This document shows positions 1 to 64,000 of a stretch of 64,000 nt of DNA, one piece after another. The translations under genes were made by a program, and so were the position numbers. Below the pieces are notes generated by a model. The model worked only from the letters and a program-made list of their open reading frames with translations. It was not told the origin of the DNA and searched no databases. Each line of letters starts with the position of its first letter. Positions within the stretch are counted from its first letter, which is position 1. Source of the DNA: a bacterium (lineage in GTDB: Bacteria > Patescibacteriota > Saccharimonadia > CAILAD01 > JADZBC01); NCBI GenBank assembly GCA_020852295.1, contig JADZBC010000009.1, positions 7,081-71,080 of the forward strand, written 5' to 3'.

Positions 1-1347
1 CGGATCGACGCGACGGAGGATGTCCCGGGCTCGCCGCTCCAGATCCTGCTCGGTCAGGACGTCGCCGTCCTCATCACCGTGCACCTGGACCCGGATCGTG
101 TTCAGCTGACCGTACGTGACGGTGTCGCTGGGCACGAAGCTGATGGCCTGGATGACCTGACTGCGGGTGCCCTTGGCGGTGAGCGGCGTCACGAAGTACA
201 TCCGCCCATCCTCCTGGCTCCGCAGGTTGTAGTCAGCCGGGTTCTCGGCATTGGCATCGATGTCCACCGGCTCGAAGCCGAAGGCATCGTTGTTGTGCCA
301 CTTGCGCCCTGCCGACCAGTTGACCATCTCACGCTGCTTGGTAGCCACGCTGATGGGGTACACCGGGCCGGGGATCTCACCCGATTCGACCGAACGCTTG
401 TACTCGATCACCGGCGAACCGGATTCCGAGCCACGCACCACGATGACACCAGCCGGCATCTCGATGCTGCGCGAACCGTTCCATCGGTCCATCTTGACCG
501 GCATCACGATCACCGGGTTGTCATCGGTGTCGCAGTAGCCGTAGACGTCGCTGAGGCTCCAGTACACGCTCGCGCCAACCTGTTCGCGGATGCGATCCGA
601 GAGGCTGTTGGCGAAGTTGCCGGTGATGGCCGCATCGAGGCGGTTCTTGCCCTCGAAGCGGCACTGGTGCACCTGCTCGGCGTCACCGCTCCACTCGACG
701 ATGCTGTCGATGTGGATCCGCTTGCCGTTGCCATCGCGGATGGCCGTCCACCTGCCGCCGCCCTCTCGGTCCGAGATGTAGGCGTAGGTGTCATCCAGGA
801 TGTCAGCCTTGGACGAGCCAGTGGCCCTCTCGCTCGTGATCCGTTGGGCGCCAGCCAGTGAGGCGGGGCGCTCTTCGAAGCCACTTGCGAGATAGCTGAT
901 GGGTACGCCGGCCACGACTCTGGCAGGACCGACATCGTGCCGCCCTTCGAGCAACCGAGCCAGGATGCGCGGGGGCGCATCCTTATCGGCATACTCGATC
1001 GAGACTGAACGCACGAACGGCGCGGCCTCGAGCTTGGAATCGGTCGTCATGGACGAGACGATCATGCCTATGCACACGACCACGGCGGCAACCGTGATCA
1101 ACACGCCAGGCACGGGGTTCTCATCCTCGTCGTACGACGCGAAAGCCGCAACGCCGTAGCAGATCGCCACCCAAACCAGGCTCAACACCTGGCCCGAGCG
1201 CGACATCGGCGAAACGGCAACCATGTAGGCGCGCCATGCGGAGAAGCCCGCCTGGTCCCACATGAGACCCGCGATGGCAGCGATGAGCCACCACACCAGG
1301 GCGAGGGCGGCCAAGCCGCCAAGCGCGATGAGGGTCGCGTAGCCCAT
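1..1347 (-). CDS. Partial CDS whose 3' end runs off the window start. Polytopic membrane protein with three N-terminal TM helices and a large soluble domain. GC is about 63-68%, far above the rest of the window.
   Basis: Manual minus-strand translation from the ATG at 1345-1347 (MGYATLIALGGLAALALVWWLIAAIAGLMW...) stays open to position 1, more than 445 aa, and reads like protein. Plus-strand ORF 79..861 is its antisense shadow. It is absent from the ORF track because there is no stop inside the window. Confidence 0.55.
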   Translation of the reverse strand, partial: MGYATLIALGGLAALALVWWLIAAIAGLMWDQAGFSAWRAYMVAVSPMSRSGQVLSLVWVAICYGVAAFASYDEDENPVPGVLITVAAVVVCIGMIVSSMTTDSKLEAAPFVRSVSIEYADKDAPPRILARLLEGRHDVGPARVVAGVPISYLASGFEERPASLAGAQRITSERATGSSKADILDDTYAYISDREGGGRWTAIRDGNGKRIHIDSIVEWSGDAEQVHQCRFEGKNRLDAAITGNFANSLSDRIREQVGASVYWSLSDVYGYCDTDDNPVIVMPVKMDRWNGSRSIEMPAGVIVVRGSESGSPVIEYKRSVESGEIPGPVYPISVATKQREMVNWSAGRKWHNNDAFGFEPVDIDANAENPADYNLRSQEDGRMYFVTPLTAKGTRSQVIQAISFVPSDTVTYGQLNTIRVQVHGDEDGDVLTEQDLERRARDILRRVDP

Positions 1348-1670
1348 CTTCTTCAACACGAAGTTCTCCTCTTGGGAAGGTTCTCGCAACGAGTCAGTCG
1401 TTGCCACTGTTTGAGATAGATCCTTGCAGACCACCTCACCCTCACTACCCTTTGCAAAGGTGATGTAACCTGATCAAAAATGATAATTACAATATCATTT
1501 TTTGTATATCTTGTCAATACTCTTTTGGTTGTGACAGACAGGCGGTGAAACCTGCTGTCACTCTTTTGAGCGGTCCCGTTTTCCGCTCATCACTCTGTTC
1601 GTTATATCACTCGTGTACAGCGCTTGATGAGAGGAAGACACTTCTGTGTCAGGACCTGTGCTTTTTTGGT

Positions 1671-1693
1671 AAAAAAAATCCGCTGGCCGCGGA
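1671..1693 (-). terminator. Candidate rho-independent terminator on the minus strand, downstream of the nucleotidyltransferase-domain gene.
   Basis: Plus-strand A8 run at 1671-1678 followed by hairpin tccgc-tggcc-gcgga at 1679-1693. Read on the minus strand this is a hairpin followed by a T8 run. Confidence 0.4.
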
Positions 1694-1784
1694 CCTCGTA
1701 GGCTTGGTCTTTGGCGAAACGGGAATTTCGATACCTATAGCTTATTAAATTGTGAGAACATTATAGGGCAATGTAGCAGACTTG

Positions 1785-2654
1785 TCAAGCCCCCTGCTCT
1801 GATCTGATTTTTTTGTATCGCTCGGCTATCTCGGTGGTACGATCGAGGGCATGAAGATTGATGATATCAGGGCGAATCCGAACAAACGCGCGCTCAGTAT
1901 GATTCTTTGGCTGGCGAGAAGTATGCTTGAGATGACGACGGTAGCCAATGTCATCAAGCCAATCAAACACTCGCCAACCACCGCGAAAGATTCGCAATGG
2001 GTGATGCGGCCACGGATAGTTTGGTAGCTTCTCCTGATAATAGCCGCTCTTTCGCAGCAGGCCATGCCACACATCGGCGCCATATACCGGCTTGGCTAGT
2101 GCATAACGCCAGAGCAGATCGGGCTCATTGGTTTTCATGATGTCACGCTCCCACTTCACACCAACCGTCGTCAGGAACATACCGAGGCTAAAGCGCGCGG
2201 CTTTGTCCTTCTGGGTCTCGAGCTGCTTGAGAAGCTTGAGGCCATACATGAGAATACCCTTACTCAAAAAGATACGGCGCGGCGTCGTCACGACCAACAG
2301 ATCGATATCGCTGTTTTTGTTGGGGTTACCGATGCTCACACTGTTGACCACCACGATCGCCTTCACCGCCGGGATGAGCCGCATCAGATAACTCCAGCGC
2401 TGCGCCTTGACCAGGAGCCGGTCAACGATAGTATTTTGGCGCTTCATGTTGTGGTACTTGATCCCTGGCAAACCCCAGTATTCTTTCTGGATACGCACCA
2501 CATGGCCCTTGGCGACGAGCTTCTGTAATTCATCCTTAACCGCCAGATGGCTGGTGCGCACACGGATATACTCGAGGAGCTGCTCCTCGGTCACAGGCAG
2601 CTGCATGACAGCCATGTAGCTCAAAAAGTCCAGGATAGCAGCTCGTAGCCGCAT
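1785..2654 (-). CDS. Nucleotidyltransferase-fold (Pol-beta superfamily) domain protein, co-oriented and adjacent to the phosphohexomutase gene.
   Basis: Complete 289-aa ORF. It carries the motif VVVNSVSIGNPNKNSDIDLLVVT, which resembles the G[SG]...D.D nucleotidyltransferase signature. There is a 4-nt gap to the upstream gene. Confidence 0.55.
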   Translation of the reverse strand: MRLRAAILDFLSYMAVMQLPVTEEQLLEYIRVRTSHLAVKDELQKLVAKGHVVRIQKEYWGLPGIKYHNMKRQNTIVDRLLVKAQRWSYLMRLIPAVKAIVVVNSVSIGNPNKNSDIDLLVVTTPRRIFLSKGILMYGLKLLKQLETQKDKAARFSLGMFLTTVGVKWERDIMKTNEPDLLWRYALAKPVYGADVWHGLLRKSGYYQEKLPNYPWPHHPLRIFRGGWRVFDWLDDIGYRRHLKHTSRQPKNHTERAFVRIRPDIINLHALDRTTEIAERYKKIRSEQGA

Positions 2655-2657
2655 GGC

Positions 2658-3995
2658 TTAGCCCCGAATGAGTTTGAGTAGTTCTTCGGTTTTTTGCTTC
2701 ACGACAGAAGCATCTTCGCTCTCGACATTGAGCCGGATAACCGGCTCAGTGTTGCTGGCACGCACGTTGAACCACCAGTCTTTGTACTCAACCGTAAGGC
2801 CGTCGAGTTCATCTTGCTGGCCATCCAAGTACTTGGCCTTGAGTGCCTCGAGCACTTTTTGGGCGTCCGCCACCTCTGAGTTGATCTCACCCGACTGGGT
2901 ATAGCGACGACGAAAAGGCGTAAATTGCTCGGAGGCCGGCAGGTCTTTTTGGCCCAAGATATGAAAAGCCTTGAGTGCGGCCACCAGGCCACTGTCGGCT
3001 CGGTAGTTGTCTGCGAAGTAAAAATGCCCTGAGTGCTCAGCGGCAAACACCGCTCCCGTCTCTTTCATCTTAGCCTTGATAAAGCTGTGGCCCACCTTGG
3101 TTTTGATCGCCGTTCCACCCAGTGCCGAGATCGTATCAGGTACGATGTGTGAGCAGATCGCGTTGTAGAGTATGGTTGCGCCCGGGTGCAGCTCGAGCAT
3201 CTCGCGAGCGATCAGCGCCCCGAGTACGCTGCCCGTAACCACTTCACCCTTTTCATCAACCAAGAATGCTCGATCGCCATCGCCATCAAAGGCCACGCCG
3301 ATCTGGAGGCCTTTGCCCTGAACCAATTTCTGCAAGTCGGCCAAATTTTCTTCCACGAGCGGATTGGCTGGGTGATTCGGGAAATTGCCATCTGGGTCCA
3401 GGTAGAGGCCTTCGATCTCTAGCGGCGATTCGGCCACGAGCCGTTCAATGACTGGGCCCGCCATGCCATTGCCCGCATCGGCGCCCACCTTGAGTGGCTT
3501 GAGCTCACCAGCAAGCTCCAGCGTGTGCTGCACCCACTCATCCATGATGTCTTTGCTGGTGACACCCCCCTGCTCACTCGAGGGCTTGAAGGTGTCGCCC
3601 GCAACATTATCGCGAATTTGAGCAAGGCCCGACTCAATACCAATCGGTGCCACTCCCTGGCCAGTCAGCTTGATGCCGTTGTATTCCCCTGGGTTATGAC
3701 TTGCCGTGATCATGGCTCCGCCGGCCAGATCGTACTTACCGACTGCGTAATAAATCATGTCACTAGCTACCTGTCCGATATCCATCACTTCCCTGCCCTG
3801 CTTGGTCAGCCCGGCTATCATCGCGGCCGCCAGCTGTGAGCTGTCATTGCGCATGTCATGACCAACGGCGACAACTCCTTTAGGTAGATAGTCGGCCAAT
3901 GCTCGACCAACTGCTTCGACCACTTCTGGTGTGAGCTCAGTCCCTACTTTGCCGCGGATATCGTAGGCTTTAAATATGTCTGTAGCGAACTTCAT
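2658..3995 (-). CDS. Phosphomannomutase/phosphoglucomutase (alpha-D-phosphohexomutase family).
   Basis: 445 aa. Active-site TASHNP(GEYNG) motif, metal-binding loop GVAFDGDGDR, and a sugar-binding region with GHSFIK/EHSGHF. Confidence 0.9.
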   Translation of the reverse strand: MKFATDIFKAYDIRGKVGTELTPEVVEAVGRALADYLPKGVVAVGHDMRNDSSQLAAAMIAGLTKQGREVMDIGQVASDMIYYAVGKYDLAGGAMITASHNPGEYNGIKLTGQGVAPIGIESGLAQIRDNVAGDTFKPSSEQGGVTSKDIMDEWVQHTLELAGELKPLKVGADAGNGMAGPVIERLVAESPLEIEGLYLDPDGNFPNHPANPLVEENLADLQKLVQGKGLQIGVAFDGDGDRAFLVDEKGEVVTGSVLGALIAREMLELHPGATILYNAICSHIVPDTISALGGTAIKTKVGHSFIKAKMKETGAVFAAEHSGHFYFADNYRADSGLVAALKAFHILGQKDLPASEQFTPFRRRYTQSGEINSEVADAQKVLEALKAKYLDGQQDELDGLTVEYKDWWFNVRASNTEPVIRLNVESEDASVVKQKTEELLKLIRG

Positions 3996-4118
3996 ATATG
4001 TATCGTAATACAGTTAGCTATCCATGAGAACACAAACCGGCACAAAATATTACTATATAGCCAAGTTGACGCACCCAACCCTATTGGCCATAATTTTAAG
4101 CATAATCGAGGTATCAAT

Positions 4119-5087
4119 ATGCCAGAACCAATCCCTGGACAATCGCCAGAGCAGTCACCAAGTGAGTTTGTTGATCCTGTTTTGCCCGAACAGACAGATC
4201 AAGTCGAAGCAATCTCACCCGAAGAACTCGCAGTCCTTAAGCAGTACGAAAGCTATACCGGTGTCTGCGATGTAATTAGCGCAGACGAAGCCAGGGCGAT
4301 GGCCGACGAGCTTCGTGAGCACCGCAAAAACCCAAATAGAAAAGTGATGATTGGCGTAATGACACACCCGATAGTTTTAGACCTAGACAAGCCTGTGCCT
4401 GAAGCAGTACGAAAAGGGATCAGCGAAGTCTTCCCTACTCGAGAACAGATAGCCCTTGGTTTTACTGATGACCCGGATGTCCTCAATACAATCCACTACG
4501 CTGACCTATACGGACCCGAGGGGCCCTGGAAGAGTGGGCAATCCCCAGATATCCTCAGGCATCTAGAAATGTGCGTCGAGTACGGTGGAGAAAACCTGCA
4601 CGCAATACAGCTTGATGTTACCTGGCCAAACGTCGAGGACATTAAGGCATTTAAGCAAAAGCACCCCGATATTCTCATAGTACTTCAGGTTGGAGTGTTC
4701 TCTTTTCGGGAAGCCAACAATGACCCTCAGCAAGTGCTAGATAATATTCGCCAATACGGAGACTCTATCGACTATGCGCTCCTCGACACCAGTATGGGCA
4801 AGGGTAAGGGCATGGATAGCGAGAGCCTACTCGAAATGCTGCGCCTACTCCAGTCAGAAATGCCAGATCTGGGCTTGGCGGTAGCTGGCGGTCTAGGGCC
4901 AGACTCACTCGACATTCTCCAGCCAATTGCCGATGAATTTCCGGACATTGCCATCGACGCCCAGGGCAGATTAAAACCCGAAGACAGCCCGAGAGACTCA
5001 GAAGGTCACCTGGTTGCAACAATTCCGGCCGACCTCAATCGCGCCAAGGAGTACATTAGCAAGAGCTGCGAGATGCTCGACCACTAA
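4119..5087 (+). CDS. Hypothetical protein with an acidic, proline-rich N-terminus and a C-terminal region resembling a phosphoribosylanthranilate-isomerase (TrpF)-like TIM barrel.
   Basis: 322 aa. ALLDTSMGKGKGMD ... LGLAVAGGLGPDSL parallels the TrpF pattern (V)LD..GGSG..FDW ... LAGGLGADN. This is fold-level resemblance only. Confidence 0.4.
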   Translation: MPEPIPGQSPEQSPSEFVDPVLPEQTDQVEAISPEELAVLKQYESYTGVCDVISADEARAMADELREHRKNPNRKVMIGVMTHPIVLDLDKPVPEAVRKGISEVFPTREQIALGFTDDPDVLNTIHYADLYGPEGPWKSGQSPDILRHLEMCVEYGGENLHAIQLDVTWPNVEDIKAFKQKHPDILIVLQVGVFSFREANNDPQQVLDNIRQYGDSIDYALLDTSMGKGKGMDSESLLEMLRLLQSEMPDLGLAVAGGLGPDSLDILQPIADEFPDIAIDAQGRLKPEDSPRDSEGHLVATIPADLNRAKEYISKSCEMLDH

Positions 5088-5128
5088 CGTTAACTAGAAC
5101 ATTATTCAATTAATCATTAAGGAAACCT

Positions 5129-5308
5129 ATGCAAGACCAGCAAAACAACACTCAGGCAGACGATCAGGCTGTCACAAATGAACCAACCACCACATCACCA
5201 GCGCCCGACGCACCCGTAAGTGACGACACTACCTCGACCAAACCAGAAACTCCAGTCGTTGCGGGCACTGAGCAGAAACCGAAACCACCAAAAATCACCT
5301 GGATCTAG
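5129..5308 (+). CDS. Small acidic, Thr/Pro-rich ORF of 59 aa. It falls below the ORF-track length cutoff.
   Basis: ATG preceded by AAGGAAACCT. The ORF MQDQQNNTQADDQAVTNEPTTTSPAPDAPVSDDTTSTKPETPVVAGTEQKPKPPKITWI is low-complexity and weakly supported. Confidence 0.25.
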   Translation: MQDQQNNTQADDQAVTNEPTTTSPAPDAPVSDDTTSTKPETPVVAGTEQKPKPPKITWI

Positions 5309-5323
5309 ACGGCTCTAGTTCTG

Positions 5324-6820
5324 CTATGATTCTATTTGTGCAACCATGACGAGCACTGCAAGCTCTATGGCAGCACGACGCTGCTGTTCGTAATTTCCCA
5401 TTGTGACCGTAAGTTTGGCCGACTCTAAGCTATTGTCTTTGTATTGGTATAGCTCGTTGCTTCGCTTGAGAAGCTGTACACGATTGAGCATCGGAAAATA
5501 ATCGCCGTCATAGCGCTCACCGAACAGTTTCATCGACCACTGAGCACCGATTGCGATTTTTACATCTGTACTAATGCCCTTTTCTGCGGCAATTTGCGTA
5601 TCGATAATATATTTGACGAGAAGCGCAATAGAGCCCTGAAAGCCTATGTCAAAGACCACGACTTTTTTCTTGTCTGTCTTCAGGTGGGCTCGAACATATT
5701 CGGCAAGGCCATCGATCACACCCGCAAATTTTGGGTTTACATGCCCAAATAAATCCATTAGCCTCGAAAACTCAGCATAAAATTCGGCAAAATCATCCGG
5801 ATATCGTAAGTGTGCATTGTAAAGCGCATCGAGCATCCCAGAATAATATCCCCAAGCGCCAGGCATATGGCTGAGTAATTTTCGACCGATTAATACCTGG
5901 TCGCTCGATGTCGTTTTGCCGCTGAGCATATCAAGGGTTTTTTGTGCCTCATGAAAGATAATGCAGTCGCGGAGCAGATATAGAGTATAACTATCGTCTT
6001 GCCGTCGCTTCTTGACGGTATCCAAGACAAATGAGGCGATCTTGATGACATCCTCTATATCGATAATAGGGCTGCCATTCCAGCGTTCGAGCTCGTCAAT
6101 CGAAATAGGGTTCTTGAGCAGCCAGTCAATCTGCTTGAGCGAATAGTTCAGATACTCATCTGGATCGGTTTCTTGCAGGGGATATTCGAAAAAATCGTCG
6201 TTTAGTTTGCCTACATAGTCCTTGTGTGTCCATCTCGACAGAATATTGTCATGCCAAGTATCCTGGTATGATCCGTTTAGTTGCTGAGTTAGATTGGCAT
6301 CCTGGATGGGCTGTTTGTTTGGCAGAAGATCAAAGGCAGTGGCTTTATCAACTTCAAACCACTGCTCGAAGCGATTGCGATAATATAGCTTATCGTCTAG
6401 AACGGTGTAAATATTGATACCAATTTCATACTGGCCACCCTTGCCTTTAAGCCATTTTGCAAAGCTCTGATCATAAAGGTGCTGCAAAATATGCTTATCT
6501 TCAAAGTGCTCCGCAAAAAAAGCCTCCCAGGTTGTGCCAAAAGTCGGAAATCCAGCGTCCTCTACAATAAGTTTGATCCAGTCCTGGATATTAAAGATGT
6601 GGCGGCAGACGTAGTACAAGTAATCGTCGTCACAACTTCTAAGCTTGTTCTGAATATCTTGGATATCGCGTAATAGATACTGACTAAAAAGCTTAAAATC
6701 CGTAGTGGTGGTCCAGTCCATATTGACCTTGTCCCCAGTCATGAGCTTCTCGAGGTTTTCGAAAAGATAAATCAGATCCGAATCGTCGTGCTGTGTGCTT
6801 GCTTGATGAGACATAAGCAT
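5324..6820 (-). CDS. Large hypothetical cytoplasmic protein (498 aa), AT-rich relative to its neighbours, located upstream of two FemAB genes.
   Basis: Long complete ORF with no TM helices. The KKVVVFDIGFQGSIALL segment is the only motif-like element, and no family could be assigned. Confidence 0.55.
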   Translation of the reverse strand: MLMSHQASTQHDDSDLIYLFENLEKLMTGDKVNMDWTTTTDFKLFSQYLLRDIQDIQNKLRSCDDDYLYYVCRHIFNIQDWIKLIVEDAGFPTFGTTWEAFFAEHFEDKHILQHLYDQSFAKWLKGKGGQYEIGINIYTVLDDKLYYRNRFEQWFEVDKATAFDLLPNKQPIQDANLTQQLNGSYQDTWHDNILSRWTHKDYVGKLNDDFFEYPLQETDPDEYLNYSLKQIDWLLKNPISIDELERWNGSPIIDIEDVIKIASFVLDTVKKRRQDDSYTLYLLRDCIIFHEAQKTLDMLSGKTTSSDQVLIGRKLLSHMPGAWGYYSGMLDALYNAHLRYPDDFAEFYAEFSRLMDLFGHVNPKFAGVIDGLAEYVRAHLKTDKKKVVVFDIGFQGSIALLVKYIIDTQIAAEKGISTDVKIAIGAQWSMKLFGERYDGDYFPMLNRVQLLKRSNELYQYKDNSLESAKLTVTMGNYEQQRRAAIELAVLVMVAQIES

Positions 6821-6895
6821 ATTGTGAAGGATATGTTAGGATTCAGCAATCCCGTTGCATCCTAGAATGAATTGAGCTACAAAGTCACGTAGCCA

Positions 6896-7939
6896 TTAGT
6901 ACCAAAGATTGTGCTTGCGACGAGTATTGACCGCCAACGTTGCTCGCTCGAGCCCTCCGGTCCAAAGCTGATACTTACGATCATTGAGCGGCACATCGAG
7001 TGTGCCGGCAAACTCGGTAATATGCTCATTGAAGCCCGATTTGAACTGATACAGGCTATGTAGCGGATGACTGCCATCGAGCGCATCGCGCGTCGGTGAG
7101 CCAAGTAAGTCGTAGCTCTCTGCCCCACGCTCCTTGGCCCAGCGCATAATCTCCCACTGCATCAGGTGTGGCGCCATGAGTTCGCGCTTATTTCGAGTCG
7201 AACCGCCATCCTTGTACCAGGCGTGCTTGCCCATCTGGATGATAAATGCAGCAGCAATTGGCTCACCCTCGTGCTCGGCTACAAAAAACTGACCGTGTCC
7301 TGAATCCGTCAGAATCCGCCAATACTCCTCAAAGTAACTGCGCGCCGGAAAAAAGAAATGTGCTCGTTCGTGTACCGAAGTAATCAGGTTGTACACGATA
7401 TCAATATTTTGCGGGGTTGGGTCAACTGGCTTAACCGCCACACCCTTGCGCGCCGAAAGACGAATATTATAGCGCGCCTTTTGCTTAAATCCCGCCAGGA
7501 TCTCCTCCTCGCTCGGGCGCAGATCTACCATGATTGTGGCTTTGAGCTGCACATTGCGCGCTGGTTTGACTATCTTGTGTGTAGCAGCTCGCTTCAAATC
7601 AACATCATCAACATCAAGTTCTGGCTCTACCTTGAGCAAAAATGCCTTGGGCTTGCTCGCTACCAGCGCATCGACCACCTCATACAGGTCGTGTTGGCTC
7701 GTTACCCCTGGTCCTTTGCTGATATACCAGATTGTGCCAAGGCCGCGCACTGAGCGCTGGTACACAAGTATCGCCACCTTGAGGCCTTTGTGTTCGTACA
7801 CCTTGTAGAGTGGCTTCCAGCCGAGTGAGAGCTTAAACTCAGCCCACTCACGACTCTGCAAAAAATGCCCGCCGTCGGGATTAGCCTCAATCAGTTTGTC
7901 CCATTGAGCAATCTCTTGGTCGGTGGCTTCTCGTATCAT
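6896..7939 (-). CDS. FemAB-family peptidoglycan interpeptide-bridge aminoacyltransferase, paralog 1.
   Basis: 347 aa. N-terminal ...GHFLQSREWAEFK... and C-terminal ...LMQWEIMRWAKERGAESYDLLG... are characteristic of FemX/FemAB acyltransferases. It overlaps the next fem gene by 4 nt. Confidence 0.8.
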   Translation of the reverse strand: MIREATDQEIAQWDKLIEANPDGGHFLQSREWAEFKLSLGWKPLYKVYEHKGLKVAILVYQRSVRGLGTIWYISKGPGVTSQHDLYEVVDALVASKPKAFLLKVEPELDVDDVDLKRAATHKIVKPARNVQLKATIMVDLRPSEEEILAGFKQKARYNIRLSARKGVAVKPVDPTPQNIDIVYNLITSVHERAHFFFPARSYFEEYWRILTDSGHGQFFVAEHEGEPIAAAFIIQMGKHAWYKDGGSTRNKRELMAPHLMQWEIMRWAKERGAESYDLLGSPTRDALDGSHPLHSLYQFKSGFNEHITEFAGTLDVPLNDRKYQLWTGGLERATLAVNTRRKHNLWY

Positions 7940-8898
7940 ACGCGTCGAATCCTTTTAGCTAGTTTATACAATCGATAGCTACTTTGGCGAACTGGCACCT
8001 CCCATGTCCCTACCCGCGTGAGCATCTTGCCACCAAAGGCTTTCTTAAACTTCGTAAAGCCCGCCCAGGGGTGTGCCGGGTCATCACTGGGTGTAACTCC
8101 CCAGAAGTCAAACCGGGTAAAGCCCTGCGCCTTAGCGTCGAGTATCATATGCCAGACGAGCGGCATGGCGGCGCTAAGCTTGCGGTTTTGTGCCTGAAAT
8201 GCTCCGGCGTGAGCGTAATAGCGTGTTTTGTTCCAGTCAAAGACGAGTGCCGAAGCAATCGGCTCACCCTCGTGCTTGGCGATAAATAGCTTGGCAGCAT
8301 CACGCTTACCGAGCACTTTAAGCATAGTGCGATAGTAGTCATCCTCGTGGGCACTAAATCGACCCTTAGTTGTGTCGTGCATCATCTTGAGAAATAGCTC
8401 CACGTCGCTGTCTTTCTTGGATTCCGCAAAGCGTAAACCCTTGCGACTGGCCGAATTGACACCATAACGATGCCCAGCGCTCAATCCACTACGCAGCACT
8501 TCCTCGCTTGGACTTATGTCTAGCACCCAAGGGTACTTTGGCTCCACTGGCGCAACTTCTCGCGCGCCAAGCTCCATAAGATCTTGCTCCGACACATCAC
8601 CCAGTGGCTCGATCCGCACAAAAGTGCAGCCCAATTCATCGGCCTTTGTATACAAACTTTGTAGCGCCTGAGTAAGATTTTTTGGCTCGGCAATGGTCGG
8701 CCCGCACTGAACAAATAGGTACTTCAGCCGACGCACATTGCGCACACTGGCAAGATAGCTCCAACCTGGACCAGCGTCAAAAACCACTTCATTGCCAACC
8801 GATTGCTGAAATGCCGCCCAGTGCGAGCTCTGCAAAAAGTGCCCATTTTGATCAATGAGCCGCTCATCCCAATCTTTTGGCAACGTGGAGTTTGGCAT
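7936..8898 (-). CDS. FemAB-family peptidoglycan interpeptide-bridge aminoacyltransferase, paralog 2.
   Basis: 320 aa, with the same GHFLQSSHWAAFQ and LVWHMILDAKAQGFTRFDFWG motifs. It lies in tandem with paralog 1. Confidence 0.8.
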   Translation of the reverse strand: MPNSTLPKDWDERLIDQNGHFLQSSHWAAFQQSVGNEVVFDAGPGWSYLASVRNVRRLKYLFVQCGPTIAEPKNLTQALQSLYTKADELGCTFVRIEPLGDVSEQDLMELGAREVAPVEPKYPWVLDISPSEEVLRSGLSAGHRYGVNSASRKGLRFAESKKDSDVELFLKMMHDTTKGRFSAHEDDYYRTMLKVLGKRDAAKLFIAKHEGEPIASALVFDWNKTRYYAHAGAFQAQNRKLSAAMPLVWHMILDAKAQGFTRFDFWGVTPSDDPAHPWAGFTKFKKAFGGKMLTRVGTWEVPVRQSSYRLYKLAKRIRRV

Positions 8899-8953
8899 AT
8901 CTTTATTCTACCAAGGTTTGAGCTTGATCGCGCCTATCTATATACTAGAGGCC

Positions 8954-9982
8954 ATGAAAATTCTCGCTATCGAAAGTAGCTGTGACGAAACAGCAGCGGC
9001 CGTCATTGCCGACGGACGCAAAGTCTTAAGCAGTGTCATTGCCAGTCAAATAGATATTCACGCCCAGTTTGGTGGCGTTGTGCCTGAAGTGGCGGCGCGC
9101 AGCCACATTGAAGTCGTGATACCAGTGATCGAGCAGGCTCTCCGAGAAGCGAGCACCGACTGGAATGACATTGATGCTATTGCAGTCACGCGTGGCCCGG
9201 GACTCATCGGTTCACTCCTCATCGGTACCCTCACCGCCCAGACTCTCGCAGAGCTTAAGCACAAGCCCCTGATTGGGGTCAATCATATCGTGGCGCACGC
9301 TTTCGCTGCCAACCTGACCGATACGCCACCGAGCTTTCCGATGCTCGCGCTCACCGTCTCGGGCGGACACACCGCACTGACACTCTACCAAGACGACCTT
9401 TCCGCTGAAATCGTCGGTGAAACCCAAGATGATGCTGCTGGCGAAGCTTTCGACAAGGTGGCCAAGCTGCTCGGCCTGCCCTACCCTGGCGGTCCAGCCG
9501 TCAGTAAAGTAGCGGCCGATGGCAACGACACGGCCTACCCATTTCCTCACGCCAAGCTCCGTAATCCGCTCGACTTTAGTTTTTCTGGGCTCAAAACAGC
9601 GGTACTGCGACAAGTGCAGCAGATCACCGGCGTCAACCCGGGCGATCTCACCATCCCAAAGAGCTATGAGCTCGAGCCTCAAGTACTCGCCGATATTGCA
9701 GCTTCATTTGAGAAAACAGTCGTTGATACACTCGTGAAAAATACCAAGCTAGCCATCGAACAATACCAGCCAGCCAGTGTCGTGGTGGGTGGTGGCGTCG
9801 CGGCCAACAAACGCCTGCGCGAAGAGCTCAGCCAAGCTGTACCTGGCGCCATCTTCGTTCCTCCAGTGCTCTGTACCGACAACGCTGCCATGATTGGCGC
9901 ATTGGCCTACCAAATGCAAAAACGAGGCCGCGTGACCTCGCCTTTTGAACTAAAAGCTGACTCTAGCCTCGAAGTGCTCTAA
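8954..9982 (+). CDS. tsaD: tRNA N6-adenosine threonylcarbamoyltransferase TsaD (Kae1/Gcp family).
   Basis: MKILAIESSCDETAAAV... with Fe-binding HxxAH (NHIVAHAF). Start was chosen at ATG 8954 rather than the longer track ORF at 8855, because the longer form overlaps the divergent fem gene. Confidence 0.9.
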   Translation: MKILAIESSCDETAAAVIADGRKVLSSVIASQIDIHAQFGGVVPEVAARSHIEVVIPVIEQALREASTDWNDIDAIAVTRGPGLIGSLLIGTLTAQTLAELKHKPLIGVNHIVAHAFAANLTDTPPSFPMLALTVSGGHTALTLYQDDLSAEIVGETQDDAAGEAFDKVAKLLGLPYPGGPAVSKVAADGNDTAYPFPHAKLRNPLDFSFSGLKTAVLRQVQQITGVNPGDLTIPKSYELEPQVLADIAASFEKTVVDTLVKNTKLAIEQYQPASVVVGGGVAANKRLREELSQAVPGAIFVPPVLCTDNAAMIGALAYQMQKRGRVTSPFELKADSSLEVL

Positions 9983-11037
9983 ATTTCACCAACCGTACTG
10001 ATACGCATCTGAGCGATCGAACCATCACTCGCCAAGCTAACCCACTCTTTAAGCTGGACGCCAATGTCCGTTTCACGTGTTGCAGTCGCTACCTTGTTGC
10101 CATTTTCGTCAGGCTCTGACTCCTGGAGGTCATTTGGCTCTTTGGCACCAACAAGCTGGTAGACCGCTCGCGCAGTCTCAAGTGCCATGTCGGCATTTGG
10201 AAACTCAGCCACATTACTCTGTGAGGCGGTTGCAGGGTCAAATTCATAAAGAACTTGCTCGGTTACCTTTTGTCCCGCCGAGCGAGTCTGAAGTATCTCC
10301 GAAACCACTGTAGCAGCCTTGCTGAGGCGTTCGCTCTTGAGTTTGTCGTTACGAGCAAAGTCTTCGCGAGCCTTCTGCGTGAGGGCCTCTTTTTGCTTCT
10401 GAAGAAGTGCTACGAGCTCCCTATTGTCCATCGATTGCGCATTTGCAATCATGGTGTCTACCGGTGCAGTTACCTTATCGATATGTTCTTTGAGACGAGG
10501 ATTGTCGGACGATACAGACGGCGCAGCTGGCTTTTTGGCCTCTGCCTTCTTGTCTGTCTTCGGTGCGTCCATTTTTGGTGGCTCTGGTGGAGCTACTGGC
10601 GGTTTCGCATCGGCTACTGCGTCATCAGCTTTGGCAGCTCCTAGCTTTGCGACAGCATCGTCAATCGCGGCAGCGTCATCTGGCTGAGCAGCTGGCGCAG
10701 GGGAGGCAGGGTTTGGATTGAGTGGCGGAGCCGGTGGTGTGCTAACCTCGGGCTTTTCATCGAGATCTGGTGGCATCGGGATTGGATTTGGCATAGTGGC
10801 GCTATCCTCAGCGGGCGCCTCAGGAGGAGTAAATGGCGATGCCGGAGGCGTGCTATCAGTGCTTTCGGCGGTTACCAGCACACTCACTGCCTGAGTAGGC
10901 ATAGCTGCAGCATCATCGCCCGCGACTGCAGTCGGTGGGGTGCCAAGCGCATTAGCTTCGGCCATTGGCGTAAATGGTGATGCGTCGGTTGATACTGTAG
11001 GGGCCGGCGGTGTTACCACCGAAGTGTCGTCTGCCAC
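9979..11037 (-). CDS. Pro/Ala/Thr-rich hypothetical protein with a disordered N-terminal half and a coiled-coil-like C-terminal half.
   Basis: 352 aa. About 180 aa are low-complexity P/A/T/D-rich, followed by KQKEALTQKAREDFARNDKLKSERL. Codon bias in the intended frame holds despite the low complexity. Confidence 0.55.
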   Translation of the reverse strand: MADDTSVVTPPAPTVSTDASPFTPMAEANALGTPPTAVAGDDAAAMPTQAVSVLVTAESTDSTPPASPFTPPEAPAEDSATMPNPIPMPPDLDEKPEVSTPPAPPLNPNPASPAPAAQPDDAAAIDDAVAKLGAAKADDAVADAKPPVAPPEPPKMDAPKTDKKAEAKKPAAPSVSSDNPRLKEHIDKVTAPVDTMIANAQSMDNRELVALLQKQKEALTQKAREDFARNDKLKSERLSKAATVVSEILQTRSAGQKVTEQVLYEFDPATASQSNVAEFPNADMALETARAVYQLVGAKEPNDLQESEPDENGNKVATATRETDIGVQLKEWVSLASDGSIAQMRISTVGEI

Positions 11038-11142
11038 AATTACCTCGATATTATACTTATGTTTAGTTTATCGCTTGTGCTTTATCCGGTCAAATGCTGT
11101 ACTCACTGGTGAAGTGAGTCAAATTTTAGTACTCTATTACCT

Positions 11143-13524
11143 ATGGAGAAGGCTTACCAGCCACAAAAATACGAGGCGGAGATCTATGCTCAATGGGAAA
11201 AGTCTGGTGCATTTGCGCCAACCGATGACCCAAATGCTGAGCCGTTTACTATCCTTATGCCGCCACCCAACGCAAACGCAGACCTACACATTGGTCATAC
11301 ACTGACAACTGCGCTGGAAGATATCATGGTGCGCTACGCCAGGATGCAAGGAAAAGCTACCCTCTTTCTGCCAGGGGCCGATCATGCCGGGTTTGAAACC
11401 CAGGTAGTTTACGAACGCCGCCTCGAGGCCGAAGGCAAGAGTCGGTTTGACTTCGATCGCAAGGAGCTCTACCAGCAAATCTGGGACTACGTCCAAGCCA
11501 ATAAGTCTAAGATGGAAGACCAGCAGCGTCGTATCGGGGCGAGCGTAGACTGGAGCCGCAACACCTTTACTATGGATCCGCATGTTGTCGCTCAGGTGTA
11601 CCGCACATTCAAGCAGCTCCATGATGACGACCTGCTGTACCGCGGTCAGCGAATTGTAAACTACTGCACAAAGCACGGTACATCCTTTTCAGAGCTCGAA
11701 GTTGAGTACAAAGAAGATGCTGGCCAGATATGGCGGGTTCGCTACCCGCTGACAGATAGGGCTGACGAGTATATTGAAGTCGCCACTACTCGCCCGGAAA
11801 CGATGCTTGGCGACAGCGCCATTGCAGTGCACCCCAACGATGAGCGATACGTCCACCTGATTGGAAAAACCGCTACCCTCCCCCTCGTTGGCCGAGAGAT
11901 TCCTATTGTTGCCGACGAGCTGGTCGATCCAAAATTCGGGACCGGTGCAGTCAAGGTTACTCCGGCGCACGACCCGAATGACTTCGAGATTGGCCAACGT
12001 CACAACCTGCCCTCTTACCAAGTGATTGGTTTTGACGGCCTTATGACCGACTGCCCCAAGCCATACATCGGCCTGGACATAGATGCCGCCCGCACAGCAG
12101 TGATCAGTGACCTCCAAAAGCAAGAGTTCCTCGTTGACGTTAAGCCCCATCAGCACTCGGTTGGCCACTGCTACAAGTGTGATACCCCCATACAGCCACT
12201 CGTCATGGATCAGTGGCTCGTACGTATGCAGCCATTGGCACAGCGAGCAATCGCAGCTCTTGAAGCGGGTAAGATCAAGATAGTTCCTCATCGCATGCTC
12301 AAAATACTTTTCCAGTGGCTCGAAAATATTCGCGACTGGAATATATCCCGTCAGATCGTTTGGGGCATTCCGATCCCCGCCTTTATTGCTGAAGATGGCG
12401 AGATCATCGTCGACATCGACGAAAAAGGCGATCAGATCGAGCGCGGCGGCAAGGTATTTCAGCGCGATCCAGATACGTTCGACACCTGGTTTTCATCCGG
12501 TCAGTGGCCGTTCACCACGCTTCACTTCCCTGACGGCAATGACTTCAAGCGCTTCTACCCCACTTCTGTCATGGAGACAGCCGGCGAGATCATTTTCTTC
12601 TGGGTTGCACGCATGATCATGCTCGGTCTCTATGTGACAGGAGAGGTACCCTTTAAGACTGTCTATCTCCACGGCCTTGTGCTCGATGCCCATGGCAAAA
12701 AAATGAGCAAATCACGCGGAAACGTTATCGCGCCAATGGTGTTACTTGATAAATTTGGTGCCGATGCAACCCGAATGGGTTTAGTCGCGGGACGCAGCGC
12801 CGGTCTTAACCAGGGTTTTGACGAAAAGCGCGTTGAGGGCTACCGCAATTTCTGCAATAAGCTCTGGAATGTCGCGCGCTTTTCACTCATGAAGCTCGGT
12901 GACAACTACAAGCCATCGGATATCGCCCTCACCTCCCCGGCCGATCACTGGATCGCCATCGAGACAAATCATGCTATCAAGCAAATCAGCGATGCGCTCA
13001 ATGCATACCGCTTTTCGGAAGCCGTTGAGCTCACCTACCACTTCATCTGGCACACTGTCGCCGACACTTACATCGAGCACACCAAAAATGAACTCAACGC
13101 CCCCCTCCTCGCCCACCTGATTGAGACCTGCCTTCGACTCATTCATCCATTTGCGCCTTTCGTATCTGAGGCGATTTGGCAACAGCTGCCGTGGACCGAT
13201 TCTATGCTTATATCAGAACACTGGCCGAACATGATTGAGGGTACTAAAAAAGACCAGGCTAAGCTGTTTGAGAAGAGTATTTTGGCCGTGAAAGCTAAGG
13301 CCGACTCCGAAAAGGCTCTCGCCGCAGCCAAGAGGGAGCTGGAGCTCAAGAAAAACCACCAGCAGATTTTGCAAAATAAGCTCGCCAACAAGGCCTTCGT
13401 GGAGAATGCTCCGGCGGCTCTGGTCGAGGCAGAACAGGCCAAGCTTGAGAGTGTTACAATGGAGCTACAGGAGCTAGCAAAAACCATTGATACACTCCAA
13501 GATTCGTCATCATCTCAAAACTAA
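11143..13524 (+). CDS. valS: Valine--tRNA ligase, in a compact form with a C-terminal coiled-coil tRNA-binding arm.
   Basis: Class I HIGH motif PPPNANADLHIGH, a KMSKS motif (KMSKSRGN), editing-domain-like central region, and a coiled-coil tail (EQAKLESVTMELQELAKTIDTLQ). Confidence 0.8.
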   Translation: MEKAYQPQKYEAEIYAQWEKSGAFAPTDDPNAEPFTILMPPPNANADLHIGHTLTTALEDIMVRYARMQGKATLFLPGADHAGFETQVVYERRLEAEGKSRFDFDRKELYQQIWDYVQANKSKMEDQQRRIGASVDWSRNTFTMDPHVVAQVYRTFKQLHDDDLLYRGQRIVNYCTKHGTSFSELEVEYKEDAGQIWRVRYPLTDRADEYIEVATTRPETMLGDSAIAVHPNDERYVHLIGKTATLPLVGREIPIVADELVDPKFGTGAVKVTPAHDPNDFEIGQRHNLPSYQVIGFDGLMTDCPKPYIGLDIDAARTAVISDLQKQEFLVDVKPHQHSVGHCYKCDTPIQPLVMDQWLVRMQPLAQRAIAALEAGKIKIVPHRMLKILFQWLENIRDWNISRQIVWGIPIPAFIAEDGEIIVDIDEKGDQIERGGKVFQRDPDTFDTWFSSGQWPFTTLHFPDGNDFKRFYPTSVMETAGEIIFFWVARMIMLGLYVTGEVPFKTVYLHGLVLDAHGKKMSKSRGNVIAPMVLLDKFGADATRMGLVAGRSAGLNQGFDEKRVEGYRNFCNKLWNVARFSLMKLGDNYKPSDIALTSPADHWIAIETNHAIKQISDALNAYRFSEAVELTYHFIWHTVADTYIEHTKNELNAPLLAHLIETCLRLIHPFAPFVSEAIWQQLPWTDSMLISEHWPNMIEGTKKDQAKLFEKSILAVKAKADSEKALAAAKRELELKKNHQQILQNKLANKAFVENAPAALVEAEQAKLESVTMELQELAKTIDTLQDSSSSQN

Positions 13525-14350
13525 TTTTCTCAGCCTCGGCGTTCTAATATTTCTCATCGGGGGACTGACTTGGGCACTTGCTTGGCCACGACTACTGAGC
13601 TGGCGAGACTCCCAACTCAAAACCTTCGTGTCGTCAGCTCAGCAAAGCCTAGAGCGTGGCGACATCGCTGCAGCACAGATCGAACTACAGAAGGCAAGTG
13701 TGCTTGGTATCTATAGCCGCATACCAGCAGACGGCTGGACCGATCTGTACGTTAAGCTTGGCCGCTACGACAAGGCAGCAGAGCAGCTCAGCGCCTGGCC
13801 ACTCAAGGTGGATAACAAGAGGGTGGGGAGCTATTACCTACTCGGCCAGCGCTACGACCAGGCTGAGCAGCTGCTTGAGCAGGCAATCAAGCAAGATCCC
13901 GTCGCTGAAAACTATGCACTGCTTGCCACCTCCCAGCTCAACCAGGGAAAGCTAGGCCCGGGTTGCGAATCCGTTGCCAAGATCAGCAAGAATGATCTTA
14001 ATAATCTTCAAGGGGAGCGCCTCACTAGCGCCTGTCAAATTCTCAAAGCCGGCATCAGCCAGCGCAAAGAAGCATACGATTTATTACAGCTCAACATTTT
14101 ACCCCAAGCAGAGCAATTTTTGACTGCGCAGCAGCAGCTCAGCCCGAGTGACTGGGCAACACTGGCAAACTTGTCGGCCAGCAGGGGAGACTACGCCAAA
14201 GCCATTGAGCGCAGCGAGGCCGGCGCAAAGCTCGACCCCACCAATGTAGAGCTTCAAGCGCAGCTTGCTCGCTATTATCAAATCCAGAACAACCAGGAAC
14301 AATCCACAGTTCATCAACAGCTGCTCAAGTTACTACGCTTCCCTTATTAA
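13487..14350 (+). CDS. Membrane-anchored TPR-like repeat protein.
   Basis: 287 aa. One N-terminal TM (FLSLGVLIFLIGGLTWALAW) is followed by helical repeats of the pattern A..Y..LG.Y.KA. The start overlaps the valS end by 38 nt, so the true start may be a later GTG/TTG. Confidence 0.5.
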   Translation: MIHSKIRHHLKTNFLSLGVLIFLIGGLTWALAWPRLLSWRDSQLKTFVSSAQQSLERGDIAAAQIELQKASVLGIYSRIPADGWTDLYVKLGRYDKAAEQLSAWPLKVDNKRVGSYYLLGQRYDQAEQLLEQAIKQDPVAENYALLATSQLNQGKLGPGCESVAKISKNDLNNLQGERLTSACQILKAGISQRKEAYDLLQLNILPQAEQFLTAQQQLSPSDWATLANLSASRGDYAKAIERSEAGAKLDPTNVELQAQLARYYQIQNNQEQSTVHQQLLKLLRFPY

Positions 14351-14526
14351 AGCCTTTCATTTTCATATGGATAAAAAGCCTTTATTTAAAGGATATTTTT
14401 ACATCTTGTATACTATGTTTGTTCGTTTTATATGGTGTGGATAGTCTGTGTATAAGCCAAGCGTCGCCCCTCAGACTTGGCCTCAGACCCGTGAAAAGGT
14501 ATAATAGCGTGGTCAAATTCAGATAC

Positions 14527-14619
14527 GGAGAGGTACCCAAGAGGCTGAAGGGGCTGGTTTGCTAAACCGGTAGGGCGGGGTAACTTGCCGCGAGGGTTCG
14601 AATCCCTCCCTCTCCGCCA
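14527..14619 (+). tRNA. tRNA-Ser(GCT), type II, CCA encoded.
   Basis: Acceptor ggagagg/cctctcc, anticodon loop tTGCTAa, long variable arm, T-arm gaggg-ttcgaat-ccctc, discriminator G followed by CCA. Confidence 0.85.
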
Positions 14620-14633
14620 AGTTTTTTTTATTT

Positions 14634-14725
<92 letters not shown>

Positions 14726-14740
14726 ATAATGCAACGTTTG

Positions 14741-14773
14741 AACCCCGGTCTCGGATGAGAGTGGGGTTTTTTG
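14741..14773 (+). terminator. Candidate rho-independent terminator after the tRNA-Ser pair.
   Basis: aacccc-(16 nt)-ggggtt followed by tttttgc. Confidence 0.45.
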
Positions 14774-14870
14774 CATCTCGGGGCATCCGACAGGACTTGC
14801 CGCGCATCCTCTGTAGTCATTCCTGACATGCGCCGGGTGCCAAGCTACATAGTTGTATAATGAAGTTGTT

Positions 14871-15443
14871 ATGCTAACTCAAAAAAGAAGAAAGGGTAGG
14901 GGTTGGTTTTGGCGATATAGCAACACGCTACTGTTGGCCGGCAGTTTAGTGTTGCTTGGTGTGCTTGCACAGACGCCAGCTCTTGATCAGTTCGTCCAGA
15001 CGGTGGGCTCGTTGGGCTACGTAGGTGCTTTCATAGCGGGCATATTCTTTGTGTCGACCTTTACGGTTGCGCCCGCTGCACTCGTCTTGATCCACTTTGC
15101 GCAGAGCCTTGATCCAGTCGAAGTAGCTTTATTAGGTGGTGCTGGTGCTGTAGTCGGCGACCTGATTGTCTTCAGTTTGCTCCGTGACCATGTGTTTGAT
15201 GAGCTCAAGCCGCTCTTTCGCAGGCACCGGCCAAAACGTTTGCTTGGTCTCATGCGCAGCCCCTATTTCGCCTGGATATTACCAATCATTGGTGCTGCGA
15301 TCGTTGCCTCTCCTTTACCAGACGAAGCTGGCGTTGGTCTACTAGGCGCGTCAAAGATGCGTCGGTGGCATTTTGTTGCACTCACCTTCTTGCTGAATTC
15401 GATAGGCATTTACATAATCGCAACCAGCGTGCGCTTGAATTAA
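14871..15443 (+). CDS. Small polytopic membrane protein, hypothetical.
   Basis: About 190 aa with four or more hydrophobic helices. The track start at 14853 is TTG. ATG 14871 (MLTQKRRKGRGWF...) was preferred. A perfect TATAAT sits at 14856-14861, which would make the mRNA leaderless. Confidence 0.55.
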   Translation: MLTQKRRKGRGWFWRYSNTLLLAGSLVLLGVLAQTPALDQFVQTVGSLGYVGAFIAGIFFVSTFTVAPAALVLIHFAQSLDPVEVALLGGAGAVVGDLIVFSLLRDHVFDELKPLFRRHRPKRLLGLMRSPYFAWILPIIGAAIVASPLPDEAGVGLLGASKMRRWHFVALTFLLNSIGIYIIATSVRLN

Positions 15444-15581
15444 CGCCGCAAGGTCATCCCAAAAAACCTGGTTCAACCCCTGTTCTAGGAGAGCCGCCAA
15501 TAGTAAATCCCGAATCAGCTTCGGCTGATTTTTATTTTCATTGATTACGCCTGTCGACAAGCGTACACTGAGCTCATCACC

Positions 15582-15983
15582 ATGAAAACAGCTGGTTTTG
15601 CAGTCATAGAGCACAAGGGGAGTTATCTACTCGTACTCGAAAAAATCCCTACTGAATACGGCCTCTGGGGCCTACCTGGTGGCAAAACTGACCCAGGAGA
15701 AACAGTCGAGCAGGCAGCCGTTCGGGAAGTGTTCGAAGAAGTCGCATTATCTGTTTCACTTGAACGTGAACTTTTCGCCGCCATAGATCACGATATACAA
15801 AAGCACTTATTTTTGGCGCGCGGAAAACATAGACAAGCCCGAGCAACTGACGATGTCTTGTGCCACCACTGGTTTTCTTTTGACCAGATCAAAAAGCTGC
15901 ACGCAGCAGGGCGACTACGGGGCGACTGGGTCATGGCGGCAATCGCTGCCGCCGAAAGGGCCCGCACTCGCTTGCCAGCATAA
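15582..15983 (+). CDS. NUDIX hydrolase.
   Basis: Nudix box GLPGGKTDPGETVEQAAVREVFEEVAL (GX5EX7REVXEEXG). Confidence 0.85.
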   Translation: MKTAGFAVIEHKGSYLLVLEKIPTEYGLWGLPGGKTDPGETVEQAAVREVFEEVALSVSLERELFAAIDHDIQKHLFLARGKHRQARATDDVLCHHWFSFDQIKKLHAAGRLRGDWVMAAIAAAERARTRLPA

Positions 15984-16018
15984 GCAGTCTGCATCATAAT
16001 AAGGCCAAAGGTGAGGGT

Positions 16019-16633
16019 ATGAACGACGAACAGCAACCAGTAAAGGGGCCGCGACAGCAGCCCGTCCAGCAGCCAGAGAAAAAACAGGGGAGGTTTGCCG
16101 CAGCTTTTGGGGCGCTCGTTGGGCCCGACAAGGAACAGGTTATTTCGCACCCAGACGAAGAGCCGGCCGAACCCGAGGTGTCACTTCTTCAGTGGCGCGC
16201 ACCCGAGTTTGCCTACACCAAGAAGCCCGTTGGTTGGTTTGTGGCACTCGGCGTGCTTTTTGCTGGCCTAGTTGCGCTCGCCATCTACACACAACAGTGG
16301 CTGACGATCGGTCTACTGGCCGTTATGGCTATCGCGGTCGCCGTATATGCCAACCGGGAGCCCCGTGAGCTCGACTACGAAATAACCAACTACGGCATCA
16401 AGATTAACGACAAAGACTACGACTTCGACAAATTCCGCTCGTACTATGAGATGGACGACTACGGTCACAAATACATCGACTTTGTGCCGGTAAAGCGGTT
16501 TGACCTGCTTGTTTCTATACCAGTACCGCCAGAACTCGAGGACGACATCGAAGACCTCATGAGTCAGGTGCTGCCCAAGACCGAGACGCGCAATGACGCT
16601 ATCGACAAACTCTTTCGCTTCCTCCGCTTCTAG
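16019..16633 (+). CDS. Hypothetical membrane protein with two TM helices.
   Basis: 204 aa. Q/P-rich N-terminus, two adjacent TM helices (WFVALGVLFAGLVALAIY / LTIGLLAVMAIAVAVYA), acidic C-terminus. Confidence 0.55.
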   Translation: MNDEQQPVKGPRQQPVQQPEKKQGRFAAAFGALVGPDKEQVISHPDEEPAEPEVSLLQWRAPEFAYTKKPVGWFVALGVLFAGLVALAIYTQQWLTIGLLAVMAIAVAVYANREPRELDYEITNYGIKINDKDYDFDKFRSYYEMDDYGHKYIDFVPVKRFDLLVSIPVPPELEDDIEDLMSQVLPKTETRNDAIDKLFRFLRF

Positions 16634-16680
16634 CCTTCCAATTATTGCTCGTTTAAGGTAAAATAAGCCGGTTCTAACGC

Positions 16681-16757
16681 GCGCTCGTAGCTCAGTTGGA
16701 TAGAGCGTCGGTTTGCGGTACCGGAGGTCGCAGGTTCGAATCCTGCCGAGCGCACCA
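16681..16757 (+). tRNA. tRNA-Arg (anticodon read as GCG), CCA encoded.
   Basis: Canonical cloverleaf. Acceptor gcgctcg/cgagcgc, D-arm gctc-agttggata-gagc, anticodon stem tcggt/accgg with loop ttGCGgt, T-arm gcagg-ttcgaat-cctgc, discriminator A followed by CCA. Confidence 0.8.
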
Positions 16758-16800
16758 GAGGCCCATAAATCAGCAATGGTTTGTGGGCCTCTGGTTTTCT
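16757..16800 (+). terminator. Hairpin with T-tract after tRNA-Arg, a possible terminator.
   Basis: agaggccca-(loop)-tgggcctct followed by ggttttct. Confidence 0.4.
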
Positions 16801-16849
16801 GGTTGACTCTATTGGATTTTCAGGTTAGAATTTCTTTTGCTTTTACAGC

Positions 16850-16925
16850 GAGGGCGGAGCTCGGCCTGGCTGAGCGCTCCCTCAACCCGAGGGAGAGGTC
16901 GGAGGTTCAAATCCCCCCGCCTTCA
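16850..16925 (+). ncRNA. tRNA-like element A. Acceptor, D and T arms are intact, but the anticodon arm is replaced by a 7-bp stem with a 5-nt loop. Possibly a pseudo-tRNA.
   Basis: Acceptor gagggcg/cgccttc (all paired, one G.U), D-arm gctc-ggcctggct-gagc, T-arm ggagg-ttcaaat-ccccc (one mismatch), central hairpin ctccctc-aaccc-gagggag. No U33 or purine-37 context, and no CCA. Confidence 0.35.
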
Positions 16926-16968
16926 CTGGGTCTCGAGACGCTGCCATGTGCCGTCTCGGGACTCGCTT

Positions 16969-17063
16969 GCGAGTAAACGCTGGGTGATGGCACCCCAGCT
17001 CCTGTTGCCGCAGGAATAGGTTTCGTGATCTCGCCTATCGTGGGTTCGGGTCCCACTACTCGC
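16969..17063 (+). ncRNA. tRNA-like element B. Type-II-like with 5 arms and a perfect 7-bp acceptor, but the anticodon-position loop is 6 nt.
   Basis: Acceptor gcgagta/tactcgc; hairpins gctggg-tgatggcac-cccagc, tcctg-ttgccg-cagga, atagg-(13 nt)-cctat; T-arm gtggg-ttcgggt-cccac; no CCA. Confidence 0.3.
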
Positions 17064-17090
17064 TCGAGGCAGGCATGCCACAAAATGCCG

Positions 17091-17172
17091 CGGGCTGTAG
17101 CGCAAAGTGCCTTCGGGCCGGTAGCGCGCTGCCTTCGGGCAGAGGTTGCTGGTTCAAGTCCAGCCAGCCCGA
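17091..17172 (+). ncRNA. tRNA-like element C. Acceptor and T arm are intact. The anticodon arm is replaced by a UUCG-tetraloop hairpin, and a second UUCG hairpin is inserted in the D-loop. There is no anticodon.
   Basis: Acceptor cgggctg/cagcccg perfect; D stem gcgc/gcgc with inserted gcc-ttcg-ggc; ctgcc-ttcg-ggcag in the anticodon position; T-arm gctgg-ttcaagt-ccagc; discriminator A. Confidence 0.35.
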
Positions 17173-17280
17173 CGAGAGGGAGCCCACAAAGCACGGCAAG
17201 CCGAGTAGGCAACTCCCTCTGGTGGGTGGATCGATGAATGTACGCATGACACGCGTAAACTGTCGATCCACCCACCCCAC

Positions 17281-17355
17281 GCCCCTGTAGTTCGCGGTAA
17301 GAACACTGGGGAATCCACGCCCCAGAGGTTGGCTGTTCGAATCAGCCCAGGGGCT
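17281..17355 (+). ncRNA. tRNA-like element D. Canonical acceptor, D and T arms, but the anticodon loop is 9 nt (or 8 nt with a 6-bp stem).
   Basis: Acceptor gcccctg/caggggc perfect; D-arm gttc-gcggtaa-gaac; stem ctggg/cccag around loop gaatccacg; T-arm ggctg-ttcgaat-cagcc. Confidence 0.35.
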
Positions 17356-17383
17356 CAAAGGCTCGATCAGCCTCAATGATCAC

Positions 17384-17454
17384 GCGCCCGTAGCTTAAGC
17401 GGCAAAGCTCTGTCTCTTAAACAGGAGTTGAGGGTTCGAATCCCTCCGGACGCA
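17384..17454 (+). tRNA. Probable tRNA-Lys(CTT). Slightly atypical, with one acceptor mismatch and no nucleotide at position 26.
   Basis: Acceptor gcgcccg/cggacgc (C4-A69 mismatch), D-arm gctt-aagcggca-aagc, anticodon stem tctgt/acagg with loop cTCTTaa (U33, A37), T-arm gaggg-ttcgaat-ccctc, discriminator A, no CCA. Confidence 0.5.
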
Positions 17455-17488
17455 CAAATTGTTACCTTGGATTGGTCCAGGGTAACCA

Positions 17489-17515
17489 CCCCGGCTCTAT
17501 GCCGGGGTTTGCTAT
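17489..17515 (+). terminator. Rho-independent terminator closing the tRNA / tRNA-like array.
   Basis: ccccggc-tctat-gccgggg followed by tttgctattt. Confidence 0.6.
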
Positions 17516-18328
17516 TTACGATAATTTTTGAAAAACGCCGTGCAGAGTGTGTTCGAGACCGAAATATCGTTCGTCAGATTGTTTTTGAATAGCCTCGTAA
17601 ATCCGTGTCTCGACCACCAACTTAACCGGCCTGAAGCCAAGCTTTTCAATGAGATCATAATCTTGCTGTGTTCCACCATCCCAAACCAAATATCCACCTG
17701 GCTTTATGACCCTGGCGGCCTCTTGTAGGGCCGCATCACGGAGATCAGATTCATGGTCTGGTTCGAACTCTCGCAGAGCCCCATTGAGGGCACTAATATG
17801 AACCGAGCCAGCCGAATTATGCGCTAGTGGCATCTGCCGCACGTCAGCAATCGCATCCAGCTTCGCGCCTGGCATCCCCAGCGGCGAGTGTGTAACGTTT
17901 GTCACGAAATCAGGTTTGGCATCTGGCAGAATGTGCGAATCAGCCCTGCGCTCGGTTGGCCCGGCAAACTCAACTGCAGTGCCCGCGCCGTGCACAGTTG
18001 GCCAATCTATATCTCCCCAACGAAAAGTTTGGGTTATGGAGCGGTATTCATCGTCTGTTGTTTCTTCCCCGCGCGGTGGATCTATTTCGTAGTCATAGTC
18101 TATCTTGGCATCAGGTCCGAGTTTTGCCGGCAACCAAGAGTCGACATGGCGTAATATCTTCTCGGCCTCTTCTCTCTTAAAAAATGTCGTGTCTGATAGA
18201 TCAAACTCGCGCCCCACTAGGTGCAATAAGTCTTGGTGGAGGTTTTCGTGGGAGGGAAGTGGTGTTTCGCCAGGCATAGCTCGATTATAGTCTAAACCGC
18301 TCGAGCCTGGTACAATATTGCAGATCAA
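17516..18328 (-). CDS. Hypothetical protein, possibly with a SAM-methyltransferase-like C-terminal segment.
   Basis: 270-aa complete ORF. RVIKPGGYLVWDGG resembles the post-motif-II region of class I methyltransferases. Support is weak. Confidence 0.5.
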   Translation of the reverse strand: MICNIVPGSSGLDYNRAMPGETPLPSHENLHQDLLHLVGREFDLSDTTFFKREEAEKILRHVDSWLPAKLGPDAKIDYDYEIDPPRGEETTDDEYRSITQTFRWGDIDWPTVHGAGTAVEFAGPTERRADSHILPDAKPDFVTNVTHSPLGMPGAKLDAIADVRQMPLAHNSAGSVHISALNGALREFEPDHESDLRDAALQEAARVIKPGGYLVWDGGTQQDYDLIEKLGFRPVKLVVETRIYEAIQKQSDERYFGLEHTLHGVFQKLS

Positions 18329-18332
18329 CTAA

Positions 18333-18424
18333 GGAGAGATGGCCGAGTGGTTGAAGGCGCTGCTCTCGAAAAGCAGTATGCGGGGTTACTCGCATCGTGG
18401 GTTCGAATCCCACTCTCTCCGCCA
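18333..18424 (+). tRNA. tRNA-Ser(CGA), type II, CCA encoded.
   Basis: Acceptor ggagaga/tctctcc, anticodon stem ctgct/agcag with loop cTCGAaa, long variable arm, T-arm gtggg-ttcgaat-cccac, G followed by CCA. Confidence 0.85.
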
Positions 18425-18446
18425 ATAGCCTATGGGAGGTGTGCAC

Positions 18447-19151
18447 ATGAATATTTTAGATTTTATTCTTCACATCGATAAATATCTCGCCGCAATCATT
18501 ACTTATTTCGGTAGCTGGACGTATGTCATACTATTTGCAATTATCTTCGCCGAAACGGGCCTAGTCGTGGCGCCATTTTTGCCTGGCGACTCACTAATTT
18601 TTGCAGTGGGTACACTGGCTGGCGGTGGCCTGCTCAATATCTGGGTGGTATACGTGACCGTGTTGGTCGCAGCTATTCTTGGCGACACGGTCAACTACCG
18701 GATCGGGCAATATGTTGGACCGAAGGTCTTCAAAAAAGAAAATTCCCGGATATTCAAACAGAAGTATCTCGATAAAACCGAGGCCTTCTACGAAAAATAC
18801 GGCGTCAAGACGATTGTCCTCGCACGGTTCTTGCCTATCGTGCGCACTTTTGCGCCTTTCGTGGCCGGTATCGGCAACATGAATTACGGTACGTTCTTTC
18901 TGTACAATGTGATCGGTGCATTTATCTGGGTAACATCTTTGACCTTCGCTGGCTACTTCCTGGGTGCACTGCCATTTGTGAAAGAAAACTTTGAGTATGC
19001 CGTTCTCGCCATTGTCATCTTCTCTGTAGTGCCTATGATCCTGGAGTATCTCAAGCACCGACGCAGCGAAGACTCATCGTCAAAAGCAACCAAACATACC
19101 TCATACGGACAAATCCGCAATTTCTTCAAAAAGAAATCGTCCGACAAGTAG
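18447..19151 (+). CDS. DedA-family (VTT/SNARE-associated domain) membrane protein.
   Basis: Conserved DedA motifs: FAETGLVVAPFLPGDSLIF, GD.VNY.IG...G, and TIVLARFLPIVRTFAPFVAGIG. RBS GGGAGGTG lies 5 nt upstream of ATG 18447. The track start at 18432 is disfavoured. Confidence 0.8.
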   Translation: MNILDFILHIDKYLAAIITYFGSWTYVILFAIIFAETGLVVAPFLPGDSLIFAVGTLAGGGLLNIWVVYVTVLVAAILGDTVNYRIGQYVGPKVFKKENSRIFKQKYLDKTEAFYEKYGVKTIVLARFLPIVRTFAPFVAGIGNMNYGTFFLYNVIGAFIWVTSLTFAGYFLGALPFVKENFEYAVLAIVIFSVVPMILEYLKHRRSEDSSSKATKHTSYGQIRNFFKKKSSDK

Positions 19152-19221
19152 CCCACTGCCCCTGCTCAGGCGTTCACTACCATCTCGCAATGGTAGCCAA
19201 TCCCTGCTAGCATAAGTTTAT

Positions 19222-21153
19222 ATGTTTGGGTGGTTTTTTATCTCGCTGTCCATTTTGTTGGGCTGGTCGCTCGTACGCCAGTTCGATATGACGTTGCGCC
19301 GACTCGAAGCGCTCGCTATGTCTGTGGCGGTCGGCATGTCATTGAGCGCCTGGATTGTGTTTATCGCAGCGCTAGGGCTCGGATTTTCGCTTGGCCTACC
19401 GCTCGCCATTTGCTTGATCGCGGTGCTCGCCTTCGGTGGGCAGCTTATCCCAGGCCGGTACAGATGGGAGACGCGGCCGTACTCTAAAAAATGGCGCTGG
19501 CTACTGGCAATAACCGCGCTAGGCACTGCCTACGTTGTCGTTCAGCTCATCGTATTGAGCTATCAGTTTCCGAACGCCCAGGGCGCCTGGGTCTCTAATG
19601 GGAATGCTTGGGGCGATGGGCCGCTGCACGTTGCCTATGTCAACCAATTTGCGCAAGGCAACACCGTAGACATGGTCTCGCCATCATATATGAAGGTGCC
19701 GCTGACGTATCCGGTGATTGCTGACTTCTACTCAGCCGTGCTCAAGCGGCTTGGTGGCGACTGGAGTTTTGTCTTGATGGTTCCGTCTGCTGCTATGGTG
19801 TTGGCGCTGATGTATTTAGCCTTCAGCTTTGGGTACCGCATCCTCAAAAGCGCGCGAGCGGCTTGGCTGCAGTATCTGTTTTTTGTTTTTTCTGGTTCAC
19901 TCCAGGGGGCGGTCAAATTCACTGATGTACTCATCAAGAAGGGCGTCCAGGGATATCATGACTTTGTCGGAGTGTCAGTCGCGCTAGCAGCAGGGGACAA
20001 CTACCTCAACTTCATCCACTCCCACCCAATTCCACAACGTGCCTACCTCTTTGGTATGCCACTATTTATCACGATCGCTACCGTACTGCTCGAAAAATAC
20101 CGCCATAATAAGTCGAAGTCGATCAGCCTACCCTCCGTCTTGGCTCAACTCCGCCAGGTTGATGTTATTCTGGTGGGCCTACTGATCGGCATGATGCCGC
20201 TCGTACATATTCACAGTTTTTTAGTTTTGGTCGGGCTGCTTGTGCTCGCGATGGGGATCCTCGCTATCAGGCGTGAGCCGATACCGGTACCCTGGATTGC
20301 CAGCCTTGGCACCGGTCTTGTACTCGCGGCACCTCAACTAGCCTGGCAGTTTAGTAATAGCTACAACAGTCGCTTTACCAAGTGGATTGCCGGCTGGACA
20401 CTGAAAGGTTTTGGCCATGACCCCAATATCAACTTTGTTGGTTTCTGGCTCGGCACACTTGGTTTCCTGTTTGTCGTCATGGTATTTGGCGGACTTTGGC
20501 TCAAGGACAAGAAAGCCAGCATGGAAATCTGGCTACTCTACATCGCCGGGCTTGCCATATTTGCGATCTGCAATGTCTATGTCTTCCAGCCCAATATCTG
20601 GGATAACATGAAGTTCTTCGAGTATGGCTTCTGGTTCATAATGATGGTAGCAGCCTATATTTTGGCCTACTGGTGGAGGCGGCCTCTTTTCCGCCCAGTT
20701 GTTGCCGGAGTGTCAGCAACCCTTGTACTAATGGGCTTCTATACCCTTGTGCTGTCGGGCCCCAAGCTGTCATTTGAGCTCTTAAGCCAAACCGAAGTGG
20801 CGTTTGGCGAACAGATGCAGCAAAGTCTTCCAAAAGATGCATTTATCCTGGTTGGGGATCGACACAACCATCCGATCACCATGCTCGCCGGCCGTAAGGT
20901 ATTGATGACTTACGGTGGTTGGTACAACCTGTATGACGATAAATGGGAAACGGTTTGGGCCGACAGGACTACTATGCTGCGAGGTGGACCACAGGCGAAA
21001 AACCTAATTGAAAAGTATAGCCTCACTCACGCCGTGATCAGTGACGCAGAAGTGGCAAATGGTGAAGCGAGCCTGACGTTTTTTGAACAGAACTACTCTG
21101 AGCTGCCGAGCGTGAGGGGCTGGCACGTTTACGACCTGAGGCAGCCACTATGA
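19222..21153 (+). CDS. Large polytopic GT-C-fold membrane glycosyltransferase-like protein (ArnT/PMT/YfhO-like), about 14 TM helices.
   Basis: 643 aa, many TM helices, periplasmic-type loops, and a soluble C-terminal domain. It overlaps a downstream Dpm1-like GT2 gene by 4 nt, the classic pairing of a polyprenyl-phosphate-sugar synthase with a GT-C transferase. Confidence 0.55.
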   Translation: MFGWFFISLSILLGWSLVRQFDMTLRRLEALAMSVAVGMSLSAWIVFIAALGLGFSLGLPLAICLIAVLAFGGQLIPGRYRWETRPYSKKWRWLLAITALGTAYVVVQLIVLSYQFPNAQGAWVSNGNAWGDGPLHVAYVNQFAQGNTVDMVSPSYMKVPLTYPVIADFYSAVLKRLGGDWSFVLMVPSAAMVLALMYLAFSFGYRILKSARAAWLQYLFFVFSGSLQGAVKFTDVLIKKGVQGYHDFVGVSVALAAGDNYLNFIHSHPIPQRAYLFGMPLFITIATVLLEKYRHNKSKSISLPSVLAQLRQVDVILVGLLIGMMPLVHIHSFLVLVGLLVLAMGILAIRREPIPVPWIASLGTGLVLAAPQLAWQFSNSYNSRFTKWIAGWTLKGFGHDPNINFVGFWLGTLGFLFVVMVFGGLWLKDKKASMEIWLLYIAGLAIFAICNVYVFQPNIWDNMKFFEYGFWFIMMVAAYILAYWWRRPLFRPVVAGVSATLVLMGFYTLVLSGPKLSFELLSQTEVAFGEQMQQSLPKDAFILVGDRHNHPITMLAGRKVLMTYGGWYNLYDDKWETVWADRTTMLRGGPQAKNLIEKYSLTHAVISDAEVANGEASLTFFEQNYSELPSVRGWHVYDLRQPL

Positions 21154-21875
21154 ACAAGTCGATCCTCTGTGTGGTGCCCGTCTACAACGAGCAGGAAATT
21201 CTCGCCGAGGCAATCAAGCTCCTTCATGAGCAGCTCACGAAACTTACTGCAGGAAACTTCAGAATTGTTGTCGCCAACAATGGCTCAACCGATAACACCG
21301 GGAAGGTTGCCGATGAGCTTGCGCAAACCTATCAAGACACCGTCATACATGAGTTCATCAAGCAAAAGGGCAGAGGCAATGCCTTTCGCGCCGTCTTTGC
21401 AAAGTATAAATGCAAGATTGGCATGTACATCGATGTAGATCTACCATGTGAACTGTCTGATCTGAGAAGACATATCTCGGCCATTAAGAAAGGAGTCGAC
21501 CTGGTCGTGTCGCACCGGGTTGGCAGTCGACCACTTGGTCGTCGCGCCATGACCCTCTCCCTGCGAACACTGAATCGGCTCGCCTTTGGCCTCCGAGTAT
21601 CGGACTCGCAGTGCGCCATCAAGGCCATGTCGCCAGATGCCATCAATATACTTGTAAACAGCTGCTGTGAAAACGGCTGGTTTCTCGACACCGAACTTGT
21701 AGTAATGGTGCATCGTGCCGGCCTTTCTATCCATGAAGTGCCGATACACTGGATCGAGGAGCGCTTCACCGGAAGAGCTAGCAAGGTGTCGCCGCTTCAT
21801 GATATGGCCGAGGGCGCGAAGGCAATTGGTCGGATCTGGAAACGGGCGCGATCTGTGGTCGGCAAGCATCAATGA
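21150..21875 (+). CDS. GT2-family polyprenyl-phosphate glycosyltransferase (Dpm1/ArnC-like).
   Basis: CVVPVYNEQEIL, NNGSTDNT, a DVDLP variant of the DxD motif, and a C-terminal QCAIKAM acceptor loop. Confidence 0.8.
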   Translation: MNKSILCVVPVYNEQEILAEAIKLLHEQLTKLTAGNFRIVVANNGSTDNTGKVADELAQTYQDTVIHEFIKQKGRGNAFRAVFAKYKCKIGMYIDVDLPCELSDLRRHISAIKKGVDLVVSHRVGSRPLGRRAMTLSLRTLNRLAFGLRVSDSQCAIKAMSPDAINILVNSCCENGWFLDTELVVMVHRAGLSIHEVPIHWIEERFTGRASKVSPLHDMAEGAKAIGRIWKRARSVVGKHQ

Positions 21876-22429
21876 TCGTCGCTGCACTCTGGATCTTCAT
21901 TCTCTGCTCGGCCTTTATTACGTTTGGCCTTTACTTCATCCGTCTGATCGACCTAATACAGGTGCGCGATGCGCCCTATGTGCCACTGGATAGTAATGCT
22001 ATTCAGGCACTACTAAAAAACCTTCCAGACCTGCGCAACAAGACTGTTTATGAGCTCGGGAGCGGAGATGGGCGGGTCGCCCTGGAGGTGGCCCACCGAC
22101 TTCGACCCAAACGCTACCTCGCTATTGAGAAGGGGAGGTGGCCAATGCTAATGGCACACCTGAAGAGATTGCGAGCTGGCAACCCACCGGGGCTCGAGTT
22201 TGTGTCTAATGACATACGCAACACCAATCTGAGCCCAGCCAATATCGTGTTTGTTTACCTAATGGATGATTTTGTATCCCAACTCAAAGATAAGTTCAAA
22301 AAAGAACTAAAGCCGGGTACAATCCTGATAAGTTGTCAGTTTCCACTAAAAGGTAAGCGCCCCTTCAAGACCATCGAGGTCGAGAATGGCCCGATAATTG
22401 CGAGCCAATTCTATTTCTATCGATACTAA
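21872..22429 (+). CDS. Membrane-anchored class I SAM-dependent methyltransferase-like protein.
   Basis: N-terminal TM, motif I VYELGSGDGRVALEVA, acidic motif II region. It overlaps the upstream gene by 4 nt. Confidence 0.55.
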   Translation: MIVAALWIFILCSAFITFGLYFIRLIDLIQVRDAPYVPLDSNAIQALLKNLPDLRNKTVYELGSGDGRVALEVAHRLRPKRYLAIEKGRWPMLMAHLKRLRAGNPPGLEFVSNDIRNTNLSPANIVFVYLMDDFVSQLKDKFKKELKPGTILISCQFPLKGKRPFKTIEVENGPIIASQFYFYRY

Positions 22430-23086
22430 CTACTTTCGAGCCAGCGTGGCGGCACTCACCGAACGGACTCCTGCCGCCCTCAGAACCCGAGCACACTCAC
22501 CTAGTGTGGCGCCAGTAGTCACAACATCGTCGATAATGCAGATCCGCCGACCAGCCAAGGCGCCACCTCCTATCATAAAGTTGCCCTTGGTCTGCTCTAT
22601 GCGGCGCTGTCGGCTTTGACCAACCTGCGGCGTGTGACGCAGACGCAATAAGGTTGGTCGAATCGGTACACCGAGCTCATCACTCACTGTCCGGGCGATA
22701 AGCTCGGCCTGATTGTAGCCACGACGACGCAAAGCCGGTCCATCGCTCGGCACAAACGTGATCAGCTCAACGTCATCTGGTATTTCCTGGGCCAATCGCC
22801 GCCCGAGTAGTGCGGCAATCTCTCGATTACCATGATACTTGAGCGCATAGATCAGCCGCTCTGACGCTTCATCGAGCCGCAATAGAGTAGTAAGGCGTAA
22901 AAGCGGTGTATGTCGTCGGCAAGATCGGCATGTTCTCCCGGTGTCATCGAGTCGATTACACCATACGCAAGCCTGCGTGCGAGGGGTAATATGCTGCGAA
23001 AAACAGCCATCACAAACCGTCCTACCTTCGGTGTTGCAAAAAATACAACTGTGCGGTGCAATGATTTTACTGATTAGACTGAGCAT
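22430..23086 (-). CDS. comF: ComF-family protein (phosphoribosyltransferase domain; ComFC/GntX).
   Basis: N-terminal Cys-rich Zn-finger (CIFCN...CDGC...CVWC...CRSC) and C-terminal PRTase motif ICIIDDVVTTGATL. Start trimmed to internal ATG 23084-23086 (MLSLISKII...), because the track ORF start at 23233 would overlap the divergent hsp20 gene. Confidence 0.75.
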   Translation of the reverse strand: MLSLISKIIAPHSCIFCNTEGRTVCDGCFSQHITPRTQACVWCNRLDDTGRTCRSCRRHTPLLRLTTLLRLDEASERLIYALKYHGNREIAALLGRRLAQEIPDDVELITFVPSDGPALRRRGYNQAELIARTVSDELGVPIRPTLLRLRHTPQVGQSRQRRIEQTKGNFMIGGGALAGRRICIIDDVVTTGATLGECARVLRAAGVRSVSAATLARK

Positions 23087-23093
23087 TTCTTCC

Positions 23094-23121
23094 TTGCAAA
23101 CTTTTTGATTGTGGATATAAT
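23094..23121 (+). promoter_or_regulatory. Sigma-70-like promoter for hsp20.
   Basis: TTGCAA followed by 16 nt and then TATAAT. The SD sequence AAGGAG lies 7 nt before ATG 23163. Confidence 0.45.
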
Positions 23122-23162
23122 AGGGAGAAATAAGCCAGTGAGGCAAGTATAAGGAGTAAGCT

Positions 23163-23594
23163 ATGGCCCGAAAAGACAAGAATGCTGAAAACGAGATCCT
23201 AGAAGAGGAATTTCTAGACACCGAAGCTACCAACTCTGAAGACTGGATGAACGAAGAAGAGTTTGAAGGTCAGCTGGCGGTTGATGTTTACCAGACCAAA
23301 GAGACAGTAGTGATCAAGGCACCAATCGCCGGTGTTCGTCCACAAGATATTGACGTTGCCATCTCTGAAGACGTTGTAACGATCCGTGGTGACCGCAAAG
23401 ACGAAAAGGCAGTTGAGAAGGAGCACTACTATGTCCAGGAGTGTTTCTGGGGCTCATTTAGCCGATCAGTGATCTTGCCAACCAGCACGATCGCAGATGA
23501 AGCAGTTGCCACCCTCAAGGACGGCGTACTTACCATCGAGATTCCTAAGGTTGCCCAAAACAAGATCAAGAAGATCAAGGTCAGCCCAGTTTAA
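23163..23594 (+). CDS. Hsp20/alpha-crystallin-family small heat-shock protein.
   Basis: Alpha-crystallin domain (AVDVYQTKETVVIKAPIAGVRPQDIDVAISEDVVTIRGDR ... GVLTIEIPK). Confidence 0.9.
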   Translation: MARKDKNAENEILEEEFLDTEATNSEDWMNEEEFEGQLAVDVYQTKETVVIKAPIAGVRPQDIDVAISEDVVTIRGDRKDEKAVEKEHYYVQECFWGSFSRSVILPTSTIADEAVATLKDGVLTIEIPKVAQNKIKKIKVSPV

Positions 23595-23614
23595 AAAGAT
23601 TTATGTGTGCAGTC

Positions 23615-23645
23615 GACAGACCACCTTCAGGTGGTCTGTTTTTGT
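23615..23645 (+). terminator. Rho-independent terminator after hsp20.
   Basis: acagaccacc-ttca-ggtggtctgt followed by ttttg. Confidence 0.7.
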
Positions 23646-24982
23646 TATTGACGAGAGCGCGCGATCTCTTGTGTGACGCGCGTGGCTGCCGCCTTGGTAG
23701 AGACCGCCGCATCGAGACCACCTCGAGCGCCGTTGATCAGGTCGGCGAAGATACCTTCGACATTATAATTGTTACCCTGATACCAGGTACGTGATGTATT
23801 AACTTGCCCAGCAAATACACCGATAGATCGATCGTCGCGCTGCTTGTCCACCATGTCGCGGCGACTGGCGGGGCGGTAACTTGCCAGGGAATACTTGTTA
23901 AGCTCCTCGCGAGAGCTAATAAAACGTAGGAGGTCCCAGGCTAGTTCGGTGTGTTTGGAGTTTTTATTGACCAGCTCATCCCAGTGGCTCGCGTAGTTGA
24001 TCTGGTCACGCCCAGGTAACTGGGGCAGGCTTGCCACCTTGTAGTTGAGCGCCGGATTTTGACGCTCAAGTAGGGGCGCGCGATACCCGTAGTCGATAAG
24101 CATCGCTAGCTTACCCTGCGCAAAGGCATCGACTGGATTGCCGAGCGCGTCATTCCAGGCGTAGACCGACTTGTTGGGATTGCTAAAGCTATTGAAGTAG
24201 TCAACCGCTCGCGCTGCAGGGTAGTAGTTGTTTGCATCCGGCAAACCAAAGGTCGCCTTAGTGGGTGGCGAGTCGGTCATCTGAGCGCCGTTCTGCATCA
24301 TGAGCACCGAAAGAATATCGACATAGTTGGTCACACCCGGGGTGCCGAGAGCCACACCGGCTCGACTAATCGATTGGCCGTTCTTGGTGGTTAGTTTTTT
24401 AGCCACATCAGCGAACTCTTGCCAATTCTTTGGGGGCTGAGCAATTTTCGCGGCTTCAAAGATATCAGCGTTGTAATACAGCCCAAGCGTAGATATTCCA
24501 AAGGTCAGTCCATTGATGGTGTCGCCGGTAGTAAGATCACGCTGCGCGACATCGACAAATGTATCGCGATACTCCTGGGGCGTAAAGACAGTCGTCGGTG
24601 CCGGCACAAGAGACTTCTGGTAGCGCGGCAGCCAGTCGTTGCGCACCGTGAATATATCTGGCAGTGTGCCTTTTGCTTGATTGTCCGACAGCAGCTTATC
24701 GTATGAAGCAGCCGGCTGATTGACTAGCTTCACGGTGATATTTGGGTGGAGCGCCTTGTAGTCGGCCAGGATTGCGTCAAGCGCTTTCGGATCAACGTCG
24801 GGACGCCAATACGTCAAGGTGATCGGCTCCGTCGGATAGGTCACACGTGACTGATAGGTGGGGGGTGAGAAAAAGGGGATCGTGCGTTCGCGTACAGCTT
24901 TGTAAATAAAATACACTACCAGACCAAAGGCCAGTAGCAACAAAAGAGCGCGCCAGTTGAGTTTTGTTAGACTTCTTTGCAC
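23645..24982 (-). CDS. Membrane-anchored ABC-transporter substrate-binding protein (family 1, carbohydrate-type).
   Basis: 445 aa. N-terminal signal/anchor (ALLLLLAFGLVVYFIY), then an SBP_bac_1-like fold with the conserved ...MLIDYGYRAP... region. No permease is adjacent. Confidence 0.65.
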   Translation of the reverse strand: MQRSLTKLNWRALLLLLAFGLVVYFIYKAVRERTIPFFSPPTYQSRVTYPTEPITLTYWRPDVDPKALDAILADYKALHPNITVKLVNQPAASYDKLLSDNQAKGTLPDIFTVRNDWLPRYQKSLVPAPTTVFTPQEYRDTFVDVAQRDLTTGDTINGLTFGISTLGLYYNADIFEAAKIAQPPKNWQEFADVAKKLTTKNGQSISRAGVALGTPGVTNYVDILSVLMMQNGAQMTDSPPTKATFGLPDANNYYPAARAVDYFNSFSNPNKSVYAWNDALGNPVDAFAQGKLAMLIDYGYRAPLLERQNPALNYKVASLPQLPGRDQINYASHWDELVNKNSKHTELAWDLLRFISSREELNKYSLASYRPASRRDMVDKQRDDRSIGVFAGQVNTSRTWYQGNNYNVEGIFADLINGARGGLDAAVSTKAAATRVTQEIARSRQ

Positions 24983-25013
24983 GCTCTTATTTTAGCACGA
25001 GAGGTTTGCTCTA

Positions 25014-25397
25014 TTACTTGAATTGCCCCAGAGTAAAGTTGACGATTGCGTAGGCCAGTATAGCAATAATAAGCCCTATTACCGCGTAGACGATCGTGTC
25101 TTTGGCGCCGGTGGTAGCCTTTTCGTTGCCAGCCGATAATACATATCGCAGAGCGCCAATGATGATCATGATAACCGATGCAACCCCCACTACAATAAGC
25201 AGGGTGTTGGTGATGGTGCGAATACTATCGAGCAAATTACTCGTGGCACCAGTGCCAGCAGCGCAGTCTGCACCACCCTGAATCGTATTGTCAGTGCAGG
25301 CAGCCGACGCTGGACTAGGTAATAAGCCAGGTAACAGCAAAGCTAGCTGGATTGATCCAGCTAGCAGTTGGTTACTTACTTTTTGCTTTGCAGCCAC
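25014..25397 (-). CDS. VirB2/TrbC-like pilin-family protein, paralog 6 of 6.
   Basis: Signal peptide, Cys-containing variable segment, and shared C-terminal module TNTLLIVVGVASVIMIIIGALRYVLSAGNEKATTGAKDTIVYAVIGLIIAILAYAIVNF (TM, short polar loop, TM). Confidence 0.6.
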   Translation of the reverse strand: MAAKQKVSNQLLAGSIQLALLLPGLLPSPASAACTDNTIQGGADCAAGTGATSNLLDSIRTITNTLLIVVGVASVIMIIIGALRYVLSAGNEKATTGAKDTIVYAVIGLIIAILAYAIVNFTLGQFK

Positions 25398-25399
25398 CC

Positions 25400-25816
25400 C
25401 TACACCGCCGGCGTTTGGGTAAACTGCCCAAGGACAAAGTTAACAGCAGCGTAAGCTACGAGACACACGATAATACCGATGATGGCATATACGATAGTGT
25501 CCTTCGCGCCCGTAACGGCCTTTTCGTTACCTTGAGAGAACACATAGCGGAATCCTCCGATGATCAACATCAGAACCGCAACAATACCGACACCCAAAAT
25601 AAGAGTGTTTGTGATTACACGAATATTGAGCAGCAAATCTGTGGATGCACCAGTCGGCTTAATTTTGTTCAGTCCGCCCGGGTCATCTGGATTTAGGGCA
25701 CTTGGTACTGTTACATTTGGTTGCGTCCCGGGGGCGTCAACTGCCAAAGCGCGACTAGCAGCCATCGTGAAGTAGGCTCCGGCAACTGCTGGCACACTTT
25801 TTAATACGTTTCTCAT
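25400..25816 (-). CDS. VirB2/TrbC-like pilin-family protein, paralog 5 of 6.
   Basis: Same C-terminal module (VITNTLILGVGIVAVLMLIIGGFRYVFSQGNEKAVTGAKDTIVYAIIGIIVCLVAYAAVNF). Confidence 0.6.
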   Translation of the reverse strand: MRNVLKSVPAVAGAYFTMAASRALAVDAPGTQPNVTVPSALNPDDPGGLNKIKPTGASTDLLLNIRVITNTLILGVGIVAVLMLIIGGFRYVFSQGNEKAVTGAKDTIVYAIIGIIVCLVAYAAVNFVLGQFTQTPAV

Positions 25817-25899
25817 CTGATAATTTCTCCTTGGTATTGTGATATTAATATAATTCTTGACCTGATTGTAGACTATTTTTTTGAGCGTGACAATTATAT

Positions 25900-26187
25900 C
25901 TAGAGGCGGCCAATGATAAAGGTGACGATGGCATAGCCAAGTACTGCCAACACTACACCGACAACCGCATAGAGGATAGTATCCTTCGCTCGAGCCAGTT
26001 TGTTTTGATCACCCGCCGAGACCACATACATAAGGGCACCTACGATGATCATGATGACCGAGCCACTGCCAATGACAAAGATGATCGTATTAATGATAGT
26101 GGTAGCGAGATTACCTTGGGTCGTGAACGATTTGGCCGCTACGTCGGGTGGTACACTAACCACGATGTCTGAAAATATTTTTCCCAT
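25900..26187 (-). CDS. VirB2/TrbC-like pilin-family protein, paralog 4 of 6 (shortest, 95 aa).
   Basis: Module IINTIIFVIGSGSVIMIIVGALMYVVSAGDQNKLARAKDTILYAVVGVVLAVLGYAIVTF. Confidence 0.6.
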   Translation of the reverse strand: MGKIFSDIVVSVPPDVAAKSFTTQGNLATTIINTIIFVIGSGSVIMIIVGALMYVVSAGDQNKLARAKDTILYAVVGVVLAVLGYAIVTFIIGRL

Positions 26188-26192
26188 CGAAT

Positions 26193-26678
26193 TTAGTTGG
26201 CCTTTCCGATAACAAATGTGACGATAGAGTAGGCGAGAATGGCAACGATAAGACCGACAATCGAGTAAACAATTGCATCCTTGGCGACTCGCGTTCTGTT
26301 GGGATCACCCGCCGAGAACACATACAGCGCCGCGCCTATTAGTACGCCGATGACTGACACAACCCCGACGATCCAGCCAAGGAAGGTTATGACTCTTGAG
26401 ACAAGCTGGTTGACTGTAGAAGGAGTGGCACTACCCCCAAGCGATGAGGGTACCTTGGCGCCCGAGGCATTTGTTGGAGCTGGAGTAGGGGCGGGAGTAC
26501 GAGGAACCCCAACTACACATCTACCGTCTGGCTGAGCAGTCTTTCCGGTGCTTCCGTCGGGCAAGGTGCAAGGCAGGCCAATATCTTCAGGTGGCAATGC
26601 CGCCGATGCCATTCCCACGAAAGACAACGCTAGGCCCAATATGAGTATCGCCGATGTAAATAAATACTTTGGTTTCAC
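26193..26678 (-). CDS. VirB2/TrbC-like pilin-family protein, paralog 3 of 6, with a Pro/Thr-rich variable region.
   Basis: Signal peptide, Cys pair, PTPAPTNAS linker, then module VITFLGWIVGVVSVIGVLIGAALYVFSAGDPNRTRVAKDAIVYSIVGLIVAILAYSIVTF. Confidence 0.6.
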   Translation of the reverse strand: MKPKYLFTSAILILGLALSFVGMASAALPPEDIGLPCTLPDGSTGKTAQPDGRCVVGVPRTPAPTPAPTNASGAKVPSSLGGSATPSTVNQLVSRVITFLGWIVGVVSVIGVLIGAALYVFSAGDPNRTRVAKDAIVYSIVGLIVAILAYSIVTFVIGKAN

Positions 26679-26686
26679 ATCTTTAC

Positions 26687-26950
26687 CTATTTAAACTGCG
26701 TTACTACTACATTAACTATGAGATAGGCAGACATTGCGATTACAAGACCAGCAATAGACCAGGTAATCGCATTTTTCGCTTGGCGCAGCCTATCAGGTTG
26801 ACCAAATGAGGATGCGTACATAATGCCGCCAATAATAAGAAAAATTACCGATAGTACACCCACGAACCAAAAGGCGATAATCATAGCATTTGCAAGTATC
26901 TGCTTCGGCCCATCGAGCGAGAACAGGTCCACACCATTAAAGAGATTCAT
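26687..26950 (-). CDS. VirB2/TrbC-like pilin-family protein, paralog 2 of 6.
   Basis: Module ANAMIIAFWFVGVLSVIFLIIGGIMYASSFGQPDRLRQAKNAITWSIAGLVIAMSAYLIVNV. It overlaps the next gene by 1 nt. Confidence 0.55.
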   Translation of the reverse strand: MNLFNGVDLFSLDGPKQILANAMIIAFWFVGVLSVIFLIIGGIMYASSFGQPDRLRQAKNAITWSIAGLVIAMSAYLIVNVVVTQFK

Positions 26951-27339
26951 TAAAAGTTACCTCCGGCGATTATCAAGTTAAGAATAACCCTCATAGATAC
27001 AAGAACAAACAATCCTGTTATCGAGGTTACTATTCGTTTTTTCGCCGCCTTAATTCCGTCCGGTTGACCCGCAGAAGTAATGAGTTGGATTGAGCTGATA
27101 ATAATAACCAGGACAGCCACCCCGCCGATAAGCCCAGTTACCCAGTTGGCAATCCCGTTAATTAGCATGATTGTTGCGTTTTCGCCGCCCGCACCGCATA
27201 TCGCACTAAGCCCAGGTGTACCTACCGTCACGTTGCCGCATTGTGCCGCATGAGCCGGTGTGCCACTCATAGCAACGAGTAGTGCGCCAATCAGTGTTTG
27301 TAATATTCTACCTTTGAGATTTTCCTGTTGCGCATCCAT
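26950..27339 (-). CDS. VirB2/TrbC-like pilin-family protein, paralog 1 of 6, closest to the divergent VirB6-like operon.
   Basis: Signal peptide ...AMSGTPAHAAQC, Cys pair, then module MLINGIANWVTGLIGGVAVLVIIISSIQLITSAGQPDGIKAAKKRIVTSITGLFVLVSMRVILNL. Confidence 0.55.
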   Translation of the reverse strand: MDAQQENLKGRILQTLIGALLVAMSGTPAHAAQCGNVTVGTPGLSAICGAGGENATIMLINGIANWVTGLIGGVAVLVIIISSIQLITSAGQPDGIKAAKKRIVTSITGLFVLVSMRVILNLIIAGGNF

Positions 27340-27429
27340 ATAGGTATATTCTACGATTGTAAATCGGGCGAGTCAAAGTGAAGAGTTTCGATTGCCCGAA
27401 CACCATAAAAAGTTTATGATGAGTCTAAT

Positions 27430-30400
27430 ATGAGAGTGCGAGGGACAAAATATAGCAGGGCGCTATCGAGGATGCTTGGTCTGGCTGTATTTGTCATCGC
27501 CCTAACTGCTGTTTTCGGTATATTCAGCGCTCCCCGCGCCGAAGCTGCGATCAATAAGGACTGGGTCCAGCCAGCCTGGAGGGATGGGATTGGTGATAAT
27601 GGAACCGACGACGAAAGCAGGATACACTGTGGCTTCTTGTCCTCAGCACGCATCGTGTGCGAACAAAAGATTGGTGGGGTTTCGGGTGCGGATGACACGT
27701 TTGATTTTTGGTATGACCCAATAAACAGCAAGAAGTATGCATCTCTAGATGTTTTCCGATCAGATTCTGGACAGAACGCCGGAGATGGCGACCAGGGGTG
27801 GATCGTCTGTAGTATACAGGGAGGTTATGCCGAGGACACCTGCTACGCCCTCAAGGACCTGACTGATACAACCGCCCAAGGCTACACCTCTGGAAGACCC
27901 GTGACCGGGTGGAGCTACAAGGGTATTGACTTAGCCCCTTCAAAAGACTGGTCGATAGATAATGTCGGCGAGTTCGATAAAGATCCGGACTGGAAGGGGA
28001 TAGATACGGACGCCGATCGGGATAAGATATGTAACATAAAAATGTTTAGTGGCGATGCGCCGCCGCCAAGTACGTGCATTACGGGCTTCAATGGCACTAG
28101 GGACGTAGATATATCAGCACTGAGTAGTTTTGTTAGTGGATATCCTCAGTGGCGTGATGCCGATGCCCTCAAACGCGCCTGCGACAACGCCGTTGGGATA
28201 CTTAGTTTTATAATCTGCCCGATCATTGGCTATATGAACAACACGATAGTTGCCATGATTGGGAAAGAGAATCTACCTTCGGGAAGGCTAAATGGTAGTT
28301 TTCCGGCAGAAGGGCAAACGCCGTCTGAACCCAAGGGCTTACTCATTTCTCTTTTAGAAGTGCGTCCCCTACTAGCAAAGGTGAGTAGTGGAGGGGGTTC
28401 TTTCGGTGACGCCACTCCTGCCTCGGGATCTGCTGTTACCTCTGGTATCTGTGACGACGCAAGCGATCCAGGGGGCGCAGACACAGCCTACACCTGCTCC
28501 ATAAAAGTCATGTGGAACAACATGAAGAACATCACGCTCACGATCTTTATATTGATATTCTTAGTAATTATATTTGCTAACGTGGCTACGATAGGCATTG
28601 ACAATTACACAATTAAAAAGATGCTGCCCAGACTTGTTGCGGCGGCTATACTGATACAGTTTTCGCTACTTATAGTAAGCCTACTGGTAGATATCTTTAA
28701 TATCTTTGGTAAAACCGTATCGGGTCTTATCCTATCACTGGCGCCTGCGACATCTGTATGCTCGACTGTAGCTACTGGTCCCAGCGGCACAGGGGCCGGT
28801 AAGGTTGTGCTTGGAGCAGGATTGGGCGTTGGTGTAACAGCCCTTCTCGCTAGTCCTGTTGGAGGACCTATAGCGCTCGTTGGAGTCGTTGTGATAATCG
28901 TCCTTGTGGTTATGATCGCTATAGCCGCCATCGGTGCATTTATCGCCCTGCTTGCGAGACAGCTCATAATCTTCGCTCTCGTTCTTACGGCGCCTTTGGC
29001 TTTCGCTGCATGGATCCTACCGGGAACTGAAAAATACTTCAAGCTCTGGCGTGATAACCTTATTAAGTCACTCGCCATGTTCCCAATCGCAGTTTCTATG
29101 CTTGCTGCGGCAGTACTGTTTAGTACTACCGTTATTCAGGTAAGCGCTTGCGAGCAAGAATTTAGCCTGTCCACAATCATGGCTGCGCTCGTACCAATGG
29201 TAGCGCTGCTGATGCTGCCGAAGACTTTCAAATGGGGCGGCAACCTAACCTCGGCCATCGCGGGCGGCATCATGGGTGCAGCCGTAGCTCGATCAAAAGG
29301 GGTCGGTAGCGCTGCCTCCCGCTACGGCAAAAATCAAGTTAAGAAGGGTGCTTCGGGTCTAAAAAATGCAGCGCAAGACCGACTGAGCCAAACTGGTTTT
29401 GGTCAAAACACCAAGACCGGCCGCTTCTTGTCGGGCGGCGGACTGTTCGCTTCATATGCAGGCACTACCGGAAGCCGGCAGGCTGTAGCAGCGCGTAAAA
29501 ATGCCGCCCAGTCTGCGGCAGATAGAGAGGCAGCAAACCTACTTCGCCAAGCAAATAGTTTAGATGCCGATGCACGCAATACCAACCTCTCTGGAAGACG
29601 GCGAGCGGCGGCTGCAAGAGAACGAGACAGAATCCGCGAAAAGCTCTACGGCAGTAGCGCCACTCCTGCTATGCGGGCTGCTGCCCTAAACGCAGCGGCA
29701 AATGCAGGCGACCACCAAACATTAACAGCAATACATGGCGAATACAGTAGGCGGCGCAACGGCGCGCAGGAGTGGCAGGAAGCACTTAACTCTACCGGCT
29801 CACATGATGCAGTAGCGGCCACCATGCATGCCCATGCACAGACACTTGCACCCGGTAGTGCTGAGCGAAATAGCATCAACCAAATGCTTACCGGCGCGGG
29901 TGCTACACCTAAGCTGCGCGCAGCCGCGGTAAAGACCATGGCAGCAGCGGGCGATGGCGCTGGACTGGTTGCTGCGCATGAGAACACAGTACGTGCCGGC
30001 GGCCAACAGGCGTGGCTGGACGCTATTAATGCCAACCCTGGTTCAATGAAAGCTGTCGCTGATGCAGTATCTACCCACGCTTCTGGCATGACTGGGTCAA
30101 TTTATGCCGGCGCACCTGACTATAACCATGATAAAGCAGCCGCCCTGTCAGTCATAACAGGACAACAGGCAAGTCCGGCACTTCGTTCTGCAGCGTTAGG
30201 TACCCTTGCGAAGTCTGGCAATGAGGAAGGTATTGAGGCTGTTCGCCAAAGCATCCGCGCCGCGCACACAGACCGCACTACGGGCGTAGTAGACGAGGTT
30301 GCTGCTGGTCAAGAATGGGCGCGTGCGGTACAAGCAAATTATGGGGACTTCGACAAGGTTCCACACTTGCGACCATTTGCCGACGCCGAGCGCGCCGGTG

Positions 30401-31728
30401 AAGCAGCCAAGCTGACCGCCGGATCTTTTGCCGATGTGGCAGGGGGCGTAAAAAAGACACTTACTCGCCCAGAATTCTTAGAATCAACACTCTCGCCAAA
30501 AGTGATTACTGAGGCTACCGATGTGCAGCGCACCTCAATTCCGCAGGCAGCGAGGGAGAATATTGGACTTTGGGCTCACGGCGCAGCTAATGAAGTAGAC
30601 GCAAGCGGTCAGCCCGTAATGACGGCAGCTCGTCGGGCAGCTGAACTTAGGGCAGCCGGCCACCGAACTGAAGCGGATGCTGTTGAAGCCAGGGCGAATG
30701 AGTATAAGACTGTGCTAGACCGAAATGGCAACTGGACCGCACCAGCAGCCGGCGCACCCGCCGGCTCAGGCGGATCCTCATCCACAGGGACTGGCTCGTC
30801 TGGAGGCTCCACCACAATGCCACGCGGTGCTGCTGGTGGCCACACAGGAACCGTCAACGCAAGTGGGCTCTGGGTGCCTAATAGCACAGGAGGCTCTGCA
30901 CGATCAGGGTCTGGCCCATCTACGGGACCTACACCGCCTCCTGGAGGAGCACCACCGCCACCTCCTCCACCGACTGGCGGCCCCGGACCAAGCACACCGC
31001 CACCTACGGGACCTACACCGCCTCCTGGAGGAGCACCGCCGCCTCCTCCTCCAACCGCAAGCTTTGACCCACTTGGCTCAGACCTTGACCCGGGCTATGG
31101 GGCAAATAGGGAAGCTCAGTCTCGTATCTTGGCGGATATGGCGGCAGGCAAGAGCGCGAGCGAAGCAGCTGCAACACACCTAGATTCTGGCTCATCGCCA
31201 TTTGATATCGGCGAACTCCCTGGCTCCTCATTGCCAGCAGGTGAGAGAAGTGCCTGGACTCCTCCATCTGAGCGAGCAGCCGACTGGACCCCACCGACTC
31301 CACTGCCAGCCGAAACTCCAGCACCAACTAGTCCGATTGATGATTCCGTGCGATCCACCGCATCCTCAAGCAATACAACCACAGGCACAACTGTCCAGGG
31401 CTCCTCATCCGATGAATCTAGTGCGAGCAGCGGCAAGTCAGTCCCTACATCGTCAACTTCTGGTCGAGCAACTGGCAGCCGCGTCGACGCAGGCTCAAGT
31501 GTAGCAAGCGACTTGGCGCGCTATGATGCCGAAACACGAGCTCGTCAAGCGGCCGATCGTGCGAAAGAATCCGCCCGTGAAAGCTCTAAAGAAACTCGAA
31601 AGCTCATCGAGCGCACCGAAAAAAATAGACGTGAGGACATGAGAAGACTCGGCAACAGAATTGAGGGGGGCGGCGATACAGGTACAGAGGCAGAGGCTCC
31701 GCAAAACGACACAAGTAACGAAGAATAG
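27430..31728 (+). CDS. Giant VirB6/TrbL-like T4SS inner-membrane channel protein with an N-terminal secreted Cys-rich domain and a long Ala/Pro-rich disordered C-terminal tail.
   Basis: 1432 aa. Signal peptide, about 350 aa extracellular domain with many Cys, then 6-7 TM helices with a VirB6-like pattern (...ILIQFSLLIVSLLVDIFNIFG..., ...LLARQLIIFALVLTAPLAFAAWILPG...). After that come Ala-rich RAAAL repeats and PPPGGAPPPPPP tracts ending in a basic/acidic tail. Confidence 0.6.
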   Translation: MRVRGTKYSRALSRMLGLAVFVIALTAVFGIFSAPRAEAAINKDWVQPAWRDGIGDNGTDDESRIHCGFLSSARIVCEQKIGGVSGADDTFDFWYDPINSKKYASLDVFRSDSGQNAGDGDQGWIVCSIQGGYAEDTCYALKDLTDTTAQGYTSGRPVTGWSYKGIDLAPSKDWSIDNVGEFDKDPDWKGIDTDADRDKICNIKMFSGDAPPPSTCITGFNGTRDVDISALSSFVSGYPQWRDADALKRACDNAVGILSFIICPIIGYMNNTIVAMIGKENLPSGRLNGSFPAEGQTPSEPKGLLISLLEVRPLLAKVSSGGGSFGDATPASGSAVTSGICDDASDPGGADTAYTCSIKVMWNNMKNITLTIFILIFLVIIFANVATIGIDNYTIKKMLPRLVAAAILIQFSLLIVSLLVDIFNIFGKTVSGLILSLAPATSVCSTVATGPSGTGAGKVVLGAGLGVGVTALLASPVGGPIALVGVVVIIVLVVMIAIAAIGAFIALLARQLIIFALVLTAPLAFAAWILPGTEKYFKLWRDNLIKSLAMFPIAVSMLAAAVLFSTTVIQVSACEQEFSLSTIMAALVPMVALLMLPKTFKWGGNLTSAIAGGIMGAAVARSKGVGSAASRYGKNQVKKGASGLKNAAQDRLSQTGFGQNTKTGRFLSGGGLFASYAGTTGSRQAVAARKNAAQSAADREAANLLRQANSLDADARNTNLSGRRRAAAARERDRIREKLYGSSATPAMRAAALNAAANAGDHQTLTAIHGEYSRRRNGAQEWQEALNSTGSHDAVAATMHAHAQTLAPGSAERNSINQMLTGAGATPKLRAAAVKTMAAAGDGAGLVAAHENTVRAGGQQAWLDAINANPGSMKAVADAVSTHASGMTGSIYAGAPDYNHDKAAALSVITGQQASPALRSAALGTLAKSGNEEGIEAVRQSIRAAHTDRTTGVVDEVAAGQEWARAVQANYGDFDKVPHLRPFADAERAGEAAKLTAGSFADVAGGVKKTLTRPEFLESTLSPKVITEATDVQRTSIPQAARENIGLWAHGAANEVDASGQPVMTAARRAAELRAAGHRTEADAVEARANEYKTVLDRNGNWTAPAAGAPAGSGGSSSTGTGSSGGSTTMPRGAAGGHTGTVNASGLWVPNSTGGSARSGSGPSTGPTPPPGGAPPPPPPPTGGPGPSTPPPTGPTPPPGGAPPPPPPTASFDPLGSDLDPGYGANREAQSRILADMAAGKSASEAAATHLDSGSSPFDIGELPGSSLPAGERSAWTPPSERAADWTPPTPLPAETPAPTSPIDDSVRSTASSSNTTTGTTVQGSSSDESSASSGKSVPTSSTSGRATGSRVDAGSSVASDLARYDAETRARQAADRAKESARESSKETRKLIERTEKNRREDMRRLGNRIEGGGDTGTEAEAPQNDTSNEE
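30922..31051 (+). repeat. Imperfect direct repeat inside the VirB6-like gene: two 47-nt units with an 83-nt period, encoding GPTPPPGGAPPPPPP.
   Basis: acgggacctacaccgcctcctggaggagcaccRccgccRcctcctcc occurs at 30922-30968 and at 31005-31051. Confidence 0.7.
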
Positions 31729-31733
31729 TCACT

Positions 31734-32573
31734 ATGGGACAATATAAAGTACCACAAAACGTAGAAACCGAAGATAAGATCTTGGGTCCGCTGACGATCA
31801 AGCAGTTCATCTATGTGATCATTGCTCTAGCCTGGGGATTCATCATGTGGCGAATCTTCTCGGCGGCTATACCGATCGCAGTGCTTACCATTTTGCCGGT
31901 TAGTGGAGTGTTTTTAGCGCTCGGTCTCATCCAGCGAGAAGGACAAAGTTTTGAGAACTATTTTGTGGCAATGGTTCGTTACTTTTTCGTGCCGCGCATG
32001 CTGGTTTGGACCAAGGAGCCAGAAATGGTTCAGGCCATCAAGGCGCCAAAGAAGAAGGTCGACACCGGTCCAACTTATCGCCGTAGCCCTGACGAGATAC
32101 GTGGTGCACTCAAAAAACTAGCCACCGTTATCGATACACATGGCCAGTTTCAAAAAGGGGAGACGCTCCAGCTGGCGGATGACCAAAACGAAGCAGCCGA
32201 GATCAGTAAGCGCATCGCCGGGCCACAAAACCAGTCGCTTGAGCAGCATATCAACAACATGGCACAAGCAAGTGACGATATCCTTGATCCGAACAGCGCT
32301 CGCGCCGGCTCGGTCGGCAATTTGCTTCAAAATGTCGAACAAGACGTCCGTGCTCAAGCCAGGGCAACTATGGAAAAAGACCTCCTAAAGTCTGACCGAA
32401 AAACTGCCGACCTCATACCAACGAACGTGCAAGCTACTTCTCACACCCACGCCCAAGATGCTATACTCAAAATGGCTATGCAGAGCGGCGGCATATCTGT
32501 TTCACAGCTCGCCCAGCAAGCCAATCGCCACCTAACCCTTGAGGAGGGTAAGGCGGTCAAGATAGAGCAATAG
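31734..32573 (+). CDS. T4SS VirB3/PrgI-like small membrane protein (two TM helices) with a C-terminal soluble extension.
   Basis: Sits immediately upstream of VirB4. N-terminus ...EDKILGPLTIKQFIYVIIALAWGFIMW... followed by a second TM, the topology typical of VirB3/PrgI. The assignment rests on position and topology, not on a family match. Confidence 0.4.
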   Translation: MGQYKVPQNVETEDKILGPLTIKQFIYVIIALAWGFIMWRIFSAAIPIAVLTILPVSGVFLALGLIQREGQSFENYFVAMVRYFFVPRMLVWTKEPEMVQAIKAPKKKVDTGPTYRRSPDEIRGALKKLATVIDTHGQFQKGETLQLADDQNEAAEISKRIAGPQNQSLEQHINNMAQASDDILDPNSARAGSVGNLLQNVEQDVRAQARATMEKDLLKSDRKTADLIPTNVQATSHTHAQDAILKMAMQSGGISVSQLAQQANRHLTLEEGKAVKIEQ

Positions 32574-32613
32574 CCCTATCTAACCCGTGTGAATTATCAA
32601 GGAGAGTGGAGTT

Positions 32614-33531
32614 TTGCAGCCACAGGCCAATGCAAATCAAAATCCAGCTGCACCAGTCGCAGCTAATGCTGATCCTTCGGCAACACCGCCGAAAAAAGCA
32701 AAGGACCTGCGACAAAGTACGCAGAATCACTTACTGTTATCAGAAATACGTGATGGCATAGTGGTGATGCGCGATGGTAGCCTTCGCATGGTTATCATGG
32801 CTTCTGCGCTCAATTTCGACCTCAAAAGTCCCCAAGAACAAGATGCGATCGAAAGCTCGTATCAAGGATTTCTTAACGGTCTTCATTTCCCAATCCAAAT
32901 CCTAGTACGGTCTCGTCGAATGAACCTCGACAACTATCTGGCCGAGCTGGAGAGACTCCAAGGTGAACAAGAAAACCAACTCCTCGCTGGTCTCATGGAA
33001 GACTATATCTACAACATTCGCGGCCTCATTCAGGACATCAACATCATGGATAAGGAGTTTTACATCGTCGTACCTTATTACACGCTAGCGGTCACCAAGG
33101 AAGGTTTGGCCAGCAAGGTTCGTAAGGTATTTGAGGGTAATCGCGAGGTGAGCCAAACTGCTGAGACATTTGAGGCACACAAGCGAGATCTTATACAGCG
33201 CACCAACCTCGTTGCCCAGGGACTTGCACAAATGGGTGTTCGTGCGGCAGTACTGAATACCCAGGAGCTGATTGAGCTCTTTTACTCCGTCTACAACGAA
33301 GACGAATCACAGAGCCAGTCGCTCGTCGAAGTGGATGAACTTACGACCCCTATTGTAGAGCGAGGCAACGCAGCCCCAATGCCGGCCGGCCCGCCGCCGC
33401 CAGCACCGATCGAGCCAGATGACATGTATACTGCAGCTCAGCGTGAGGGTATTGGGGCACAAGCAACGGCTGCGCCACAAGCGGCCGATCCAAATGCCTA
33501 CCAGCAGCCACCACAAGGGGGGCAGCAGTAA
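32614..33531 (+). CDS. VirB4/TrbE-family N-terminal domain encoded as a separate ORF, with Q/P-rich termini.
   Basis: RMVIMASALNFDLKSPQEQDAIESSYQGFLNGLHFPIQILVRSRRMNLDNYL matches the conserved N-terminal region of VirB4/CagE/TrbE. It ends in a TAATG overlap with the next ORF. Confidence 0.6.
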   Translation: MQPQANANQNPAAPVAANADPSATPPKKAKDLRQSTQNHLLLSEIRDGIVVMRDGSLRMVIMASALNFDLKSPQEQDAIESSYQGFLNGLHFPIQILVRSRRMNLDNYLAELERLQGEQENQLLAGLMEDYIYNIRGLIQDINIMDKEFYIVVPYYTLAVTKEGLASKVRKVFEGNREVSQTAETFEAHKRDLIQRTNLVAQGLAQMGVRAAVLNTQELIELFYSVYNEDESQSQSLVEVDELTTPIVERGNAAPMPAGPPPPAPIEPDDMYTAAQREGIGAQATAAPQAADPNAYQQPPQGGQQ

Positions 33532-35426
33532 TGGGTCTCTTTGGCAACAAGCAACCTCAACAGCCCCAAGTCGATCCGCAGGCAGCCGCTCAAGCTGCGC
33601 AAAATGCGCAGGCAGAGGCCGTCTATCGACAAGGTGTGGTGACGCTTCGTGACACCATCGCTCCGTCATCCTTCGAGATAGAAAGTAACTTCATTAAGAT
33701 CGGCAAGCGCTATGCACGAACGCTGTTTGTCTATGGATACCCTCGTACGCTCTTTACTGGCTGGCTCAGCCCGCTCATCAACCTAGACGAGGTTATCGAC
33801 ATCAGTATGTTTATCGAGCCAGTCGAAAGCCGAGTGGTACTCGAAAACCTTCGCAAAAAAGTAGGGCAACTTGAAGCTAGCATCACTATCAACCAAGAAA
33901 AGGGCATGGTGCGTGATCCGGGCCTGGAAGCGGCAGTCCAAGATGCCGAGGAACTCCGTGACGCCCTACAGGTTGGAGAAGAACGCTTCTTCCGCTTTGG
34001 ACTGTACTTCACAATCTACGGCAAAGACCTCGAGGAGCTCGACCTCGTTCAGCGCAAAGTCGAGAGTATGCTTGGTAGTAGCCTGATCTATACCAAACCA
34101 GCCACTATTCAGATGGAGCAAGGCTTCAACTCCTCGGTACCAATTGCGACCGACCTACTTGGCATCAGCCGCAATATGAACACAGGCTCACTCTCAACAA
34201 GCTTTCCTTTTACGACTGCGGAGCTTAGTCAGGATAAGGGAATTATGTATGGCGTTAATCGGCACAATAACAGCCTGGTTATCTTTGACCGGTTTAGCTT
34301 AGAAAACGCCAATATGGCCGTCTTTGCTAAATCTGGTGGTGGTAAGAGTTTTGCGGTCAAGCTTGAATGCCTGCGCTCGCTCATGATGGGTACCGAAATC
34401 ATCATTATCGACCCAGAAAACGAATATAAGACCCTGTGTGACGCAGTCGGGGGTGGCTTTTTACGCCTCTCGCTGGCCAGTGACACCCGCATCAATCCAT
34501 TTGACCTGCCTCAGACAGTAGACCCAGAAGAAGCCGACAATGCGCTTCGAGCCAATATTATTATGCTCACTGGACTCATCCGACTGATGTGTGGCGACCT
34601 TTCGCAAACCGAGCTGGCCGACCTCGATGTGGCGCTCATCAATACTTACGCCGAAAAGGGGATTACCAATGACCCTCTCACGCATACTGCCGTGCCGCCA
34701 ACCATGACCGACCTGTACAACACCCTCATCAGCATGGGCGGGACCGGCCCATCAATTGCTGCTCGTTTGCGCCGCTACGTTGAAGGTACCTTCTCTGGAA
34801 TCTTCTCACAGCAGTCCAATGTCGACCTGAACTCAAAGTTCGTCGTGTTCAATATTCGTGACCTGGAAGACGAAATGCGACCGATCGGCATGTACATCAC
34901 ACTTAACTATATCTGGAATCGCGTGAAGAGCGAGAAGAAAAAGCGCATTCTCGTGGTGGATGAAGCCTGGCAACTTATGCAATATCAAGAATCGGCTCAG
35001 TTTATGTTCTCGATCGCCAAGCGTGCCCGTAAGTATTACCTTGGACTTACTACGATCTCGCAGGACGTCGAGGATTTCTTAAGTACCCGCCTTGGACGTG
35101 CAGTCGTCAGCAACTCATCACTCCAGCTCCTGCTTAAGCAATCACCATCGGCTGTCGATATTGTAGCTGATACCTTCAAATTAACTTCCGAGGAGCGCAA
35201 CCGCCTCACACAGTTCCCAGTCGGTGAAGGGCTATTCTTTGCTGGACTGTCGCACGTGATTCTGCGTATTCTTGCTTCTCCTACAGAAGAACAACTCATC
35301 ACCACCAACCCACAACAATTGCTCGACCGCGAAGCTGCCACACAGGCACAAACCCTGACTGACGAACTAACCGCTGGGCCCGTTGAGCTGGCGCAGCAGA
35401 CAGATGCTGGAGTAGCAAATGGCTAG
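33531..35426 (+). CDS. VirB4/TrbE-family T4SS ATPase, C-terminal ATPase portion.
   Basis: Walker A AVFAKSGGGKSF, Walker B ILVVDEAWQLM, and VirB4-type motifs (IIIDPENEY, RKYYLGLTTISQDVEDF). Confidence 0.85.
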   Translation: MGLFGNKQPQQPQVDPQAAAQAAQNAQAEAVYRQGVVTLRDTIAPSSFEIESNFIKIGKRYARTLFVYGYPRTLFTGWLSPLINLDEVIDISMFIEPVESRVVLENLRKKVGQLEASITINQEKGMVRDPGLEAAVQDAEELRDALQVGEERFFRFGLYFTIYGKDLEELDLVQRKVESMLGSSLIYTKPATIQMEQGFNSSVPIATDLLGISRNMNTGSLSTSFPFTTAELSQDKGIMYGVNRHNNSLVIFDRFSLENANMAVFAKSGGGKSFAVKLECLRSLMMGTEIIIIDPENEYKTLCDAVGGGFLRLSLASDTRINPFDLPQTVDPEEADNALRANIIMLTGLIRLMCGDLSQTELADLDVALINTYAEKGITNDPLTHTAVPPTMTDLYNTLISMGGTGPSIAARLRRYVEGTFSGIFSQQSNVDLNSKFVVFNIRDLEDEMRPIGMYITLNYIWNRVKSEKKKRILVVDEAWQLMQYQESAQFMFSIAKRARKYYLGLTTISQDVEDFLSTRLGRAVVSNSSLQLLLKQSPSAVDIVADTFKLTSEERNRLTQFPVGEGLFFAGLSHVILRILASPTEEQLITTNPQQLLDREAATQAQTLTDELTAGPVELAQQTDAGVANG

Positions 35427-38400
35427 CCCTACGATGCCCAAGCCAACTGGCGGAAATAGGCCCAAACCAAACCCGCGACCCCAAGGTCAAACTGGTGGAA
35501 GCCAAAGTAGCGGATTTCGGCCAATGCAGAGTGAGCGTATGGGCCCGACAAAAAATGCCGCCAGGCAAGCCGGTGCACCGGTAGTAGACAAGGATCTAAA
35601 GGAGGGACTCCATGCCGAAACAAGGGCTGAGCGAGCTCAAGCTCGACAGGACCTTACAAAACGCGTTGAGCATGCTCGAGGTGGTGCTGCGGGTAAAGTA
35701 GCAGCAGCTAGGCAGGGTGGCACAAAAGAGGCTGCCGTTGAAGCTGGCAGGCAGGCGGCCGTAAAGGGATTTGAGAAGGGCGCCCAGTACGCGGCCGACG
35801 CCGCAACTGGTGGCGCAGCCGAAGCTGTAAGGCCAGTAATCAAGGCGGCCGCTAAGGCACTGGAATGGCTTTCGCGCAACAAGCGCTGGCTCAAGATCGG
35901 TGCGGTCCTGATATCGCCACTCATTTTCGTATTTCTATTAATCATATGGATTATTAGCGACCCTTTTGGATCAATTTCAAAAATTGGCTACACCGCGTTT
36001 AATGCCTTCAAAACTGCAGCTGGAGCAGCAATATCTGGTGCAGGATTTAGTGCCGAACTGACCATCAATGACCTCAATGAACAAATGAAGTCAGTGGCAG
36101 CAACCAATAGTGCAGGAATTATGCCGGAAGAGGGTACGATAGCATACAAACTCCTACAGATAGACGCAGAAAAAATTCAGACTAGCTCATACAATCCTGG
36201 AATACCCTTTAAGATTGAAACCAAAAAAATCAATGGTCCTGACGGAAGGTCGTATACCGTCATGGATAAGGTCGTAAATACAAACAGCGGATCGTCGATT
36301 AGCATTAAAGACGCCGCTAGCCCGACAGGCCCAATCGGCCAGAAAAACATTGTGGCCGCAGTATTGTCTCAGAAAATCCCAATCATGCAGTTTATGATCC
36401 GCCAGCCAGCGACGAGAAAATTAAACAAAGCACCAGACCTTGGGCTTGCGCTAAACTATGGCGAGAACAAAGATAATCAAAATGCAAATCTTAATCGGCC
36501 ATACGAAGAGCTTCAAAAGTTCCTAAAGGAAAAAACGTATAAACGCGTGCGTGGCTCCAGCATTACTCTGCCGACAGTAGGTGTTGTAGGTTCAGATGAG
36601 TCAAAATTAGTCACTCAAAAAATCGTCGATTCGATTAAAAAGGTTCAAGATGACATCGTAAAGGATTACGAGCCTTCGAAACTACAAATAGAGCTGCCAT
36701 ATGATCAATTTGGTCAAGAGCGCTTATCGCCAAAGCGAATAAGCAATACATTGTGTGCGTTCCAGGAAATTCTGCTGGATCCAAAGAATATTGCTAGTGC
36801 AGTAGAGAGTCGAGCAAATGCTGCTAGGCGTGATGGTGCAAAATTTATGACACTGAAAGACACTCATAATAAGGCAGCACTAGACACTAATGAGCTGAAG
36901 TTTAGTATTCAACAGATGGCTGACTACACAAAAAGTATGTCCTACCAGAGAATTGTATATGGCCGACTTTCGGGCGAGGCAGTTGATCCTGATGGGATTG
37001 GTCAGGCTGCTATGTCTATCACGCGAGAAAAGTATGACGCTAGCGCACAAACAATACTCCAAAATATGTCTGACACCTGCGGAACATTGCGCTACCTCGA
37101 CCAGCGAAGGGCCGATGAGGCTGCGGACGCGAGTGTCTGGTCGGATGAAAGTCCTAACAACTTTATCCGTACATACTATCGGGAAATCCGCACCGCAAAT
37201 GTTACTGTGCAGGATATACAGAGCTATTATGTTGAATATAGAGACAGTCCAACCTGCGATCCCCTGCGACCAAATAGTGACAGTAGTGATAAGGTTCGTT
37301 GTGCTGTTTATTCCTTTAGAATCGCAATCCTACGAAACTACTTCAACAAATTTCAGCAAGAGATATATCGTGGAAGCCAAAAATACTACACTAGCCCCGA
37401 GAAGGTAACACCCGAAGACATTACTACTCGACTTATTAAGATTGGCGCTGGGGTATCTACTACCGGCCTCGAGGATGGCAATCAAAATTTTTCACGAGCT
37501 ATACAGGGATTAAACCAGTTAAACTACGACTACAGTATGGTATACGGTGGTAGATTTTTGACAGATGCAGAAAATGACCAGAATGCAAAAGAGCTTGCCG
37601 AATTACGTGACTGGCAAACCAAAAACTACGGCATAGCATACCGGGTCTTTAATACCGATAATGTCAGTTCTATAGCTAGCCGGTTGATGCAGCACACCCC
37701 ACCTGAACCAAAACGCGCAATAGCCTGGATGTTCGGAAGTATATTGAAAGCGATAATTAACCCCATACGTACTTTTGCCACGATAGATGGTGCTGCCAAC
37801 TATGTGCTCAAAGGGGAACAAAATATTGCGATGGCCGCAGACCAAGCGGTTTACAATGATGCCCGATACAATAAAGCCAGTCCTGTCGGCTTCACTAAGC
37901 AGGAAACCTCAATCGACTGGAAAAACAATGCAAAGTTTATTGAGGCACTGAAGAAAAATAAAACGCAAGTAGTTGATCCTGACCCACTCGTAAATGGCGC
38001 AAAGGTTGACGCCAATACACTCTTTAGTAAATGGGACAACTGTTTCACCTCGAAGATTACATCGGAAATATATTTTGACGACAATTACCTAGCGGCGCTA
38101 AATTTTGGTGCCAATCTTCCCGAGATTCCTCAGCAAGAGAGAGATGAGTTTAAGCGTAAGTATGAACTCTTTAGTGGCTGTAAACCACTGCTGAGTAGTG
38201 CATCAAATAATATTAACTCGCTCCAAGTACAGTATCGCGTTTACCGTTTTCGATCTCTAGTATTGGACAGCCTAGTAACCCTGAGTAACGACGAGGAAGA
38301 TAAAAATCTCGACGCAAATGGCGACCAGGGTGCGACGCCCTCAACAAGCGCCGGGCCAGGGGGTCCAAGTGGTGTTAATGGACTTCAGAGCCCACCAAAC

Positions 38401-38904
38401 CTAGGAGCAGCAGATAGTCAGGGCTATTATCGTTTACCTCCATCCGCTGATGGCTCATACAGAACATATAGTACGCCTGGTGAGCAATGTGGTAGCCTTG
38501 CACTCATCCAAACACTCTATACAGTCTCGCAGGCCTGGAAGGCAAGATTTGGAGGCAATCTCTACATCGGAGACCTCAACGCCTCCGGCCACAAAAGTCA
38601 CCGCAACGGCGTAGATGTTGACCTTATTGCAATAGCGGGTGACGGCAGCCGGGCAGCCGACTACTCTCGCGGTGGTTATTCTAGAGATAAGACGATCGAA
38701 CTAGGAAAGATGTTCGTAGATACTGGTATCGTCACGGATATCGGATACCAAGATGGGCAGGCAGGGTCGGCTATTGATGCTTACTATAGGGAGAAGGGAC
38801 AGGGTAGTAGTGTGGTAAGGCCTTGGTCAGGGCACGATGACCACTTCCATGTGCGAATAAAGGATGAATTTAGAGGACCAAGGAGTGAGCGCTGTGCAAA
38901 CTAA
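35419..38904 (+). CDS. Giant membrane-anchored protein with a C-terminal LAS-type zinc peptidase domain similar to penicillin-insensitive murein endopeptidase MepA.
   Basis: 1161 aa. Basic disordered N-terminus, one TM (KIGAVLISPLIFVFLLIIWIISDPF), a long extracellular region, and a C-terminal NASGHKSHRNGVDVDL ... SGHDDHFHVRI (H..D ... HxH metal ligands as in MepA HQTGLDVDI / DDHFHVR). ATG overlaps the VirB4 stop (ATGGCTAG). Confidence 0.7.
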   Translation: MASPTMPKPTGGNRPKPNPRPQGQTGGSQSSGFRPMQSERMGPTKNAARQAGAPVVDKDLKEGLHAETRAERAQARQDLTKRVEHARGGAAGKVAAARQGGTKEAAVEAGRQAAVKGFEKGAQYAADAATGGAAEAVRPVIKAAAKALEWLSRNKRWLKIGAVLISPLIFVFLLIIWIISDPFGSISKIGYTAFNAFKTAAGAAISGAGFSAELTINDLNEQMKSVAATNSAGIMPEEGTIAYKLLQIDAEKIQTSSYNPGIPFKIETKKINGPDGRSYTVMDKVVNTNSGSSISIKDAASPTGPIGQKNIVAAVLSQKIPIMQFMIRQPATRKLNKAPDLGLALNYGENKDNQNANLNRPYEELQKFLKEKTYKRVRGSSITLPTVGVVGSDESKLVTQKIVDSIKKVQDDIVKDYEPSKLQIELPYDQFGQERLSPKRISNTLCAFQEILLDPKNIASAVESRANAARRDGAKFMTLKDTHNKAALDTNELKFSIQQMADYTKSMSYQRIVYGRLSGEAVDPDGIGQAAMSITREKYDASAQTILQNMSDTCGTLRYLDQRRADEAADASVWSDESPNNFIRTYYREIRTANVTVQDIQSYYVEYRDSPTCDPLRPNSDSSDKVRCAVYSFRIAILRNYFNKFQQEIYRGSQKYYTSPEKVTPEDITTRLIKIGAGVSTTGLEDGNQNFSRAIQGLNQLNYDYSMVYGGRFLTDAENDQNAKELAELRDWQTKNYGIAYRVFNTDNVSSIASRLMQHTPPEPKRAIAWMFGSILKAIINPIRTFATIDGAANYVLKGEQNIAMAADQAVYNDARYNKASPVGFTKQETSIDWKNNAKFIEALKKNKTQVVDPDPLVNGAKVDANTLFSKWDNCFTSKITSEIYFDDNYLAALNFGANLPEIPQQERDEFKRKYELFSGCKPLLSSASNNINSLQVQYRVYRFRSLVLDSLVTLSNDEEDKNLDANGDQGATPSTSAGPGGPSGVNGLQSPPNLGAADSQGYYRLPPSADGSYRTYSTPGEQCGSLALIQTLYTVSQAWKARFGGNLYIGDLNASGHKSHRNGVDVDLIAIAGDGSRAADYSRGGYSRDKTIELGKMFVDTGIVTDIGYQDGQAGSAIDAYYREKGQGSSVVRPWSGHDDHFHVRIKDEFRGPRSERCAN

Positions 38905-40906
38905 AAGTAAACTATTTTCTACCGCCAGTATTGCTGTTTTCATAATTTCTTTACTCCTGCAGCCCCTAAACACACTCGCCGCAAGTCCAGAACAGCGCAT
39001 TAATATCGAGCGTCGGCCCTGGTTTGACCCTACAGACATCGCCTGCACAAATACAACCGCTCCAGGCACAAACCAGTCTACAGTACAGCCGGGTCCAATA
39101 TATATCGTCGGCGACTCAGTGATGGATGGTGCAAAATCTAAGGTCGAGCCAACTATTACAGCAGCGGGTTGGCAGCCTAAATTCAACACTCTTGTATCGA
39201 GAAAGCTTAGCGGAACACCACCAAATCCTGATGGTTTTGGCGCTATTGCGCTTGATGGTGATTTTATAAAAACTGCAAAAGCTGTTGTGATCGAGCTTGG
39301 CACTAACCCTTCATCGGAATTCAGTAAAAAAGTACCTGAGTTTGTACAAGCAATAAAACAGCTAAATTCAGCCGTAACTATCTACTGGATTGATACGGCG
39401 AGCCCCGGTAGATCGGATTTTCAAAACCACATCAAAAACGCCAATACCGCTATCTATAACAACTCGACATCTTCGGGTTATAAAGTAATATCTTGGTTTA
39501 AGAAAGTGTTTGGAGATTCTTCTGATCCTCTCAACCCATCATCCACCGCACCAGACACCGGTAAGCTTATTTCGACAGCCGATGGGCTCAACGTTCACCC
39601 TACTGACGCAGGGAAGCAAGCAATGGCTGATATTGTGTTGCAGAATATCGGAGGACAAACTCCGGCACAAGCCGCCATTGCAATGAACACTCGAACCAAG
39701 GCGATTATCGACAGTCAGCTAAAAATACTAGCTGCTGACACCGGTCAGGCCAACACAGCACCAATTGCAGTCCCAGAACCATACGCCTCAATTTTCCCAA
39801 AGGCCGCTGCTCGACACGGCACAGACCCGATATTTCTCGCTACAATTTTTCTCGCTGAGCACGGCGGAGGATTCCCTAATCCGCCACCGCCATACGGTAC
39901 AGGTGGCCGCTGGGCAACGTCAAACAAGGGTGCTAATGGTCCATTTCAGTTTCTCGTGAGTACTTGGGCGGGTAAAAAACAAGATGCCGACAGAATGACT
40001 GTCAAGAAATTCAACTCGAACGAAACAATCGAGGTTGGTGGAGATGGTACAACAGACATTCAGGATCTAGCCGACGCCGCCTTTGGTGCAGCGCAATACC
40101 TTGCCGAGGCAGGTGGAAAAGTGGGGACCCCACTTGGTGATACCGTTAACCCTATGGCCGAGAACACACTTACCTCCGCTATGGTTGCATACAATGCAGG
40201 TGGTGGAAATCTTAACAAATGGAGGAGATGCGGAACCTCGCTGTCCTGTATCGGTGCAGCCGAGACTAGGAAATATGTAACAAATGGAGTGAACTACTAC
40301 CAGCGTCTTGGTGGACAGCTAAACGTTGATCCGGGTGCCACCACTACAAATCAAACCTGTAGCGATGGCTCGAGCACAACTCCTGGCGGCGGGCTCGGTG
40401 TATCTGCTGATGGCTTTGTATTTCCATTGAAAACCACTAAAGCAGTTATCCGGCAAGGAGCAGATGGCGCCGTATGGTGTATACAGGCCCAGAATAATTG
40501 CCACCATGATTACAATGCGGCGGACATTCATGCGCCAACCGGAACGATTGTAGTTGCTGCGAGAGGTGGGACTGTCTTAAGTACGAGAACTGAGGTTAAT
40601 TATGAAAACGGCAATACGCTCCGCATACAGGGTGATGATGGACTTTGGTATTATTACGCACATATGGGGGATGGGACACTGAAGGTGAAAAAGGGCGATA
40701 AGGTGACTGCAGGCCAAGAACTAGGAGCAGTAGGAACTTCAGCAGATGCTCAGGGAACGGCACCACACCTACACTTCGATATTGCAGACCACGAAAATGG
40801 CTTCTCCCGAGGACGTGGCGGTGCATGCGGATTCGAGTGCCAAAACTACCTCATCAATCCACAGCCTGTATTAATTGCAGCATTTGCTAAGTTACCGGAG
40901 AACTAG
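38894..40906 (+). CDS. Secreted tri-domain peptidoglycan hydrolase: SGNH/GDSL esterase, lytic transglycosylase (SLT) and M23 (LytM) endopeptidase.
   Basis: Signal peptide; IYIVGDSVMDG (GDS motif block I); SLT motifs AEHGGG...GANGPFQF...AYNAGGGN; M23 motifs HHDYNAADIHAPTGT...HLHFD. Start set to GTG 38894, which lies 8 nt after AGGAG. The track ATG at 38864 lies inside the upstream gene. Confidence 0.75.
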   Translation: MQTKSKLFSTASIAVFIISLLLQPLNTLAASPEQRINIERRPWFDPTDIACTNTTAPGTNQSTVQPGPIYIVGDSVMDGAKSKVEPTITAAGWQPKFNTLVSRKLSGTPPNPDGFGAIALDGDFIKTAKAVVIELGTNPSSEFSKKVPEFVQAIKQLNSAVTIYWIDTASPGRSDFQNHIKNANTAIYNNSTSSGYKVISWFKKVFGDSSDPLNPSSTAPDTGKLISTADGLNVHPTDAGKQAMADIVLQNIGGQTPAQAAIAMNTRTKAIIDSQLKILAADTGQANTAPIAVPEPYASIFPKAAARHGTDPIFLATIFLAEHGGGFPNPPPPYGTGGRWATSNKGANGPFQFLVSTWAGKKQDADRMTVKKFNSNETIEVGGDGTTDIQDLADAAFGAAQYLAEAGGKVGTPLGDTVNPMAENTLTSAMVAYNAGGGNLNKWRRCGTSLSCIGAAETRKYVTNGVNYYQRLGGQLNVDPGATTTNQTCSDGSSTTPGGGLGVSADGFVFPLKTTKAVIRQGADGAVWCIQAQNNCHHDYNAADIHAPTGTIVVAARGGTVLSTRTEVNYENGNTLRIQGDDGLWYYYAHMGDGTLKVKKGDKVTAGQELGAVGTSADAQGTAPHLHFDIADHENGFSRGRGGACGFECQNYLINPQPVLIAAFAKLPEN

Positions 40907-40907
40907 T

Positions 40908-42188
40908 ATGAACCAACAACAAGAACGCAGGAAGCTAATCATTTATACCGTCCTTACAGTCGCTGCGATCCTCGCGATTTACTGGATTATCCAATTTCTT
41001 ACAACTGGTGAACTTAAAGTCACAACAAGCAATAAATCAGCGGAAATAAACATCATTGACCCCGCCACCGGCAAAGTAAGTCAATTTGTGGGCAAAGGCA
41101 GCGGGAGTATCCGCCTCAAGCCTGGTACCTATACAGTTGAGGCAAAACTAGATGACCGGATAACGCGAACTGGATTCGAAATAGTGACATCTAAGACAAC
41201 AAGTAAGAATTTACAGATTACAGACATTAAGTCTCCTAATCAGTTTTTGTACTACTCAGCAAGTCATCTTCATGCTAAAGATAACATACTCTATTTTAGA
41301 AACGATTCTACCAGGGAGTTTAATAAATTCAACTCTTCTGAATCAGAGCCAACCGTAGTCGAGGAGAGTTTACCAGAGATAAGCACAATCCACTGGGCTA
41401 CTGGGGGCAACCTCGCGCTGCTTGAGACATCAGATAATATTTTTTATTACTTCGAGGATGGAAAAATCCGAGTAGTAGATATAAGTGCACCTAATGGCTT
41501 GCTCTATCCGGACAGCAGCAAACCAGACGAAGCCGAAGAAAGTGACGTTAATAGCCAGATTCTACATGCACAGGTGAATGAACTTGGGGCATTTGCCTTC
41601 ATTGAAGAAGGAAAAGTTTTTTACAAACCAAGCCTGGCGGAGAAGGCTAAGCTTGTTACGAATAGGCAGCTACTGAGCGATTCTATACTCGAACTTTCTA
41701 ACAAAGGGTTAATAGCTTTAGTAACATACGAATCACTGGGGCAGGAAAATATCACTTCTAAGGACATCTCAAAGCGAGCAATAGAAATATACAATTCTAA
41801 GAACAACGAAAAAACAACCTTGTCGACAAAGGAAATTCCTGGATTTATGAGTTGGTCACCTGGCGGCGATAAGTTGGTCTATTCAGACGGACAAAACATC
41901 ATGCTTTACAACGATAACGATAAGTCAACCAAAATTGCCTTAGGTAATCGTGGGGAGCTCTCTACATTCATAAGTTGGATCAACGATGATACTATGATTT
42001 TTCCAGACAAAACTAGCCTATGGAAGTACGAGGTTGCTAGCAACACAACAACTAAGATAGCAAATATCCCTGCCGGTATGCTTGTTCAATCTCTCGGTGT
42101 CGATAGCAACGAAAAAACAGTTTTTCTTAGCACTAAGCCAAACTCTCGGTTCGACGCCTTCGGCAATGTCTACCGACTCGATCTCTAG
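40908..42188 (+). CDS. Membrane-anchored beta-propeller-like protein (TolB/WD40-like repeats). It is AT-rich.
   Basis: N-terminal TM (LIIYTVLTVAAILAIYWIIQF) and repeated motifs IHWATGGNLALLETSDN, WSPGGDKLVYSDGQNIMLYN, TFISWINDDTMIF typical of propeller blades. ATG 40908 chosen 1 nt after the upstream stop. Confidence 0.5.
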   Translation: MNQQQERRKLIIYTVLTVAAILAIYWIIQFLTTGELKVTTSNKSAEINIIDPATGKVSQFVGKGSGSIRLKPGTYTVEAKLDDRITRTGFEIVTSKTTSKNLQITDIKSPNQFLYYSASHLHAKDNILYFRNDSTREFNKFNSSESEPTVVEESLPEISTIHWATGGNLALLETSDNIFYYFEDGKIRVVDISAPNGLLYPDSSKPDEAEESDVNSQILHAQVNELGAFAFIEEGKVFYKPSLAEKAKLVTNRQLLSDSILELSNKGLIALVTYESLGQENITSKDISKRAIEIYNSKNNEKTTLSTKEIPGFMSWSPGGDKLVYSDGQNIMLYNDNDKSTKIALGNRGELSTFISWINDDTMIFPDKTSLWKYEVASNTTTKIANIPAGMLVQSLGVDSNEKTVFLSTKPNSRFDAFGNVYRLDL

Positions 42189-42457
42189 CGCACACTCACG
42201 GCGATAAAGCGTACACCTTCGACACCGCGTTTTGTAATCTCTTTAAGGATATCCTGCGCGGCATGCCGCAGTTCACTCGCAGCCGCGGCGTCCTCGGTCG
42301 CAATCTTAATGACCCCATTCTTGTAGCTAACTACTCGTACCTCAATGCGAAGCATATCAACAATCGCAAGTTTTACCTCGGTCATGACGTCAAGCTTCTG
42401 CATGCCAAGACTATCGGCACGCCGACTCAGTATGTCCTTGATGTCATCCATGGCCAA
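42185..42457 (-). CDS. DUF721-like small protein, as in the conserved recF-associated position.
   Basis: 90 aa, located immediately downstream of recF with a 14-nt overlap, matching the common dnaA-dnaN-recF-DUF721 arrangement. Confidence 0.55.
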   Translation of the reverse strand: MAMDDIKDILSRRADSLGMQKLDVMTEVKLAIVDMLRIEVRVVSYKNGVIKIATEDAAAASELRHAAQDILKEITKRGVEGVRFIAVSVR

Positions 42458-43517
42458 CCCCGCTCAAATCGATCACCTGAATATCCATATTGCTCATCCC
42501 ATCAAGCTCGGTTGCAGTGATGAATGTTTGTTGTTGCCCAACGATAGCTATGAGATGCTGTCGGCGGCGCTCATCGAGCTCGCTAAATACATCATCCAGA
42601 AGAAGGGTAGGGCGCTGTAAAGTCTTCGCCTGCATATATTCAATCTCAGAGAGCTTCATTGCCAAAATAAGCGTTCTCATTTCGCCGCGTGACACGATTT
42701 CGACAACCGGCCGATTGTCGCGCAGAATACTAAAATCATCACGATGTGGTCCCAAAGTACTAAAACCGGCCGCCACGTCGCGTACATGGGCCCTGCGCAG
42801 CTCTGAGAGGTATTCATTGTCCATGCTTACACTCGGCCGATACTCCAAAACAAACTCATGGGTAAGGTTTGCGATGCGACCATACTCGCCATTGAGCTGG
42901 TCGGCCATAGTCTTAAGGAAGTCAGCTCGAGTAACCATAAGGTGTTGTGCTGGTTCAGCCAGCTGCACATCAAAAACAAAAAGCTGATCTGACAGACTCG
43001 CATCGTCTGCTCGACCATATTTTTTAGCTTGATGGAGGAGACTGTTGCGCTGCTTAAGTATGCGCCGATAGAGCGATAACTGCTTCATATAGGCGCGATC
43101 GACTTGCGATAATATCGTATCCAAATAGCGTCGGCGCTGACTTGGCCCATCATAGAGAAGCGACAGATCCCTGGGCTCAAAAAGAACTACCGGATGACGG
43201 CCAACTAAGTATGAAAGAGGTTTTTTAACATCACCCAGTAGAGCTGTCTTGTGGTGACTGTCGCCAGTAACAACATACCGAACCTCTGTCATTTCATCTT
43301 CATGCTGACAGCGAACCTTATAAAAATCAGCCTCAAAATTTACGAGTTCGGGATCGTGCGCTCGAAATGACTTTGTCGTAGCGCTTACATAGATCGATTC
43401 GAGTAGGTTAGTCTTGCCGACGGCATTTGGGCCAATAATCGCGACGATAGAGGATGTAAAATCAATACCAAAATCTTTGTAGGATCGAAAGTTGGTTAGC
43501 GCCAGATGCTTGATCAT
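42444..43517 (-). CDS. recF: DNA replication and repair protein RecF.
   Basis: Walker A GPNAVGKTNLLESI, SMC-like signature and Walker B LLLDDVFSELD. Confidence 0.9.
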   Translation of the reverse strand: MIKHLALTNFRSYKDFGIDFTSSIVAIIGPNAVGKTNLLESIYVSATTKSFRAHDPELVNFEADFYKVRCQHEDEMTEVRYVVTGDSHHKTALLGDVKKPLSYLVGRHPVVLFEPRDLSLLYDGPSQRRRYLDTILSQVDRAYMKQLSLYRRILKQRNSLLHQAKKYGRADDASLSDQLFVFDVQLAEPAQHLMVTRADFLKTMADQLNGEYGRIANLTHEFVLEYRPSVSMDNEYLSELRRAHVRDVAAGFSTLGPHRDDFSILRDNRPVVEIVSRGEMRTLILAMKLSEIEYMQAKTLQRPTLLLDDVFSELDERRRQHLIAIVGQQQTFITATELDGMSNMDIQVIDLSGVGHG

Positions 43518-43523
43518 ACATGC

Positions 43524-44630
43524 CTAGCTACGTAGTGGCATAATAATGTGTCGATACGAGGTATCCTGTTCACCTTTGACAGGCGTGACAAGACAGGGGT
43601 TGAGCTTGCCTGAAATACCAAGTTTAACGGTCGGGGTTTTGACGACTGTCAATACATCAAGTAGGTATTTAGCATTGAGCGAGATTTCACCAGGATCACC
43701 AACGAGCTTGGTCTCGAGTGAAGATTGGTTTTCGCCAACCTGGGCGGCACTACTCGAAATTGACAGCTTGCCAGCCTCAAACGTCAGCTTGATCGTATTG
43801 GCAGTTTCTCGAGCAAAAAGACCTGCTACCTTAATCGTTGAGAGTAGTTCGGCCGTATCAACTACCGCTTCCGTCTCATTCTTATCAGGAATTATTTTTT
43901 TGTAATCAGGGAATTTACCCTCAATCAATCGAGAAACAAGCCGAATGTCGCCCATATTAAACTCTATCTCTGTCTCGGTTGCGCCAACTTCAACATCACC
44001 CTCGTACTGAGAGAGGATTCGAATGAGTTCGTTGACCGTCTTCGCCGGCACGATAAAATCAGCATCCGCCTTTTGCTCTTGCGTAAGGGCAACAACTGAT
44101 TCAGCGAGTCGATAGCTATCGGTCGCAGCTAATAGCAACTCTTTTCCGCGAACAGAGAAGACCACACCAGAAAGAACCGGTCGAGACTCATCAACAGCCG
44201 CCGCAAACCCCACCTGACTGAGCGCGGTGACGAGTGTTGCCGCTGGAAATGAAAGCGATGTGGTTGGCTTGATGACCGGCACATTCGGAAACTCTTCACT
44301 CGCAATCCCATTAATGGTTGACTCGAAGTTAGTCGTCTTGATGTGGAGGTTTTGTGCCGCCGCGTTGAGCAGTAGCTTGTCGCTGGGGAGGGAATTGATG
44401 AGCTCGGTCAGAAGGCGAGCAGGCACACTGAGGCTGCCATCAGTTTCAACCTTGGCACCTACCTGATAAACGATAGCTATTTCTAGATTTGTACCAATTA
44501 CTTCGAGTCGTCCCAAGTTTGCCTTGAGTAATACGTTAGAGAGTACGGCTAGGCTCGATCGATTACCTACTACACGACTCACCACGTTTAAGGCTTTACT
44601 TAAATTTTCTTGAATTACTGATACTTTCAT
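43524..44630 (-). CDS. dnaN: DNA polymerase III beta sliding clamp.
   Basis: 368 aa with a three-domain clamp pattern (MKVSVIQENLSKALNVVSRVV... ; ...LNPCLV...), positioned between dnaA and recF. Confidence 0.9.
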   Translation of the reverse strand: MKVSVIQENLSKALNVVSRVVGNRSSLAVLSNVLLKANLGRLEVIGTNLEIAIVYQVGAKVETDGSLSVPARLLTELINSLPSDKLLLNAAAQNLHIKTTNFESTINGIASEEFPNVPVIKPTTSLSFPAATLVTALSQVGFAAAVDESRPVLSGVVFSVRGKELLLAATDSYRLAESVVALTQEQKADADFIVPAKTVNELIRILSQYEGDVEVGATETEIEFNMGDIRLVSRLIEGKFPDYKKIIPDKNETEAVVDTAELLSTIKVAGLFARETANTIKLTFEAGKLSISSSAAQVGENQSSLETKLVGDPGEISLNAKYLLDVLTVVKTPTVKLGISGKLNPCLVTPVKGEQDTSYRHIIMPLRS

Positions 44631-44928
44631 ATTTATCCCCTCAAGCTATTGCTTATTATAAGTTAATTAATAAATAGTAGTGATAGTAATAGTGTCTGTG
44701 GATAGCTTGGAAAAGTCGAAAAAACACTATGTTTATCGTTTGTTTTTGTTTTCTACACTGTGTACAAGCACTGCATACGAATATGTGTGTAAATGTATAA
44801 CTTGTGCATGTTTTGTGTTTTCATAATCTAGTGAGTCTGTCAATTGTGTTTATCTAGTGGAAAAACACACGGTTTTAAACAACTATTACACAACTTATCC
44901 ACCACTTAACCACAGGGCCTGTGTATAA
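44631..44928. promoter_or_regulatory. AT-rich dnaA-dnaN intergenic region with DnaA-box-like 9-mers, a candidate oriC half.
   Basis: TGTGGATAG at 44697-44705 and TTATCCACC at 44895-44903, plus AT-rich tracts. Confidence 0.45.
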
Positions 44929-46314
44929 CTATCCATTGAGGATTTTTTGTTTCAGGGTTTTTATTTCATGACTAACTGAATCATTCTTTGTGAGTTCGGC
45001 ATTGATTTTGCGTACCCCGTGCATGATGGTCGTATGGTCCCGACCACCAAGAGAACTAGCGATACGTGGAAAACTAATGCCAAGCTCTTCACGCATGATA
45101 TACATCGCTACCTGACGGGGCACCACAATCTCCTTGTCGCGGCGGGGGCCGATGAGATCGGCAGTCGTTAGATCGTAAAAAGCGGCAGTCTTTTCGATAA
45201 CTATCTTTGGACTCAAGGTGGTCCGCGATGGTCGCGCTGTCGCCCCGCCGCCGATCACCTGGTCGACTATTTCGGTTGTGATTGGGGTGGCATTAGCTTG
45301 GCAATGGGCGATCAGTCGAGTGAGGGCACCCTCAAGTTCTCGAATATTGGTCTGTAGTAGCTCAGCCAAGTGACTCGCTACATTGTCTGGGAGGTCGAAC
45401 TGACGACTGCTAGCCTTACTCTGTAAGATCGCGACCCGTGTCTCGAAGTCTGGCAGCTGAATATCGGCGACCATACCCCACTCAAAGCGGCTCCTTAAGC
45501 GGTCCTCAAGGGTGGCGATAGCTTTTGGTGGTCGGTCGGAACAGAGCACAATCTGCTTGTTGGCCTGGTGGAGTGCATTGAAAGTATGAAAAAACTCTTC
45601 CTGGGTTTTCTCTTTGCCGGCAATAAACTGCAGATCATCAACCAGTAGGACATCAACCGTTCTATACGTATCGGCAAACTTTTCACCTTTTCGAATGGCG
45701 TTAATGAAATTATTCGTAAAGTCCTCACTCGTAACATATAAGATCTTAAAGTCCGGGTGACTACGAGCGATCTCAAAGCTGATCGCCCACATCAGGTGAG
45801 TCTTACCGACACCAGCTGGCCCATACAGAAAGAGGGGGTTGTACGATTCACCGGGGTTTTCAGTAACCTGGCGAGCTGCCGTAAAAGCGAGCCGATTGCC
45901 GGACCCAACGATAAAGTTGGTGAAGTTGTACTTTGCTTCGAGATTCTTCGGCAGGCTGATTTGCGACTGACGATTATTGGCGGACTGCTTTGTTTTCTGT
46001 GGGGTAGTTGGCTTTTCGGTTGGCCGATCGAGCCGAATATCTTCTTCCGCGGCCGTGCTCGCGGTCTTTATCTGGTAGGTAATTGATTCAATCGAGGGCT
46101 CTTGCTTCTGTAGGGCCGACAATATTTCACCATTATAGTTATGCTCAAGTCGATCTCGTGCAAAGATATTAGGAGCTGCAACGACAGCCTGAGTGTCGCC
46201 GAGCTCGAGCAGGTGAGTGTTCTTCACCCATGTTTTAAAGTTTGCACCGCTCATAGAGACCTCTAGCTCACCAAGAACGGCTCGCCAGATCCTATCGAGA
46301 TCCTTTTGTGACAT
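44929..46314 (-). CDS. dnaA: Chromosomal replication initiator DnaA.
   Basis: AAA+ Walker A GPAGVGKTHL, Walker B LLVDDLQF, and C-terminal DnaA-box-binding HTH (...RQVAMYIMREELGISFPRIASSLGGRDHTTIMHG...). Confidence 0.95.
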   Translation of the reverse strand: MSQKDLDRIWRAVLGELEVSMSGANFKTWVKNTHLLELGDTQAVVAAPNIFARDRLEHNYNGEILSALQKQEPSIESITYQIKTASTAAEEDIRLDRPTEKPTTPQKTKQSANNRQSQISLPKNLEAKYNFTNFIVGSGNRLAFTAARQVTENPGESYNPLFLYGPAGVGKTHLMWAISFEIARSHPDFKILYVTSEDFTNNFINAIRKGEKFADTYRTVDVLLVDDLQFIAGKEKTQEEFFHTFNALHQANKQIVLCSDRPPKAIATLEDRLRSRFEWGMVADIQLPDFETRVAILQSKASSRQFDLPDNVASHLAELLQTNIRELEGALTRLIAHCQANATPITTEIVDQVIGGGATARPSRTTLSPKIVIEKTAAFYDLTTADLIGPRRDKEIVVPRQVAMYIMREELGISFPRIASSLGGRDHTTIMHGVRKINAELTKNDSVSHEIKTLKQKILNG

Positions 46315-46439
46315 AACTACCTCACCCCCTGTGAATATATCTCTATACTAGCGATTTTGTGAGTTTTCCACAACTGTAAAAGACCACAAAAGTAATCCAC
46401 AGAAATTGTGGGTTATGTGGAAAACTTTATAATGGCTCA
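46315..46439. promoter_or_regulatory. Region upstream of dnaA with a cluster of DnaA boxes, a candidate oriC with dnaA autoregulation.
   Basis: TTTTCCACA at 46365-46373, TAATCCACA at 46393-46401, TGTGGGTTA at 46407-46415, TGTGGAAAA at 46417-46425, in alternating orientation. Confidence 0.5.
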
Positions 46440-46468
46440 TTGACGTTTAAGGTGATTTAGGCTAAAAT
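46440..46468 (+). promoter_or_regulatory. Sigma-70-like promoter for the rpmH-rnpA operon.
   Basis: TTGACG, 17 nt, then TAAAAT, ending 12 nt before the rpmH ATG. Confidence 0.45.
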
Positions 46469-46479
46469 ATTACGGAATT

Positions 46480-46614
46480 ATGAAACGAACTTATCAACCG
46501 AAAAAACGACGACGTCAGCGAGTACACGGGTTTATGGCTCGTATGTCCACACGCGTAGGACAGGCTGTATTGAAGCGCCGCCAGGCAAAAGGCCGTAAGC
46601 GGGTAGCTATTTAA
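46480..46614 (+). CDS. rpmH: 50S ribosomal protein L34.
   Basis: [44 protein letters not shown], 44 aa. It is below the ORF-track cutoff. TAATG overlaps rnpA. Confidence 0.9.
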
Positions 46615-46955
46615 TGCTCAAGCAGAGCTTCCGACTCCGTAGCTCAACTGATTTCAATAAGACCTACAAATTCGGCCGCAGCACCAATGCGGCTACTTTG
46701 TATATAAAAGCACTTCAGACCCGTCAGCCGATTAGTCGATGTGCAGTGGTCGTCTCAAAAAAAGTCGCAAAGAAGGCTACGGATCGAAACAAGATCAAGC
46801 GTCGCGTTGCAGAAATAGTCCGAGTTAACTGGGATAAGGTTACTCCTGGCTACAATCTCATCATCTCTCTCAAGCAGGATATTGCAACGCTCGATCAGTC
46901 AAAATTAGAGCACGAGGTACTGGAGTGTCTGAAGCGCGCCGGAGTGGTTCGGTGA
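46614..46955 (+). CDS. rnpA: Ribonuclease P protein component.
   Basis: 113 aa, basic. It has RLRSSTDF and KKVAKKATDRNKIKRR motifs and sits immediately after rpmH. Confidence 0.9.
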   Translation: MLKQSFRLRSSTDFNKTYKFGRSTNAATLYIKALQTRQPISRCAVVVSKKVAKKATDRNKIKRRVAEIVRVNWDKVTPGYNLIISLKQDIATLDQSKLEHEVLECLKRAGVVR

Positions 46956-47227
46956 ACCGAGCGCAAAAACACCTCATAAGACTGATAAAGATCTACCAAA
47001 AGACACTTTCGCCAGATCACGGACCACGCAAAGTGCGATATCCAGCTGGTTATTGTCGACATTACCCAACTTGTAGCGACTACACGATGTTGGCGATTGA
47101 GCAAAAAGGGGCGATTAAAGGAGTTGGACTCGGGCTGTGGCGAGTGTTAAGATGTAACCCATGGGCAAAGCCAGCGGTGGATTTTTCTCATCTTGATCAG
47201 AAAAAATTTTCAGCCAAGGAGCAGTAG
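46925..47227 (+). CDS. yidD: Membrane protein insertion efficiency factor YidD.
   Basis: Signature CRHYPTCSDY. GTG start with alternatives at 46925 and 46952. It overlaps the rnpA end. Confidence 0.8.
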   Translation: MSEARRSGSVNRAQKHLIRLIKIYQKTLSPDHGPRKVRYPAGYCRHYPTCSDYTMLAIEQKGAIKGVGLGLWRVLRCNPWAKPAVDFSHLDQKKFSAKEQ

Positions 47228-47230
47228 TTT

Positions 47231-48055
47231 ATGTTTGACGCATTATTAATACATCCATTCTTAAATCTCCTAATGGCGATTTACGGAATTATACCAGGGC
47301 ATGACTTTGGCATAGCTGTCATTATTATGACGCTCATTATTCGGTTTGCACTGTGGCCGCTCACTGGTAAGCAGCTTCATTCGCAAAAGAAACTACAGGC
47401 CTTACAGCCTGAGATCTCAAAAATTCGCGCCTCGGCCGGCGGCGACCGTCAGAAGGAGAGTCAGATGCTTATGGAGCTCTATAAGGAGCGGGAGATTAAT
47501 CCATTTTCTGCCTGTCTGCCGGCGCTCTTTCAGTTCCCATTCTTGATCGCCCTGTTTTTTGTTTTTCAGCAGAGCATTCACGGTGTAGAGAAGTTTGGGC
47601 CAAGTCTCTATAGTTTTGTGGCAAATATTCCATACATTAAGGAAGTATTGGCTAATCCTGCCCTGTTCTCACCAAAGCTTCTTGGTGTGGTTAGTATGGC
47701 GCAGCCGAGTATTGCACTCGCCATCATTGCTGGTCTTACGCAGTACATACAGGTCAAGATGATCACTCCAAAGGTTACCGATGGTGACGCGCAAGCCAAG
47801 GCGAATGCCAGCATGACACTCATCTTTCCAGCACTTACTATCTTCATTGCCTGGAGCCTACCGGCTGCATTACCCCTCTACTGGACAGCGGCTAACTTGG
47901 TTGCTATCTTCCAGCAGAAGTTGATCATGTCGCAGGAGACCGAGAAGATGGAAGAGGTCGCCGAGGCGGTCGTAGTAGCCAAAAAGAAATCAACAAAGAC
48001 CGCTGCGAAGAAGTCAGTCAAAACCAAGAAGAGGACAAAACGGGGGAATAAATGA
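47231..48055 (+). CDS. yidC: Membrane protein insertase YidC/Oxa1 (short Gram-positive type).
   Basis: Five-TM core with conserved ...PLTGKQLHSQKKLQALQPEI... and C-terminal KK-rich tail. Confidence 0.9.
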   Translation: MFDALLIHPFLNLLMAIYGIIPGHDFGIAVIIMTLIIRFALWPLTGKQLHSQKKLQALQPEISKIRASAGGDRQKESQMLMELYKEREINPFSACLPALFQFPFLIALFFVFQQSIHGVEKFGPSLYSFVANIPYIKEVLANPALFSPKLLGVVSMAQPSIALAIIAGLTQYIQVKMITPKVTDGDAQAKANASMTLIFPALTIFIAWSLPAALPLYWTAANLVAIFQQKLIMSQETEKMEEVAEAVVVAKKKSTKTAAKKSVKTKKRTKRGNK

Positions 48056-48501
48056 GTGTTGAAGACATCAAGCTTGAGCTCAAAGAGTTACTCGAAAAAC
48101 TAACGATCGACGATGCGCAGATCACCGAATCAAATCTAGGGGATGCGCTGACGTTCAATATCGATACGGAACACCACGCCATTCTTATTGGACGGCACGG
48201 CGAAAACCTTCGATCACTACAGCACTTACTCAATACGCTCGTGAGGAAGCGCGATAAATTGGCACCATTTGTGGCGGTTGATGTCGCTGATTACAAGAAA
48301 TCACGCCAAGAAAAACTCATGAAGATCGCGCAAGAGGCTGCCAATCGGGCTCGCGATGAACATGCCGAGGTACGACTTAAGCCAATGAATGCGTTTGAGC
48401 GTCGGCAGGTCCACATGGTTTTAGCCGATGAAGCCGATATCGTAACCGAAAGTGTAGGCGAGGAGCCATATCGCACGATCGTAGTGCGCCCACGTGACTG
48501 A
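48052..48501 (+). CDS. Jag/KhpB-family RNA-binding protein (KH and R3H domains).
   Basis: R3H region ...MNAFERRQVHMVLAD..., in the conserved position after yidC. Confidence 0.8.
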   Translation: MSVEDIKLELKELLEKLTIDDAQITESNLGDALTFNIDTEHHAILIGRHGENLRSLQHLLNTLVRKRDKLAPFVAVDVADYKKSRQEKLMKIAQEAANRARDEHAEVRLKPMNAFERRQVHMVLADEADIVTESVGEEPYRTIVVRPRD

Positions 48502-49876
48502 TATGCGAGACAACGACACGATAGTAGCAATCGCCACGCCAGTTGGGGTGGGATCGGTTGGGGTTGTGCGGCTCAGCGGTACTGAATCGCTAACGATAGC
48601 ACAGAAGCTTTGGCGACCGGTCACCAAAGATGAGAAGCGGCATAGTCACCGGGTATCACTTGGCTGGGTGGTGCGGAAAGGCATTAAGATCGATCAGGCT
48701 CTCTTGATCTATATGAAGGGGCCGCATTCCTATACTGGTGAGGACGTCATTGAGATTCAGGCGCATGGCTCGCAGGTTGTCCTTAACCAGATTGTTGATT
48801 TAGCGATTGCTGCCGGTGCGCGATTGGCTGAGCCTGGCGAGTTTACGAAACGGGCCTATCTCAACGGGAAGATTGATCTTGTCCAGGCTGAAGCGGTCGG
48901 GGAACTCATTTCTAGTACGAATCAGAAAATGACCGAGCTTGCATCCCAACAGTTAGCAGGCTCGGTCAGTACGAAAACCGACCAGCTTGCTCAGGAAATT
49001 GCACGCATTGCGGCCCGCGAGTCCGCGAATCTTGATTTTTCGGAGGAAGATCTCGGTGGTACGGATCCCGAGCAACTAAAGCGTGAGCTTAGTGAGATCA
49101 AGCATGATATCCAGAGATTGCTAGAAGGCGAGGATCAGCTGAGCGTTATTCGCGACGGCTTCAAGGTGGCGCTAGTTGGTCTACCAAATGCCGGCAAATC
49201 ATCACTCCTCAACTACTTACTAGGCCACGATCGATCAATTGTTACTTCCCAAGCAGGAACAACCAGAGACACGATCGAGGAGGCCATTACTATTCAAGGC
49301 CTGCTCGTGCGCTTGGTTGATACAGCTGGGCTACGGAGTGGTGCCGGAAAAGTCGAGGCCATAGGAGTTGAGCGCGCTATCAAAGAACTCGAGACGGCTG
49401 GACTTATCCTGCTACTCGTCGAGCCGGGAAAGTTGGCCGCTACCGATAAACTGATGCGTGATATGGGCATGTCGAGCAAAGCCCTTCGCGGTAAGGTTGT
49501 GCTTGTGCATACGAAATCTGACAAGCATCACTCATCCGAGAAATTGCAGAAATCAATCGACGACCTCCCGTCTCTTACGATATCGACAAAAACAGGCGAG
49601 GGCGTAGAGCAACTAAAAGAAACGATCTATAGGCAAGGGGTGCATCAGACGAGTGAAATAGGCACACAGCTAACGACGAAAAGACAGTATGAGGTGTTGC
49701 ACCGCGCCCTAGACGGAGTAGAGGATGCGGCGCAGGCAGCAGAGTCGGCAATGCCAACCGACATCATTGTGGCAGCACTCCAGCAGTCGCTCGATGACCT
49801 ACTGAGCTTGAGCGGCAAACAGGCGAGCGAAGAAACAATCTCGGCAATATTCTCTGGCTTTTGTATTGGTAAGTGA
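48494..49876 (+). CDS. mnmE: tRNA modification GTPase MnmE (TrmE).
   Basis: G1 GLPNAGKSSLLN, G3 DTAGLR, G4 HTKSD, and C-terminal CIGK. Confidence 0.9.
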   Translation: MTDMRDNDTIVAIATPVGVGSVGVVRLSGTESLTIAQKLWRPVTKDEKRHSHRVSLGWVVRKGIKIDQALLIYMKGPHSYTGEDVIEIQAHGSQVVLNQIVDLAIAAGARLAEPGEFTKRAYLNGKIDLVQAEAVGELISSTNQKMTELASQQLAGSVSTKTDQLAQEIARIAARESANLDFSEEDLGGTDPEQLKRELSEIKHDIQRLLEGEDQLSVIRDGFKVALVGLPNAGKSSLLNYLLGHDRSIVTSQAGTTRDTIEEAITIQGLLVRLVDTAGLRSGAGKVEAIGVERAIKELETAGLILLLVEPGKLAATDKLMRDMGMSSKALRGKVVLVHTKSDKHHSSEKLQKSIDDLPSLTISTKTGEGVEQLKETIYRQGVHQTSEIGTQLTTKRQYEVLHRALDGVEDAAQAAESAMPTDIIVAALQQSLDDLLSLSGKQASEETISAIFSGFCIGK

Positions 49877-49882
49877 ATCCGG

Positions 49883-51685
49883 TTATTGGATAGCAGGAAA
49901 ATCGAGTGAGGAGCGGTACCAAGTATTGATAGTGTCGGTTTTTACGACTTTTCCATCGACCACAACATCGCGCCAAAACACAGTCTGCGATGGAATCTTA
50001 GGGTCTAAGTTGCCACTTATAAACTGTGGCCCACGGATGACGCCAGATTTTGTTTTTGTGCCGTAATAGCGAAATGTTAGGGTACTGCCTTTCATCTCCG
50101 TCTGAATAAAGAGGTAGTGACCAGAATCATTCCTAAACTTCATATCAACACCAGGGTAGTTGACTGCAGCATCGACACCAGGCACACCATACGGCTCAGT
50201 ATAGTATTCGACCGCAAATGAGTGGCTGACGCGTTCAAGGATTGGGAAGCCGGCCAGTAGCGCAGCGCGATACGCCGTGGTGCTGACTTGGCACATGCCA
50301 CCACCATATTCATTATTGACCCTGCCTTCGCCGATTACTTTACTCGGCAGATATCCCTGTTCTGGTCCAATTTCACCCATGCGCTCGCCAAAGGAGAATA
50401 CTTCACCTGGCTTCACTACGGTGTTATTGAACTGCGCCGACCCAACACGAATATTGGTGAGTCGAGCAAAGCTAGACCCAGGAAAGGTCGTCGTTGCTTC
50501 AGCAACGAGCTCTTTGATACCAAGACTATCAAGGGTTTCGGTACGAATTTCTGGCTTTGTGGTCTCGACCACGAGCGCAATGCGGCGGTCGGCCGCACTA
50601 TCCTTGAGTGCCGAAAAGATACTATTGGCGCTTGCTTCCACATCGAGTTTTCGTCCGTTTGTACCCTCTTTGGTGACCACTACCTTACCTTCAGCAAGCC
50701 CAAGTGTGGCATTTACTGGGCTACCATCAACTTGTTTGGCGAGACTAGCGACGTAGTCACTAACGGCCTTTTTATCAAATGAGAAATCAGCTGACTTCTC
50801 CCCAAGACGATAGTAGTCATTAAGCAGGCGACTACTTGCCACAGTCGGTGGATTGGACTGAGTTGGCAAGCTAAACCAGCTGAGCAAATTGTCGGTCGTG
50901 ATTTTCCATTCTTGCTGACCATCCACTAAAATGAGTGGGTTTGTAGCAAGATTTTCAAGCTCAGTCTGATGACTGGCGAGCGCCTCTTCGCTAATGGCGG
51001 GCTTTATATTTGCAATCGGCAGGTCGACTGGGCCGTGTGACAGCGTCGATATCGAATTGAGTAGTGCGTAGTTCAGGCCACCCAGATCAAGTCGCTTACC
51101 AACGGCTCCGGGTTCAACCGAAACAATCCCGTTGTCACTACGAAAAAGCGCATTAGTAGTAGGGGAGGATATTTTTTCGATTGGCTCAGATAGTGTCTCG
51201 GCCAACTTCTCTTGGTTGAGACTATAAGTTGCTTCGAGGGGTTGGGTTTGACCGATGAGGAGCCGCAACGTCTCTACGCCCTGAGTTAAGAAGTCTCCAC
51301 TACGGCCGATCGAGAAGAGTCGTTGTATGTCCTGCTCAATATCAAACTTTAGCTCGATTTTAGCCGGCTTGATTCGCCAAACCGCTGAGTTGGTGCTCAG
51401 CAGAATCGGACTTTGACCGTAAGCGGTAGTCTCGGCCTTGAGCTTATCGACCGCTTCAGACTTCGTCATGCCACCAATACTTACGCCATACAGAGAGCTT
51501 CCAGGATAAAAGCGGTCAGCACTGAGTAGTCGTACTGCAAGAAGCAATAAGGCTACCGCGAGTAACGTAGCCATGCTAGCAATGACTACCTTAAAGTACC
51601 AAGGGCGCCGATGGATTGTTGGCAGCACAATTACACCTTCGGTTTTTGGCTTCAAATTATGACTTGACGACTTACTTATTTTCAT
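49883..51685 (-). CDS. VanW-family protein with an N-terminal membrane anchor.
   Basis: VanW signature ...YGGGMCQVSTTAYRAALLAGFPILERVSHSF... plus upstream peptidoglycan-binding-like repeats. Confidence 0.8.
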   Translation of the reverse strand: MKISKSSSHNLKPKTEGVIVLPTIHRRPWYFKVVIASMATLLAVALLLLAVRLLSADRFYPGSSLYGVSIGGMTKSEAVDKLKAETTAYGQSPILLSTNSAVWRIKPAKIELKFDIEQDIQRLFSIGRSGDFLTQGVETLRLLIGQTQPLEATYSLNQEKLAETLSEPIEKISSPTTNALFRSDNGIVSVEPGAVGKRLDLGGLNYALLNSISTLSHGPVDLPIANIKPAISEEALASHQTELENLATNPLILVDGQQEWKITTDNLLSWFSLPTQSNPPTVASSRLLNDYYRLGEKSADFSFDKKAVSDYVASLAKQVDGSPVNATLGLAEGKVVVTKEGTNGRKLDVEASANSIFSALKDSAADRRIALVVETTKPEIRTETLDSLGIKELVAEATTTFPGSSFARLTNIRVGSAQFNNTVVKPGEVFSFGERMGEIGPEQGYLPSKVIGEGRVNNEYGGGMCQVSTTAYRAALLAGFPILERVSHSFAVEYYTEPYGVPGVDAAVNYPGVDMKFRNDSGHYLFIQTEMKGSTLTFRYYGTKTKSGVIRGPQFISGNLDPKIPSQTVFWRDVVVDGKVVKTDTINTWYRSSLDFPAIQ

Positions 51686-51738
51686 GCCTACATTATATAC
51701 AACAGTCGTACAAAACGCGAAAAAGGCTCAACGTGGAC

Positions 51739-52794
51739 TTAGTCTGTCAGTTTTTTGAGTGCTTCCACGCCGTCTTTTACATTTTGGGCGCGATCCTTTG
51801 GGCAGATCAGTATGCCGTTGTCGGTATTGACGACAATGAAGCCCTCCAGGCCTATAGCGACAACCGGCTGCTCTGTCTCCGAGATAATGAGTGTATCTTC
51901 GCAGTCAATCTGCACTGCTTTACCGCGCATGACTACACTATTGTCGTCTCGCAGTATTTCATGAAGGTCGCGGAAGCTACCGATATCAGCCCAGTCAAAA
52001 TTACCCGGCACAACCTGTACGCGATCGAGCTTCTCGATCAGGGCGGTGTCGATCGGTTCATTGGCAAACTCTAGATAGCAACGCTCAGCTTTATTTGATT
52101 CATCAATACAGTCAATGAGTGAGCGGTAGCTCGCATCGAGTTCCTTGTTATGTGCACTGAAGGCCTTTTCGTAGATGGAGATTGGTGCCGCAAATAGGCC
52201 AAGGTTCCACAGGTATTGGTTTGATTTGAGATACTTTCTAGCCGTCACCTCATCCGGTTTTTCTACAAACTTCTCAACTGAAAATACGGGAGTATTGCTG
52301 ATCAAATGGAGCTCCTTGCCCATCTTGATATAACCAAAGCCGGTGGCTGGGTAGTGCGGGGTTAGCCCGATAAGAGTAATGGCCCTACCTTCTTCCGCGG
52401 CTTGTGCAGCAACGGTCGCGGTTTTGCAGAAACTGTCGGCATCAGCGATGTGGTGATCGGCGTGCAGAAAGACGACCGTTTCGTCGGTGGTAATGTGCTG
52501 CTTGATAGTTGCTAGAGCAAGCGCGATGCATGATGCGGTACCGCGTCGAGCTGGCTCGATGATGACGTGGTCATCGGGAATGTGAGGAAGCTGAGCTTTT
52601 ACTTCATCGGCGTGTGAGGCCTCGGTAACGAGGTAGATATCTCTACTCAAGCACTCGGTGCGCTTAATAGTATTTTGCAGGAGTGAATTTTCATCGATCA
52701 GGCGAAGCAGATGTTTGGGGTATTCTGGCTTTGAGATTGGCCAGAGGCGAGTGCCTTGGCCACCACAGATGATCACTACTATCATGTACGGCAT
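51739..52794 (-). CDS. Mannose-1-phosphate guanylyltransferase (NDP-sugar pyrophosphorylase, short form).
   Basis: N-terminal IICGGQGTRLWPIS...P.HLL nucleotide-binding loop typical of ManC/GMPP. There is no C-terminal cupin. Confidence 0.7.
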   Translation of the reverse strand: MPYMIVVIICGGQGTRLWPISKPEYPKHLLRLIDENSLLQNTIKRTECLSRDIYLVTEASHADEVKAQLPHIPDDHVIIEPARRGTASCIALALATIKQHITTDETVVFLHADHHIADADSFCKTATVAAQAAEEGRAITLIGLTPHYPATGFGYIKMGKELHLISNTPVFSVEKFVEKPDEVTARKYLKSNQYLWNLGLFAAPISIYEKAFSAHNKELDASYRSLIDCIDESNKAERCYLEFANEPIDTALIEKLDRVQVVPGNFDWADIGSFRDLHEILRDDNSVVMRGKAVQIDCEDTLIISETEQPVVAIGLEGFIVVNTDNGILICPKDRAQNVKDGVEALKKLTD

Positions 52795-52874
52795 TATAGC
52801 ACTAACCGCAATTTGTCTTGCAATAATAATGAAGCTTTTATGCTATAATGTAGGCCAAGAACGGGGGTGCGCAT

Positions 52875-53408
52875 ATGCCACGAAAAACACAAATCAACAA
52901 AAAAAGAACTCGCATAATCATCATCGGCTCAGTGGTCGTTATTTTGGCCGCACTGAGCTTCCTCGTGTATCGCAAGTATGGCGACACAAAGGTGTCCGTT
53001 TCTCCGTCTCCTGCACCCACCACTCAGACGACCTCATCGCCAGGTAGTGCTTCAGCCCAAGAAAACCCCAAAGATGCTACGCCGACCCCAGTGCCAACTA
53101 CTCAGCCGGGTGGCGGCAAGCAAAGTTTGGTGCCGAACATTAGCAACTACAATGGTGGCGATCCAGTAACGGTCAATGCGGTACTCGGTAAGTCTGGCGC
53201 GGGTACTTGCACCATCACATTTTCTCGCGCCGGGCAGAGTGATGTTGTGCGCAGCGCGCAAGCCGGATTGGTGGTAAACTATTACGGCTGCGGTTTTTCA
53301 GTGCCACGCTCAGCATTTCCGGCTGGTGGCAATTGGAGCTTCAAGGTTAAGTTTGAAAATAGTACATACGCCGGCGAATCGACGCCAATGACGATCGACA
53401 TCAAATAG
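52875..53408 (+). CDS. Membrane-anchored hypothetical secreted protein with a Pro/Thr-rich linker and small beta-rich domain.
   Basis: N-terminal basic stretch plus TM (IIIIGSVVVILAALSFLVY), a PT linker, and a Cys pair in the C-terminal domain. Confidence 0.5.
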   Translation: MPRKTQINKKRTRIIIIGSVVVILAALSFLVYRKYGDTKVSVSPSPAPTTQTTSSPGSASAQENPKDATPTPVPTTQPGGGKQSLVPNISNYNGGDPVTVNAVLGKSGAGTCTITFSRAGQSDVVRSAQAGLVVNYYGCGFSVPRSAFPAGGNWSFKVKFENSTYAGESTPMTIDIK

Positions 53409-53471
53409 GTTTTAGAGGAGGGTGACATAAAACTAGTAAGACACATACCACAAATATTACTCGGCACACTT

Positions 53472-55286
53472 TTGGCAGTGGTGCTTTTTGGTGCCCAGCC
53501 AAGTCACGCGGCCAATGCAGGCGACTTTCAGGCCGGTCGCATCATCGATGATGCTGTATTTACCAATAAGTCAGCTATGTCGGTTAGCGACATCCAGAAC
53601 TTTCTCAATAGTAAGGTGCCGGTATGTGACACCTATCATCCAGCTGGTCCGAGCGCTCAAGGGGCTCAGCCGCCATGGATTTGTCTCAAGAACTACAGCG
53701 AAGGCGGTCGTTCGGCGGCACAAATTATCTATGACGCCGCACAGACATATTCGATCAATCCTCGTGTAATTCTTGTAACGCTCCAAAAAGAAAATGGCCT
53801 CATCACCGATACTTGGCCATACCCGTGGCAGTACCGCACGGCGATGGGATTTGGTTGTCCCGACGGTGCGCCGTGTGATGCGCAGTGGTATGGCTTTACA
53901 AATCAGGTCAATCAGGGCGCTCGACACTTCCGCGGCTTCTTTGACAACAGCCTGAGCTTTGTGCCGTATCGCCCGGGTAATAATTTTATTCAATATAACC
54001 CAAATTCAGGTTGTGGTGGCACTACTCTCAATATCCAAAACAAAGCTACGGCGGCACTTTACAGTTACACTCCGTACCAACCAAATGCCGCTGCACTCAA
54101 TAACCTCTATGGATCTGGCGACGGCTGCAGTGCGTACGGCAATCGCAACTTCTGGCGCGACTACACCGATTGGTTTGGCTCCACCTTACAGCCGAGCTAT
54201 GCCTGGCAATATGTGGGTCAGACGAGCTCAGTAGGCGGCAACTTTGTTGCAACCCAAAAAGCCACCTGGACTTTAACCGCAAAAAACACTGGTACTGCCA
54301 CCTGGACTAATTCTGGAGCAAATCCAATCCGTCTTGGCACAAATAGTCCACGAGATCGCGCAAGCGTCTTTTGTGGGTGTCAACGCGCCGCAACACTCAA
54401 TGAGGCCTCGGTTGCTCCGGGCCAAAATGGGACCTTTACTTTTGAAGTGCAGGCGCCAACTGCAACCGGTAGCTACAAAGAGTACTTTAATCTCGTTGCC
54501 GAAGGAGTTACCTGGCTAAATGACCCAGGCTTATTCTGGGGGGTGACTGTGGTGGCGGCCAACTATTCAGGCACAAAACTGTCAGACTCGTTGCCTTCTT
54601 CTCTCGCAGTAGGCGTAAGTGGTTCGGGGAGCTTAGTAATCCGAAACGACAGCAATGTAGCTTGGTATAACAATGGACGCAATCCGATACTGTTGGGTAC
54701 GAGCAACCCGACCGATCGTTCGAGTGCATTTATCGCTGCAGGGTGGCTAGGCCCTAATAGGCCGACCCGTATGGCGGAAGCAGTCGTAGCTCCAGGTCAA
54801 AACGCCACGTTTAGCTTCGCCCTCAAGGCACCCTCACAGCCAGGTGGCTACAATGAGAACTTTCAGTTACTCGCAGAAGGATACCGATGGTTTGGTCAAA
54901 ATATATCACATCCAATTACAGTAACCGGCCAACAGAACACGCCAGTTGGCACAATGTCCTCCAGTCAAAGTCTAGGTGCGAACCAGGCACTAGTCTCACA
55001 AGACGGGAGATACAGATTGATAATGCAGGGCGACGGAAACTTGGTTCTCTATTCGCCGAGCAGGGCGATTTGGTCAACGCGAACAAGCGGTAAGCCATCA
55101 ACCAGACTAGACATCCAGGGTGATGGGAACCTTGTCCTTTATGGCAACGATGGTCGCTACTACTGGGCATCTTGGACACAGGGTCGTCAGCTTGGCTTTC
55201 TGAATATGCAAAACGACGGCAACCTGGTGCTTTATGACTCTCAGGGACGCCCAATATGGAGTACTGGAACTAGTGGAAGAATTTAG
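53472..55286 (+). CDS. Secreted protein whose C-terminal region carries bulb-type (B-)lectin repeats, downstream of a Cys-rich domain. The true start is probably upstream of the TTG.
   Basis: The three C-terminal repeats LIMQGDGNLVLY / LDIQGDGNLVLY / LNMQNDGNLVLY match the QxDxNxVxY mannose-binding bulb-lectin motif. The frame is open back to 53409, where RBS GAGGAGGG lies at 53415, and the signal peptide reads ...ILLGTLLAVVLFGAQPSHAANA. Confidence 0.7.
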   Translation: MAVVLFGAQPSHAANAGDFQAGRIIDDAVFTNKSAMSVSDIQNFLNSKVPVCDTYHPAGPSAQGAQPPWICLKNYSEGGRSAAQIIYDAAQTYSINPRVILVTLQKENGLITDTWPYPWQYRTAMGFGCPDGAPCDAQWYGFTNQVNQGARHFRGFFDNSLSFVPYRPGNNFIQYNPNSGCGGTTLNIQNKATAALYSYTPYQPNAAALNNLYGSGDGCSAYGNRNFWRDYTDWFGSTLQPSYAWQYVGQTSSVGGNFVATQKATWTLTAKNTGTATWTNSGANPIRLGTNSPRDRASVFCGCQRAATLNEASVAPGQNGTFTFEVQAPTATGSYKEYFNLVAEGVTWLNDPGLFWGVTVVAANYSGTKLSDSLPSSLAVGVSGSGSLVIRNDSNVAWYNNGRNPILLGTSNPTDRSSAFIAAGWLGPNRPTRMAEAVVAPGQNATFSFALKAPSQPGGYNENFQLLAEGYRWFGQNISHPITVTGQQNTPVGTMSSSQSLGANQALVSQDGRYRLIMQGDGNLVLYSPSRAIWSTRTSGKPSTRLDIQGDGNLVLYGNDGRYYWASWTQGRQLGFLNMQNDGNLVLYDSQGRPIWSTGTSGRI

Positions 55287-55334
55287 CAACATTGCACTCA
55301 TCTGGTAAACTAGGAAATCACAGGTGAGGTAAGT

Positions 55335-56399
55335 ATGCAAAAAAACAGTAAGATTTACATCGCGGGTCATCGCGGGCTAGTTGGAAGTGCCATATGGCGG
55401 CACCTAGAAGAAAACGGCTATACGAATCTTGTTGGTCGAACTCATGCCGAGCTTGAGTTGACCGATCAGCAGGCTGTTGACGAATTTTTCGAAACAGAAA
55501 AACCGGAGTTTGTTTTTTTGGCGGCGGCTAAGGTTGGCGGTATTAATGCTAACAATATCTACCGGGCGGAGTTCATCTACTCAAACCTTGCCATTCAAGA
55601 CAATATCGTTAGTGCTTCATACAAACATGGTGTCAAGAAGATGGTCTTTCTCGGGAGTGTTTGTATATATCCAAAGCACGCGGCACTGCCAGTTCGTGAG
55701 GACTGTCTGCTCACCGGTGAGCTGGAATATACAAACGAGCCATATGCACTCGCCAAGATTGCTGGCATTAAGCTAACCGAGAGCTACAATCTTCAGTATG
55801 GCACCAATTATGTTTCTGTGATGCCCGCCAACCTATATGGCGAGAATGACAACTTTGACCTTGAAAAATCGCATGTTATCCCGGCGCTAATTCGCAAGAT
55901 GATACTGTGCAAGCACATCGAAAATGCCGATTTTGCCGAGGCGGCCAAAAACCTTGGGCTGACGGACGACGATGAGGCGGCCGTGCTGGCAGAAGTTGCA
56001 AAATATGGTATTGAGAAGCGGAATAACGAGGTGGTGCTCAAGGTCTGGGGGAGCGGCAAGCCATATCGAGAGTTTATGCACTCCGATGACATGGCCGAAG
56101 CTTGTGTGTATATCATGAATAATGTAGATTTTCCAGATCTAGCCGAGGGGCTTAAAGAGGTTCGCAATACACACATCAACCTCGGCACGGGCAAGGATAT
56201 CTCCATTCGGGATTTAGTAGGTCTCATCAAAGACATCGTCGGCACGAGTGCCGTGATCGAGTTTGACACGAGCAAGCCAGACGGCACCTTCCGTCGCTAC
56301 ATGGATGTAGAAAAAGTTCACGAGCTCGGCTGGCATCACAAGATTGAACTCGAAGACGGACTTCGAAAAACCATCGAGTGGTACCAACACAATAGCTAA
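55335..56399 (+). CDS. fcl: GDP-L-fucose synthase (GDP-4-keto-6-deoxy-D-mannose 3,5-epimerase/4-reductase).
   Basis: IYIAGHRGLVGSAI Rossmann fold, catalytic YALAKIAG (Y..K), SHVIPALIRK. It is collinear with E. coli Fcl apart from a roughly 40-aa insertion. Confidence 0.9.
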   Translation: MQKNSKIYIAGHRGLVGSAIWRHLEENGYTNLVGRTHAELELTDQQAVDEFFETEKPEFVFLAAAKVGGINANNIYRAEFIYSNLAIQDNIVSASYKHGVKKMVFLGSVCIYPKHAALPVREDCLLTGELEYTNEPYALAKIAGIKLTESYNLQYGTNYVSVMPANLYGENDNFDLEKSHVIPALIRKMILCKHIENADFAEAAKNLGLTDDDEAAVLAEVAKYGIEKRNNEVVLKVWGSGKPYREFMHSDDMAEACVYIMNNVDFPDLAEGLKEVRNTHINLGTGKDISIRDLVGLIKDIVGTSAVIEFDTSKPDGTFRRYMDVEKVHELGWHHKIELEDGLRKTIEWYQHNS

Positions 56400-56422
56400 C
56401 AGATATAGTATAATTACTACAT

Positions 56423-57250
56423 ATGGAACAGACGATCGTTATCCGTCCCAAGAAACGCTTGTCCATCGACTGGAAAGAGCTCAGAGAATATCGCGAGCTC
56501 TTCTTCTACTTCGCATGGCGAGATGTAAAGGTTCGCTATAAGCAGACAGCTATCGGCATTGTCTGGGCGGTTCTCCAGCCGTTTATCCAAATGGTCGTAT
56601 TCACGCTATTCTTCAATAAAGTCGCCGGCATTCAGGCTGGTACTCGCCAGGTGCCATATGCGATTTTTTCGTTTATAGGATTGCTTTTCTGGAACTATTT
56701 TTCACAAGCCCTCCAGCGCTCAGCCAATAGCCTGGTCGACAACCAGTCGGTAGTCACCAAGGTTTATTTCCCGCGTATTATTCCGCCGATATCTTCGACC
56801 GTTGTCAGTCTTATCGACTTTGCTTTTGCAGCACTTGTTTTTGTGGGGCTTATGTTTTTCTTCCAGTTCCCGCCGACGGCTTTAGGCCTTTTACTAACTG
56901 TCCCAGCGATTCTCGTCACATTTGTCGCAGCATCCGGCATCGGACTGTTTTTGGCGGCAGTCAATGTGAAGTATCGTGATGTAAAACAGGCACTGCCATT
57001 TTTGGTTCAAACTGGTCTATTCTTGACCCCGGTTATTTATCCTGTTGCTTCGATCCCTCAGCAGTATCAGTGGCTTTTATACCTTAATCCTATGACGGGG
57101 GTCATCAACGCAATGCGCTCGAGCTACCTCAATGACAATCCGATCGACTGGGGTCTGACGCTACTTTCCATTGTGGTTTCAGTTCTGTTGTTTGTAGGCG
57201 GCCTGTATTACTTTAAGGGTCGAGAAAAGGAATTTGCGGATATCATATGA
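56423..57250 (+). CDS. ABC-2-type polysaccharide export permease (Wzm/TagG-like).
   Basis: Six TM helices with ABC-2 signature organization. It overlaps the downstream ATPase gene by 4 nt. Confidence 0.85.
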   Translation: MEQTIVIRPKKRLSIDWKELREYRELFFYFAWRDVKVRYKQTAIGIVWAVLQPFIQMVVFTLFFNKVAGIQAGTRQVPYAIFSFIGLLFWNYFSQALQRSANSLVDNQSVVTKVYFPRIIPPISSTVVSLIDFAFAALVFVGLMFFFQFPPTALGLLLTVPAILVTFVAASGIGLFLAAVNVKYRDVKQALPFLVQTGLFLTPVIYPVASIPQQYQWLLYLNPMTGVINAMRSSYLNDNPIDWGLTLLSIVVSVLLFVGGLYYFKGREKEFADII

Positions 57251-58431
57251 GCAACCCAGTAATACAGATTAAGAATCTTTCTAAGGCCTACATGATTGGG
57301 CACGAGCAGCAGGCAGCTGTGGGCACGATGACGTTCCGGGATACGCTTACCAACATTGCCCGCAAACCGATCGAGCTCATCACGGGCCACCAGCTCAAGA
57401 AGGAAAAATTTTGGGCGCTCAAAGACGTTAATCTCGACATCGAAAAAGGTGATGTGGTCGGCATTATTGGCCGCAACGGCTCTGGTAAATCCACCTTACT
57501 GAAAGTCCTGTCGCGAATTGTCGAGCCAACCGAAGGGGAGATTACGATGCACGGTAGAGTGGCTAGCCTGCTAGAGGTTGGGACGGGTTTTCACCCTGAG
57601 CTAACTGGCCGAGAGAATATTTATTTCAATGGCGCTATCCTGGGCATGACTCGCAAAGAGATAAAGGCTAAGTTCGATGAAATCGTGGCGTTTTCAGAGG
57701 TAGAGAAGTTTCTTGATACCCCAGTGAAGTTTTATTCGAGTGGCATGTATGTGCGATTGGCCTTTGCTGTCGCGGCGCACCTAGACCCTGACATTCTGAT
57801 TGTGGATGAGGTGCTGGCGGTTGGCGACGCGGCATTTCAGAAAAAATGTCTCGGCAAGATGAAGGATGTCGCCGGCGAGGGTCGTACGGTGCTTTTTGTG
57901 AGCCACAATATGGCTGCGGTGCAATCGCTGTGCAACAAGGGGGTTGTTATGCAGAGCGGGAAGATGAAGTATACTGGATCGATTGTTGGGGCTATAGAGA
58001 AGTATAATATTCAAGAAGATTTTTCTAGTGCACTTAAGTCAGCTAAGAATCTGGACTCAAAGGCTGCGGTGAAATCTGTGGAGTTTGGGGGGAATATTGC
58101 CCATAAGTACGGGTCGAAGTCAGAGATTTTGGTAAATCTCAATATAAGAAAAATCCAGAAAATTAGGTTGGTGATAAACTTACTGAACTCTAGTGGGCAA
58201 GTCGTATTGAGCTTTGGGAAAATCTTTCAGGTGGAGGATGGGGATAATCGACTCACACTACAGACACCAAGCCTCCGACTTAACGGAGGTAGCTACCGCG
58301 CCAACCTAGTAGTGTTTGATGAGCAGAGGTCGTCCGTGGAGAACTTTCTGGAAGAGATAGGCGTTGTAAGGGTAGAAAAAAGTGTAATTATCCCAAGTGG
58401 ACTAGAGGAAACCATATATCATGAAGTATAA
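57247..58431 (+). CDS. ABC polysaccharide export ATP-binding protein (Wzt/TagH-like) with a C-terminal substrate-recognition extension.
   Basis: Walker A GIIGRNGSGKSTLLK, signature YSSGMYVRLAFA, Walker B ILIVDEVLAVGD, plus about 140 extra C-terminal residues. Confidence 0.85.
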   Translation: MSNPVIQIKNLSKAYMIGHEQQAAVGTMTFRDTLTNIARKPIELITGHQLKKEKFWALKDVNLDIEKGDVVGIIGRNGSGKSTLLKVLSRIVEPTEGEITMHGRVASLLEVGTGFHPELTGRENIYFNGAILGMTRKEIKAKFDEIVAFSEVEKFLDTPVKFYSSGMYVRLAFAVAAHLDPDILIVDEVLAVGDAAFQKKCLGKMKDVAGEGRTVLFVSHNMAAVQSLCNKGVVMQSGKMKYTGSIVGAIEKYNIQEDFSSALKSAKNLDSKAAVKSVEFGGNIAHKYGSKSEILVNLNIRKIQKIRLVINLLNSSGQVVLSFGKIFQVEDGDNRLTLQTPSLRLNGGSYRANLVVFDEQRSSVENFLEEIGVVRVEKSVIIPSGLEETIYHEV

Positions 58432-59146
58432 ATTACTAAACTACATCAGTCACTATAAGGAGGCGATGCACAATCTTGAAAGCATCATAAAAGACAAATC
58501 TAATAGTGTTTTTGTGCACAACGTGGGCGAGCCCCCTAGGCATATCCGTGAAGATTTTATCTTGAATAGTTGCAAAGGAAAATCGGTATTACATTTTGGC
58601 TTTGCAGACGCACCATTCACTAAAAACAGGCTTAAGTCGAATGAGATTTTACATATTCGTATTAAGAAAGTAGCAAAAAGTGTTTTCGGTGCAGATATTA
58701 ATAGTGCTGCGATCGATGAATACAGGAAGGCTACCAAGGATCTTAATAATGCTGAAATAGATATCACAAAGAAGATTGACACTGGATTATTCAAAAATCA
58801 GAAGTTTGACGTAATTCTGCTCGGTGAAATCGTGGAGCATTTAGATAACCCCGTACAAGCACTACAAAACCTAAAGGAAATATCTGCGAAGGTGTGCACC
58901 CGGGGTTCGTATTTATTAATAACCGTACCCAGTGCATTTAGTTTTGATGGTCAAGTCGCGGCGTACCACGGCTATGAGATTGTGCACCCCGACCATTTAT
59001 ACTATTTTTCACCAGTCACCATAAAAACACTCTTAAGGCGCGCTGGCTTCAGGAGCAGTAAAATCTTTCTATATAGAAGTCCTGTAGATAAAAAGAGCCG
59101 TGGAATATCATCTGCGGGCGTGATTGCAAAATCAGAGATTAAATGA
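58421..59146 (+). CDS. Class I SAM-dependent methyltransferase-like protein (FkbM/Methyltransf_23-like).
   Basis: FDVILLGEIVEHLDNP motif block and overall length. It is AT-rich and overlaps both flanking genes. Confidence 0.5.
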   Translation: MKYKLLNYISHYKEAMHNLESIIKDKSNSVFVHNVGEPPRHIREDFILNSCKGKSVLHFGFADAPFTKNRLKSNEILHIRIKKVAKSVFGADINSAAIDEYRKATKDLNNAEIDITKKIDTGLFKNQKFDVILLGEIVEHLDNPVQALQNLKEISAKVCTRGSYLLITVPSAFSFDGQVAAYHGYEIVHPDHLYYFSPVTIKTLLRRAGFRSSKIFLYRSPVDKKSRGISSAGVIAKSEIK

Positions 59147-60309
59147 AGATACTCCATACAGTCGAGTTTTATGCTCCCTCGATTGGAGGTTCTCAAGAAG
59201 TGGTGCGCCAGATTTCTGAAAGGATGGCGGCAATGGGGCATGACGTAACAGTTGCAACCTCTTTCTTGCCAGAAAGAGAATTCAGCACTCTTAACCGGGT
59301 AAAAATAAAGCAGTTTAAAATCTCTGGAAATGAAGTAAGAGGATATAAGGGCGATGTAAAAGAATACCAGGATTTCATTTTGACTTCAAAGTTCGATGTA
59401 GTAATGAACTATGCCGCGCAAGAGTGGACGGCAGACCTTATTTTTCCATTGCTTGACAAAATAAAATGTCGAAAAATATTTGTGCCATGTGGGTATTCAG
59501 CGTTGAGCGATCCACTGTATTCCGAATACTTCAAAAAAATGCCAAATGTATTGCGCCAGTATGATGCCACCATATATCTGGCCAATAAATATCGGGATAT
59601 TGATTTTGCTAGGCAGCACAAAATAAAAAACATTCACATTGTTCCCAATGGAGCCGATGAACGTGAGTTTTTAAATGACTACGATGGAGATATTCGAAGC
59701 GAACTACGCATACCTCAAGAGTCAAAAATGATTATGCACCTAGGAAGCTTTACCGGACTAAAGGGACAGTCGGAGGCTATTGAAATATATAGACGAACTA
59801 AATCAAGCAACACGGTACTTTTGATGGTGGGGAATGTTTTTAATCAAAGTCTTTACCGCAAACTTAGGATGATGGCGACACGATTTAATCTCACCCCAGC
59901 AAATATCCGAAGCAAGAAGAGAATACTCATAAAACAGCTTGATAGGAGGCGCACCGTCGCCTCACTGAAAGCAGCCGATGTATTTCTTTTTCCTTCAAAT
60001 ATCGAGGCCTCTCCACTTGTGTTATTTGAAGCGTGTGCCGCTAAGACACCCTTTTTGACGACTGACGTTGGTAATGCTCAGGAAATCGTGAAATGGACAC
60101 AAGGGGGCCGGGTGCTTCCAACGAGCTTTGACGGCAATGGTTACGCGCACCCAGAGGTACGTGGGTCGGCAAAAATGCTTGATGATTTACTCTCTAATGA
60201 GAGTGAATGCTCAGCGCTTGCGGGCAAAGGCTACTCGGCTTGGAGTAAAAAATTTAGATGGGATAAGATTGCTTCGCAATACCTCACGCTCTACAAGGGT
60301 GGACTATGA
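59143..60309 (+). CDS. GT4-type (GT1-fold) glycosyltransferase.
   Basis: C-terminal E..EASPLVLFEACAAKTPFLTTDVG, an EX7E-like retaining-GT motif. Confidence 0.8.
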   Translation: MKILHTVEFYAPSIGGSQEVVRQISERMAAMGHDVTVATSFLPEREFSTLNRVKIKQFKISGNEVRGYKGDVKEYQDFILTSKFDVVMNYAAQEWTADLIFPLLDKIKCRKIFVPCGYSALSDPLYSEYFKKMPNVLRQYDATIYLANKYRDIDFARQHKIKNIHIVPNGADEREFLNDYDGDIRSELRIPQESKMIMHLGSFTGLKGQSEAIEIYRRTKSSNTVLLMVGNVFNQSLYRKLRMMATRFNLTPANIRSKKRILIKQLDRRRTVASLKAADVFLFPSNIEASPLVLFEACAAKTPFLTTDVGNAQEIVKWTQGGRVLPTSFDGNGYAHPEVRGSAKMLDDLLSNESECSALAGKGYSAWSKKFRWDKIASQYLTLYKGGL

Positions 60310-61142
60310 TTACTATCAAACTACAGGGTGGACTTGGCAATCAAATGTTTCAGTATGCTGCAGCAAGGTCCCTGGCTCTGCGTAATCACACAGTACCAAC
60401 ACTAGACTTATCTTGGTTTGGTCAAGATTTTGACGACTCGACAACTCCACGACACTATGAGCTCTCCTGCTTTGTGTTAGACTCTAGCACTTCAAGATAC
60501 AAAGGAACTGTGCTGGAAAAGCTGCAGCGTCGGTTTGCGATGCAATATAAGGAACCGCATTTTCACTTTGACAAAGCATTCAAAGCCTTGCCAAAAAACA
60601 CTACTCTAGAAGGTTATTTTCAGTCTGAAAAATATTTTAGTGATATACGAGATGAACTACTGAGTGATTTTTCTTGGGTAAAAGAGGCGAAAGGAACAAA
60701 TAGGGAGCTACTAGGGCGTATCAAGAAGGATGAATCGAGCGTATCGGTGCACGTAAGACGCGGCGATTATGTCTCAAACGAGAATGCTGCAAAATTTCAT
60801 GGGCTAACGGGCCTTGAATACTATAATGCTGCCTACCAGAGAATAAAGAAACAAATCAAAAAACCAAGATTATACATATTCTCAGACGAGCCAGATTGGT
60901 GCAAAAAGAGTTTAAAATTCGATGCTCCAACCATCTATGTATCTCACAATAGCGATGGCTCCGAAGATATGCGACTCATGAAGGCGTGTCAGCATAACAT
61001 AATTGCAAACTCTAGTTTTTCTTGGTGGGCTGCATGGCTCAATGAAAACCCTGATAAAATTGTAATAGCACCGAAGCAGTGGTTTAGCCACTCTGAGAGT
61101 AATACTAAAGATATAATCCCACCGTCATGGCACAAACTATAA
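60306..61142 (+). CDS. GT11-family alpha-1,2-fucosyltransferase.
   Basis: GGLGNQMFQYA, HVRRGDY, and SSFSWWAAWL, the three hallmark GT11 motifs. Confidence 0.85.
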   Translation: MITIKLQGGLGNQMFQYAAARSLALRNHTVPTLDLSWFGQDFDDSTTPRHYELSCFVLDSSTSRYKGTVLEKLQRRFAMQYKEPHFHFDKAFKALPKNTTLEGYFQSEKYFSDIRDELLSDFSWVKEAKGTNRELLGRIKKDESSVSVHVRRGDYVSNENAAKFHGLTGLEYYNAAYQRIKKQIKKPRLYIFSDEPDWCKKSLKFDAPTIYVSHNSDGSEDMRLMKACQHNIIANSSFSWWAAWLNENPDKIVIAPKQWFSHSESNTKDIIPPSWHKL

Positions 61143-62050
61143 AAAAGAAGTCAAAGAAGGGATCCGGTACGCCCCTTGTTTCTGTTGTAATGAGCGTTTA
61201 CAACGGTGAAAAATATTTGAGGGAAGCGATTGATTCCATACTCAATCAAACGTTTATGGATTTTGAGTTTGTCATAATAGACGATGGTTCGACAGATAAT
61301 ACGTTAGAGATCCTAAAGAGCTATAGTGATCCACGTATTCTACTCATTAGCAGGGAAAATAAAGGACTTGTAGCCTCCTTAAACGAAGGGATCGAGATGG
61401 CGCGAGGCAAATATATCGCACGCATGGACGCGGATGATATAAGTCACAAGAAGAGATTAGAATACCAACTGCAAATGATCGAATCCAGTTTCGTGCCAAC
61501 GGTCGTAGCTACTCTTGGACTACTAATCGACGACCAAGGCACAAAAAGAGGCACCTATCTCGTGCCCTATTTGCAGCCAGACTTGGCACGGAGATTTTAT
61601 ATCGGTAATTCTATATTGCATGGATCGGCCATGTATCCAAGGGATGCCGTTCTTCAAAATGGACTGTATTCTGATAGTGTCGGGCCGGTTGAGGATTACG
61701 ATCTTTGGACTAGACTTGATTTACTATCTTTTTCTGTGGTGCCCAAGATGCTTTATTCGTATAGAGTAAATGAGGAAGGTGTCTCTATCCAAAGAAGTAC
61801 CCAACAGTTAAGAGGCGCTAAAATAGTAAGAGATGAGCTTTGGCGCAATAACAACCTTCCGGGGTTACGGCTGTTTGGGCTATGGTCGCGCATAAAAACA
61901 TATAAAACCGTCAATGCACAGATTGTATTCGACCTTTTGAGTGATCAAAAAATGCTCATAAAACAGGCCCTAAAGAGAAACCGGTTCTTCCTGGCCTTTA
62001 AGAATCTCCTCAATTACTTAACCGTAAAGCTATTGAATAAGTTAATATAA
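61127..62050 (+). CDS. GT2-family glycosyltransferase.
   Basis: VSVVMSVYNGEKYL, IIDDGSTDNT, and DADD (DxD). Confidence 0.85.
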   Translation: MAQTIKKKSKKGSGTPLVSVVMSVYNGEKYLREAIDSILNQTFMDFEFVIIDDGSTDNTLEILKSYSDPRILLISRENKGLVASLNEGIEMARGKYIARMDADDISHKKRLEYQLQMIESSFVPTVVATLGLLIDDQGTKRGTYLVPYLQPDLARRFYIGNSILHGSAMYPRDAVLQNGLYSDSVGPVEDYDLWTRLDLLSFSVVPKMLYSYRVNEEGVSIQRSTQQLRGAKIVRDELWRNNNLPGLRLFGLWSRIKTYKTVNAQIVFDLLSDQKMLIKQALKRNRFFLAFKNLLNYLTVKLLNKLI

Positions 62051-62054
62051 GAAG

Positions 62055-62891
62055 ATGAAGAAGAATCGTGAAAAGATAACAGTGTTAATTAACACACTTA
62101 ACGAACAGGACAATATTGTGGACTGCATCAGGTCGGTCGAGTGGGCTGATGAGATACTGGTGGTGGATATGCACTCAGATGATGATACCGTAAAACTAGC
62201 ACAAAAGTTTGGGGCAAAAGTCTTAAACTTTGAAAGGGTGGGCTATGTGGAACCCGCAAGAAACTTTGGCATTGAAAAAGCGCTTAATGACTGGATTTTT
62301 GTAGTGGACGCCGATGAAAGAATTCCAGGTCAATTGGCTCAAAAAGTACGAGATTTAGTTGATGGTAATGAGTATGATGTTTGTTGGGTTCCCGAAAAGA
62401 ATATGGTATTTGGTGAATGGATTCAACATGGGCTATTGTGGCCAGACTATCACCCCCGGTTGTTTAGAAAAGGGTTTATCCAGTGGTCAAGCAATGTACA
62501 TGACATCCCAAAACCAATCGGTAGAGAAACATATCTCGCCGCGGAGCAAGATTTAGCTATTGAGCATTTGTCAAAATCATATGCAACGGTTTCGGGATTT
62601 GTTGATAGTTACAATAGGTATAGCACATTCGAGGCTGATACCCTCAAGCGGCAAGGATATAAATTTCGAAGCAGGCACTATATACTTGTTCCCGTCAGGG
62701 AGTTTCGCAGCAGGTTCTTTAAGCACAAGGGCTACAGGGATGGGCACCACGGCCTAAGACTGGCCCTTCTCTTTGCATTCTATAAATTTCTGGTAATTGC
62801 GAAATATGTGGAGAAATATAATCCCACAATTAATAACGATAAAGGGCTTAAGAAGTGGCAATATCTATATAGACTGCTTCGTGATCGTTAA
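62055..62891 (+). CDS. GT2-family glycosyltransferase.
   Basis: ITVLINTLNEQDNI, LVVDMHSDDDT, and VVDADE (DxD). Confidence 0.8.
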   Translation: MKKNREKITVLINTLNEQDNIVDCIRSVEWADEILVVDMHSDDDTVKLAQKFGAKVLNFERVGYVEPARNFGIEKALNDWIFVVDADERIPGQLAQKVRDLVDGNEYDVCWVPEKNMVFGEWIQHGLLWPDYHPRLFRKGFIQWSSNVHDIPKPIGRETYLAAEQDLAIEHLSKSYATVSGFVDSYNRYSTFEADTLKRQGYKFRSRHYILVPVREFRSRFFKHKGYRDGHHGLRLALLFAFYKFLVIAKYVEKYNPTINNDKGLKKWQYLYRLLRDR

Positions 62892-62911
62892 ATTGTAAAG
62901 GGAGAAGCTAA

Positions 62912-64000
62912 ATGAAAATACTTTTTGAAGGCTCACCAATATTTCGCAATCGATCCGGTGTTGGGCAGTATGTCTATCGCCTACTAGACAAGTTGCTCGC
63001 AATCGACAGGGACAACAGTTACTACATTTTTGGTTTTTTATTTGCAGGTAAAAAATTTCAGGAGCCCTATAAAAAACTACCAAGAAATGCTCGGTATAGA
63101 TTGATACGGCTACTGCCATCAAAGGTGCACAATGTTTTGTCTCGACGACTTTTTGTCCCGCCAATAGATGTGTTGACTGGCATGAAAGCCGATCTTACAA
63201 TTTTCACTAACTTCGTTAGGACACCTCTGCCGCTCGGCAGTAAATCAATTACTTTTATCTATGACCTGTCTTTTATCACTTTTCGGAAATTTTCAAATGA
63301 TAAAAATGCCCAACTACTCACAAAACAAGCAGATATAGCCGCGCGCAAGTCAGATAAGATTGTCACAATTTCTGAAAATTCCAAGAGGGAGATTGTCGAA
63401 GAATACGGCATCAACCCGGCTAAAATCGAGATTGTGCATCCGGCATTGGACCACTCAGTTTACTATCGGCGCCCAGCGAACGAACAAAAAAGTGTCGCAA
63501 AGAAATTTCAGATCGACGGCGAATATATTTTGTATACAGGCACCATCGAGCCAAGGAAAAACATCGTCGGTATTATTGAGGCTTACACAAAACTCCCGGC
63601 TGACTTAAAGAGAAAGTATATGCTCGTCTTGGCCGGGGGGAAGGGCTGGAAGGATGAGGAGATTCGGCAGAGCCTGGCGAAGCACAATGGCGAGCGGATA
63701 ATTTTGACTGGCTATGTTGCCGATGAGGATTTGCCAGCATTATACTCAGGCGCATCTCTATTCGTTTTTCCTACCTTCTACGAGGGCTGGGGAATGCCGC
63801 CGCTCGAGGCTATGGCGTGTGGGGTGCCGGTGGTGTGCTCTGATAATTCGTCACTACCCGAAGTGGTAGGCAGTGCTGCCCTAACCATCTCCGCGAATGA
63901 TACCAAGGCGCTAACGCGCGAAATGACAAGAGTGTTAACCGACAAGAAGCTGGCGGCGAAACTGGTGAAGGCGGTCTACCTGCAGGCCAAGAAGTTTGAC
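62912..64000 (+). CDS. GT4-type (GT1-fold) glycosyltransferase. Partial: the 3' end lies beyond the window.
   Basis: RBS AAGGGAGAAG precedes ATG 62912. GYVADEDLPALYSGASLFVFPTFYEGWGMPPLEAMACGVPVV gives the EX7E motif. It is absent from the ORF track because there is no stop in the window. Confidence 0.8.
   Translation, partial: MKILFEGSPIFRNRSGVGQYVYRLLDKLLAIDRDNSYYIFGFLFAGKKFQEPYKKLPRNARYRLIRLLPSKVHNVLSRRLFVPPIDVLTGMKADLTIFTNFVRTPLPLGSKSITFIYDLSFITFRKFSNDKNAQLLTKQADIAARKSDKIVTISENSKREIVEEYGINPAKIEIVHPALDHSVYYRRPANEQKSVAKKFQIDGEYILYTGTIEPRKNIVGIIEAYTKLPADLKRKYMLVLAGGKGWKDEEIRQSLAKHNGERIILTGYVADEDLPALYSGASLFVFPTFYEGWGMPPLEAMACGVPVVCSDNSSLPEVVGSAALTISANDTKALTREMTRVLTDKKLAAKLVKAVYLQAKKFD

Follow-up and report, generated by a model that had tools for sequence, protein, structure and literature searches.

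The saccharibacterial T4SS has been surveyed phylum-wide (Quinonero-Coronel 2025), and in Ca. Southlakia epibionticum its genes are essential by Tn-seq, except for the NTF2-like gene 0012, and are needed for epibiotic growth (Wang 2023; PMC10633639). The composition of this type of system, its pilin arrays, a TrsD piece, the missing relaxase, and proximity to dnaA have already been published (PMC12102498; PMC12857230). VirD4-like genes of Patescibacteria are often encoded far from virB4 (PMC12102498). Monoderm conjugative T4SSs routinely include membrane-anchored hydrolases of several domains, such as PrgK of pCF10 with its LytM, SLT, and CHAP domains (PMC11323569). The only known T4SS relatives with a VirB2/(3)/4/6-type core and neither coupling protein nor relaxase are DNA importers, represented by the archaeal Ced system (CedA, CedA1, CedA2, and CedB; PMC9905601) and H. 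pylori ComB (as cited in PMC11665869).

We analyzed a 64-kb stretch of DNA (the window) from a Saccharibacterium, a member of an epibiont lineage. All 13 ORFs from 25014 to 42188 were confirmed at the positions assigned in an earlier sequence-only reading, and the analysis supported its description of the locus as resembling a T4SS, in which a VirB2/3/4/6 core is combined with hydrolases of the cell wall (Table 1). The locus is almost certainly a chromosomal, pilus-encoding, relaxase-less, and origin-proximal T4SS of the Patescibacteria type in a Saccharimonadia bacterium. With the most plausible starts, the plus-strand junctions are, in gene order, a 5-nt gap, a 40-nt gap, overlaps of 1, 8, and 11 nt, and a 1-nt gap. 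Overlaps of 1–11 nt had been described throughout; given this mixture the genes are tightly packed, but three junctions are gaps and overlap is not universal. Between the two operons, the top sigma-70-like match is on the minus strand (27376–27348, 10/12) and another is on the plus strand (27392–27420, 9/12). Neither is more than a match to the consensus, and shuffled sequence yields at least as many such matches in total as the region does.

Table 1. Features of the T4SS locus, with positions in the 64-kb window
Feature	Coordinates	Strand	Basis or remarks
VirB2-like T4SS pilin 1, 127 aa, signal/leader region and two-TM hairpin	25014..25397	-	PF18895 37.8 bits (cut-off 26.6); TM 65-83, 101-119
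VirB2-like pilin 2, 138 aa	25400..25816	-	PF18895 37.3 bits; 50% identity to pilin 1
VirB2-like pilin 3, 95 aa, short leader	25900..26187	-	PF18895 26.5 bits, just below 26.6; whole hairpin aligns with the other five
VirB2-like pilin 4, 161 aa, long Pro-rich pro-region	26193..26678	-	PF18895 38.2 bits
VirB2-like pilin 5, 87 aa	26687..26950	-	PF18895 45.4 bits
VirB2-like pilin 6, 129 aa, first gene of pilin operon	26950..27339	-	PF18895 48.4 bits
Divergent intergenic region, 90 bp, between pilin and apparatus operons	27340..27429	none	Sequence
Probable extended VirB6-like polytopic membrane protein, 1432 aa	27430..31728	+	TM map, orthologue Pfam, AF2/Foldseek
PrgI/VirB3-like membrane protein, 279 aa, C-terminal extension of ~190 aa	31734..32573	+	PF12666 PrgI 52.5 bits (cut-off 27); TM 16-66
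TrsD-like protein, 305 aa, detached VirB4 N-terminal segment	32614..33531	+	NCBIfam TrsD and VirB4 models
VirB4 ATPase, 631 aa	33531..35426	+	NCBIfam conju_CD1110 372.5 bits (cut-off 325)
Bitopic protein, 1161 aa, C-terminal LAS-type zinc peptidase (M74/VanY-like)	35419..38904	+	PF03411 35.4 bits (cut-off 25)
Tri-domain cell-wall hydrolase, 670 aa, secreted or anchored	38894..40906	+	GTG start 38894; longest ORF from 38864
Membrane-anchored accessory protein, 426 aa	40908..42188	+	ATG start 40908; longest ORF from 40875

All six minus-strand ORFs match the T4SS_pilin family, five of them over the Pfam gathering score, in agreement with their initial naming as pilins. They have a two-TM hairpin core in common, with pairwise identities of 24–50%, and pilin 6 has a further match to Mbov_0395, a pilin-like conjugal transfer protein in NCBIfam (30.3 bits, under the cut-off of 40). 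The PrgI/VirB3-like assignment likewise held, well over its Pfam cut-off. For the 1432-aa protein, which had been proposed as a giant VirB6-like channel, backing came from orthologues and modeling but not from Pfam, where the protein itself has no match. A signal peptide and a Cys-containing ectodomain of ~200 aa precede its TM core at ~250–600, and its tail of ~830 aa includes Ala-rich ARM/HEAT-like repeats as well as a Pro-rich region. Of 33 syntenic orthologues, 11 match the Pfam TrbL/VirB6 family (best E 4.6e-5), and the NCBIfam MMCAP2_0566 conjugal transfer protein matched weakly (E 0.002). When residues 220–620 were modeled with AF2 (pLDDT 62), each of the top eight Foldseek matches in the PDB was a chain from the R388 TrwJ/VirB5-TrwI/VirB6 stalk (E 0.04–1.4, probability up to 1.0, TM 0.35–0.47). 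These individually weak and indirect signals suggest that the protein is VirB6-like.

The VirB4 ATPase is split into two ORFs, as had been proposed. The 631-aa ORF has Pfam P-loop_TraG, AAA_10, and DUF87 matches, exceeds the CD1110 cut-off, and matches the structure of the VirB4 C-terminal domain (PDB 4AG5, E 5e-52). The 305-aa ORF resembles TrsD (E 3.8e-6, 26.9 bits, far under the NCBIfam cut-off of 200) and covers profile positions 11–79 of 752 in the CD1110 VirB4 model and 102–233 of 894 in VirB4_plasma, and the match of the 631-aa ORF to these two models begins at 178 and 292. Comparison of the two families with hhalign found no similarity, so the TrsD-like ORF is not a duplicate of VirB4. 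The genes meet at the sequence TAATG, and in one Patescibacterium the two pieces are fused in frame as a single 772-aa ORF.

Both cell-wall hydrolase assignments were upheld. In the 1161-aa protein, a Pro/Gly/Gln-rich cytoplasmic N-terminus, a single TM (160–178), and a large conserved ectodomain precede the C-terminal LAS peptidase, in which the motifs GHKSHRNGVDVD and HDDHFH are intact and the proposed MepA-type (M74) domain scores over the Pfam cut-off. Its orthologues match VanY in 14 of 21 cases and M74 in 3 of 21. The 670-aa protein combines SGNH esterase-like (~70–250), SLT/lysozyme-like (~300–470), and M23 peptidase (~530–640) domains. The M23 domain is strong (70.5 bits in Pfam; PDB M23 matches down to E 2e-9), with non-canonical H-x6-D spacing in its first metal motif. 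The SLT (19.1 bits) and DUF459/GDSL (24.6/19.2 bits) matches fall under the Pfam cut-offs and are backed by motifs (GDS73, GTN136, AEHG, GPFQF, and AYNAGGGN) and by the domains of 24 orthologues (Phage_lysozyme2 in 13, GDSL_2 in 12, M23 in 11, CHAP in 5, Amidase_2 in 4, and SLT_2 in 4). The motif PHLHF is present as well.

An unusually heavy complement of hydrolases had been taken to imply breaching of another cell's wall. [quoted passage not shown] The locus might serve only adhesion and remodeling of the cell's own wall, with pilins forming an attachment fiber whose tips or subunits vary by host, and no translocation. Conjugative pili serve mainly for attachment, the low-identity pilin array recalls the variation in antigens or host range that has been discussed in Bartonella and Anaplasma (PMC12102498), and Gram-positive T4SS multidomain hydrolases target the donor's own wall (PMC11323569; PMC12857230). 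However, Saccharibacteria already own type IV pili for adhesion and motility, and an essential full VirB6/VirB3/VirB4 translocon, with VirB4 identities of 64–82%, exceeds the expected needs of a simple adhesin, which makes this explanation quite unlikely.

The last gene encodes a beta-propeller, as first described. A TM helix at the N-terminus of the protein is combined with a PEGA/CarboxypepD_reg-like beta-sandwich and a propeller of seven blades. Its AF2 model (pLDDT 90.7, pTM 0.88) produced 1346 Foldseek matches in the PDB at E<=0.001, propellers without exception, the best being Lp49 (an Ig-like domain and a propeller). The family profile matches WD40 (1.4e-19) and TolB (1.6e-8) structures in the PDB. 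The family has 251 representatives, and in four other loci a member likewise follows the hydrolase in this position.

The ORFs scanned across the 64-kb window contain no domain of a VirD4/coupling protein, a relaxase, VirB11, or an integrase, and no VirB8-like component was identified at the locus. The claim that conjugation components are missing therefore stands for the window only, as VirD4-like genes are commonly distant from virB4 in Patescibacteria and one may lie elsewhere in this genome. The locus adjoins recF-dnaN-dnaA at a distance of ~2.5 kb, with DnaA-box clusters at 44697–44928 and 46364–46424 and a cumulative GC-skew minimum at 42–44 kb. Its flanking genes are housekeeping genes (a comF-like gene, SBP, recF, dnaN, dnaA, rnpA, yidC, and mnmE), and no integrase or repeats were found in the flanks within the window.

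Gene order was compared across related genomes. The order SBP, pilins, VirB6, PrgI, TrsD, VirB4, LAS protein, hydrolase, and recF-dnaN-dnaA is found in ~45 Saccharimonadia species, and Levybacteria have a reduced form (pilin-TrsD-VirB4-dnaN-dnaA). Close homologues of VirB4 form more than 8000 clusters, and those with names are from Saccharibacteria. Identity to Saccharimonadia orthologues is 64–82% for VirB4 versus 23–53% across species for VirB6, the LAS protein, and the hydrolase, which also swaps domains; the surface parts change much faster than the motor. A pilin-TrsD-VirB4-peptidase module also occurs on a Pontibacillus replicon.

These patterns bear on whether the locus is an ordinary conjugative element, an ICE or plasmid remnant with relaxase, VirD4, and integrase just beyond the window. 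Every component descends from monoderm conjugation genes, the nearest plasmid VirB4s have 30–40% identity, and distant VirD4-like genes do occur in the phylum (PMC12102498). Set against this are the housekeeping flanks, a GC content (0.44–0.57 over the cluster) without clear contrast to its surroundings, and a phylum-wide total of only 109 relaxases, only 15 of them near virB4 (PMC12102498). Identical synteny with oriC across a class indicates vertical inheritance. Such an element is very improbable, and because of the housekeeping neighbors beside oriC and the class-wide synteny, the conclusion that the locus is not a mobile conjugative element is supported, as was the earlier judgment against plasmid conjugation.

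The best overall explanation, to which we assign a probability of about 0.6, is a vertically inherited, non-conjugative, host-directed T4SS in which import is favored. It would descend from monoderm conjugation machinery of the MPF-FATA class, CD1110/TrsD subtype, with plasmid transfer since lost. By homology, the plus-strand operon encodes a cytoplasmic-membrane translocon of the extended VirB6-like protein, PrgI/VirB3, and the two-piece VirB4. Following the R388 model of VirB4/VirB6 pilus biogenesis, VirB4 would pull the six pilins out of the membrane and polymerize them on the VirB6 platform. The extracytoplasmic LAS peptidase protein and the SGNH-SLT-M23 hydrolase may open peptidoglycan locally so that the apparatus and the pilus cross the wall, with the anchored propeller as a putative envelope-binding accessory. 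The assembled pilus or channel would then touch the host bacterium and provide a conduit that epibiotic growth requires. Given the epibiont lineage, a host-interaction role is the natural reading; a non-conjugative, host-directed role is quite probable, and this part of the sequence-only reading is reasonable in light of the essential orthologous locus of S. epibionticum, although it repeats published speculation.

The direction of transport separates two versions of this role. In the export version, proteins (or DNA) of the epibiont would be injected into the host bacterium, which is thereby manipulated or made to leak nutrients. Most characterized non-conjugative T4SSs are effector exporters. 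Export was preferred in the original Tn-seq paper, where Wang et al. model "DNA or protein delivery", effector delivery is noted as speculation in a PNAS perspective (PMC11665869), and the system is essential in co-culture. But the coupling protein, the usual substrate receptor, is absent at the locus, S. epibionticum does not require its distant T4CP homologue (PMC12102498), the cluster showed no genes that are candidates for effectors or chaperones, and exporters without a T4CP, such as Ptl and Brucella VirB, are exceptional (PMC12102498). Export is therefore unlikely. We infer instead, tentatively and at somewhat less than even odds, that the host-directed system imports host cytoplasmic macromolecules, with nucleic acids as a possible nucleotide source. 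The DNA importers Ced and ComB, the only known relatives with this kind of core, point in this direction. Patescibacteria do not synthesize nucleotides, and S. epibionticum can dispense with comEC. A 2026 preprint describes a Patescibacterium that acquires host RNA and has envelope-penetrating tubules, which its authors suggest may be T4SS pili.

Gene for gene, the locus corresponds to the Ca. Southlakia epibionticum ML1 T4SS (SEML1_0004-0019), within a match that spans SEML1_0003-0019. Counterparts there are six pilins, VirB6, PrgI, a ~290-aa ORF, VirB4, a 1113-aa DD-peptidase protein, and a multidomain lysozyme; SEML1_0007, the counterpart of the 1161-aa protein, has a Hedgehog/DD-peptidase annotation at 951–1105. 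In contrast, a conjugative actinobacterial relative, the Embleya plasmid, has a T4CP and a relaxation protein directly after virB4, where the window has the peptidase protein. In PrgK of pCF10 (LytM-SLT-CHAP) the LytM domain is catalytically dead, and the SGNH-SLT-M23 hydrolase of the window has the non-canonical first metal motif in its M23 domain. The first impression of a poorly characterized composition did not survive comparison with the published descriptions cited above (PMC12102498; PMC12857230). The machine is genuine, but it is of a described type and the locus is not new; local variation lies in the single giant VirB6-like protein, in the set of domains of the hydrolase, and in the accessory propeller.

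The locus is a chromosomal type IV secretion system (T4SS) of the Patescibacteria clade, of the Saccharimonadia type, which has already been described in three papers and appears here with minor local variants. It holds a member of the corresponding VirB4 clade, a TrsD-like ORF, PrgI, a VirB6-like protein and a pilin array, lies near dnaA, and is free of relaxase and coupling protein (T4CP) genes near virB4 in the window. The ORF map reproduces exactly the gene layout of the sequence-only reading, whose observation of the locus was confirmed. Its interpretation was partly supported, but the ideas in it had been published before. Six tandem ORFs are followed, after a 90-bp gap, by seven ORFs on the opposite strand. 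Between the plus-strand genes there are, in order, gaps of 5 and 40 nt, overlaps of 1 (TAATG), 8, and 11 nt, and finally a gap of 1 nt, computed with the most plausible starts (GTG at 38894, with an AAGGAG site upstream, and ATG at 40908). Packing is operon-like, but the overlap that had been claimed for these genes is not uniform. We infer the operon structure from gene spacing only, because consensus promoter and terminator scans of the locus did no better than on shuffled sequence. Rfam and tRNA scans found nothing within the cluster.

Positions of the apparatus genes, other window features, and segments of comparison loci
Sequence	Feature	Position	Strand
Window	Whole locus	25014-42188	
Window	Six tandem pilin ORFs	25014-27339	-
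Window	Pilin with Mbov_0395 match	26950-27339	-
Window	Seven apparatus ORFs	27430-42188	+
Window	VirB6-like protein	27430-31728	+
Window	Orphan SBP_bac_1 solute-binding protein	23645-24982	-
Window	ComF-like protein	22430-23233	-
Window	DciA-like ORF	42185-42457	-
Window	Cumulative GC-skew minimum	42-44 kb	
Window	DnaA-box-like clusters flanking dnaA	44697-44928 and 46364-46424	
Window	Third small DnaA-box cluster	14366-14455	
Window	tRNA cluster	14.5-18.4 kb	
Window	Three ARAGORN tRNA-like calls	16850-17356	+
Window	Two tandem FemAB-family genes	6896-8898	-
Window	VanW/PG_binding_4 protein	49883-51685	-
Window	Low-GC surface-glycan block	55335-62891	+
Patescibacteria bacterium SMAG_U9442 (L068)	Fused TrsD-like and VirB4 ORF	1659-3977	
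Embleya plasmid (L082)	ORF annotated PrgI	10365-11414	
Pontibacillus sp. ALD_SL1 (NZ_CP062975.1)	Homologous module	7477-17030	

The 631-aa protein is identified by its profile matches as VirB4, scoring 372.5 bits against the NCBIfam conju_CD1110 VirB4 model (curated cut-off 325) and matching both the VirB4 C-terminal domain structure 4AG5 (E = 5e-52) and TrwK. Profile score and identity to Saccharibacteria and Saccharimonadia MAGs place it in the MPF-FATA-related Patescibacteria clade. The PrgI/VirB3 assignment is solid at the profile level (PF12666, 52.5 bits, cut-off 27). Directly upstream of virB4, with a 1-nt overlap, is a 305-aa ORF that matches NCBIfam TrsD at E = 3.8e-6 and 26.9 bits, far below the model cut-off of 200. 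In two VirB4 models, this ORF aligns with the N-terminal part (11-79 of 752 in CD1110 and 102-233 of 894 in VirB4_plasma), and the match of the 631-aa ORF starts at 178 and 292 in the two. The possibility that the shorter ORF is a paralogue of the N-terminus of the 631-aa protein was considered and rejected (hhalign probability 0.1). Because hhalign shows no mutual similarity of the two families, the 305-aa ORF is the missing VirB4 piece and not a duplicate. The VirB4 had been called split, correctly: the two ORFs cover complementary parts of the profiles, and in one Patescibacterium, SMAG_U9442, they are fused, with the TrsD-like segment and VirB4 forming a single 772-aa ORF. Syntenic orthologues of the TrsD-like ORF occur in ~70 loci. 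On the Embleya plasmid, a 349-aa ORF annotated as PrgI is matched by the TrsD HMM as well (E = 2e-13), suggesting that VirB3 and TrsD are fused there.

Three lines of evidence, each weak, converge on a VirB6-like identity for the 1432-aa protein. The window protein has no Pfam match of its own, but 11 of 33 syntenic orthologues carry Pfam TrbL/VirB6. Structure prediction, which had been proposed as a check, was run on the TM core and gave weak support. The AlphaFold model has a pLDDT of 62, and its best eight Foldseek matches in the PDB are all chains of the R388 TrwJ/VirB5-TrwI/VirB6 stalk (E = 0.04-1.4, probability up to 1.0). NCBIfam gave a marginal match to a Mycoplasma ICE conjugal-transfer protein. 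The architecture matches that of an "extended VirB6": a signal peptide is followed by a Cys-containing ectodomain, the TM core, and a tail of 830 aa with ARM/HEAT-like repeats and a stretch rich in Pro. A word-indexed homologue search with the core returned 10 matches. Searched against PDB sequences, the VirB6-like and TrsD-like family profiles gave only chance or low-complexity matches, with no sequence link to solved VirB6 structures or to the solved VirB4-NTD. Pfam gave nothing for the 1432-aa, 305-aa, and 437-aa proteins, whose assignments draw on orthologues, NCBIfam, and structure models.

Pfam PF18895 (T4SS_pilin) matches all six minus-strand ORFs, five above the gathering threshold and one 0.1 bit below it. 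They have in common a VirB2-type two-helix hairpin behind variable leaders, with pairwise identities of 24-50%; in published Patescibacteria arrays, which number 2-11 genes, identity averages 25% and reaches at most 54% (PMC12102498). One pilin, the VirB6-like protein, and the TrsD piece have weak NCBIfam matches to Mbov_0395 pilin-like, MMCAP2_0566, and Mbov_0397 VirB4, respectively. All three belong to the Mycoplasma ICE conjugation module, which hints that small pilin-like proteins were already part of some MPF-FATA systems.

The 1161-aa protein is bitopic (one TM segment, 160-178) and ends in a LAS zinc peptidase (M74, 35.4 bits, with H-x6-D and HxH motifs); VanY is found in 14 of 21 orthologues. 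The tri-domain hydrolase has an N-terminal anchor or signal sequence and a clear M23 domain. Its SLT and SGNH domains score below threshold in Pfam but are backed by the motifs GDS, GTN, AEHG, GPFQF, and AYNAGGGN and by orthologue domains. The canonical M23 HxxxD motif was sought in this protein and not found; its clade has H-x6-D spacing of the first metal-binding motif. Judging by domain content, a membrane-anchored multidomain peptidoglycan hydrolase (VirB1 analogue) is encoded. Across orthologues, this slot holds phage-tail lysozyme, GDSL, M23, CHAP, amidase_2, SLT_2, and glucosaminidase domains in varying combinations. The hydrolase complement, described initially as unusually heavy, is ordinary for a monoderm T4SS and comparable to the LytM, SLT, and CHAP domains of pCF10 PrgK. 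Passage through the thick wall of the donor itself requires PrgK, whose LytM domain is inactive (PMC11323569; PMC12857230). Nothing in the sequence of the window tells whether the target of its hydrolases is the epibiont's own wall or that of a host. Elsewhere in the window, FemAB-family and VanW/PG_binding_4 genes point to a Gram-positive-type wall with interpeptide bridges, which is relevant to the possible substrates of the M23 and LAS peptidases in the wall of the cell itself.

The last gene encodes a propeller protein (437 aa, longest ORF) with no match in Pfam. Its high-confidence structure model (pLDDT 90.7) has a TM helix, a PEGA-like sandwich, and a seven-bladed propeller, and the family profile matches WD40 and TolB structures. 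A word-indexed search returned the protein itself alone, and an exhaustive HMMER search found 251 family representatives in the global library. Family members come after the hydrolase in just four further loci.

A solute-binding protein and a ComF-like gene flank the locus on the pilin side. On the other side are a DciA-like ORF, recF, dnaN, and dnaA, with rnpA, yidD, yidC, jag, and mnmE beyond dnaA; recF-dnaN-dnaA begins 256 bp past the cluster. DnaA-box-like 9-mer clusters (one mismatch to TTATCCACA) and the cumulative GC-skew minimum mark a probable oriC, so the apparatus operon would end ~2.5 kb from it. A conjugative element was rejected given the housekeeping flanks and the oriC synteny across the class. 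As had been noted from the sequence, Pfam identified no T4CP (VirD4/TcpA), relaxase, VirB11, or integrase domain in any ORF scanned in the 64-kb window.

Several other features of the window were recorded. The 90-aa DciA-like ORF (PF05258, 27 bits, cut-off 24; DciA proteins are replicative helicase loaders) lies upstream of recF and is convergent with the propeller gene, and their 3' ends overlap by 4 nt. The solute-binding protein has an N-terminal membrane anchor and no adjacent permease or ATPase gene. Its gene shares the strand of the pilin array, follows the last pilin gene after 31 nt, and may be co-transcribed with the pilins, and its position is kept in ~15 related Saccharimonadia loci (36-51% identity). 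The ComF-like protein (phosphoribosyltransferase plus double zinc ribbon) is two genes beyond the pilin array; in Candidatus Southlakia epibionticum ML1, comFC (SEML1_0021) is likewise just past the array. The third DnaA-box cluster has three boxes and is near tRNA-Ser genes. The three ARAGORN calls, Gly(acc), Thr(ggt), and one with a four-base anticodon (tcca), lie inside a genuine tRNA cluster, overlap a 122-aa minus-strand ORF, and are unconfirmed by Rfam at gathering score; they may be degenerate tRNAs or false positives. The low-GC block (0.41-0.44 vs ~0.50 elsewhere) encodes a surface-glycan pathway, with an epimerase, an ABC-2 permease and ATPase (Wzm/Wzt-like), a methyltransferase, GT4, GT11 (fucosyltransferase-like), and two GT2 genes, and may have been horizontally acquired.

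The VirB4 has >8,000 homologue clusters; among the matches listed, identities are 74-100%, and the source is Saccharibacteria wherever named. A scan of GTDB species genomes identified 80 loci. The order solute-binding protein, pilins, VirB6-like protein, PrgI, TrsD-like ORF, VirB4, LAS protein, hydrolase, recF-dnaN-dnaA is shared by ~45 Saccharimonadia species, and Levybacteria retain pilins-TrsD-VirB4 beside dnaN-dnaA. Within Saccharimonadia, conservation declines from the cytoplasmic motor (VirB4 64-82%, TrsD 40-67% identity) to the exposed parts (VirB6-like protein 26-38%, LAS protein 23-45%, hydrolase 26-53%).

The apparatus resembles the MPF-FATA conjugative systems (pCF10 Prg/Pcf, pGO1 Trs, and C. 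difficile CTn2/CD1110) in its CD1110-family VirB4, TrsD, PrgI/VirB3, and VirB6, in a membrane-anchored multidomain peptidoglycan hydrolase (PrgK is LytM-SLT-CHAP), and in having no outer-membrane core. Unlike them, it is chromosomal, origin-proximal, and vertically inherited, with a six-gene pilin array. The 64-kb window has neither a T4CP nor a relaxase with oriT on a plasmid or ICE, nor a PrgB-type adhesin, and no separate ORF in the cluster is a candidate for a VirB8-like (NTF2-fold) subunit such as PrgL/TraM. Conjugation is among the less likely functions. The nearest plasmid-borne VirB4s are from Bacillota and Actinomycetota (30-40% identity). The Embleya plasmid has a conventional layout of VirB6-like protein, PrgI, VirB4, T4CP, relaxation protein, and NlpC/P60, with the T4CP and relaxation protein directly after virB4.

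A homologous module was found on an 898-kb non-mobilizable replicon of Pontibacillus sp. ALD_SL1. Its order follows that of the window: two pilin-like ORFs, a 779-aa ORF, PrgI-like, TrsD-like (HMM E = 3e-55), and CD1110-type VirB4 (38% identity) ORFs, and a 1050-aa M23 "DD-metalloendopeptidase". The 779-aa ORF gave no match to our VirB6 HMM, and no T4CP or relaxase is found within 12 kb of the module. Unlike the window system, it belongs to a free-living member of the Bacillota, adjoins flagellar genes, is not beside oriC, and has two pilins only. Pilin-bearing, relaxase-less monoderm modules thus also occur outside Patescibacteria, a point relevant to published suggestions that, among monoderms, only Patescibacteria have such pilins and that these were co-opted from diderm systems (PMC12102498).

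Homology shows that the locus encodes a membrane translocon of VirB6, VirB3, and VirB4, pilins of the VirB2 type, and extracytoplasmic hydrolases of the cell wall. VirB4 would drive pilus assembly on VirB6, the wall would be opened locally, and the apparatus would contact the host and form a conduit on which growth depends. A purely adhesive role is less likely. By analogy, the direction of transport leans towards import, since the known relatives that work with such a minimal core and have neither coupling protein nor relaxase are the DNA importers Ced (CedA/CedA1/CedA2/CedB) and Helicobacter pylori ComB. These are chromosomal, transport inward, and combine a VirB6-like protein and a VirB4-like ATPase with small pilin proteins of the VirB2/3 type (PMC9905601; for ComB, cited in PMC11665869). 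Import is also favoured because Patescibacteria are unable to synthesize nucleotides even though S. epibionticum can do without comEC (PMC11665869), and because a 2026 preprint describes a Patescibacterium feeding on host RNA with envelope-penetrating tubules, possibly T4SS pili. Effector export through the same conduit is a serious rival and was favoured by Wang et al. (PMC10633639). The likeness to Ced and ComB is one of function only. The window VirB4 scores 39.9 bits against the CedB model (E = 2e-10, cut-off 700), and the system falls outside both families because this VirB4 belongs to the CD1110 family. Ced has no peptidoglycan hydrolases, as archaea have no murein, and ComB has outer-membrane components. 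Taking predicted import further, the fast-evolving, domain-swapping extracellular module (SGNH-SLT-M23 hydrolase, LAS peptidase, and PEGA-propeller anchor) might target the host envelope and not the epibiont's own wall and so set host range, after which the pilus and VirB6/VirB4 would run in reverse, as in Ced and ComB, to pull host RNA or DNA into a cell without nucleotide synthesis. We regard this extension as speculative and rather unlikely. If it were true, the Pontibacillus-type module would, as a corollary, represent an older, unrecognised class of non-conjugative monoderm T4SS and not a Patescibacterial invention.

Apart from this family, no T4SS is known to be essential to the cell that carries it. 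The family occurs almost universally in a lineage that accounts for much of bacterial diversity, and it is the foremost candidate for the means by which epibiotic Patescibacteria tap their hosts. The locus, a typical member from an uncultivated MAG, adds little to this picture. Its comparative value is modest: a genuinely split VirB4 with a fused form in one lineage, a wall-hydrolase slot that is modular between species, a beta-propeller accessory that recurs in that slot, and a homologous relaxase-less pilin module on a free-living Bacillota replicon.

The closest published counterpart is in S. epibionticum, where Wang et al. (2023) described an "apparent T4SS" (SEML1_0006-0019) resembling Gram-positive conjugative T4SSs, with an essential series of pilins and no recognisable coupling or relaxase proteins (PMC10633639). 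Their tables place next to dnaA-dnaN-recF six PF18895 pilins, TrbL/VirB6, PrgI, a 293-aa ORF, VirB4, a 1113-aa protein with a terminal Hedgehog/DD-peptidase domain, and a lysozyme-lysozyme-cysteine-protease protein. By Tn-seq, in S. epibionticum ML1 only, all genes of the locus are essential for epibiotic growth except an NTF2-like ORF (PMC10633639). Across the phylum, Quinonero-Coronel et al. (2025) found an MPF-FATA-related VirB4 clade most often accompanied by TrsD, together with PrgI, VirB6, and, downstream of virB4, peptidase and lysozyme genes; they also noted proximity to dnaA, rare relaxases, and distant VirD4-like genes (PMC12102498). A 2025 review repeats these points and speculates on a conduit for uptake from the host (PMC12857230). 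Compared through published tables and domain content, the window and S. epibionticum (SEML1_0004-0019) loci both adjoin recF-dnaN-dnaA and have six divergent VirB2-like pilins, a VirB6-like polytopic protein, PrgI, a ~300-aa TrsD-like ORF abutting a ~620-aa VirB4, a ~1,100-aa protein ending in a DD/LAS peptidase, and a multidomain glycan/peptide hydrolase, with no relaxase or T4CP at the locus. The VirB6-like protein of 1432 aa is single in the window; S. epibionticum instead has two large polytopic proteins (0011 and 0013) split by the NTF2-like (VirB8-fold) ORF. The window hydrolase is SGNH-SLT-M23 in place of two lysozyme domains and a cysteine protease, the slot before recF holds a PEGA-propeller protein in place of prealbumin/PEGA proteins, and the gene after the pilins encodes an orphan solute-binding protein in place of Hsp20.

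Follow-up and report, generated by a model that had tools for sequence, protein, structure and literature searches.

A probable standard two-gene VirB4 unit, a TrsD-like protein and a short VirB4 ATPase, in a chromosomal Saccharibacteria type IV secretion locus

In the stretch of Saccharibacteria DNA analysed here (64,000 nucleotides, hereafter the window), the VirB4 unit consists of two overlapping genes on the plus strand, ORF1 followed by ORF2 (Table 1). Very probably this is the standard two-gene VirB4 unit of a chromosomal Saccharibacteria T4SS, in which a TrsD-like protein (ORF1) and a short VirB4 (ORF2) are made as separate polypeptides. ORF1 would be the counterpart of the first 180–220 residues of a single-chain VirB4, and ORF2 would supply the remainder of the VirB4 N-terminal half together with the P-loop ATPase. 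Judged from the sequence, both ORFs are real genes, and the pairing of TrsD with VirB4 in Patescibacteria is already published (Quinonero-Coronel et al., 2025, Microb Genom, PMC12102498).

Table 1. Features of the VirB4 unit and the surrounding T4SS locus, in window positions.
Feature	Position	Strand	Details
Six VirB2-like T4SS pilin genes (array)	25014..27339	-	PF18895, all six E<=1e-3
Polytopic membrane protein with Pro-rich tail, candidate VirB6-like channel subunit	27430..31728	+	1432 aa; weak MMCAP2_0566 conjugal transfer match, E 2e-3
PrgI family (VirB3-like) membrane protein	31734..32573	+	279 aa, directly upstream of ORF1; PF12666, E 7e-14
Shine-Dalgarno-like AAGGAGAG	32599..32606	+	Ahead of ORF1 TTG; read from sequence
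ORF1	32614..33531	+	TTG start, 305 aa; TrsD-like / Pfam PF26593 'TraC-like'; putative free-standing first module of VirB4 N-terminal half
Shine-Dalgarno-like AAGGGGGG for ORF2	33515..33522	+	Within Gln-Gly-Gly codons near ORF1 end
TAATG stop/start overlap	33529..33533	+	TAA 33529-33531, ATG 33531-33533, 1 nt shared
ORF2	33531..35426	+	ATG start, 631 aa; short VirB4-type T4SS ATPase (CD1110 family)
Walker A KSGGGKS	34329..34349	+	ORF2 residues 267-273
Walker B ILVVDEAW	34947..34970	+	ORF2 residues 473-480
C-terminal Peptidase_M74-like murein endopeptidase protein (VirB1-like role)	35419..38904	+	1161 aa; overlaps ORF2 by 8 nt
Peptidase_M23 protein, second cell-wall hydrolase of operon	38864..40906	+	680 aa
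recF-like gene, dnaN, dnaA	42444-46314	-	~9.5 kb from ORF2

The description of the unit in the sequence-only reading, two ORFs of 305 and 631 aa overlapping by TAATG, proved exact, coordinates included. The junction reads cagcagTAATGggt in the window and places ORF2 in the -1 frame relative to ORF1 in this genome; the start giving the 305-aa ORF1 product is the one used by public annotation for the identical protein P0001. In 13 of 14 loci a sequence that matches GGAGG in at least 4/5 letters stands at the same position ahead of ORF2; the match is perfect in seven, against a background rate of 1–2% per locus. TAATG recurs in 7 of the 12 related loci with an adjacent ORF2. Gene overlaps are general in this operon, as the 3′ end of ORF2 also illustrates (Table 1). 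We infer that ORF1 and ORF2 are translationally coupled: ribosomes ending ORF1 probably re-initiate at, or unmask, the ORF2 site, which would give roughly equimolar amounts of two separate polypeptides, with ORF2 using its own Shine-Dalgarno motif in the last ORF1 codons and an ATG that overlaps the ORF1 stop.

Both Walker motifs of the ATPase core lie in the second ORF, where they had been expected. ORF2 scores 372.5 bits (E 4e-111) against NF045971, the CD1110 VirB4 family, and passes the curated cut-off of 325, with an alignment that spans only model positions 178–731 of 752 and hence falls short of full-length coverage. It also matches the Pfam families P-loop_TraG, AAA_10 and DUF87 as well as the solved VirB4 C-terminal domain 4ag5 (E 5e-52). 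Each of the 8000 scored candidates qualified as a homologue at E<=1e-3; the best 120 of them are all stand-alone proteins of 606–726 aa and come from Saccharibacteria/Patescibacteria or metagenomic sources. The alignment to the fused PrgJ begins at PrgJ residue 222, residues 1–221 being without counterpart in ORF2. Relative to PrgJ and other fused VirB4s, ORF2 is missing the first ~180–220 residues, yet 266 residues still precede Walker A; the break consequently falls within the N-terminal half. Since relatives of ORF2 moreover match the Pfam families CagE_TrbE_VirB and TraC_F_IV, ORF1 appears to represent only the first sub-module of that half; ORF2 residues ~30–260 correspond to the rest of it, and the P-loop ATPase follows. 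The proposed assignment of the N-domain to ORF1 and the ATPase to ORF2 thus stands for the ATPase core, but not for the N-domain, which is itself divided between the two ORFs.

ORF1 has a folded core (residues ~40–230) flanked by disordered Ala/Pro/Gln-rich tails (residues 1–30 and 250–305). The conserved N-terminal motifs noticed earlier are present and fall within the invariant core of the ORF1 family (N67, D69, L70, S72, E75, S100, R101, L105 and Y108). Searches returned 1131 homologues at E<=1e-3, the best 120 of which are all stand-alone (243–392 aa); the relatives of ORF1 form 3046 clusters at 50% identity, and 149 of the best 150 are short. Against the TrsD model NF041427, ORF1 reaches 26.9 bits (E 3.8e-6, model positions 5–177 of 201) where the curated cut-off is 200 bits, which makes it a distant relative and not a member by the NCBI threshold. 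It also matches N-terminal positions of VirB4 models (CD1110, 11–79; VirB4_plasma, 102–233), although the matches to these models of fused VirB4s are weak (NCBIfam E 1e-4 to 2e-3). Within the family, 43 of 64 members match NF041427 at E<=0.01, and 42–43 of the 64 match the VirB4 N-terminal and TrsD models as ORF1 does. PF26593 appears in the precomputed matches for P0001 and for most homologues; a Pfam-A scan of ORF1 gave no family even at E<=10, with a copy of the database that probably lacks the PF26593 model. Comparison of the ORF1 family by hhalign with the single sequences of PrgJ (pCF10) or TrsD (pGO1) was significant for neither, the kinship with VirB4 and TrsD being detected only by the curated multi-sequence NCBIfam models. 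Because the ORF1-family profile retrieved nothing meaningful from all PDB sequences, a fold comparison was used, in which the only matches to the predicted ORF1 fold were VirB4 (TrwK) chains from the R388 secretion system. The weakness of the kinship at the sequence level speaks against reading ORF1 as a VirB4 module, as does its faster evolution compared with ORF2 (54–87% versus 74–89% identity).

A natural fusion of the two parts is provided by P0346, an 898-aa protein encoded downstream of a PrgI gene on metagenomic Patescibacteria-like contigs (L017–L019) and read on five contigs, those shown coming from three different sequencing runs. It resembles the window pair in possessing both parts in the same order (ORF1-like, residues 5–229; ORF2-like, residues 322–890) and in its position behind a PrgI gene. 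Unlike the pair, however, it is a single ORF, in which a linker of ~92 aa stands in place of the two tails and of the stop and start codons. This linker agrees in position and length with the ORF1 and ORF2 tails (56 + 30 aa). The low-complexity ends described by the sequence-only reading are indeed there (ORF1 residues 250–305 with A13, P12, Q8 and G6; ORF2 residues 1–30 with Q8 and A8), and its suggestion that they represent a former interdomain linker gains support from P0346. These extra tails, disordered and equivalent to the linker of such rare fused relatives, also raise the summed length to 936 aa, which had been remarked to exceed a typical VirB4.

In single-chain VirB4s such as PrgJ of pCF10 (796 aa) and TrwK of R388 (823 aa), the first ~180–220 residues belong to the same chain, whereas in the window they form a separate polypeptide. 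A two-gene arrangement is known from the staphylococcal plasmids pGO1/pSK41, where TrsD (227 aa) is encoded directly upstream of the short VirB4 TrsE (672 aa, DUF87; also TraD/TraE; NF041427; MPF-FATA pGO1 subclass). The context that goes with NF041427, a small protein between a VirB3-like and a short (~620–670 aa) VirB4 gene, is found here as well, in the order PrgI, ORF1, ORF2 as in pGO1; upstream of trsD lies a 135-aa gene, whose product is regarded as the VirB3-like TrsC in PMC12102498. ORF2 is colinear with pGO1 TrsE from residue 7 (25% identity, E 7e-47). The two systems differ in that trsD and trsE are separated by a 14-nt gap, whereas the window genes overlap. In addition, pGO1, a conjugative plasmid, carries a relaxase and a coupling protein, whereas the window locus is chromosomal and close to the origin.

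The surroundings of the pair (Table 1) comprise what PMC12102498 describes for the MPF-FATA-like T4SS of Patescibacteria: virB4 next to genes for TrsD and PrgI/VirB3 homologues, a VirB2-like pilin array, and proximity to dnaA and the origin. The cumulative GC skew has its minimum at 42–44 kb of the window. The six-pilin array matches the pilin arrays described there; one of its genes (25900–26187) scores 26.5 bits against PF18895, just below the gathering score of 26.6. The 1432-aa protein is tentatively assigned as a VirB6-like subunit by its position. Neither a relaxase nor a coupling protein was found among the scanned neighbouring genes. Content and order (pilin array, large membrane protein, PrgI/VirB3, TrsD-like protein, VirB4, cell-wall hydrolases) are the same as in the Patescibacteria T4SS with TrsD and VirB4, both lie close to dnaA, and we see no substantive difference from the published description, so that the window locus is one more instance. 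The same paper reports remote homology of TrsD with the VirB4 N-terminus and counts 2272 TrsD homologues in Patescibacteria, 1664 of which adjoin virB4; for Southlakia epibionticum ML1 it lists the TrsD homologue as essential (citing Wang et al., 2023, for the essential locus).

Several other explanations of the two ORFs can be weighed against these observations. A single virB4 disrupted by a recent mutation (nonsense or frameshift), or by a sequencing or assembly error, is suggested by nothing more than the look of the locus, where two neighbouring ORFs have low-complexity ends. We regard this possibility, raised by the sequence-only reading, as refuted. The identical 305-aa protein and the identical junction DNA occur on eight independent metagenome contigs from different samples and assemblers, the best 120 homologues of each part are stand-alone, and ORF2 has its conserved Shine-Dalgarno motif and ATG. 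The comparison of orthologues proposed at the outset showed, moreover, that relatives are not uniformly single-ORF: ORF1 is followed directly by ORF2 in 12 of 13 related Patescibacteria genomes, and a gene lies upstream of the ORF1 homologue in 13 of 13 related loci. The nearest homologues of both ORFs come from Saccharibacteria and Patescibacteria MAGs, relatives with as little as 37% identity keep the split, and the two-gene layout recurs in other phyla, on a Bacillota plasmid, on a haloarchaeal plasmid and in pGO1. A natural gene split, also among the options initially considered, is strongly supported by this conservation. One related locus (L012) speaks against the paired reading: no VirB4 comes after its ORF1 homologue, nor did rereading with code 25 (TGA = Gly) reveal one downstream; a TrsD homologue likewise without a following VirB4 is described for Gracilibacteria in PMC12102498.

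Recoding, which had been suggested too, would yield some full-length VirB4, either by a programmed -1 frameshift on A GGG GGG (33516–33522) stimulated by the Shine-Dalgarno-like motif or, in relatives, by stop readthrough; a junction-spanning peptide …PPQGGAAVMGLF… would then be expected. ORF2 does lie in the -1 frame here, a frame that is open from the G-run to the ATG, the ORFs of one related locus (L008) share a frame with only TAG between them, and P0346 demonstrates that a fused protein is viable in nature. We nevertheless consider recoding very improbable. The frame relations vary between genomes (-1 in ten loci, 0 in two, +1 in one), which argues against it; relatives carry GGAGG-type motifs instead of the G-run and have no slippery heptamer; the downstream RNA folds no better than shuffled sequences (z -0.47); an Rfam search at the junction returned no element; and the ATG of ORF2 is conserved in every case and opens a Met-Ala-Arg/Lys-type N-terminus. 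The conserved slippery heptamer, frame relation and stimulatory RNA that define a programmed -1 frameshift site are accordingly missing. Somewhat less improbable, yet still unlikely, is that ORF1 is an independent accessory TrsD, related to the VirB4 N-terminus only by descent or fold, and acts, for example, as an adaptor or in a chaperone-like role, while the short VirB4 works alone. Against such independence, the two products align to complementary parts of the fused VirB4 models, colinearly and without overlap, a natural fusion joins them in order through a linker, and in most genomes the genes are strictly adjacent with overlapping stop and start codons. If the pair is a divided VirB4, as we prefer to read it, the ORF1 core is predicted to dock on the N-terminal region of ORF2 and, by analogy with the VirB4-VirB3 contacts in the R388 structures, might, jointly with the PrgI/VirB3-like protein encoded upstream, tether the hexameric ATPase to the membrane channel.

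The two-gene unit is an ordinary, known feature and leaves the published picture unchanged. What is added is small: the precise break point, a Shine-Dalgarno motif in Gly-Gly codons, the conservation of TAATG, and a Rosetta stone in the form of a naturally fused relative; in the accessible text of PMC12102498 the TAATG overlap, the embedded Shine-Dalgarno motif, the exact break point and the rare fused form are not described. For annotation, the "hypothetical protein" upstream of the "DUF87 protein" in this window should be read as the detached, TrsD-like N-terminal module of VirB4, and the ORF1-ORF2 pair needs no pseudogene flag. Few gene sets have been shown to be essential when Saccharibacteria grow as epibionts, and the T4SS locus is among them; correct annotation of its parts is useful for that reason.

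VirB4 is encoded in this T4SS cluster by two conserved genes with complementary coverage of VirB4, the second with a conserved SD and start, and a fused relative of the pair exists. As the sequence-only reading had described, the two ORFs share the sequence TAATG: according to the ORF list and the junction sequence (cagcagTAATGggt), one base is common to the TAA of ORF1 (33529-33531) and the ATG of ORF2 (33531-33533), and ORF2 lies in the -1 frame relative to ORF1. A stop codon is present upstream in the frame of ORF2, and the first start codon after it is this ATG; AAGGAGAG is found ~8 nt 5' of the TTG of ORF1. Residue composition likewise confirmed the low-complexity tails that had been noted on both sides of the junction, residues 250-305 of ORF1 being rich in Ala, Pro, Gln and Gly and residues 1-30 of ORF2 in Gln and Ala.

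ORF2 scored 372.5 bits against the NCBIfam model of CD1110-family VirB4 ATPases (curated cut-off 325), with the match limited to positions 178-731 of 752. It contains P-loop_TraG, AAA_10 and DUF87 domains and matched the solved VirB4 C-terminal domain 4ag5 (E 5e-52). Residue 222 of the fused VirB4 PrgJ of pCF10 (796 aa) aligns with ORF2 residue 37, and ORF2 is colinear with the short VirB4 TrsE of pGO1 (672 aa) from residue 7. Because Walker A comprises residues 267-273 and close homologues have precomputed Pfam matches to CagE_TrbE_VirB and TraC_F_IV, ORF2 is more than the ATPase and retains much of the N-terminal half of VirB4. The earlier division into an N-domain and an ATPase ORF stands as a natural split, but its domain boundary was imprecise, the N-terminal half residing partly in ORF2.

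A scan of ORF1 against a local copy of Pfam-A matched no family; its precomputed family, shared with its homologues, is PF26593 'TraC-like'. The NCBIfam matches to TrsD/TraD (E 3.8e-6, model positions 5-177 of 201), VirB4_plasma (E 1.2e-4, positions 102-233 of 894) and CD1110 VirB4 (E 2e-3, positions 11-79 of 752) are weak but positionally sensible. When members of the ORF1 family were scanned singly, TrsD was matched in 43 of 64 and the N-terminal region of VirB4_plasma in 42 of 64 (best E 1.9e-7). On fused VirB4 models, ORF1 and ORF2 cover complementary parts without overlap and in the same order. Since ORF1 falls below the curated cut-off of NCBIfam TrsD (NF041427), we class it as a distant TrsD-like / TraC-like protein, not as a member of NF041427. 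Its AlphaFold2 model, for which the input alignment held 64 sequences, predicts a VirB4-like fold with a confident core at ~41-220 (ten-residue blocks mostly at pLDDT 79-95, ~60 over 161-180) and disordered tails (pLDDT <50 at 1-26, 231-238, 243-253 and 281-297).

Features of the T4SS locus and its surroundings in the window, and junction types in the window plus the 12 related loci with an adjacent ORF2
Feature	Position	Strand	Remarks
Six VirB2-like pilin genes	25014-27339	-	PF18895
1432-aa polytopic membrane protein	27430-31728	+	candidate VirB6
PrgI/VirB3 gene			member of the T4SS cluster with ORF1 and ORF2
ORF1	32614..33531	+	TTG start, 305 aa (ORF list)
SD-like motif AAGGGGGG	33515-33522	+	5' of ORF2 start
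ORF2	33531..35426	+	ATG start, 631 aa (ORF list)
M74-type and M23-type hydrolases	35419-40906		two large cell-wall hydrolase candidates 3' of VirB4
recF-like gene, dnaN, dnaA	42444-46314	-	
Junction TAATG, 1-nt overlap			8 loci
Junction ATGA, 4-nt overlap			1 locus
Junction TAG abutting ATG, in frame	L008:6808-6813		1 locus; TAG alone separates the ORFs
Junction gap of 3 nt			1 locus
Junction gap of 5 nt			1 locus
Junction gap of 85 nt	L004:5419-5510		1 locus

Three possible origins of the split had been put forward: natural gene division, recoding or readthrough, and a recent pseudogenizing stop. The exact 305-aa ORF1, its stop sharing one base with the start of ORF2, occurs on eight independent contigs, on six of which ORF2 is complete (631 aa) and on two of which it is ended by the contig edge; the 70-nt junction is identical in all eight, which derive from different samples and different assemblers. 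Every one of the best 120 ORF1 homologues (54-100% identity) has 243-392 aa, and every one of the best 120 ORF2 homologues (74-100% identity) 606-726 aa. Among 13 species-level genomes of Saccharibacteria and other Patescibacteria, virB4 is split in 12, an ORF1 homologue (218-346 aa) being followed directly by an ORF2 homologue (593-726 aa). At the remaining locus (L012) no VirB4 was found downstream of the ORF1 homologue, genetic code 25 included, which fits a remark in excerpts of PMC12102498 that TrsD in Gracilibacteria is unlinked to virB4. At the locus with the 85-nt gap, the SD and TAATG are kept, but the frame opened by that ATG closes three codons later, and the real ORF2 lies downstream; this junction looks recently remodelled. 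The layout extends to other phyla: on a Pontibacillus (Bacillota) megaplasmid (L014:4920-7599), the genes of a 274-aa protein and of a CD1110-family VirB4 of 621 aa overlap by 11 nt, the gene order there being pilin-like, large membrane protein, small protein, TrsD-like, VirB4 and peptidase. On a haloarchaeal Halobellus plasmid (L015:4275-7792), the gene of a 549-aa protein, far larger than its TrsD-like counterparts, overlaps that of a 623-aa DUF87 protein by 4 nt. Plasmid pGO1 shares the two-gene layout, with trsD (227 aa) and the gene of a 672-aa DUF87 protein separated by 14 nt. This conservation, together with the eight identical junctions and the stand-alone homologues, bears out a natural gene split and excludes a recent nonsense mutation, a pseudogene or an assembly error.

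Programmed frameshifting or readthrough, which would yield a fused product, is unlikely, because ORF2 is in the -1 frame in ten loci, in frame 0 in two and in +1 in one, related loci do not preserve the G-run of the window, the predicted folding of the RNA 3' of the junction does not surpass that of shuffled controls (z -0.47), and an Rfam search of the junction region found no family; the proposed recoding was thus not borne out. Parsimony favours initiation at the ATG of ORF2, whether independent or coupled. In 13 of 14 loci, a GGAGG-like motif (at least 4/5) precedes the ORF2 start by 4-18 nt, and it is perfect in 7, at a background frequency of 1-2% per locus; it also encodes a recurrent Gly-Gly near the ORF1 C-terminus. 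Translation of ORF2 may be coupled to that of ORF1, and short gaps or overlaps are general in the T4SS operon (as called, successive genes are separated by 5 and 40 nt and then overlap by 1, 8, 41 and 32 nt).

When 1.84 billion representatives were searched with a profile, 3046 clusters of ORF1 relatives were retrieved (E<=1e-3). Among the best 150 representatives, 149 have 166-478 aa and one, P0346, is a single chain of 898 aa, in which residues 5-229 correspond to ORF1 27-249 and residues 322-890 to ORF2 31-598. P0346 was found on five contigs; the three displayed (L017:4001-6697, L018 and L019) represent three sequencing runs, and on each it lies 3' of a PrgI gene. Such a fusion is classic Rosetta-stone evidence, suggesting that the ORF1 and ORF2 products act as one unit. 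Its 92-aa linker matches the 56-aa C-tail of ORF1 plus the 30-aa N-tail of ORF2 in both length and position, in support of the earlier view of the tails as linker equivalents. The more distant split relatives L010 and L013 are nearly tail-less, so that the long tails are a Saccharimonadia elaboration and not a necessary relic.

The locus is a complete T4SS cluster of the Patescibacteria type. The six pilin genes are tandem, sequence-divergent and oriented divergently from the T4SS operon, and the array matches Patescibacteria pilin arrays in excerpts of PMC12102498. The 1432-aa protein is presumed to be VirB6-like from its position and has a weak conjugal-transfer family match (E 2e-3); it shows many predicted transmembrane stretches mid-chain and a long C-terminal region with near-duplicate Pro-rich segments (GPTPPPGGAPPPPPP, twice). 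In the 1161-aa hydrolase candidate, an M74 endopeptidase-like domain is confined to the extreme C-terminus; the 680-aa candidate has DUF459 and M23 domains, and most of the length of both is without a family match. Because the recF-like gene, dnaN, dnaA and the cumulative GC skew minimum (42-44 kb) are nearby, with the operon ending ~250 bp from the recF-like gene, the cluster adjoins the replication origin. Beyond dnaA, yidC and mnmE lie on the + strand (origin neighbourhood 42444-49876). Within a tRNA cluster, ARAGORN called three odd tRNAs (16850-16926, 17091-17173 and 17281-17356: a Gly tRNA whose anticodon is ACC, a Thr-GGT of 83 nt whose anticodon stands at position 30, and a 'tRNA-???' whose anticodon, TCCA, has four bases); the Rfam tRNA model confirmed only the other five at gathering score. 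The odd three are false positives or else degenerate sequences resembling tRNA.

Exactly this system has been described, as far as excerpts of the paper go, by Quinonero-Coronel et al. 2025 (PMC12102498), including pilin arrays and T4SS proximity to dnaA; the window is one more instance of this already known arrangement, and a review of 2025 (PMC12857230) also deals with this locus. In those excerpts, TrsD outnumbers every other T4SS component recovered from Patescibacteria, with 2272 homologues, of which 1664 adjoin virB4, and the one in Southlakia epibionticum ML1 is listed among essential genes. VirB3 anchors VirB4 to the membrane complex (PMC12102498 and R388 structures). By analogy, the ORF1 core would dock on the N-terminal region of ORF2 and, together with PrgI, anchor the ATPase to the membrane complex, and the stop/start overlap may balance the stoichiometry of the two products.

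Follow-up and report, generated by a model that had tools for sequence, protein, structure and literature searches.

The gene directly downstream of virB4 in the 64,000-nt stretch of DNA analysed here (the window) probably encodes a membrane-anchored peptidoglycan peptidase of the T4SS of Saccharimonadia (Patescibacteria). Judged from its sequence, the protein ends in a LAS metallopeptidase resembling MepA, in which every ligand is intact and which is predicted to be active. Because this LAS-peptidase gene lies inside a T4SS operon, T4SS-linked wall cutting is the best reading of its role. A preliminary description of the same DNA had proposed a VirB8/VirB10-position scaffold that doubles as a wall cutter; the wall cutting survives the present analysis, while the VirB8/VirB10 position does not.

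Table 1. Features of the T4SS locus and of the 1161-aa protein, in window positions.
Feature	Positions	Strand	Basis
Six VirB2-like T4SS pilin genes, array	25014..27339	-	Pfam PF18895 T4SS_pilin matches in 6/6, 5/6 above cut-off
PrgI (VirB3-like)	31734-32573	+	Pfam PrgI 52.5 bits
TrsD-like protein resembling the VirB4 N-terminal part	32614-33531	+	NCBIfam TrsD E 3.8e-6; weak VirB4 N-terminal matches
VirB4-type T4SS ATPase, upstream neighbour	33531..35426	+	NCBIfam conju_CD1110 372.5 bits vs cut-off 325; Pfam P-loop_TraG, AAA_10, DUF87
Whole gene, T4SS-associated membrane-anchored protein with C-terminal LAS peptidase	35419..38904	+	1161 aa; ORF list
Residues 1-155, predicted cytoplasmic low-complexity Ala/Gly/Arg/Lys/Pro-rich N-terminus	35419..35883	+	composition, pLDDT
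Residues 156-180, single TM helix	35884..35958	+	sole Kyte-Doolittle window >1.4 in protein
Residues 181-960, conserved ~780-aa, almost all-helical ectodomain (scaffold)	35959..38298	+	AF2 model, homolog conservation
Residues 961-1010, Gly/Pro/Ser-rich flexible linker	38299..38448	+	composition, pLDDT, similarity boundary
Residues 1011-1150, compact LAS zinc peptidase domain, nearest Peptidase_M74 / MepA	38449..38868	+	
Residues 1057-1068, motif GHKSHRNGVDVD	38587..38622	+	HMMER alignment to 1tzp_A positions 88-103 (NGGHASHQTGLDVDIF)
Residues 1138-1144, motif GHDDHFH	38830..38850	+	HMMER alignment to 1tzp_A positions 180-196 (KVRPWFQHRAHMHVRLR)
Second wall hydrolase, 680 aa, GDSL/SGNH-like + SLT-like + M23, N-terminal signal or anchor	38864..40906	+	Pfam Peptidase_M23 70.5 bits

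The locus is a monoderm-type (Gram-positive-like) T4SS adjoining recF-dnaN-dnaA, a T4SS type that does without VirB7/9/10 (PMC12102498). As first described, the gene sits inside the T4SS operon, with PrgI, the TrsD-like protein and VirB4 upstream and the SLT+M23 hydrolase downstream. The VirB4 of the window is 65-83% identical to proteins of Candidatus Saccharimonadia MAGs, and one related locus (L001) has the same gene order, PrgI / TraC-like / VirB4 / peptidase-gene homolog, the gene syntenic to our TrsD-like protein carrying Pfam TraC-like. Just upstream of the T4SS row, and divergently oriented, lies the pilin array, of a kind described for Saccharimonadia (PMC12102498). In the 680-aa hydrolase the DUF459/GDSL and SLT matches stay under their cut-offs, and an HLHFD motif is found at residue 635. 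The window also holds two FemAB genes, which suggests bridged cross-links in the wall of the cell itself, and such cross-links would not be a substrate for an enzyme of strict MepA (D-Ala-mDAP) type.

The reading frame of the preliminary description was exact in position, strand and length, and a 98%-identical copy of equal length exists (P0001). The ATG and the stop codon of virB4 overlap, and a GGAG lies 7 nt 5' of the ATG. The single TM and the Arg/Gly/Ala-rich cytoplasmic N-terminus reported earlier also agree with our analysis: residues 1-155 consist of A21/G12/R9/K8/P7 %, and the AF2 model has pLDDT <50 across most of residues 1-137, a disordered N-terminus. A short motif common to homologs, ATGVGAPVA.AAGK, immediately precedes the TM helix, and the homologs have one such helix at the equivalent place, at about 120-200. 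Since the basic SRNKRWLK flanks the helix on its N side, the positive-inside rule would put the N-terminus in the cytoplasm and the peptidase outside. Beyond the helix the extracytoplasmic stretch is indeed long, but it measures about 830 aa between TM helix and peptidase instead of the roughly 900 aa first given. Most of it is the scaffold, two thirds of the whole protein, modelled with pLDDT mostly 70-90 as helices throughout apart from one small sheet at 264-295. Among 27 homologs its most conserved core lies at ~680-810 (G.E.G.QNFNR ... GGRF ... GIAYRLF..N.RS), and four cysteines are conserved (446, 554, 875 and 921), which together with the conserved pair C1024 + C1159 of the peptidase domain fit an extracytoplasmic location. 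Comparison of the scaffold with PDB structures gave no credible match, and Pfam, PHROGs and PADLOC searches gave none for it either; a phage or defence origin was rejected, PHROGs and PADLOC being without matches. The low G+C of the scaffold (0.44 vs 0.52 upstream) is uninformative about a recent transfer because the whole 36-48 kb, dnaA included, is similarly low. The linker region (residues 961-1020: G17 P13 S13 %; pLDDT <50 at 966-983) marks a boundary of similarity: a homolog of 44% identity overall (P0002) resembles our protein up to the linker and then has VanY where M74 stands here.

For the C-terminal domain, the profile search proposed with the preliminary description returned Pfam PF03411 Peptidase_M74 at 35.4 bits (gathering cut-off 25; E 1.1e-8), and both motifs, found where they had been placed, align to 1tzp. 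Specifically, in the HMMER alignment H1061 and D1068 fall on MepA zinc ligands 1 and 2 and H1058 on the conserved His before them (1tzp_A positions 94, 101 and 91), while H1144 falls on the third zinc ligand and H1142 on the catalytic His of H-x-H, with H1139 conserved too (positions 192, 190 and 187). In the numbering of Marcyjaniak et al. 2004 (+19), the six residues are, we presume, H110/H113/D120 and H206/H209/H211 of MepA. None of the LAS zinc ligands (H-x6-D, H-x-H) is therefore missing, nor is any of the further His residues conserved in MepA. G-H-x-S-H-x-x-G-x-x-x-D and H-x-x-H-F-H are both invariant in a nine-sequence alignment of close homologues; among the M74-type representatives scanned, most have the full first pattern and nearly all have H-x-x-H-x-H. 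The domain has the LAS fold, nearer to MepA than to other LAS families. Its profile coverage is partial (positions 33-92 and ~181-196, the H-x-H region), its identity to MepA is 25%, and the NCBIfam MepA equivalog NF006947 gives 32.8 bits, short of the 272-bit cut-off. Pfam-M74 proteins of ~240 aa match the C-terminal 168 aa with 45% identity (E 2e-30). We read the domain as belonging to an M74-like subfamily that is compact and divergent, and not as an ortholog of MepA. Because it is only ~140 aa long (MepA ~230-240) and is aligned to the profile in part, the bond specificity of MepA should not be transferred to it.

To place the protein in its family, Saccharimonadia loci were collected with VirB4 as the probe, and the downstream gene was judged where complete. 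(Homolog searches with the full protein and with a 27-sequence profile returned P0001 and P0002 alone, the low-complexity N-terminus probably swamping the candidates, and a genome search with the homolog alignment A1 had no matches.) The complete gene 3' of virB4 nearly always encodes a protein of 0.9-1.6 kaa with a TM helix at about 120-200, and a scaffold HMM matches 60/78 long representatives. The window protein fits this family in every respect: size, one TM helix, helical scaffold, C-terminal peptidase, and a position directly 3' of virB4. What varies is the C-terminal module. By local HMMs it is VanY at 20 loci, M74 at 4 (plus the window) and M23 at 3; by Pfam, 12/27 scaffold homologs carry VanY, 6/27 M74 and 5/27 M23, while 4/27 have no recognisable C-terminal peptidase, as is also the case for L010, L021 and L080. 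In the scaffold tree, M74 carriers appear in at least six places, each beside VanY carriers, and the VanY- and M23-type relatives mostly retain their own catalytic motifs; the M74 module itself is most closely related to standalone proteins of 241-243 aa. The pattern indicates that the peptidase module has been exchanged repeatedly between homologs, at the linker, and it seems that any wall peptidase may serve on the scaffold. A ~330-aa insertion in P0017/L026 was considered as an RlpA-like domain, and Pfam was without a match there. The ectodomain is 23-35% identical where VirB4 is 75-83% identical, and 44% where VirB4 is 91%. We rejected the idea that such fast divergence is peculiar to the 1161-aa protein, as other extracytoplasmic proteins of the T4SS locus diverge comparably (PrgI ~45%, 680-aa hydrolase ~30%).

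A simple model for the function would be as follows. The basic, disordered N-terminus would remain in the cytoplasm while the one helix serves as membrane anchor beside a VirB3/VirB4/VirB6-like translocon, and the ~780-residue helical ectodomain, as a module specific to the T4SS, would sit within the zone of the wall. From there the flexible Gly/Pro/Ser linker would tether the zinc-dependent LAS peptidase of MepA (M74) type, which may locally hydrolyse peptide stems or cross-links of the peptidoglycan and, together with the SLT+M23 hydrolase of the next gene, open the wall for passage of the T4SS and its pilus.

The wall that is opened need not be the producer's own. The tethered peptidase could instead attack the peptidoglycan of a host bacterium at the epibiont-host contact and so give the T4SS or pilus access to the host membrane; it would perhaps be freed by linker cleavage, and the VanY/M74/M23 exchange would then perhaps track the host's peptidoglycan chemotype. 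That the T4SS is essential for epibiotic growth and is not used for conjugation, and that the S. epibionticum system lacks a recognisable relaxase and coupling protein (PMC10633639; PMC12102498), speaks for such a role, as do the repeated module exchange, the very fast divergence of the ectodomain relative to VirB4, and the FemAB genes with their hint of a bridged own wall that is no classic MepA substrate. However, PrgI and the 680-aa hydrolase diverge fast too, so that the extracytoplasmic T4SS proteins of the locus share this rate as a group; with its N-terminus inside, the protein is fixed in the producer's membrane and has no known release site; an immunity-like partner was not identified; and 25% identity to MepA is too low to infer specificity. 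On balance we find a host-directed action possible but doubtful. Its more elaborate form, in which the helical ectodomain presents an exchangeable peptidase cartridge (VanY, M74, M23, perhaps NlpC/P60) to host peptidoglycan, we offer tentatively and consider rather unlikely. A different emphasis would make the protein mainly a structural T4SS subunit, whose helical ectodomain is the essential part (e.g., as a wall-spanning stalk or assembly platform) and whose peptidase is a peptidoglycan-binding or regulatory module. The scaffold is conserved family-wide, some members are without a recognisable C-terminal peptidase, and the LytM and CHAP domains of PrgK have been reported as peptidoglycan-binding or regulatory modules, its LytM being degenerate (PMC11323569), so that looking like a hydrolase is no proof of enzymatic activity for a domain in a T4SS protein. 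In the window protein, however, all metal ligands and the catalytic His are kept, as they are in close M74 homologues, with the motifs recurring in most M74-type representatives, and in VanY- and M23-type relatives the respective motifs are mostly preserved. That one intact peptidase has repeatedly replaced another speaks for selection acting on catalysis, and leaves the structural alternative improbable.

The VirB8- or VirB10-like channel scaffold with a peptidase as an add-on is very improbable. It would account for a bitopic membrane protein with a large extracytoplasmic part in a T4SS operon, and a clear VirB8 homolog has not been identified in most Saccharimonadia (PMC12102498), but the ectodomain shows no similarity to VirB8 or VirB10 and in the AF2 model is almost all alpha-helical, with neither an NTF2-like alpha+beta domain nor a proline-rich region with a beta-barrel, and monoderm T4SSs lack VirB10 (PMC12102498). 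The slot after virB4 and the topology match PrgK-type anchored hydrolases instead (PMC11323569). Homology to MepA, a general murein endopeptidase (PMC6403190), might also point to housekeeping remodelling of the wall in growth or division, as in E. coli, with an incidental T4SS neighbourhood. This we think hardly credible, given the translational coupling to virB4, a position after virB4 that is invariant across dozens of Saccharimonadia genomes, standalone M74 relatives that likewise lie in T4SS loci, and examined genomic contexts of the fused scaffold that are all T4SS loci.

Before the T4SS of Patescibacteria, none had been reported as essential to the survival of its own carrier bacterium. 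Of the components of this system, the one encoded after virB4 is among the largest and most conserved in place, and although its S. epibionticum counterpart, SEML1_0007, is essential, it has hitherto been a supplementary-table entry only. What is added here is that the C-terminal module is, by sequence, an intact MepA-like zinc peptidase, that one scaffold bears VanY, M74 or M23 modules exchanged many times, and that other Patescibacteria have the M74 module as a separate gene in the same locus. Taken together, these observations argue that peptide-stem cleavage of peptidoglycan may be an integral activity of the Patescibacteria T4SS. Residues H1061, D1068, H1142 and H1144 can be mutated to tell an own-wall from a host-wall target. 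If the host-wall cartridge proved true, cartridge swaps and fast scaffold divergence would record adaptation to host wall chemistries, and the gene would be a determinant and readable marker of Saccharimonadia host range.

Among known enzymes, one close relation is E. coli MepA (Peptidase M74; PDB 1tzp/1u10), which depends on zinc and cuts D-Ala-meso-DAP cross-links (PMC6403190). Both ligand motifs are common to it and the window domain, but MepA serves a diderm as a housekeeping enzyme, a single domain of ~230 aa free in the periplasm, whereas the window domain is about 140 aa long, has no counterpart of the middle third of the M74 profile and is tethered to a monoderm-type T4SS protein. Closer in sequence are secreted M74 proteins of ~240 aa that stand alone in other Patescibacteria (P0003-P0010), with 39-45% identity to the C-terminal domain, the same motifs and a conserved terminal Cys; these are unfused and have their own N-terminal hydrophobic leader. 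In the two cases looked up (L083, L084) the standalone gene is the third after virB4, separated from it by genes for 478- and 187-aa proteins, and lies beside dnaN-dnaA.

On pCF10, prgK presumably lies directly after the virB4 homolog prgJ. PrgK and other Gram-positive T4SS hydrolases combine a cytoplasmic N-terminal domain, a TM helix and an extracellular hydrolase, and the TM-anchored ones are thought to lesion the thick wall locally (PMC11323569); the window protein is likewise encoded in a T4SS operon, with a predicted N-in topology, one TM helix and the hydrolase outside. The differences are in the parts. Those hydrolases use SLT/muramidase, CHAP, NlpC/P60 or a degenerate LytM, inactive and regulatory in PrgK (PMC11323569), a list from which LAS M74/VanY peptidases are absent, and PrgK-type hydrolases have no ~780-aa helical scaffold; conversely, Pfam and NCBIfam found no VirB1/TrsG/CD419-type SLT, CHAP or NlpC/P60 domain in the window protein. 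By analogy, it would work like the anchored wall hydrolases of monoderm T4SSs (PrgK/TraG/CwlT; VirB1 analogs), a likeness of class and not of homology because no sequence similarity to PrgK-type hydrolases is detectable in it by Pfam and NCBIfam.

Another close parallel is SEML1_0007 of Candidatus Southlakia epibionticum ML1, 1113 aa, directly downstream of virB4 SEML1_0008 (PMC10633639 Tables S1/S2), with a Hedgehog/DD-peptidase domain at 951-1105 (PMC10633639 Table S2) and a Tn-seq score of GD/ES/ES; it is rated as essential for epibiotic growth (PMC10633639, Wang et al. 2023, Cell). As in the window, its T4SS row lies beside dnaA-dnaN-recF, its size is near that of our protein (1113 vs 1161 aa), both have a C-terminal LAS fold, and a multi-domain wall hydrolase gene follows, although that partner has two lysozyme-like domains and a Cys protease instead of GDSL-like + SLT + M23. 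Its module is probably of VanY type rather than M74, since its best structural neighbours are annotated 'Peptidase M15B' and 'Peptidase M23'. We regard the window protein as the positional counterpart of SEML1_0007, the two being linked by synteny, size and the published fold assignment. The protein is no isolated oddity: its family is conserved throughout Saccharimonadia, and a counterpart, SEML1_0007, was already catalogued.

The open reading frame at 35419..38904 (+ strand, 1161 aa) in the ORF list has exactly the coordinates given in the preliminary description. The start codon (ATG) and the stop codon of the gene before it overlap (ATGGCTAG), and GGAG stands 7 nt upstream of the start. 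By hydropathy the protein has one hydrophobic segment, residues 156-180, preceded by a stretch (residues 1-155) composed of 21% Ala, 12% Gly, 9% Arg, 8% Lys and 7% Pro. Because the basic flank SRNKRWLK lies on the N side of this TM helix, the positive-inside rule predicts that the N-terminus is in the cytoplasm and the rest of the protein extracytoplasmic. In the full-length model (27 homologs as input; pLDDT 72.8, pTM 0.67) the N-terminal part is disordered and then forms low-confidence helices ahead of the TM helix. The ectodomain (181-960) is nearly all helical, with one small sheet (264-295) and pLDDT mostly 70-90, and a disordered Gly/Pro/Ser linker (~961-1010) leads from this scaffold to the C-terminal LAS domain.

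The sole meaningful Pfam match in the protein is Peptidase_M74 (PF03411), whose score of 35.4 bits exceeds the gathering cut-off of 25. Against the NCBIfam MepA equivalog the score is low (32.8 bits, cut-off 272), and the domain is therefore not a MepA ortholog. Its motifs fall at residues 1057-1068 (GHKSHRNGVDVD) and 1138-1144 (GHDDHFH). When compared with PDB sequences by HMMER, ASGHKSHRNGVDVDLI pairs with NGGHASHQTGLDVDIF (positions 88-103 of E. coli MepA, 1tzp_A) and VVRPWSGHDDHFHVRIK pairs with KVRPWFQHRAHMHVRLR (positions 180-196). With a 19-residue offset for the mature chain, we take the aligned MepA residues to be H110/H113/D120 and H206/H209/H211 in the numbering of Marcyjaniak et al. 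2004. The C-terminal 168 residues were modelled confidently by AlphaFold2 from nine homologs (pLDDT 87.2, pTM 0.87). In the PDB this model is closest to the MepA chains (Foldseek E 5.6e-7, probability 1.0, query TM-score 0.65), with Hedgehog N-terminal domains ranking after them. The MepA-like LAS domain proposed in the preliminary description is thus borne out, both by the LAS-fold match in the PDB and by zinc ligands that align with those of MepA. The domain is compact, at ~140 residues and with the middle third of the M74 profile absent, compared with ~230 residues for MepA (PMC6403190). The two are 25% identical, so the substrate specificity of MepA is not transferable to the domain studied here. 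Residues C1024 and C1159 of the domain are likely to form a disulfide.

The gene directly follows that of the VirB4 ATPase in a row of T4SS genes (see the table). VirB4 appears to be split into two ORFs, a TrsD-like one and the ATPase; base 33531 is common to both, as the last of the former and the first of the latter. The polytopic protein that opens the row may be a VirB6 analog in extended form; Ala is abundant in its very long C-terminal half, which also bears Pro-rich repeats (PPPGGAPPPPPP). The studied gene shares its last 41 nt with the 680-aa wall hydrolase gene, which occupies a slot where an M23-containing gene is often found in related loci. The product of the hydrolase gene is secreted or anchored and brings together a GDSL/SGNH-like region that may be an O-acetyl esterase, an SLT-like region and an M23 peptidase carrying an HLHFD motif. 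The six VirB2-like pilins are divergent in sequence from one another, and arrays of this type have been reported to be characteristic of Saccharimonadia and essential to Southlakia epibionticum. The recF-dnaN-dnaA neighbourhood is typical of a replication origin, and the cumulative GC-skew minimum falls near 42-44 kb, which puts the T4SS row right beside the origin, an arrangement also reported for some Patescibacteria. The window has the layout published for Patescibacteria, in which a monoderm-type T4SS that includes TrsD, PrgI and pilin arrays lies near dnaA (PMC12102498). A wall-cutting enzyme within a T4SS is supported by homology; the further suggestion of a scaffold in the VirB8/VirB10 position finds no support in the fold, the system type or the gene order.

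Features of the T4SS region and related genes in the window, with the slot after virB4 in two other patescibacterial loci (L083, L084)
Feature	Position	Strand	Remarks
FemAB-family genes, two adjacent	6896-7939 and 7936-8898	-	
Six VirB2-like pilin genes	25014-27339	-	Tandem, divergently upstream of T4SS row; Pfam T4SS_pilin 6/6, above cut-off 5/6
Polytopic protein, 1432 aa	27430-31728	+	First gene of T4SS row; weak conjugal-transfer match (NCBIfam MMCAP2_0566, E 0.002)
PrgI/VirB3	31734-32573	+	T4SS row
TrsD-like protein, 305 aa	32614-33531	+	Resembles N-terminal part of VirB4
VirB4 ATPase, 631 aa	33531-35426	+	CD1110 family, above cut-off
Studied gene	35419-38904	+	Directly after VirB4 in T4SS row
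Wall hydrolase, 680 aa	38864-40906	+	M23 above cut-off; GDSL-like and SLT below cut-offs
437-aa protein	40875-42188	+	No matches
recF, dnaN, dnaA	42444-46314	-	After T4SS row
rnpA, yidC, mnmE	After dnaA, to 49876	+	Typical replication-origin neighbourhood, 42444-49876
VanW + PG_binding_4 protein, 600 aa	49883-51685	-	Another wall-associated protein near origin region
Slot after virB4, other Patescibacteria	L083 3938-7323; L084 3938-7340		478-488-aa protein with CLIPPER-domain match, ~190 aa, standalone M74, ~200 aa, then dnaN

A genome scan with VirB4 as probe returned 80 loci. Nearly all loci at 65-83% identity belong to MAGs of Candidatus Saccharibacteria or Saccharimonadia; the loci near 49% are from Levybacteria. 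In the Saccharimonadia loci the gene directly after virB4 usually encodes 0.9-1.6 kaa, with the first hydrophobic segment most often at ~120-200, and local HMMs assign its peptidase module to VanY in 20 loci, to M74 in four (plus the window) and to M23 in three. Exhaustive searching with HMMER yielded 295 representatives (E <= 1e-3); roughly 30 of them match the scaffold strongly, and more than 100 match only the M74 module. Of the 78 representatives with a length of 850 aa or more, the scaffold HMM matches 60, including many proteins of 0.9-1.3 kaa with a single TM helix and M74 at the C-terminus. Pfam recognises VanY in 12, M74 in six and M23 in five of 27 scaffold homologs. The exchange is seen at close range in the closest non-identical relative (P0002; 44% identical, upstream VirB4 91% identical), which past the linker carries VanY in place of M74. 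In a neighbour-joining tree of the scaffold region, computed without support values and used qualitatively, M74 carriers occupy at least six positions, each adjoining VanY carriers. In one Saccharimonadia locus (L005, VirB4 82% identical) virB4 is followed by the gene of a 1026-aa protein (10496-13576). The C-terminus of this protein matches NlpC/P60 weakly, below threshold, and might represent a fourth cartridge type; BLAST finds no similarity between this protein and that of the window.

For VirB4 identities of 75-83%, PrgI is ~45%, the scaffold 23-35% and the 680-aa hydrolase ~30% identical; by this sequence measure, the extracytoplasmic parts of the T4SS all diverge fast relative to VirB4. 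Longer family members (1476-1591 aa; L026 11923-16353, L022 11572-16347 and L043 11969-16726) carry large scaffold insertions. The L026 protein, P0017, has an insertion of ~330 aa after the equivalent of residue ~380, in which Pfam recognised nothing; our guess would be an RlpA-like domain.

Standalone proteins of 241-243 aa are the closest relatives of the M74 module (45% identical). The two that were looked up (L083, L084) both lie in T4SS loci, in the order PrgI, TraC-like, VirB4, 478 aa, 187 aa, M74, 197 aa, dnaN, dnaA; this arrangement may represent the same functional set in unfused form.

The scheme that follows is built on what was observed of the architecture, the fold, the intact catalytic residues, the position in the operon, the conservation and the module exchange. 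The protein would be anchored beside the translocon, where its tethered zinc peptidase would hydrolyse peptide stems or cross-links of the peptidoglycan locally, and cooperation with the SLT+M23 hydrolase of the next gene would allow channel and pilus to pass the wall. Since three unrelated or distantly related peptidase folds interchange on one scaffold, and since elsewhere the same locus encodes the M74 module separately, we argue from these comparisons that catalysis on wall peptides is probably the trait on which selection acts. As to whose wall is cut, the two FemAB-family genes suggest an interpeptide bridge (bridged cross-links) in the organism's own peptidoglycan, and the pair bears on whether a MepA-like enzyme would cut that wall. 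An apparently bridged own wall, together with the epibiotic lifestyle, leaves some room for a host-directed wall-cutting role, which we consider unlikely.

Within the collection of papers searched, none describes the scaffold, its M74 variant or the exchange of modules. The M74-type cartridge, repeated cartridge exchange and a large helical scaffold without structural relative appear not to have been described before; they are directly testable and relevant to specialists on Patescibacteria and T4SSs, rather than a first-order surprise. In S. epibionticum ML1 the T4SS comprises SEML1_0006-0019, adjoined by dnaA-dnaN-recF, and the VirB4 homolog is SEML1_0008 (PMC10633639). The gene next to it is SEML1_0007 (3342 nt), with a Hedgehog/DD-peptidase domain assigned to 951-1105 of its product, 'Peptidase M15B' and 'Peptidase M23' proteins as the best structural neighbours and a Tn-seq score of GD/ES/ES; SEML1_0006 has two lysozyme-like domains and a Cys protease (PMC10633639). 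In position and architecture, the studied gene is therefore the counterpart of SEML1_0007, a catalogued, uncharacterised and essential gene. The closest functional analogy is with PrgK of pCF10 and its relatives, in which a TM helix links a cytoplasmic N-terminal part to extracellular hydrolase domains; these proteins are needed for transfer (PMC11323569). The protein belongs to the Saccharimonadia family encoded by the gene after virB4 and, functionally, takes its place among the anchored wall hydrolases of T4SSs.
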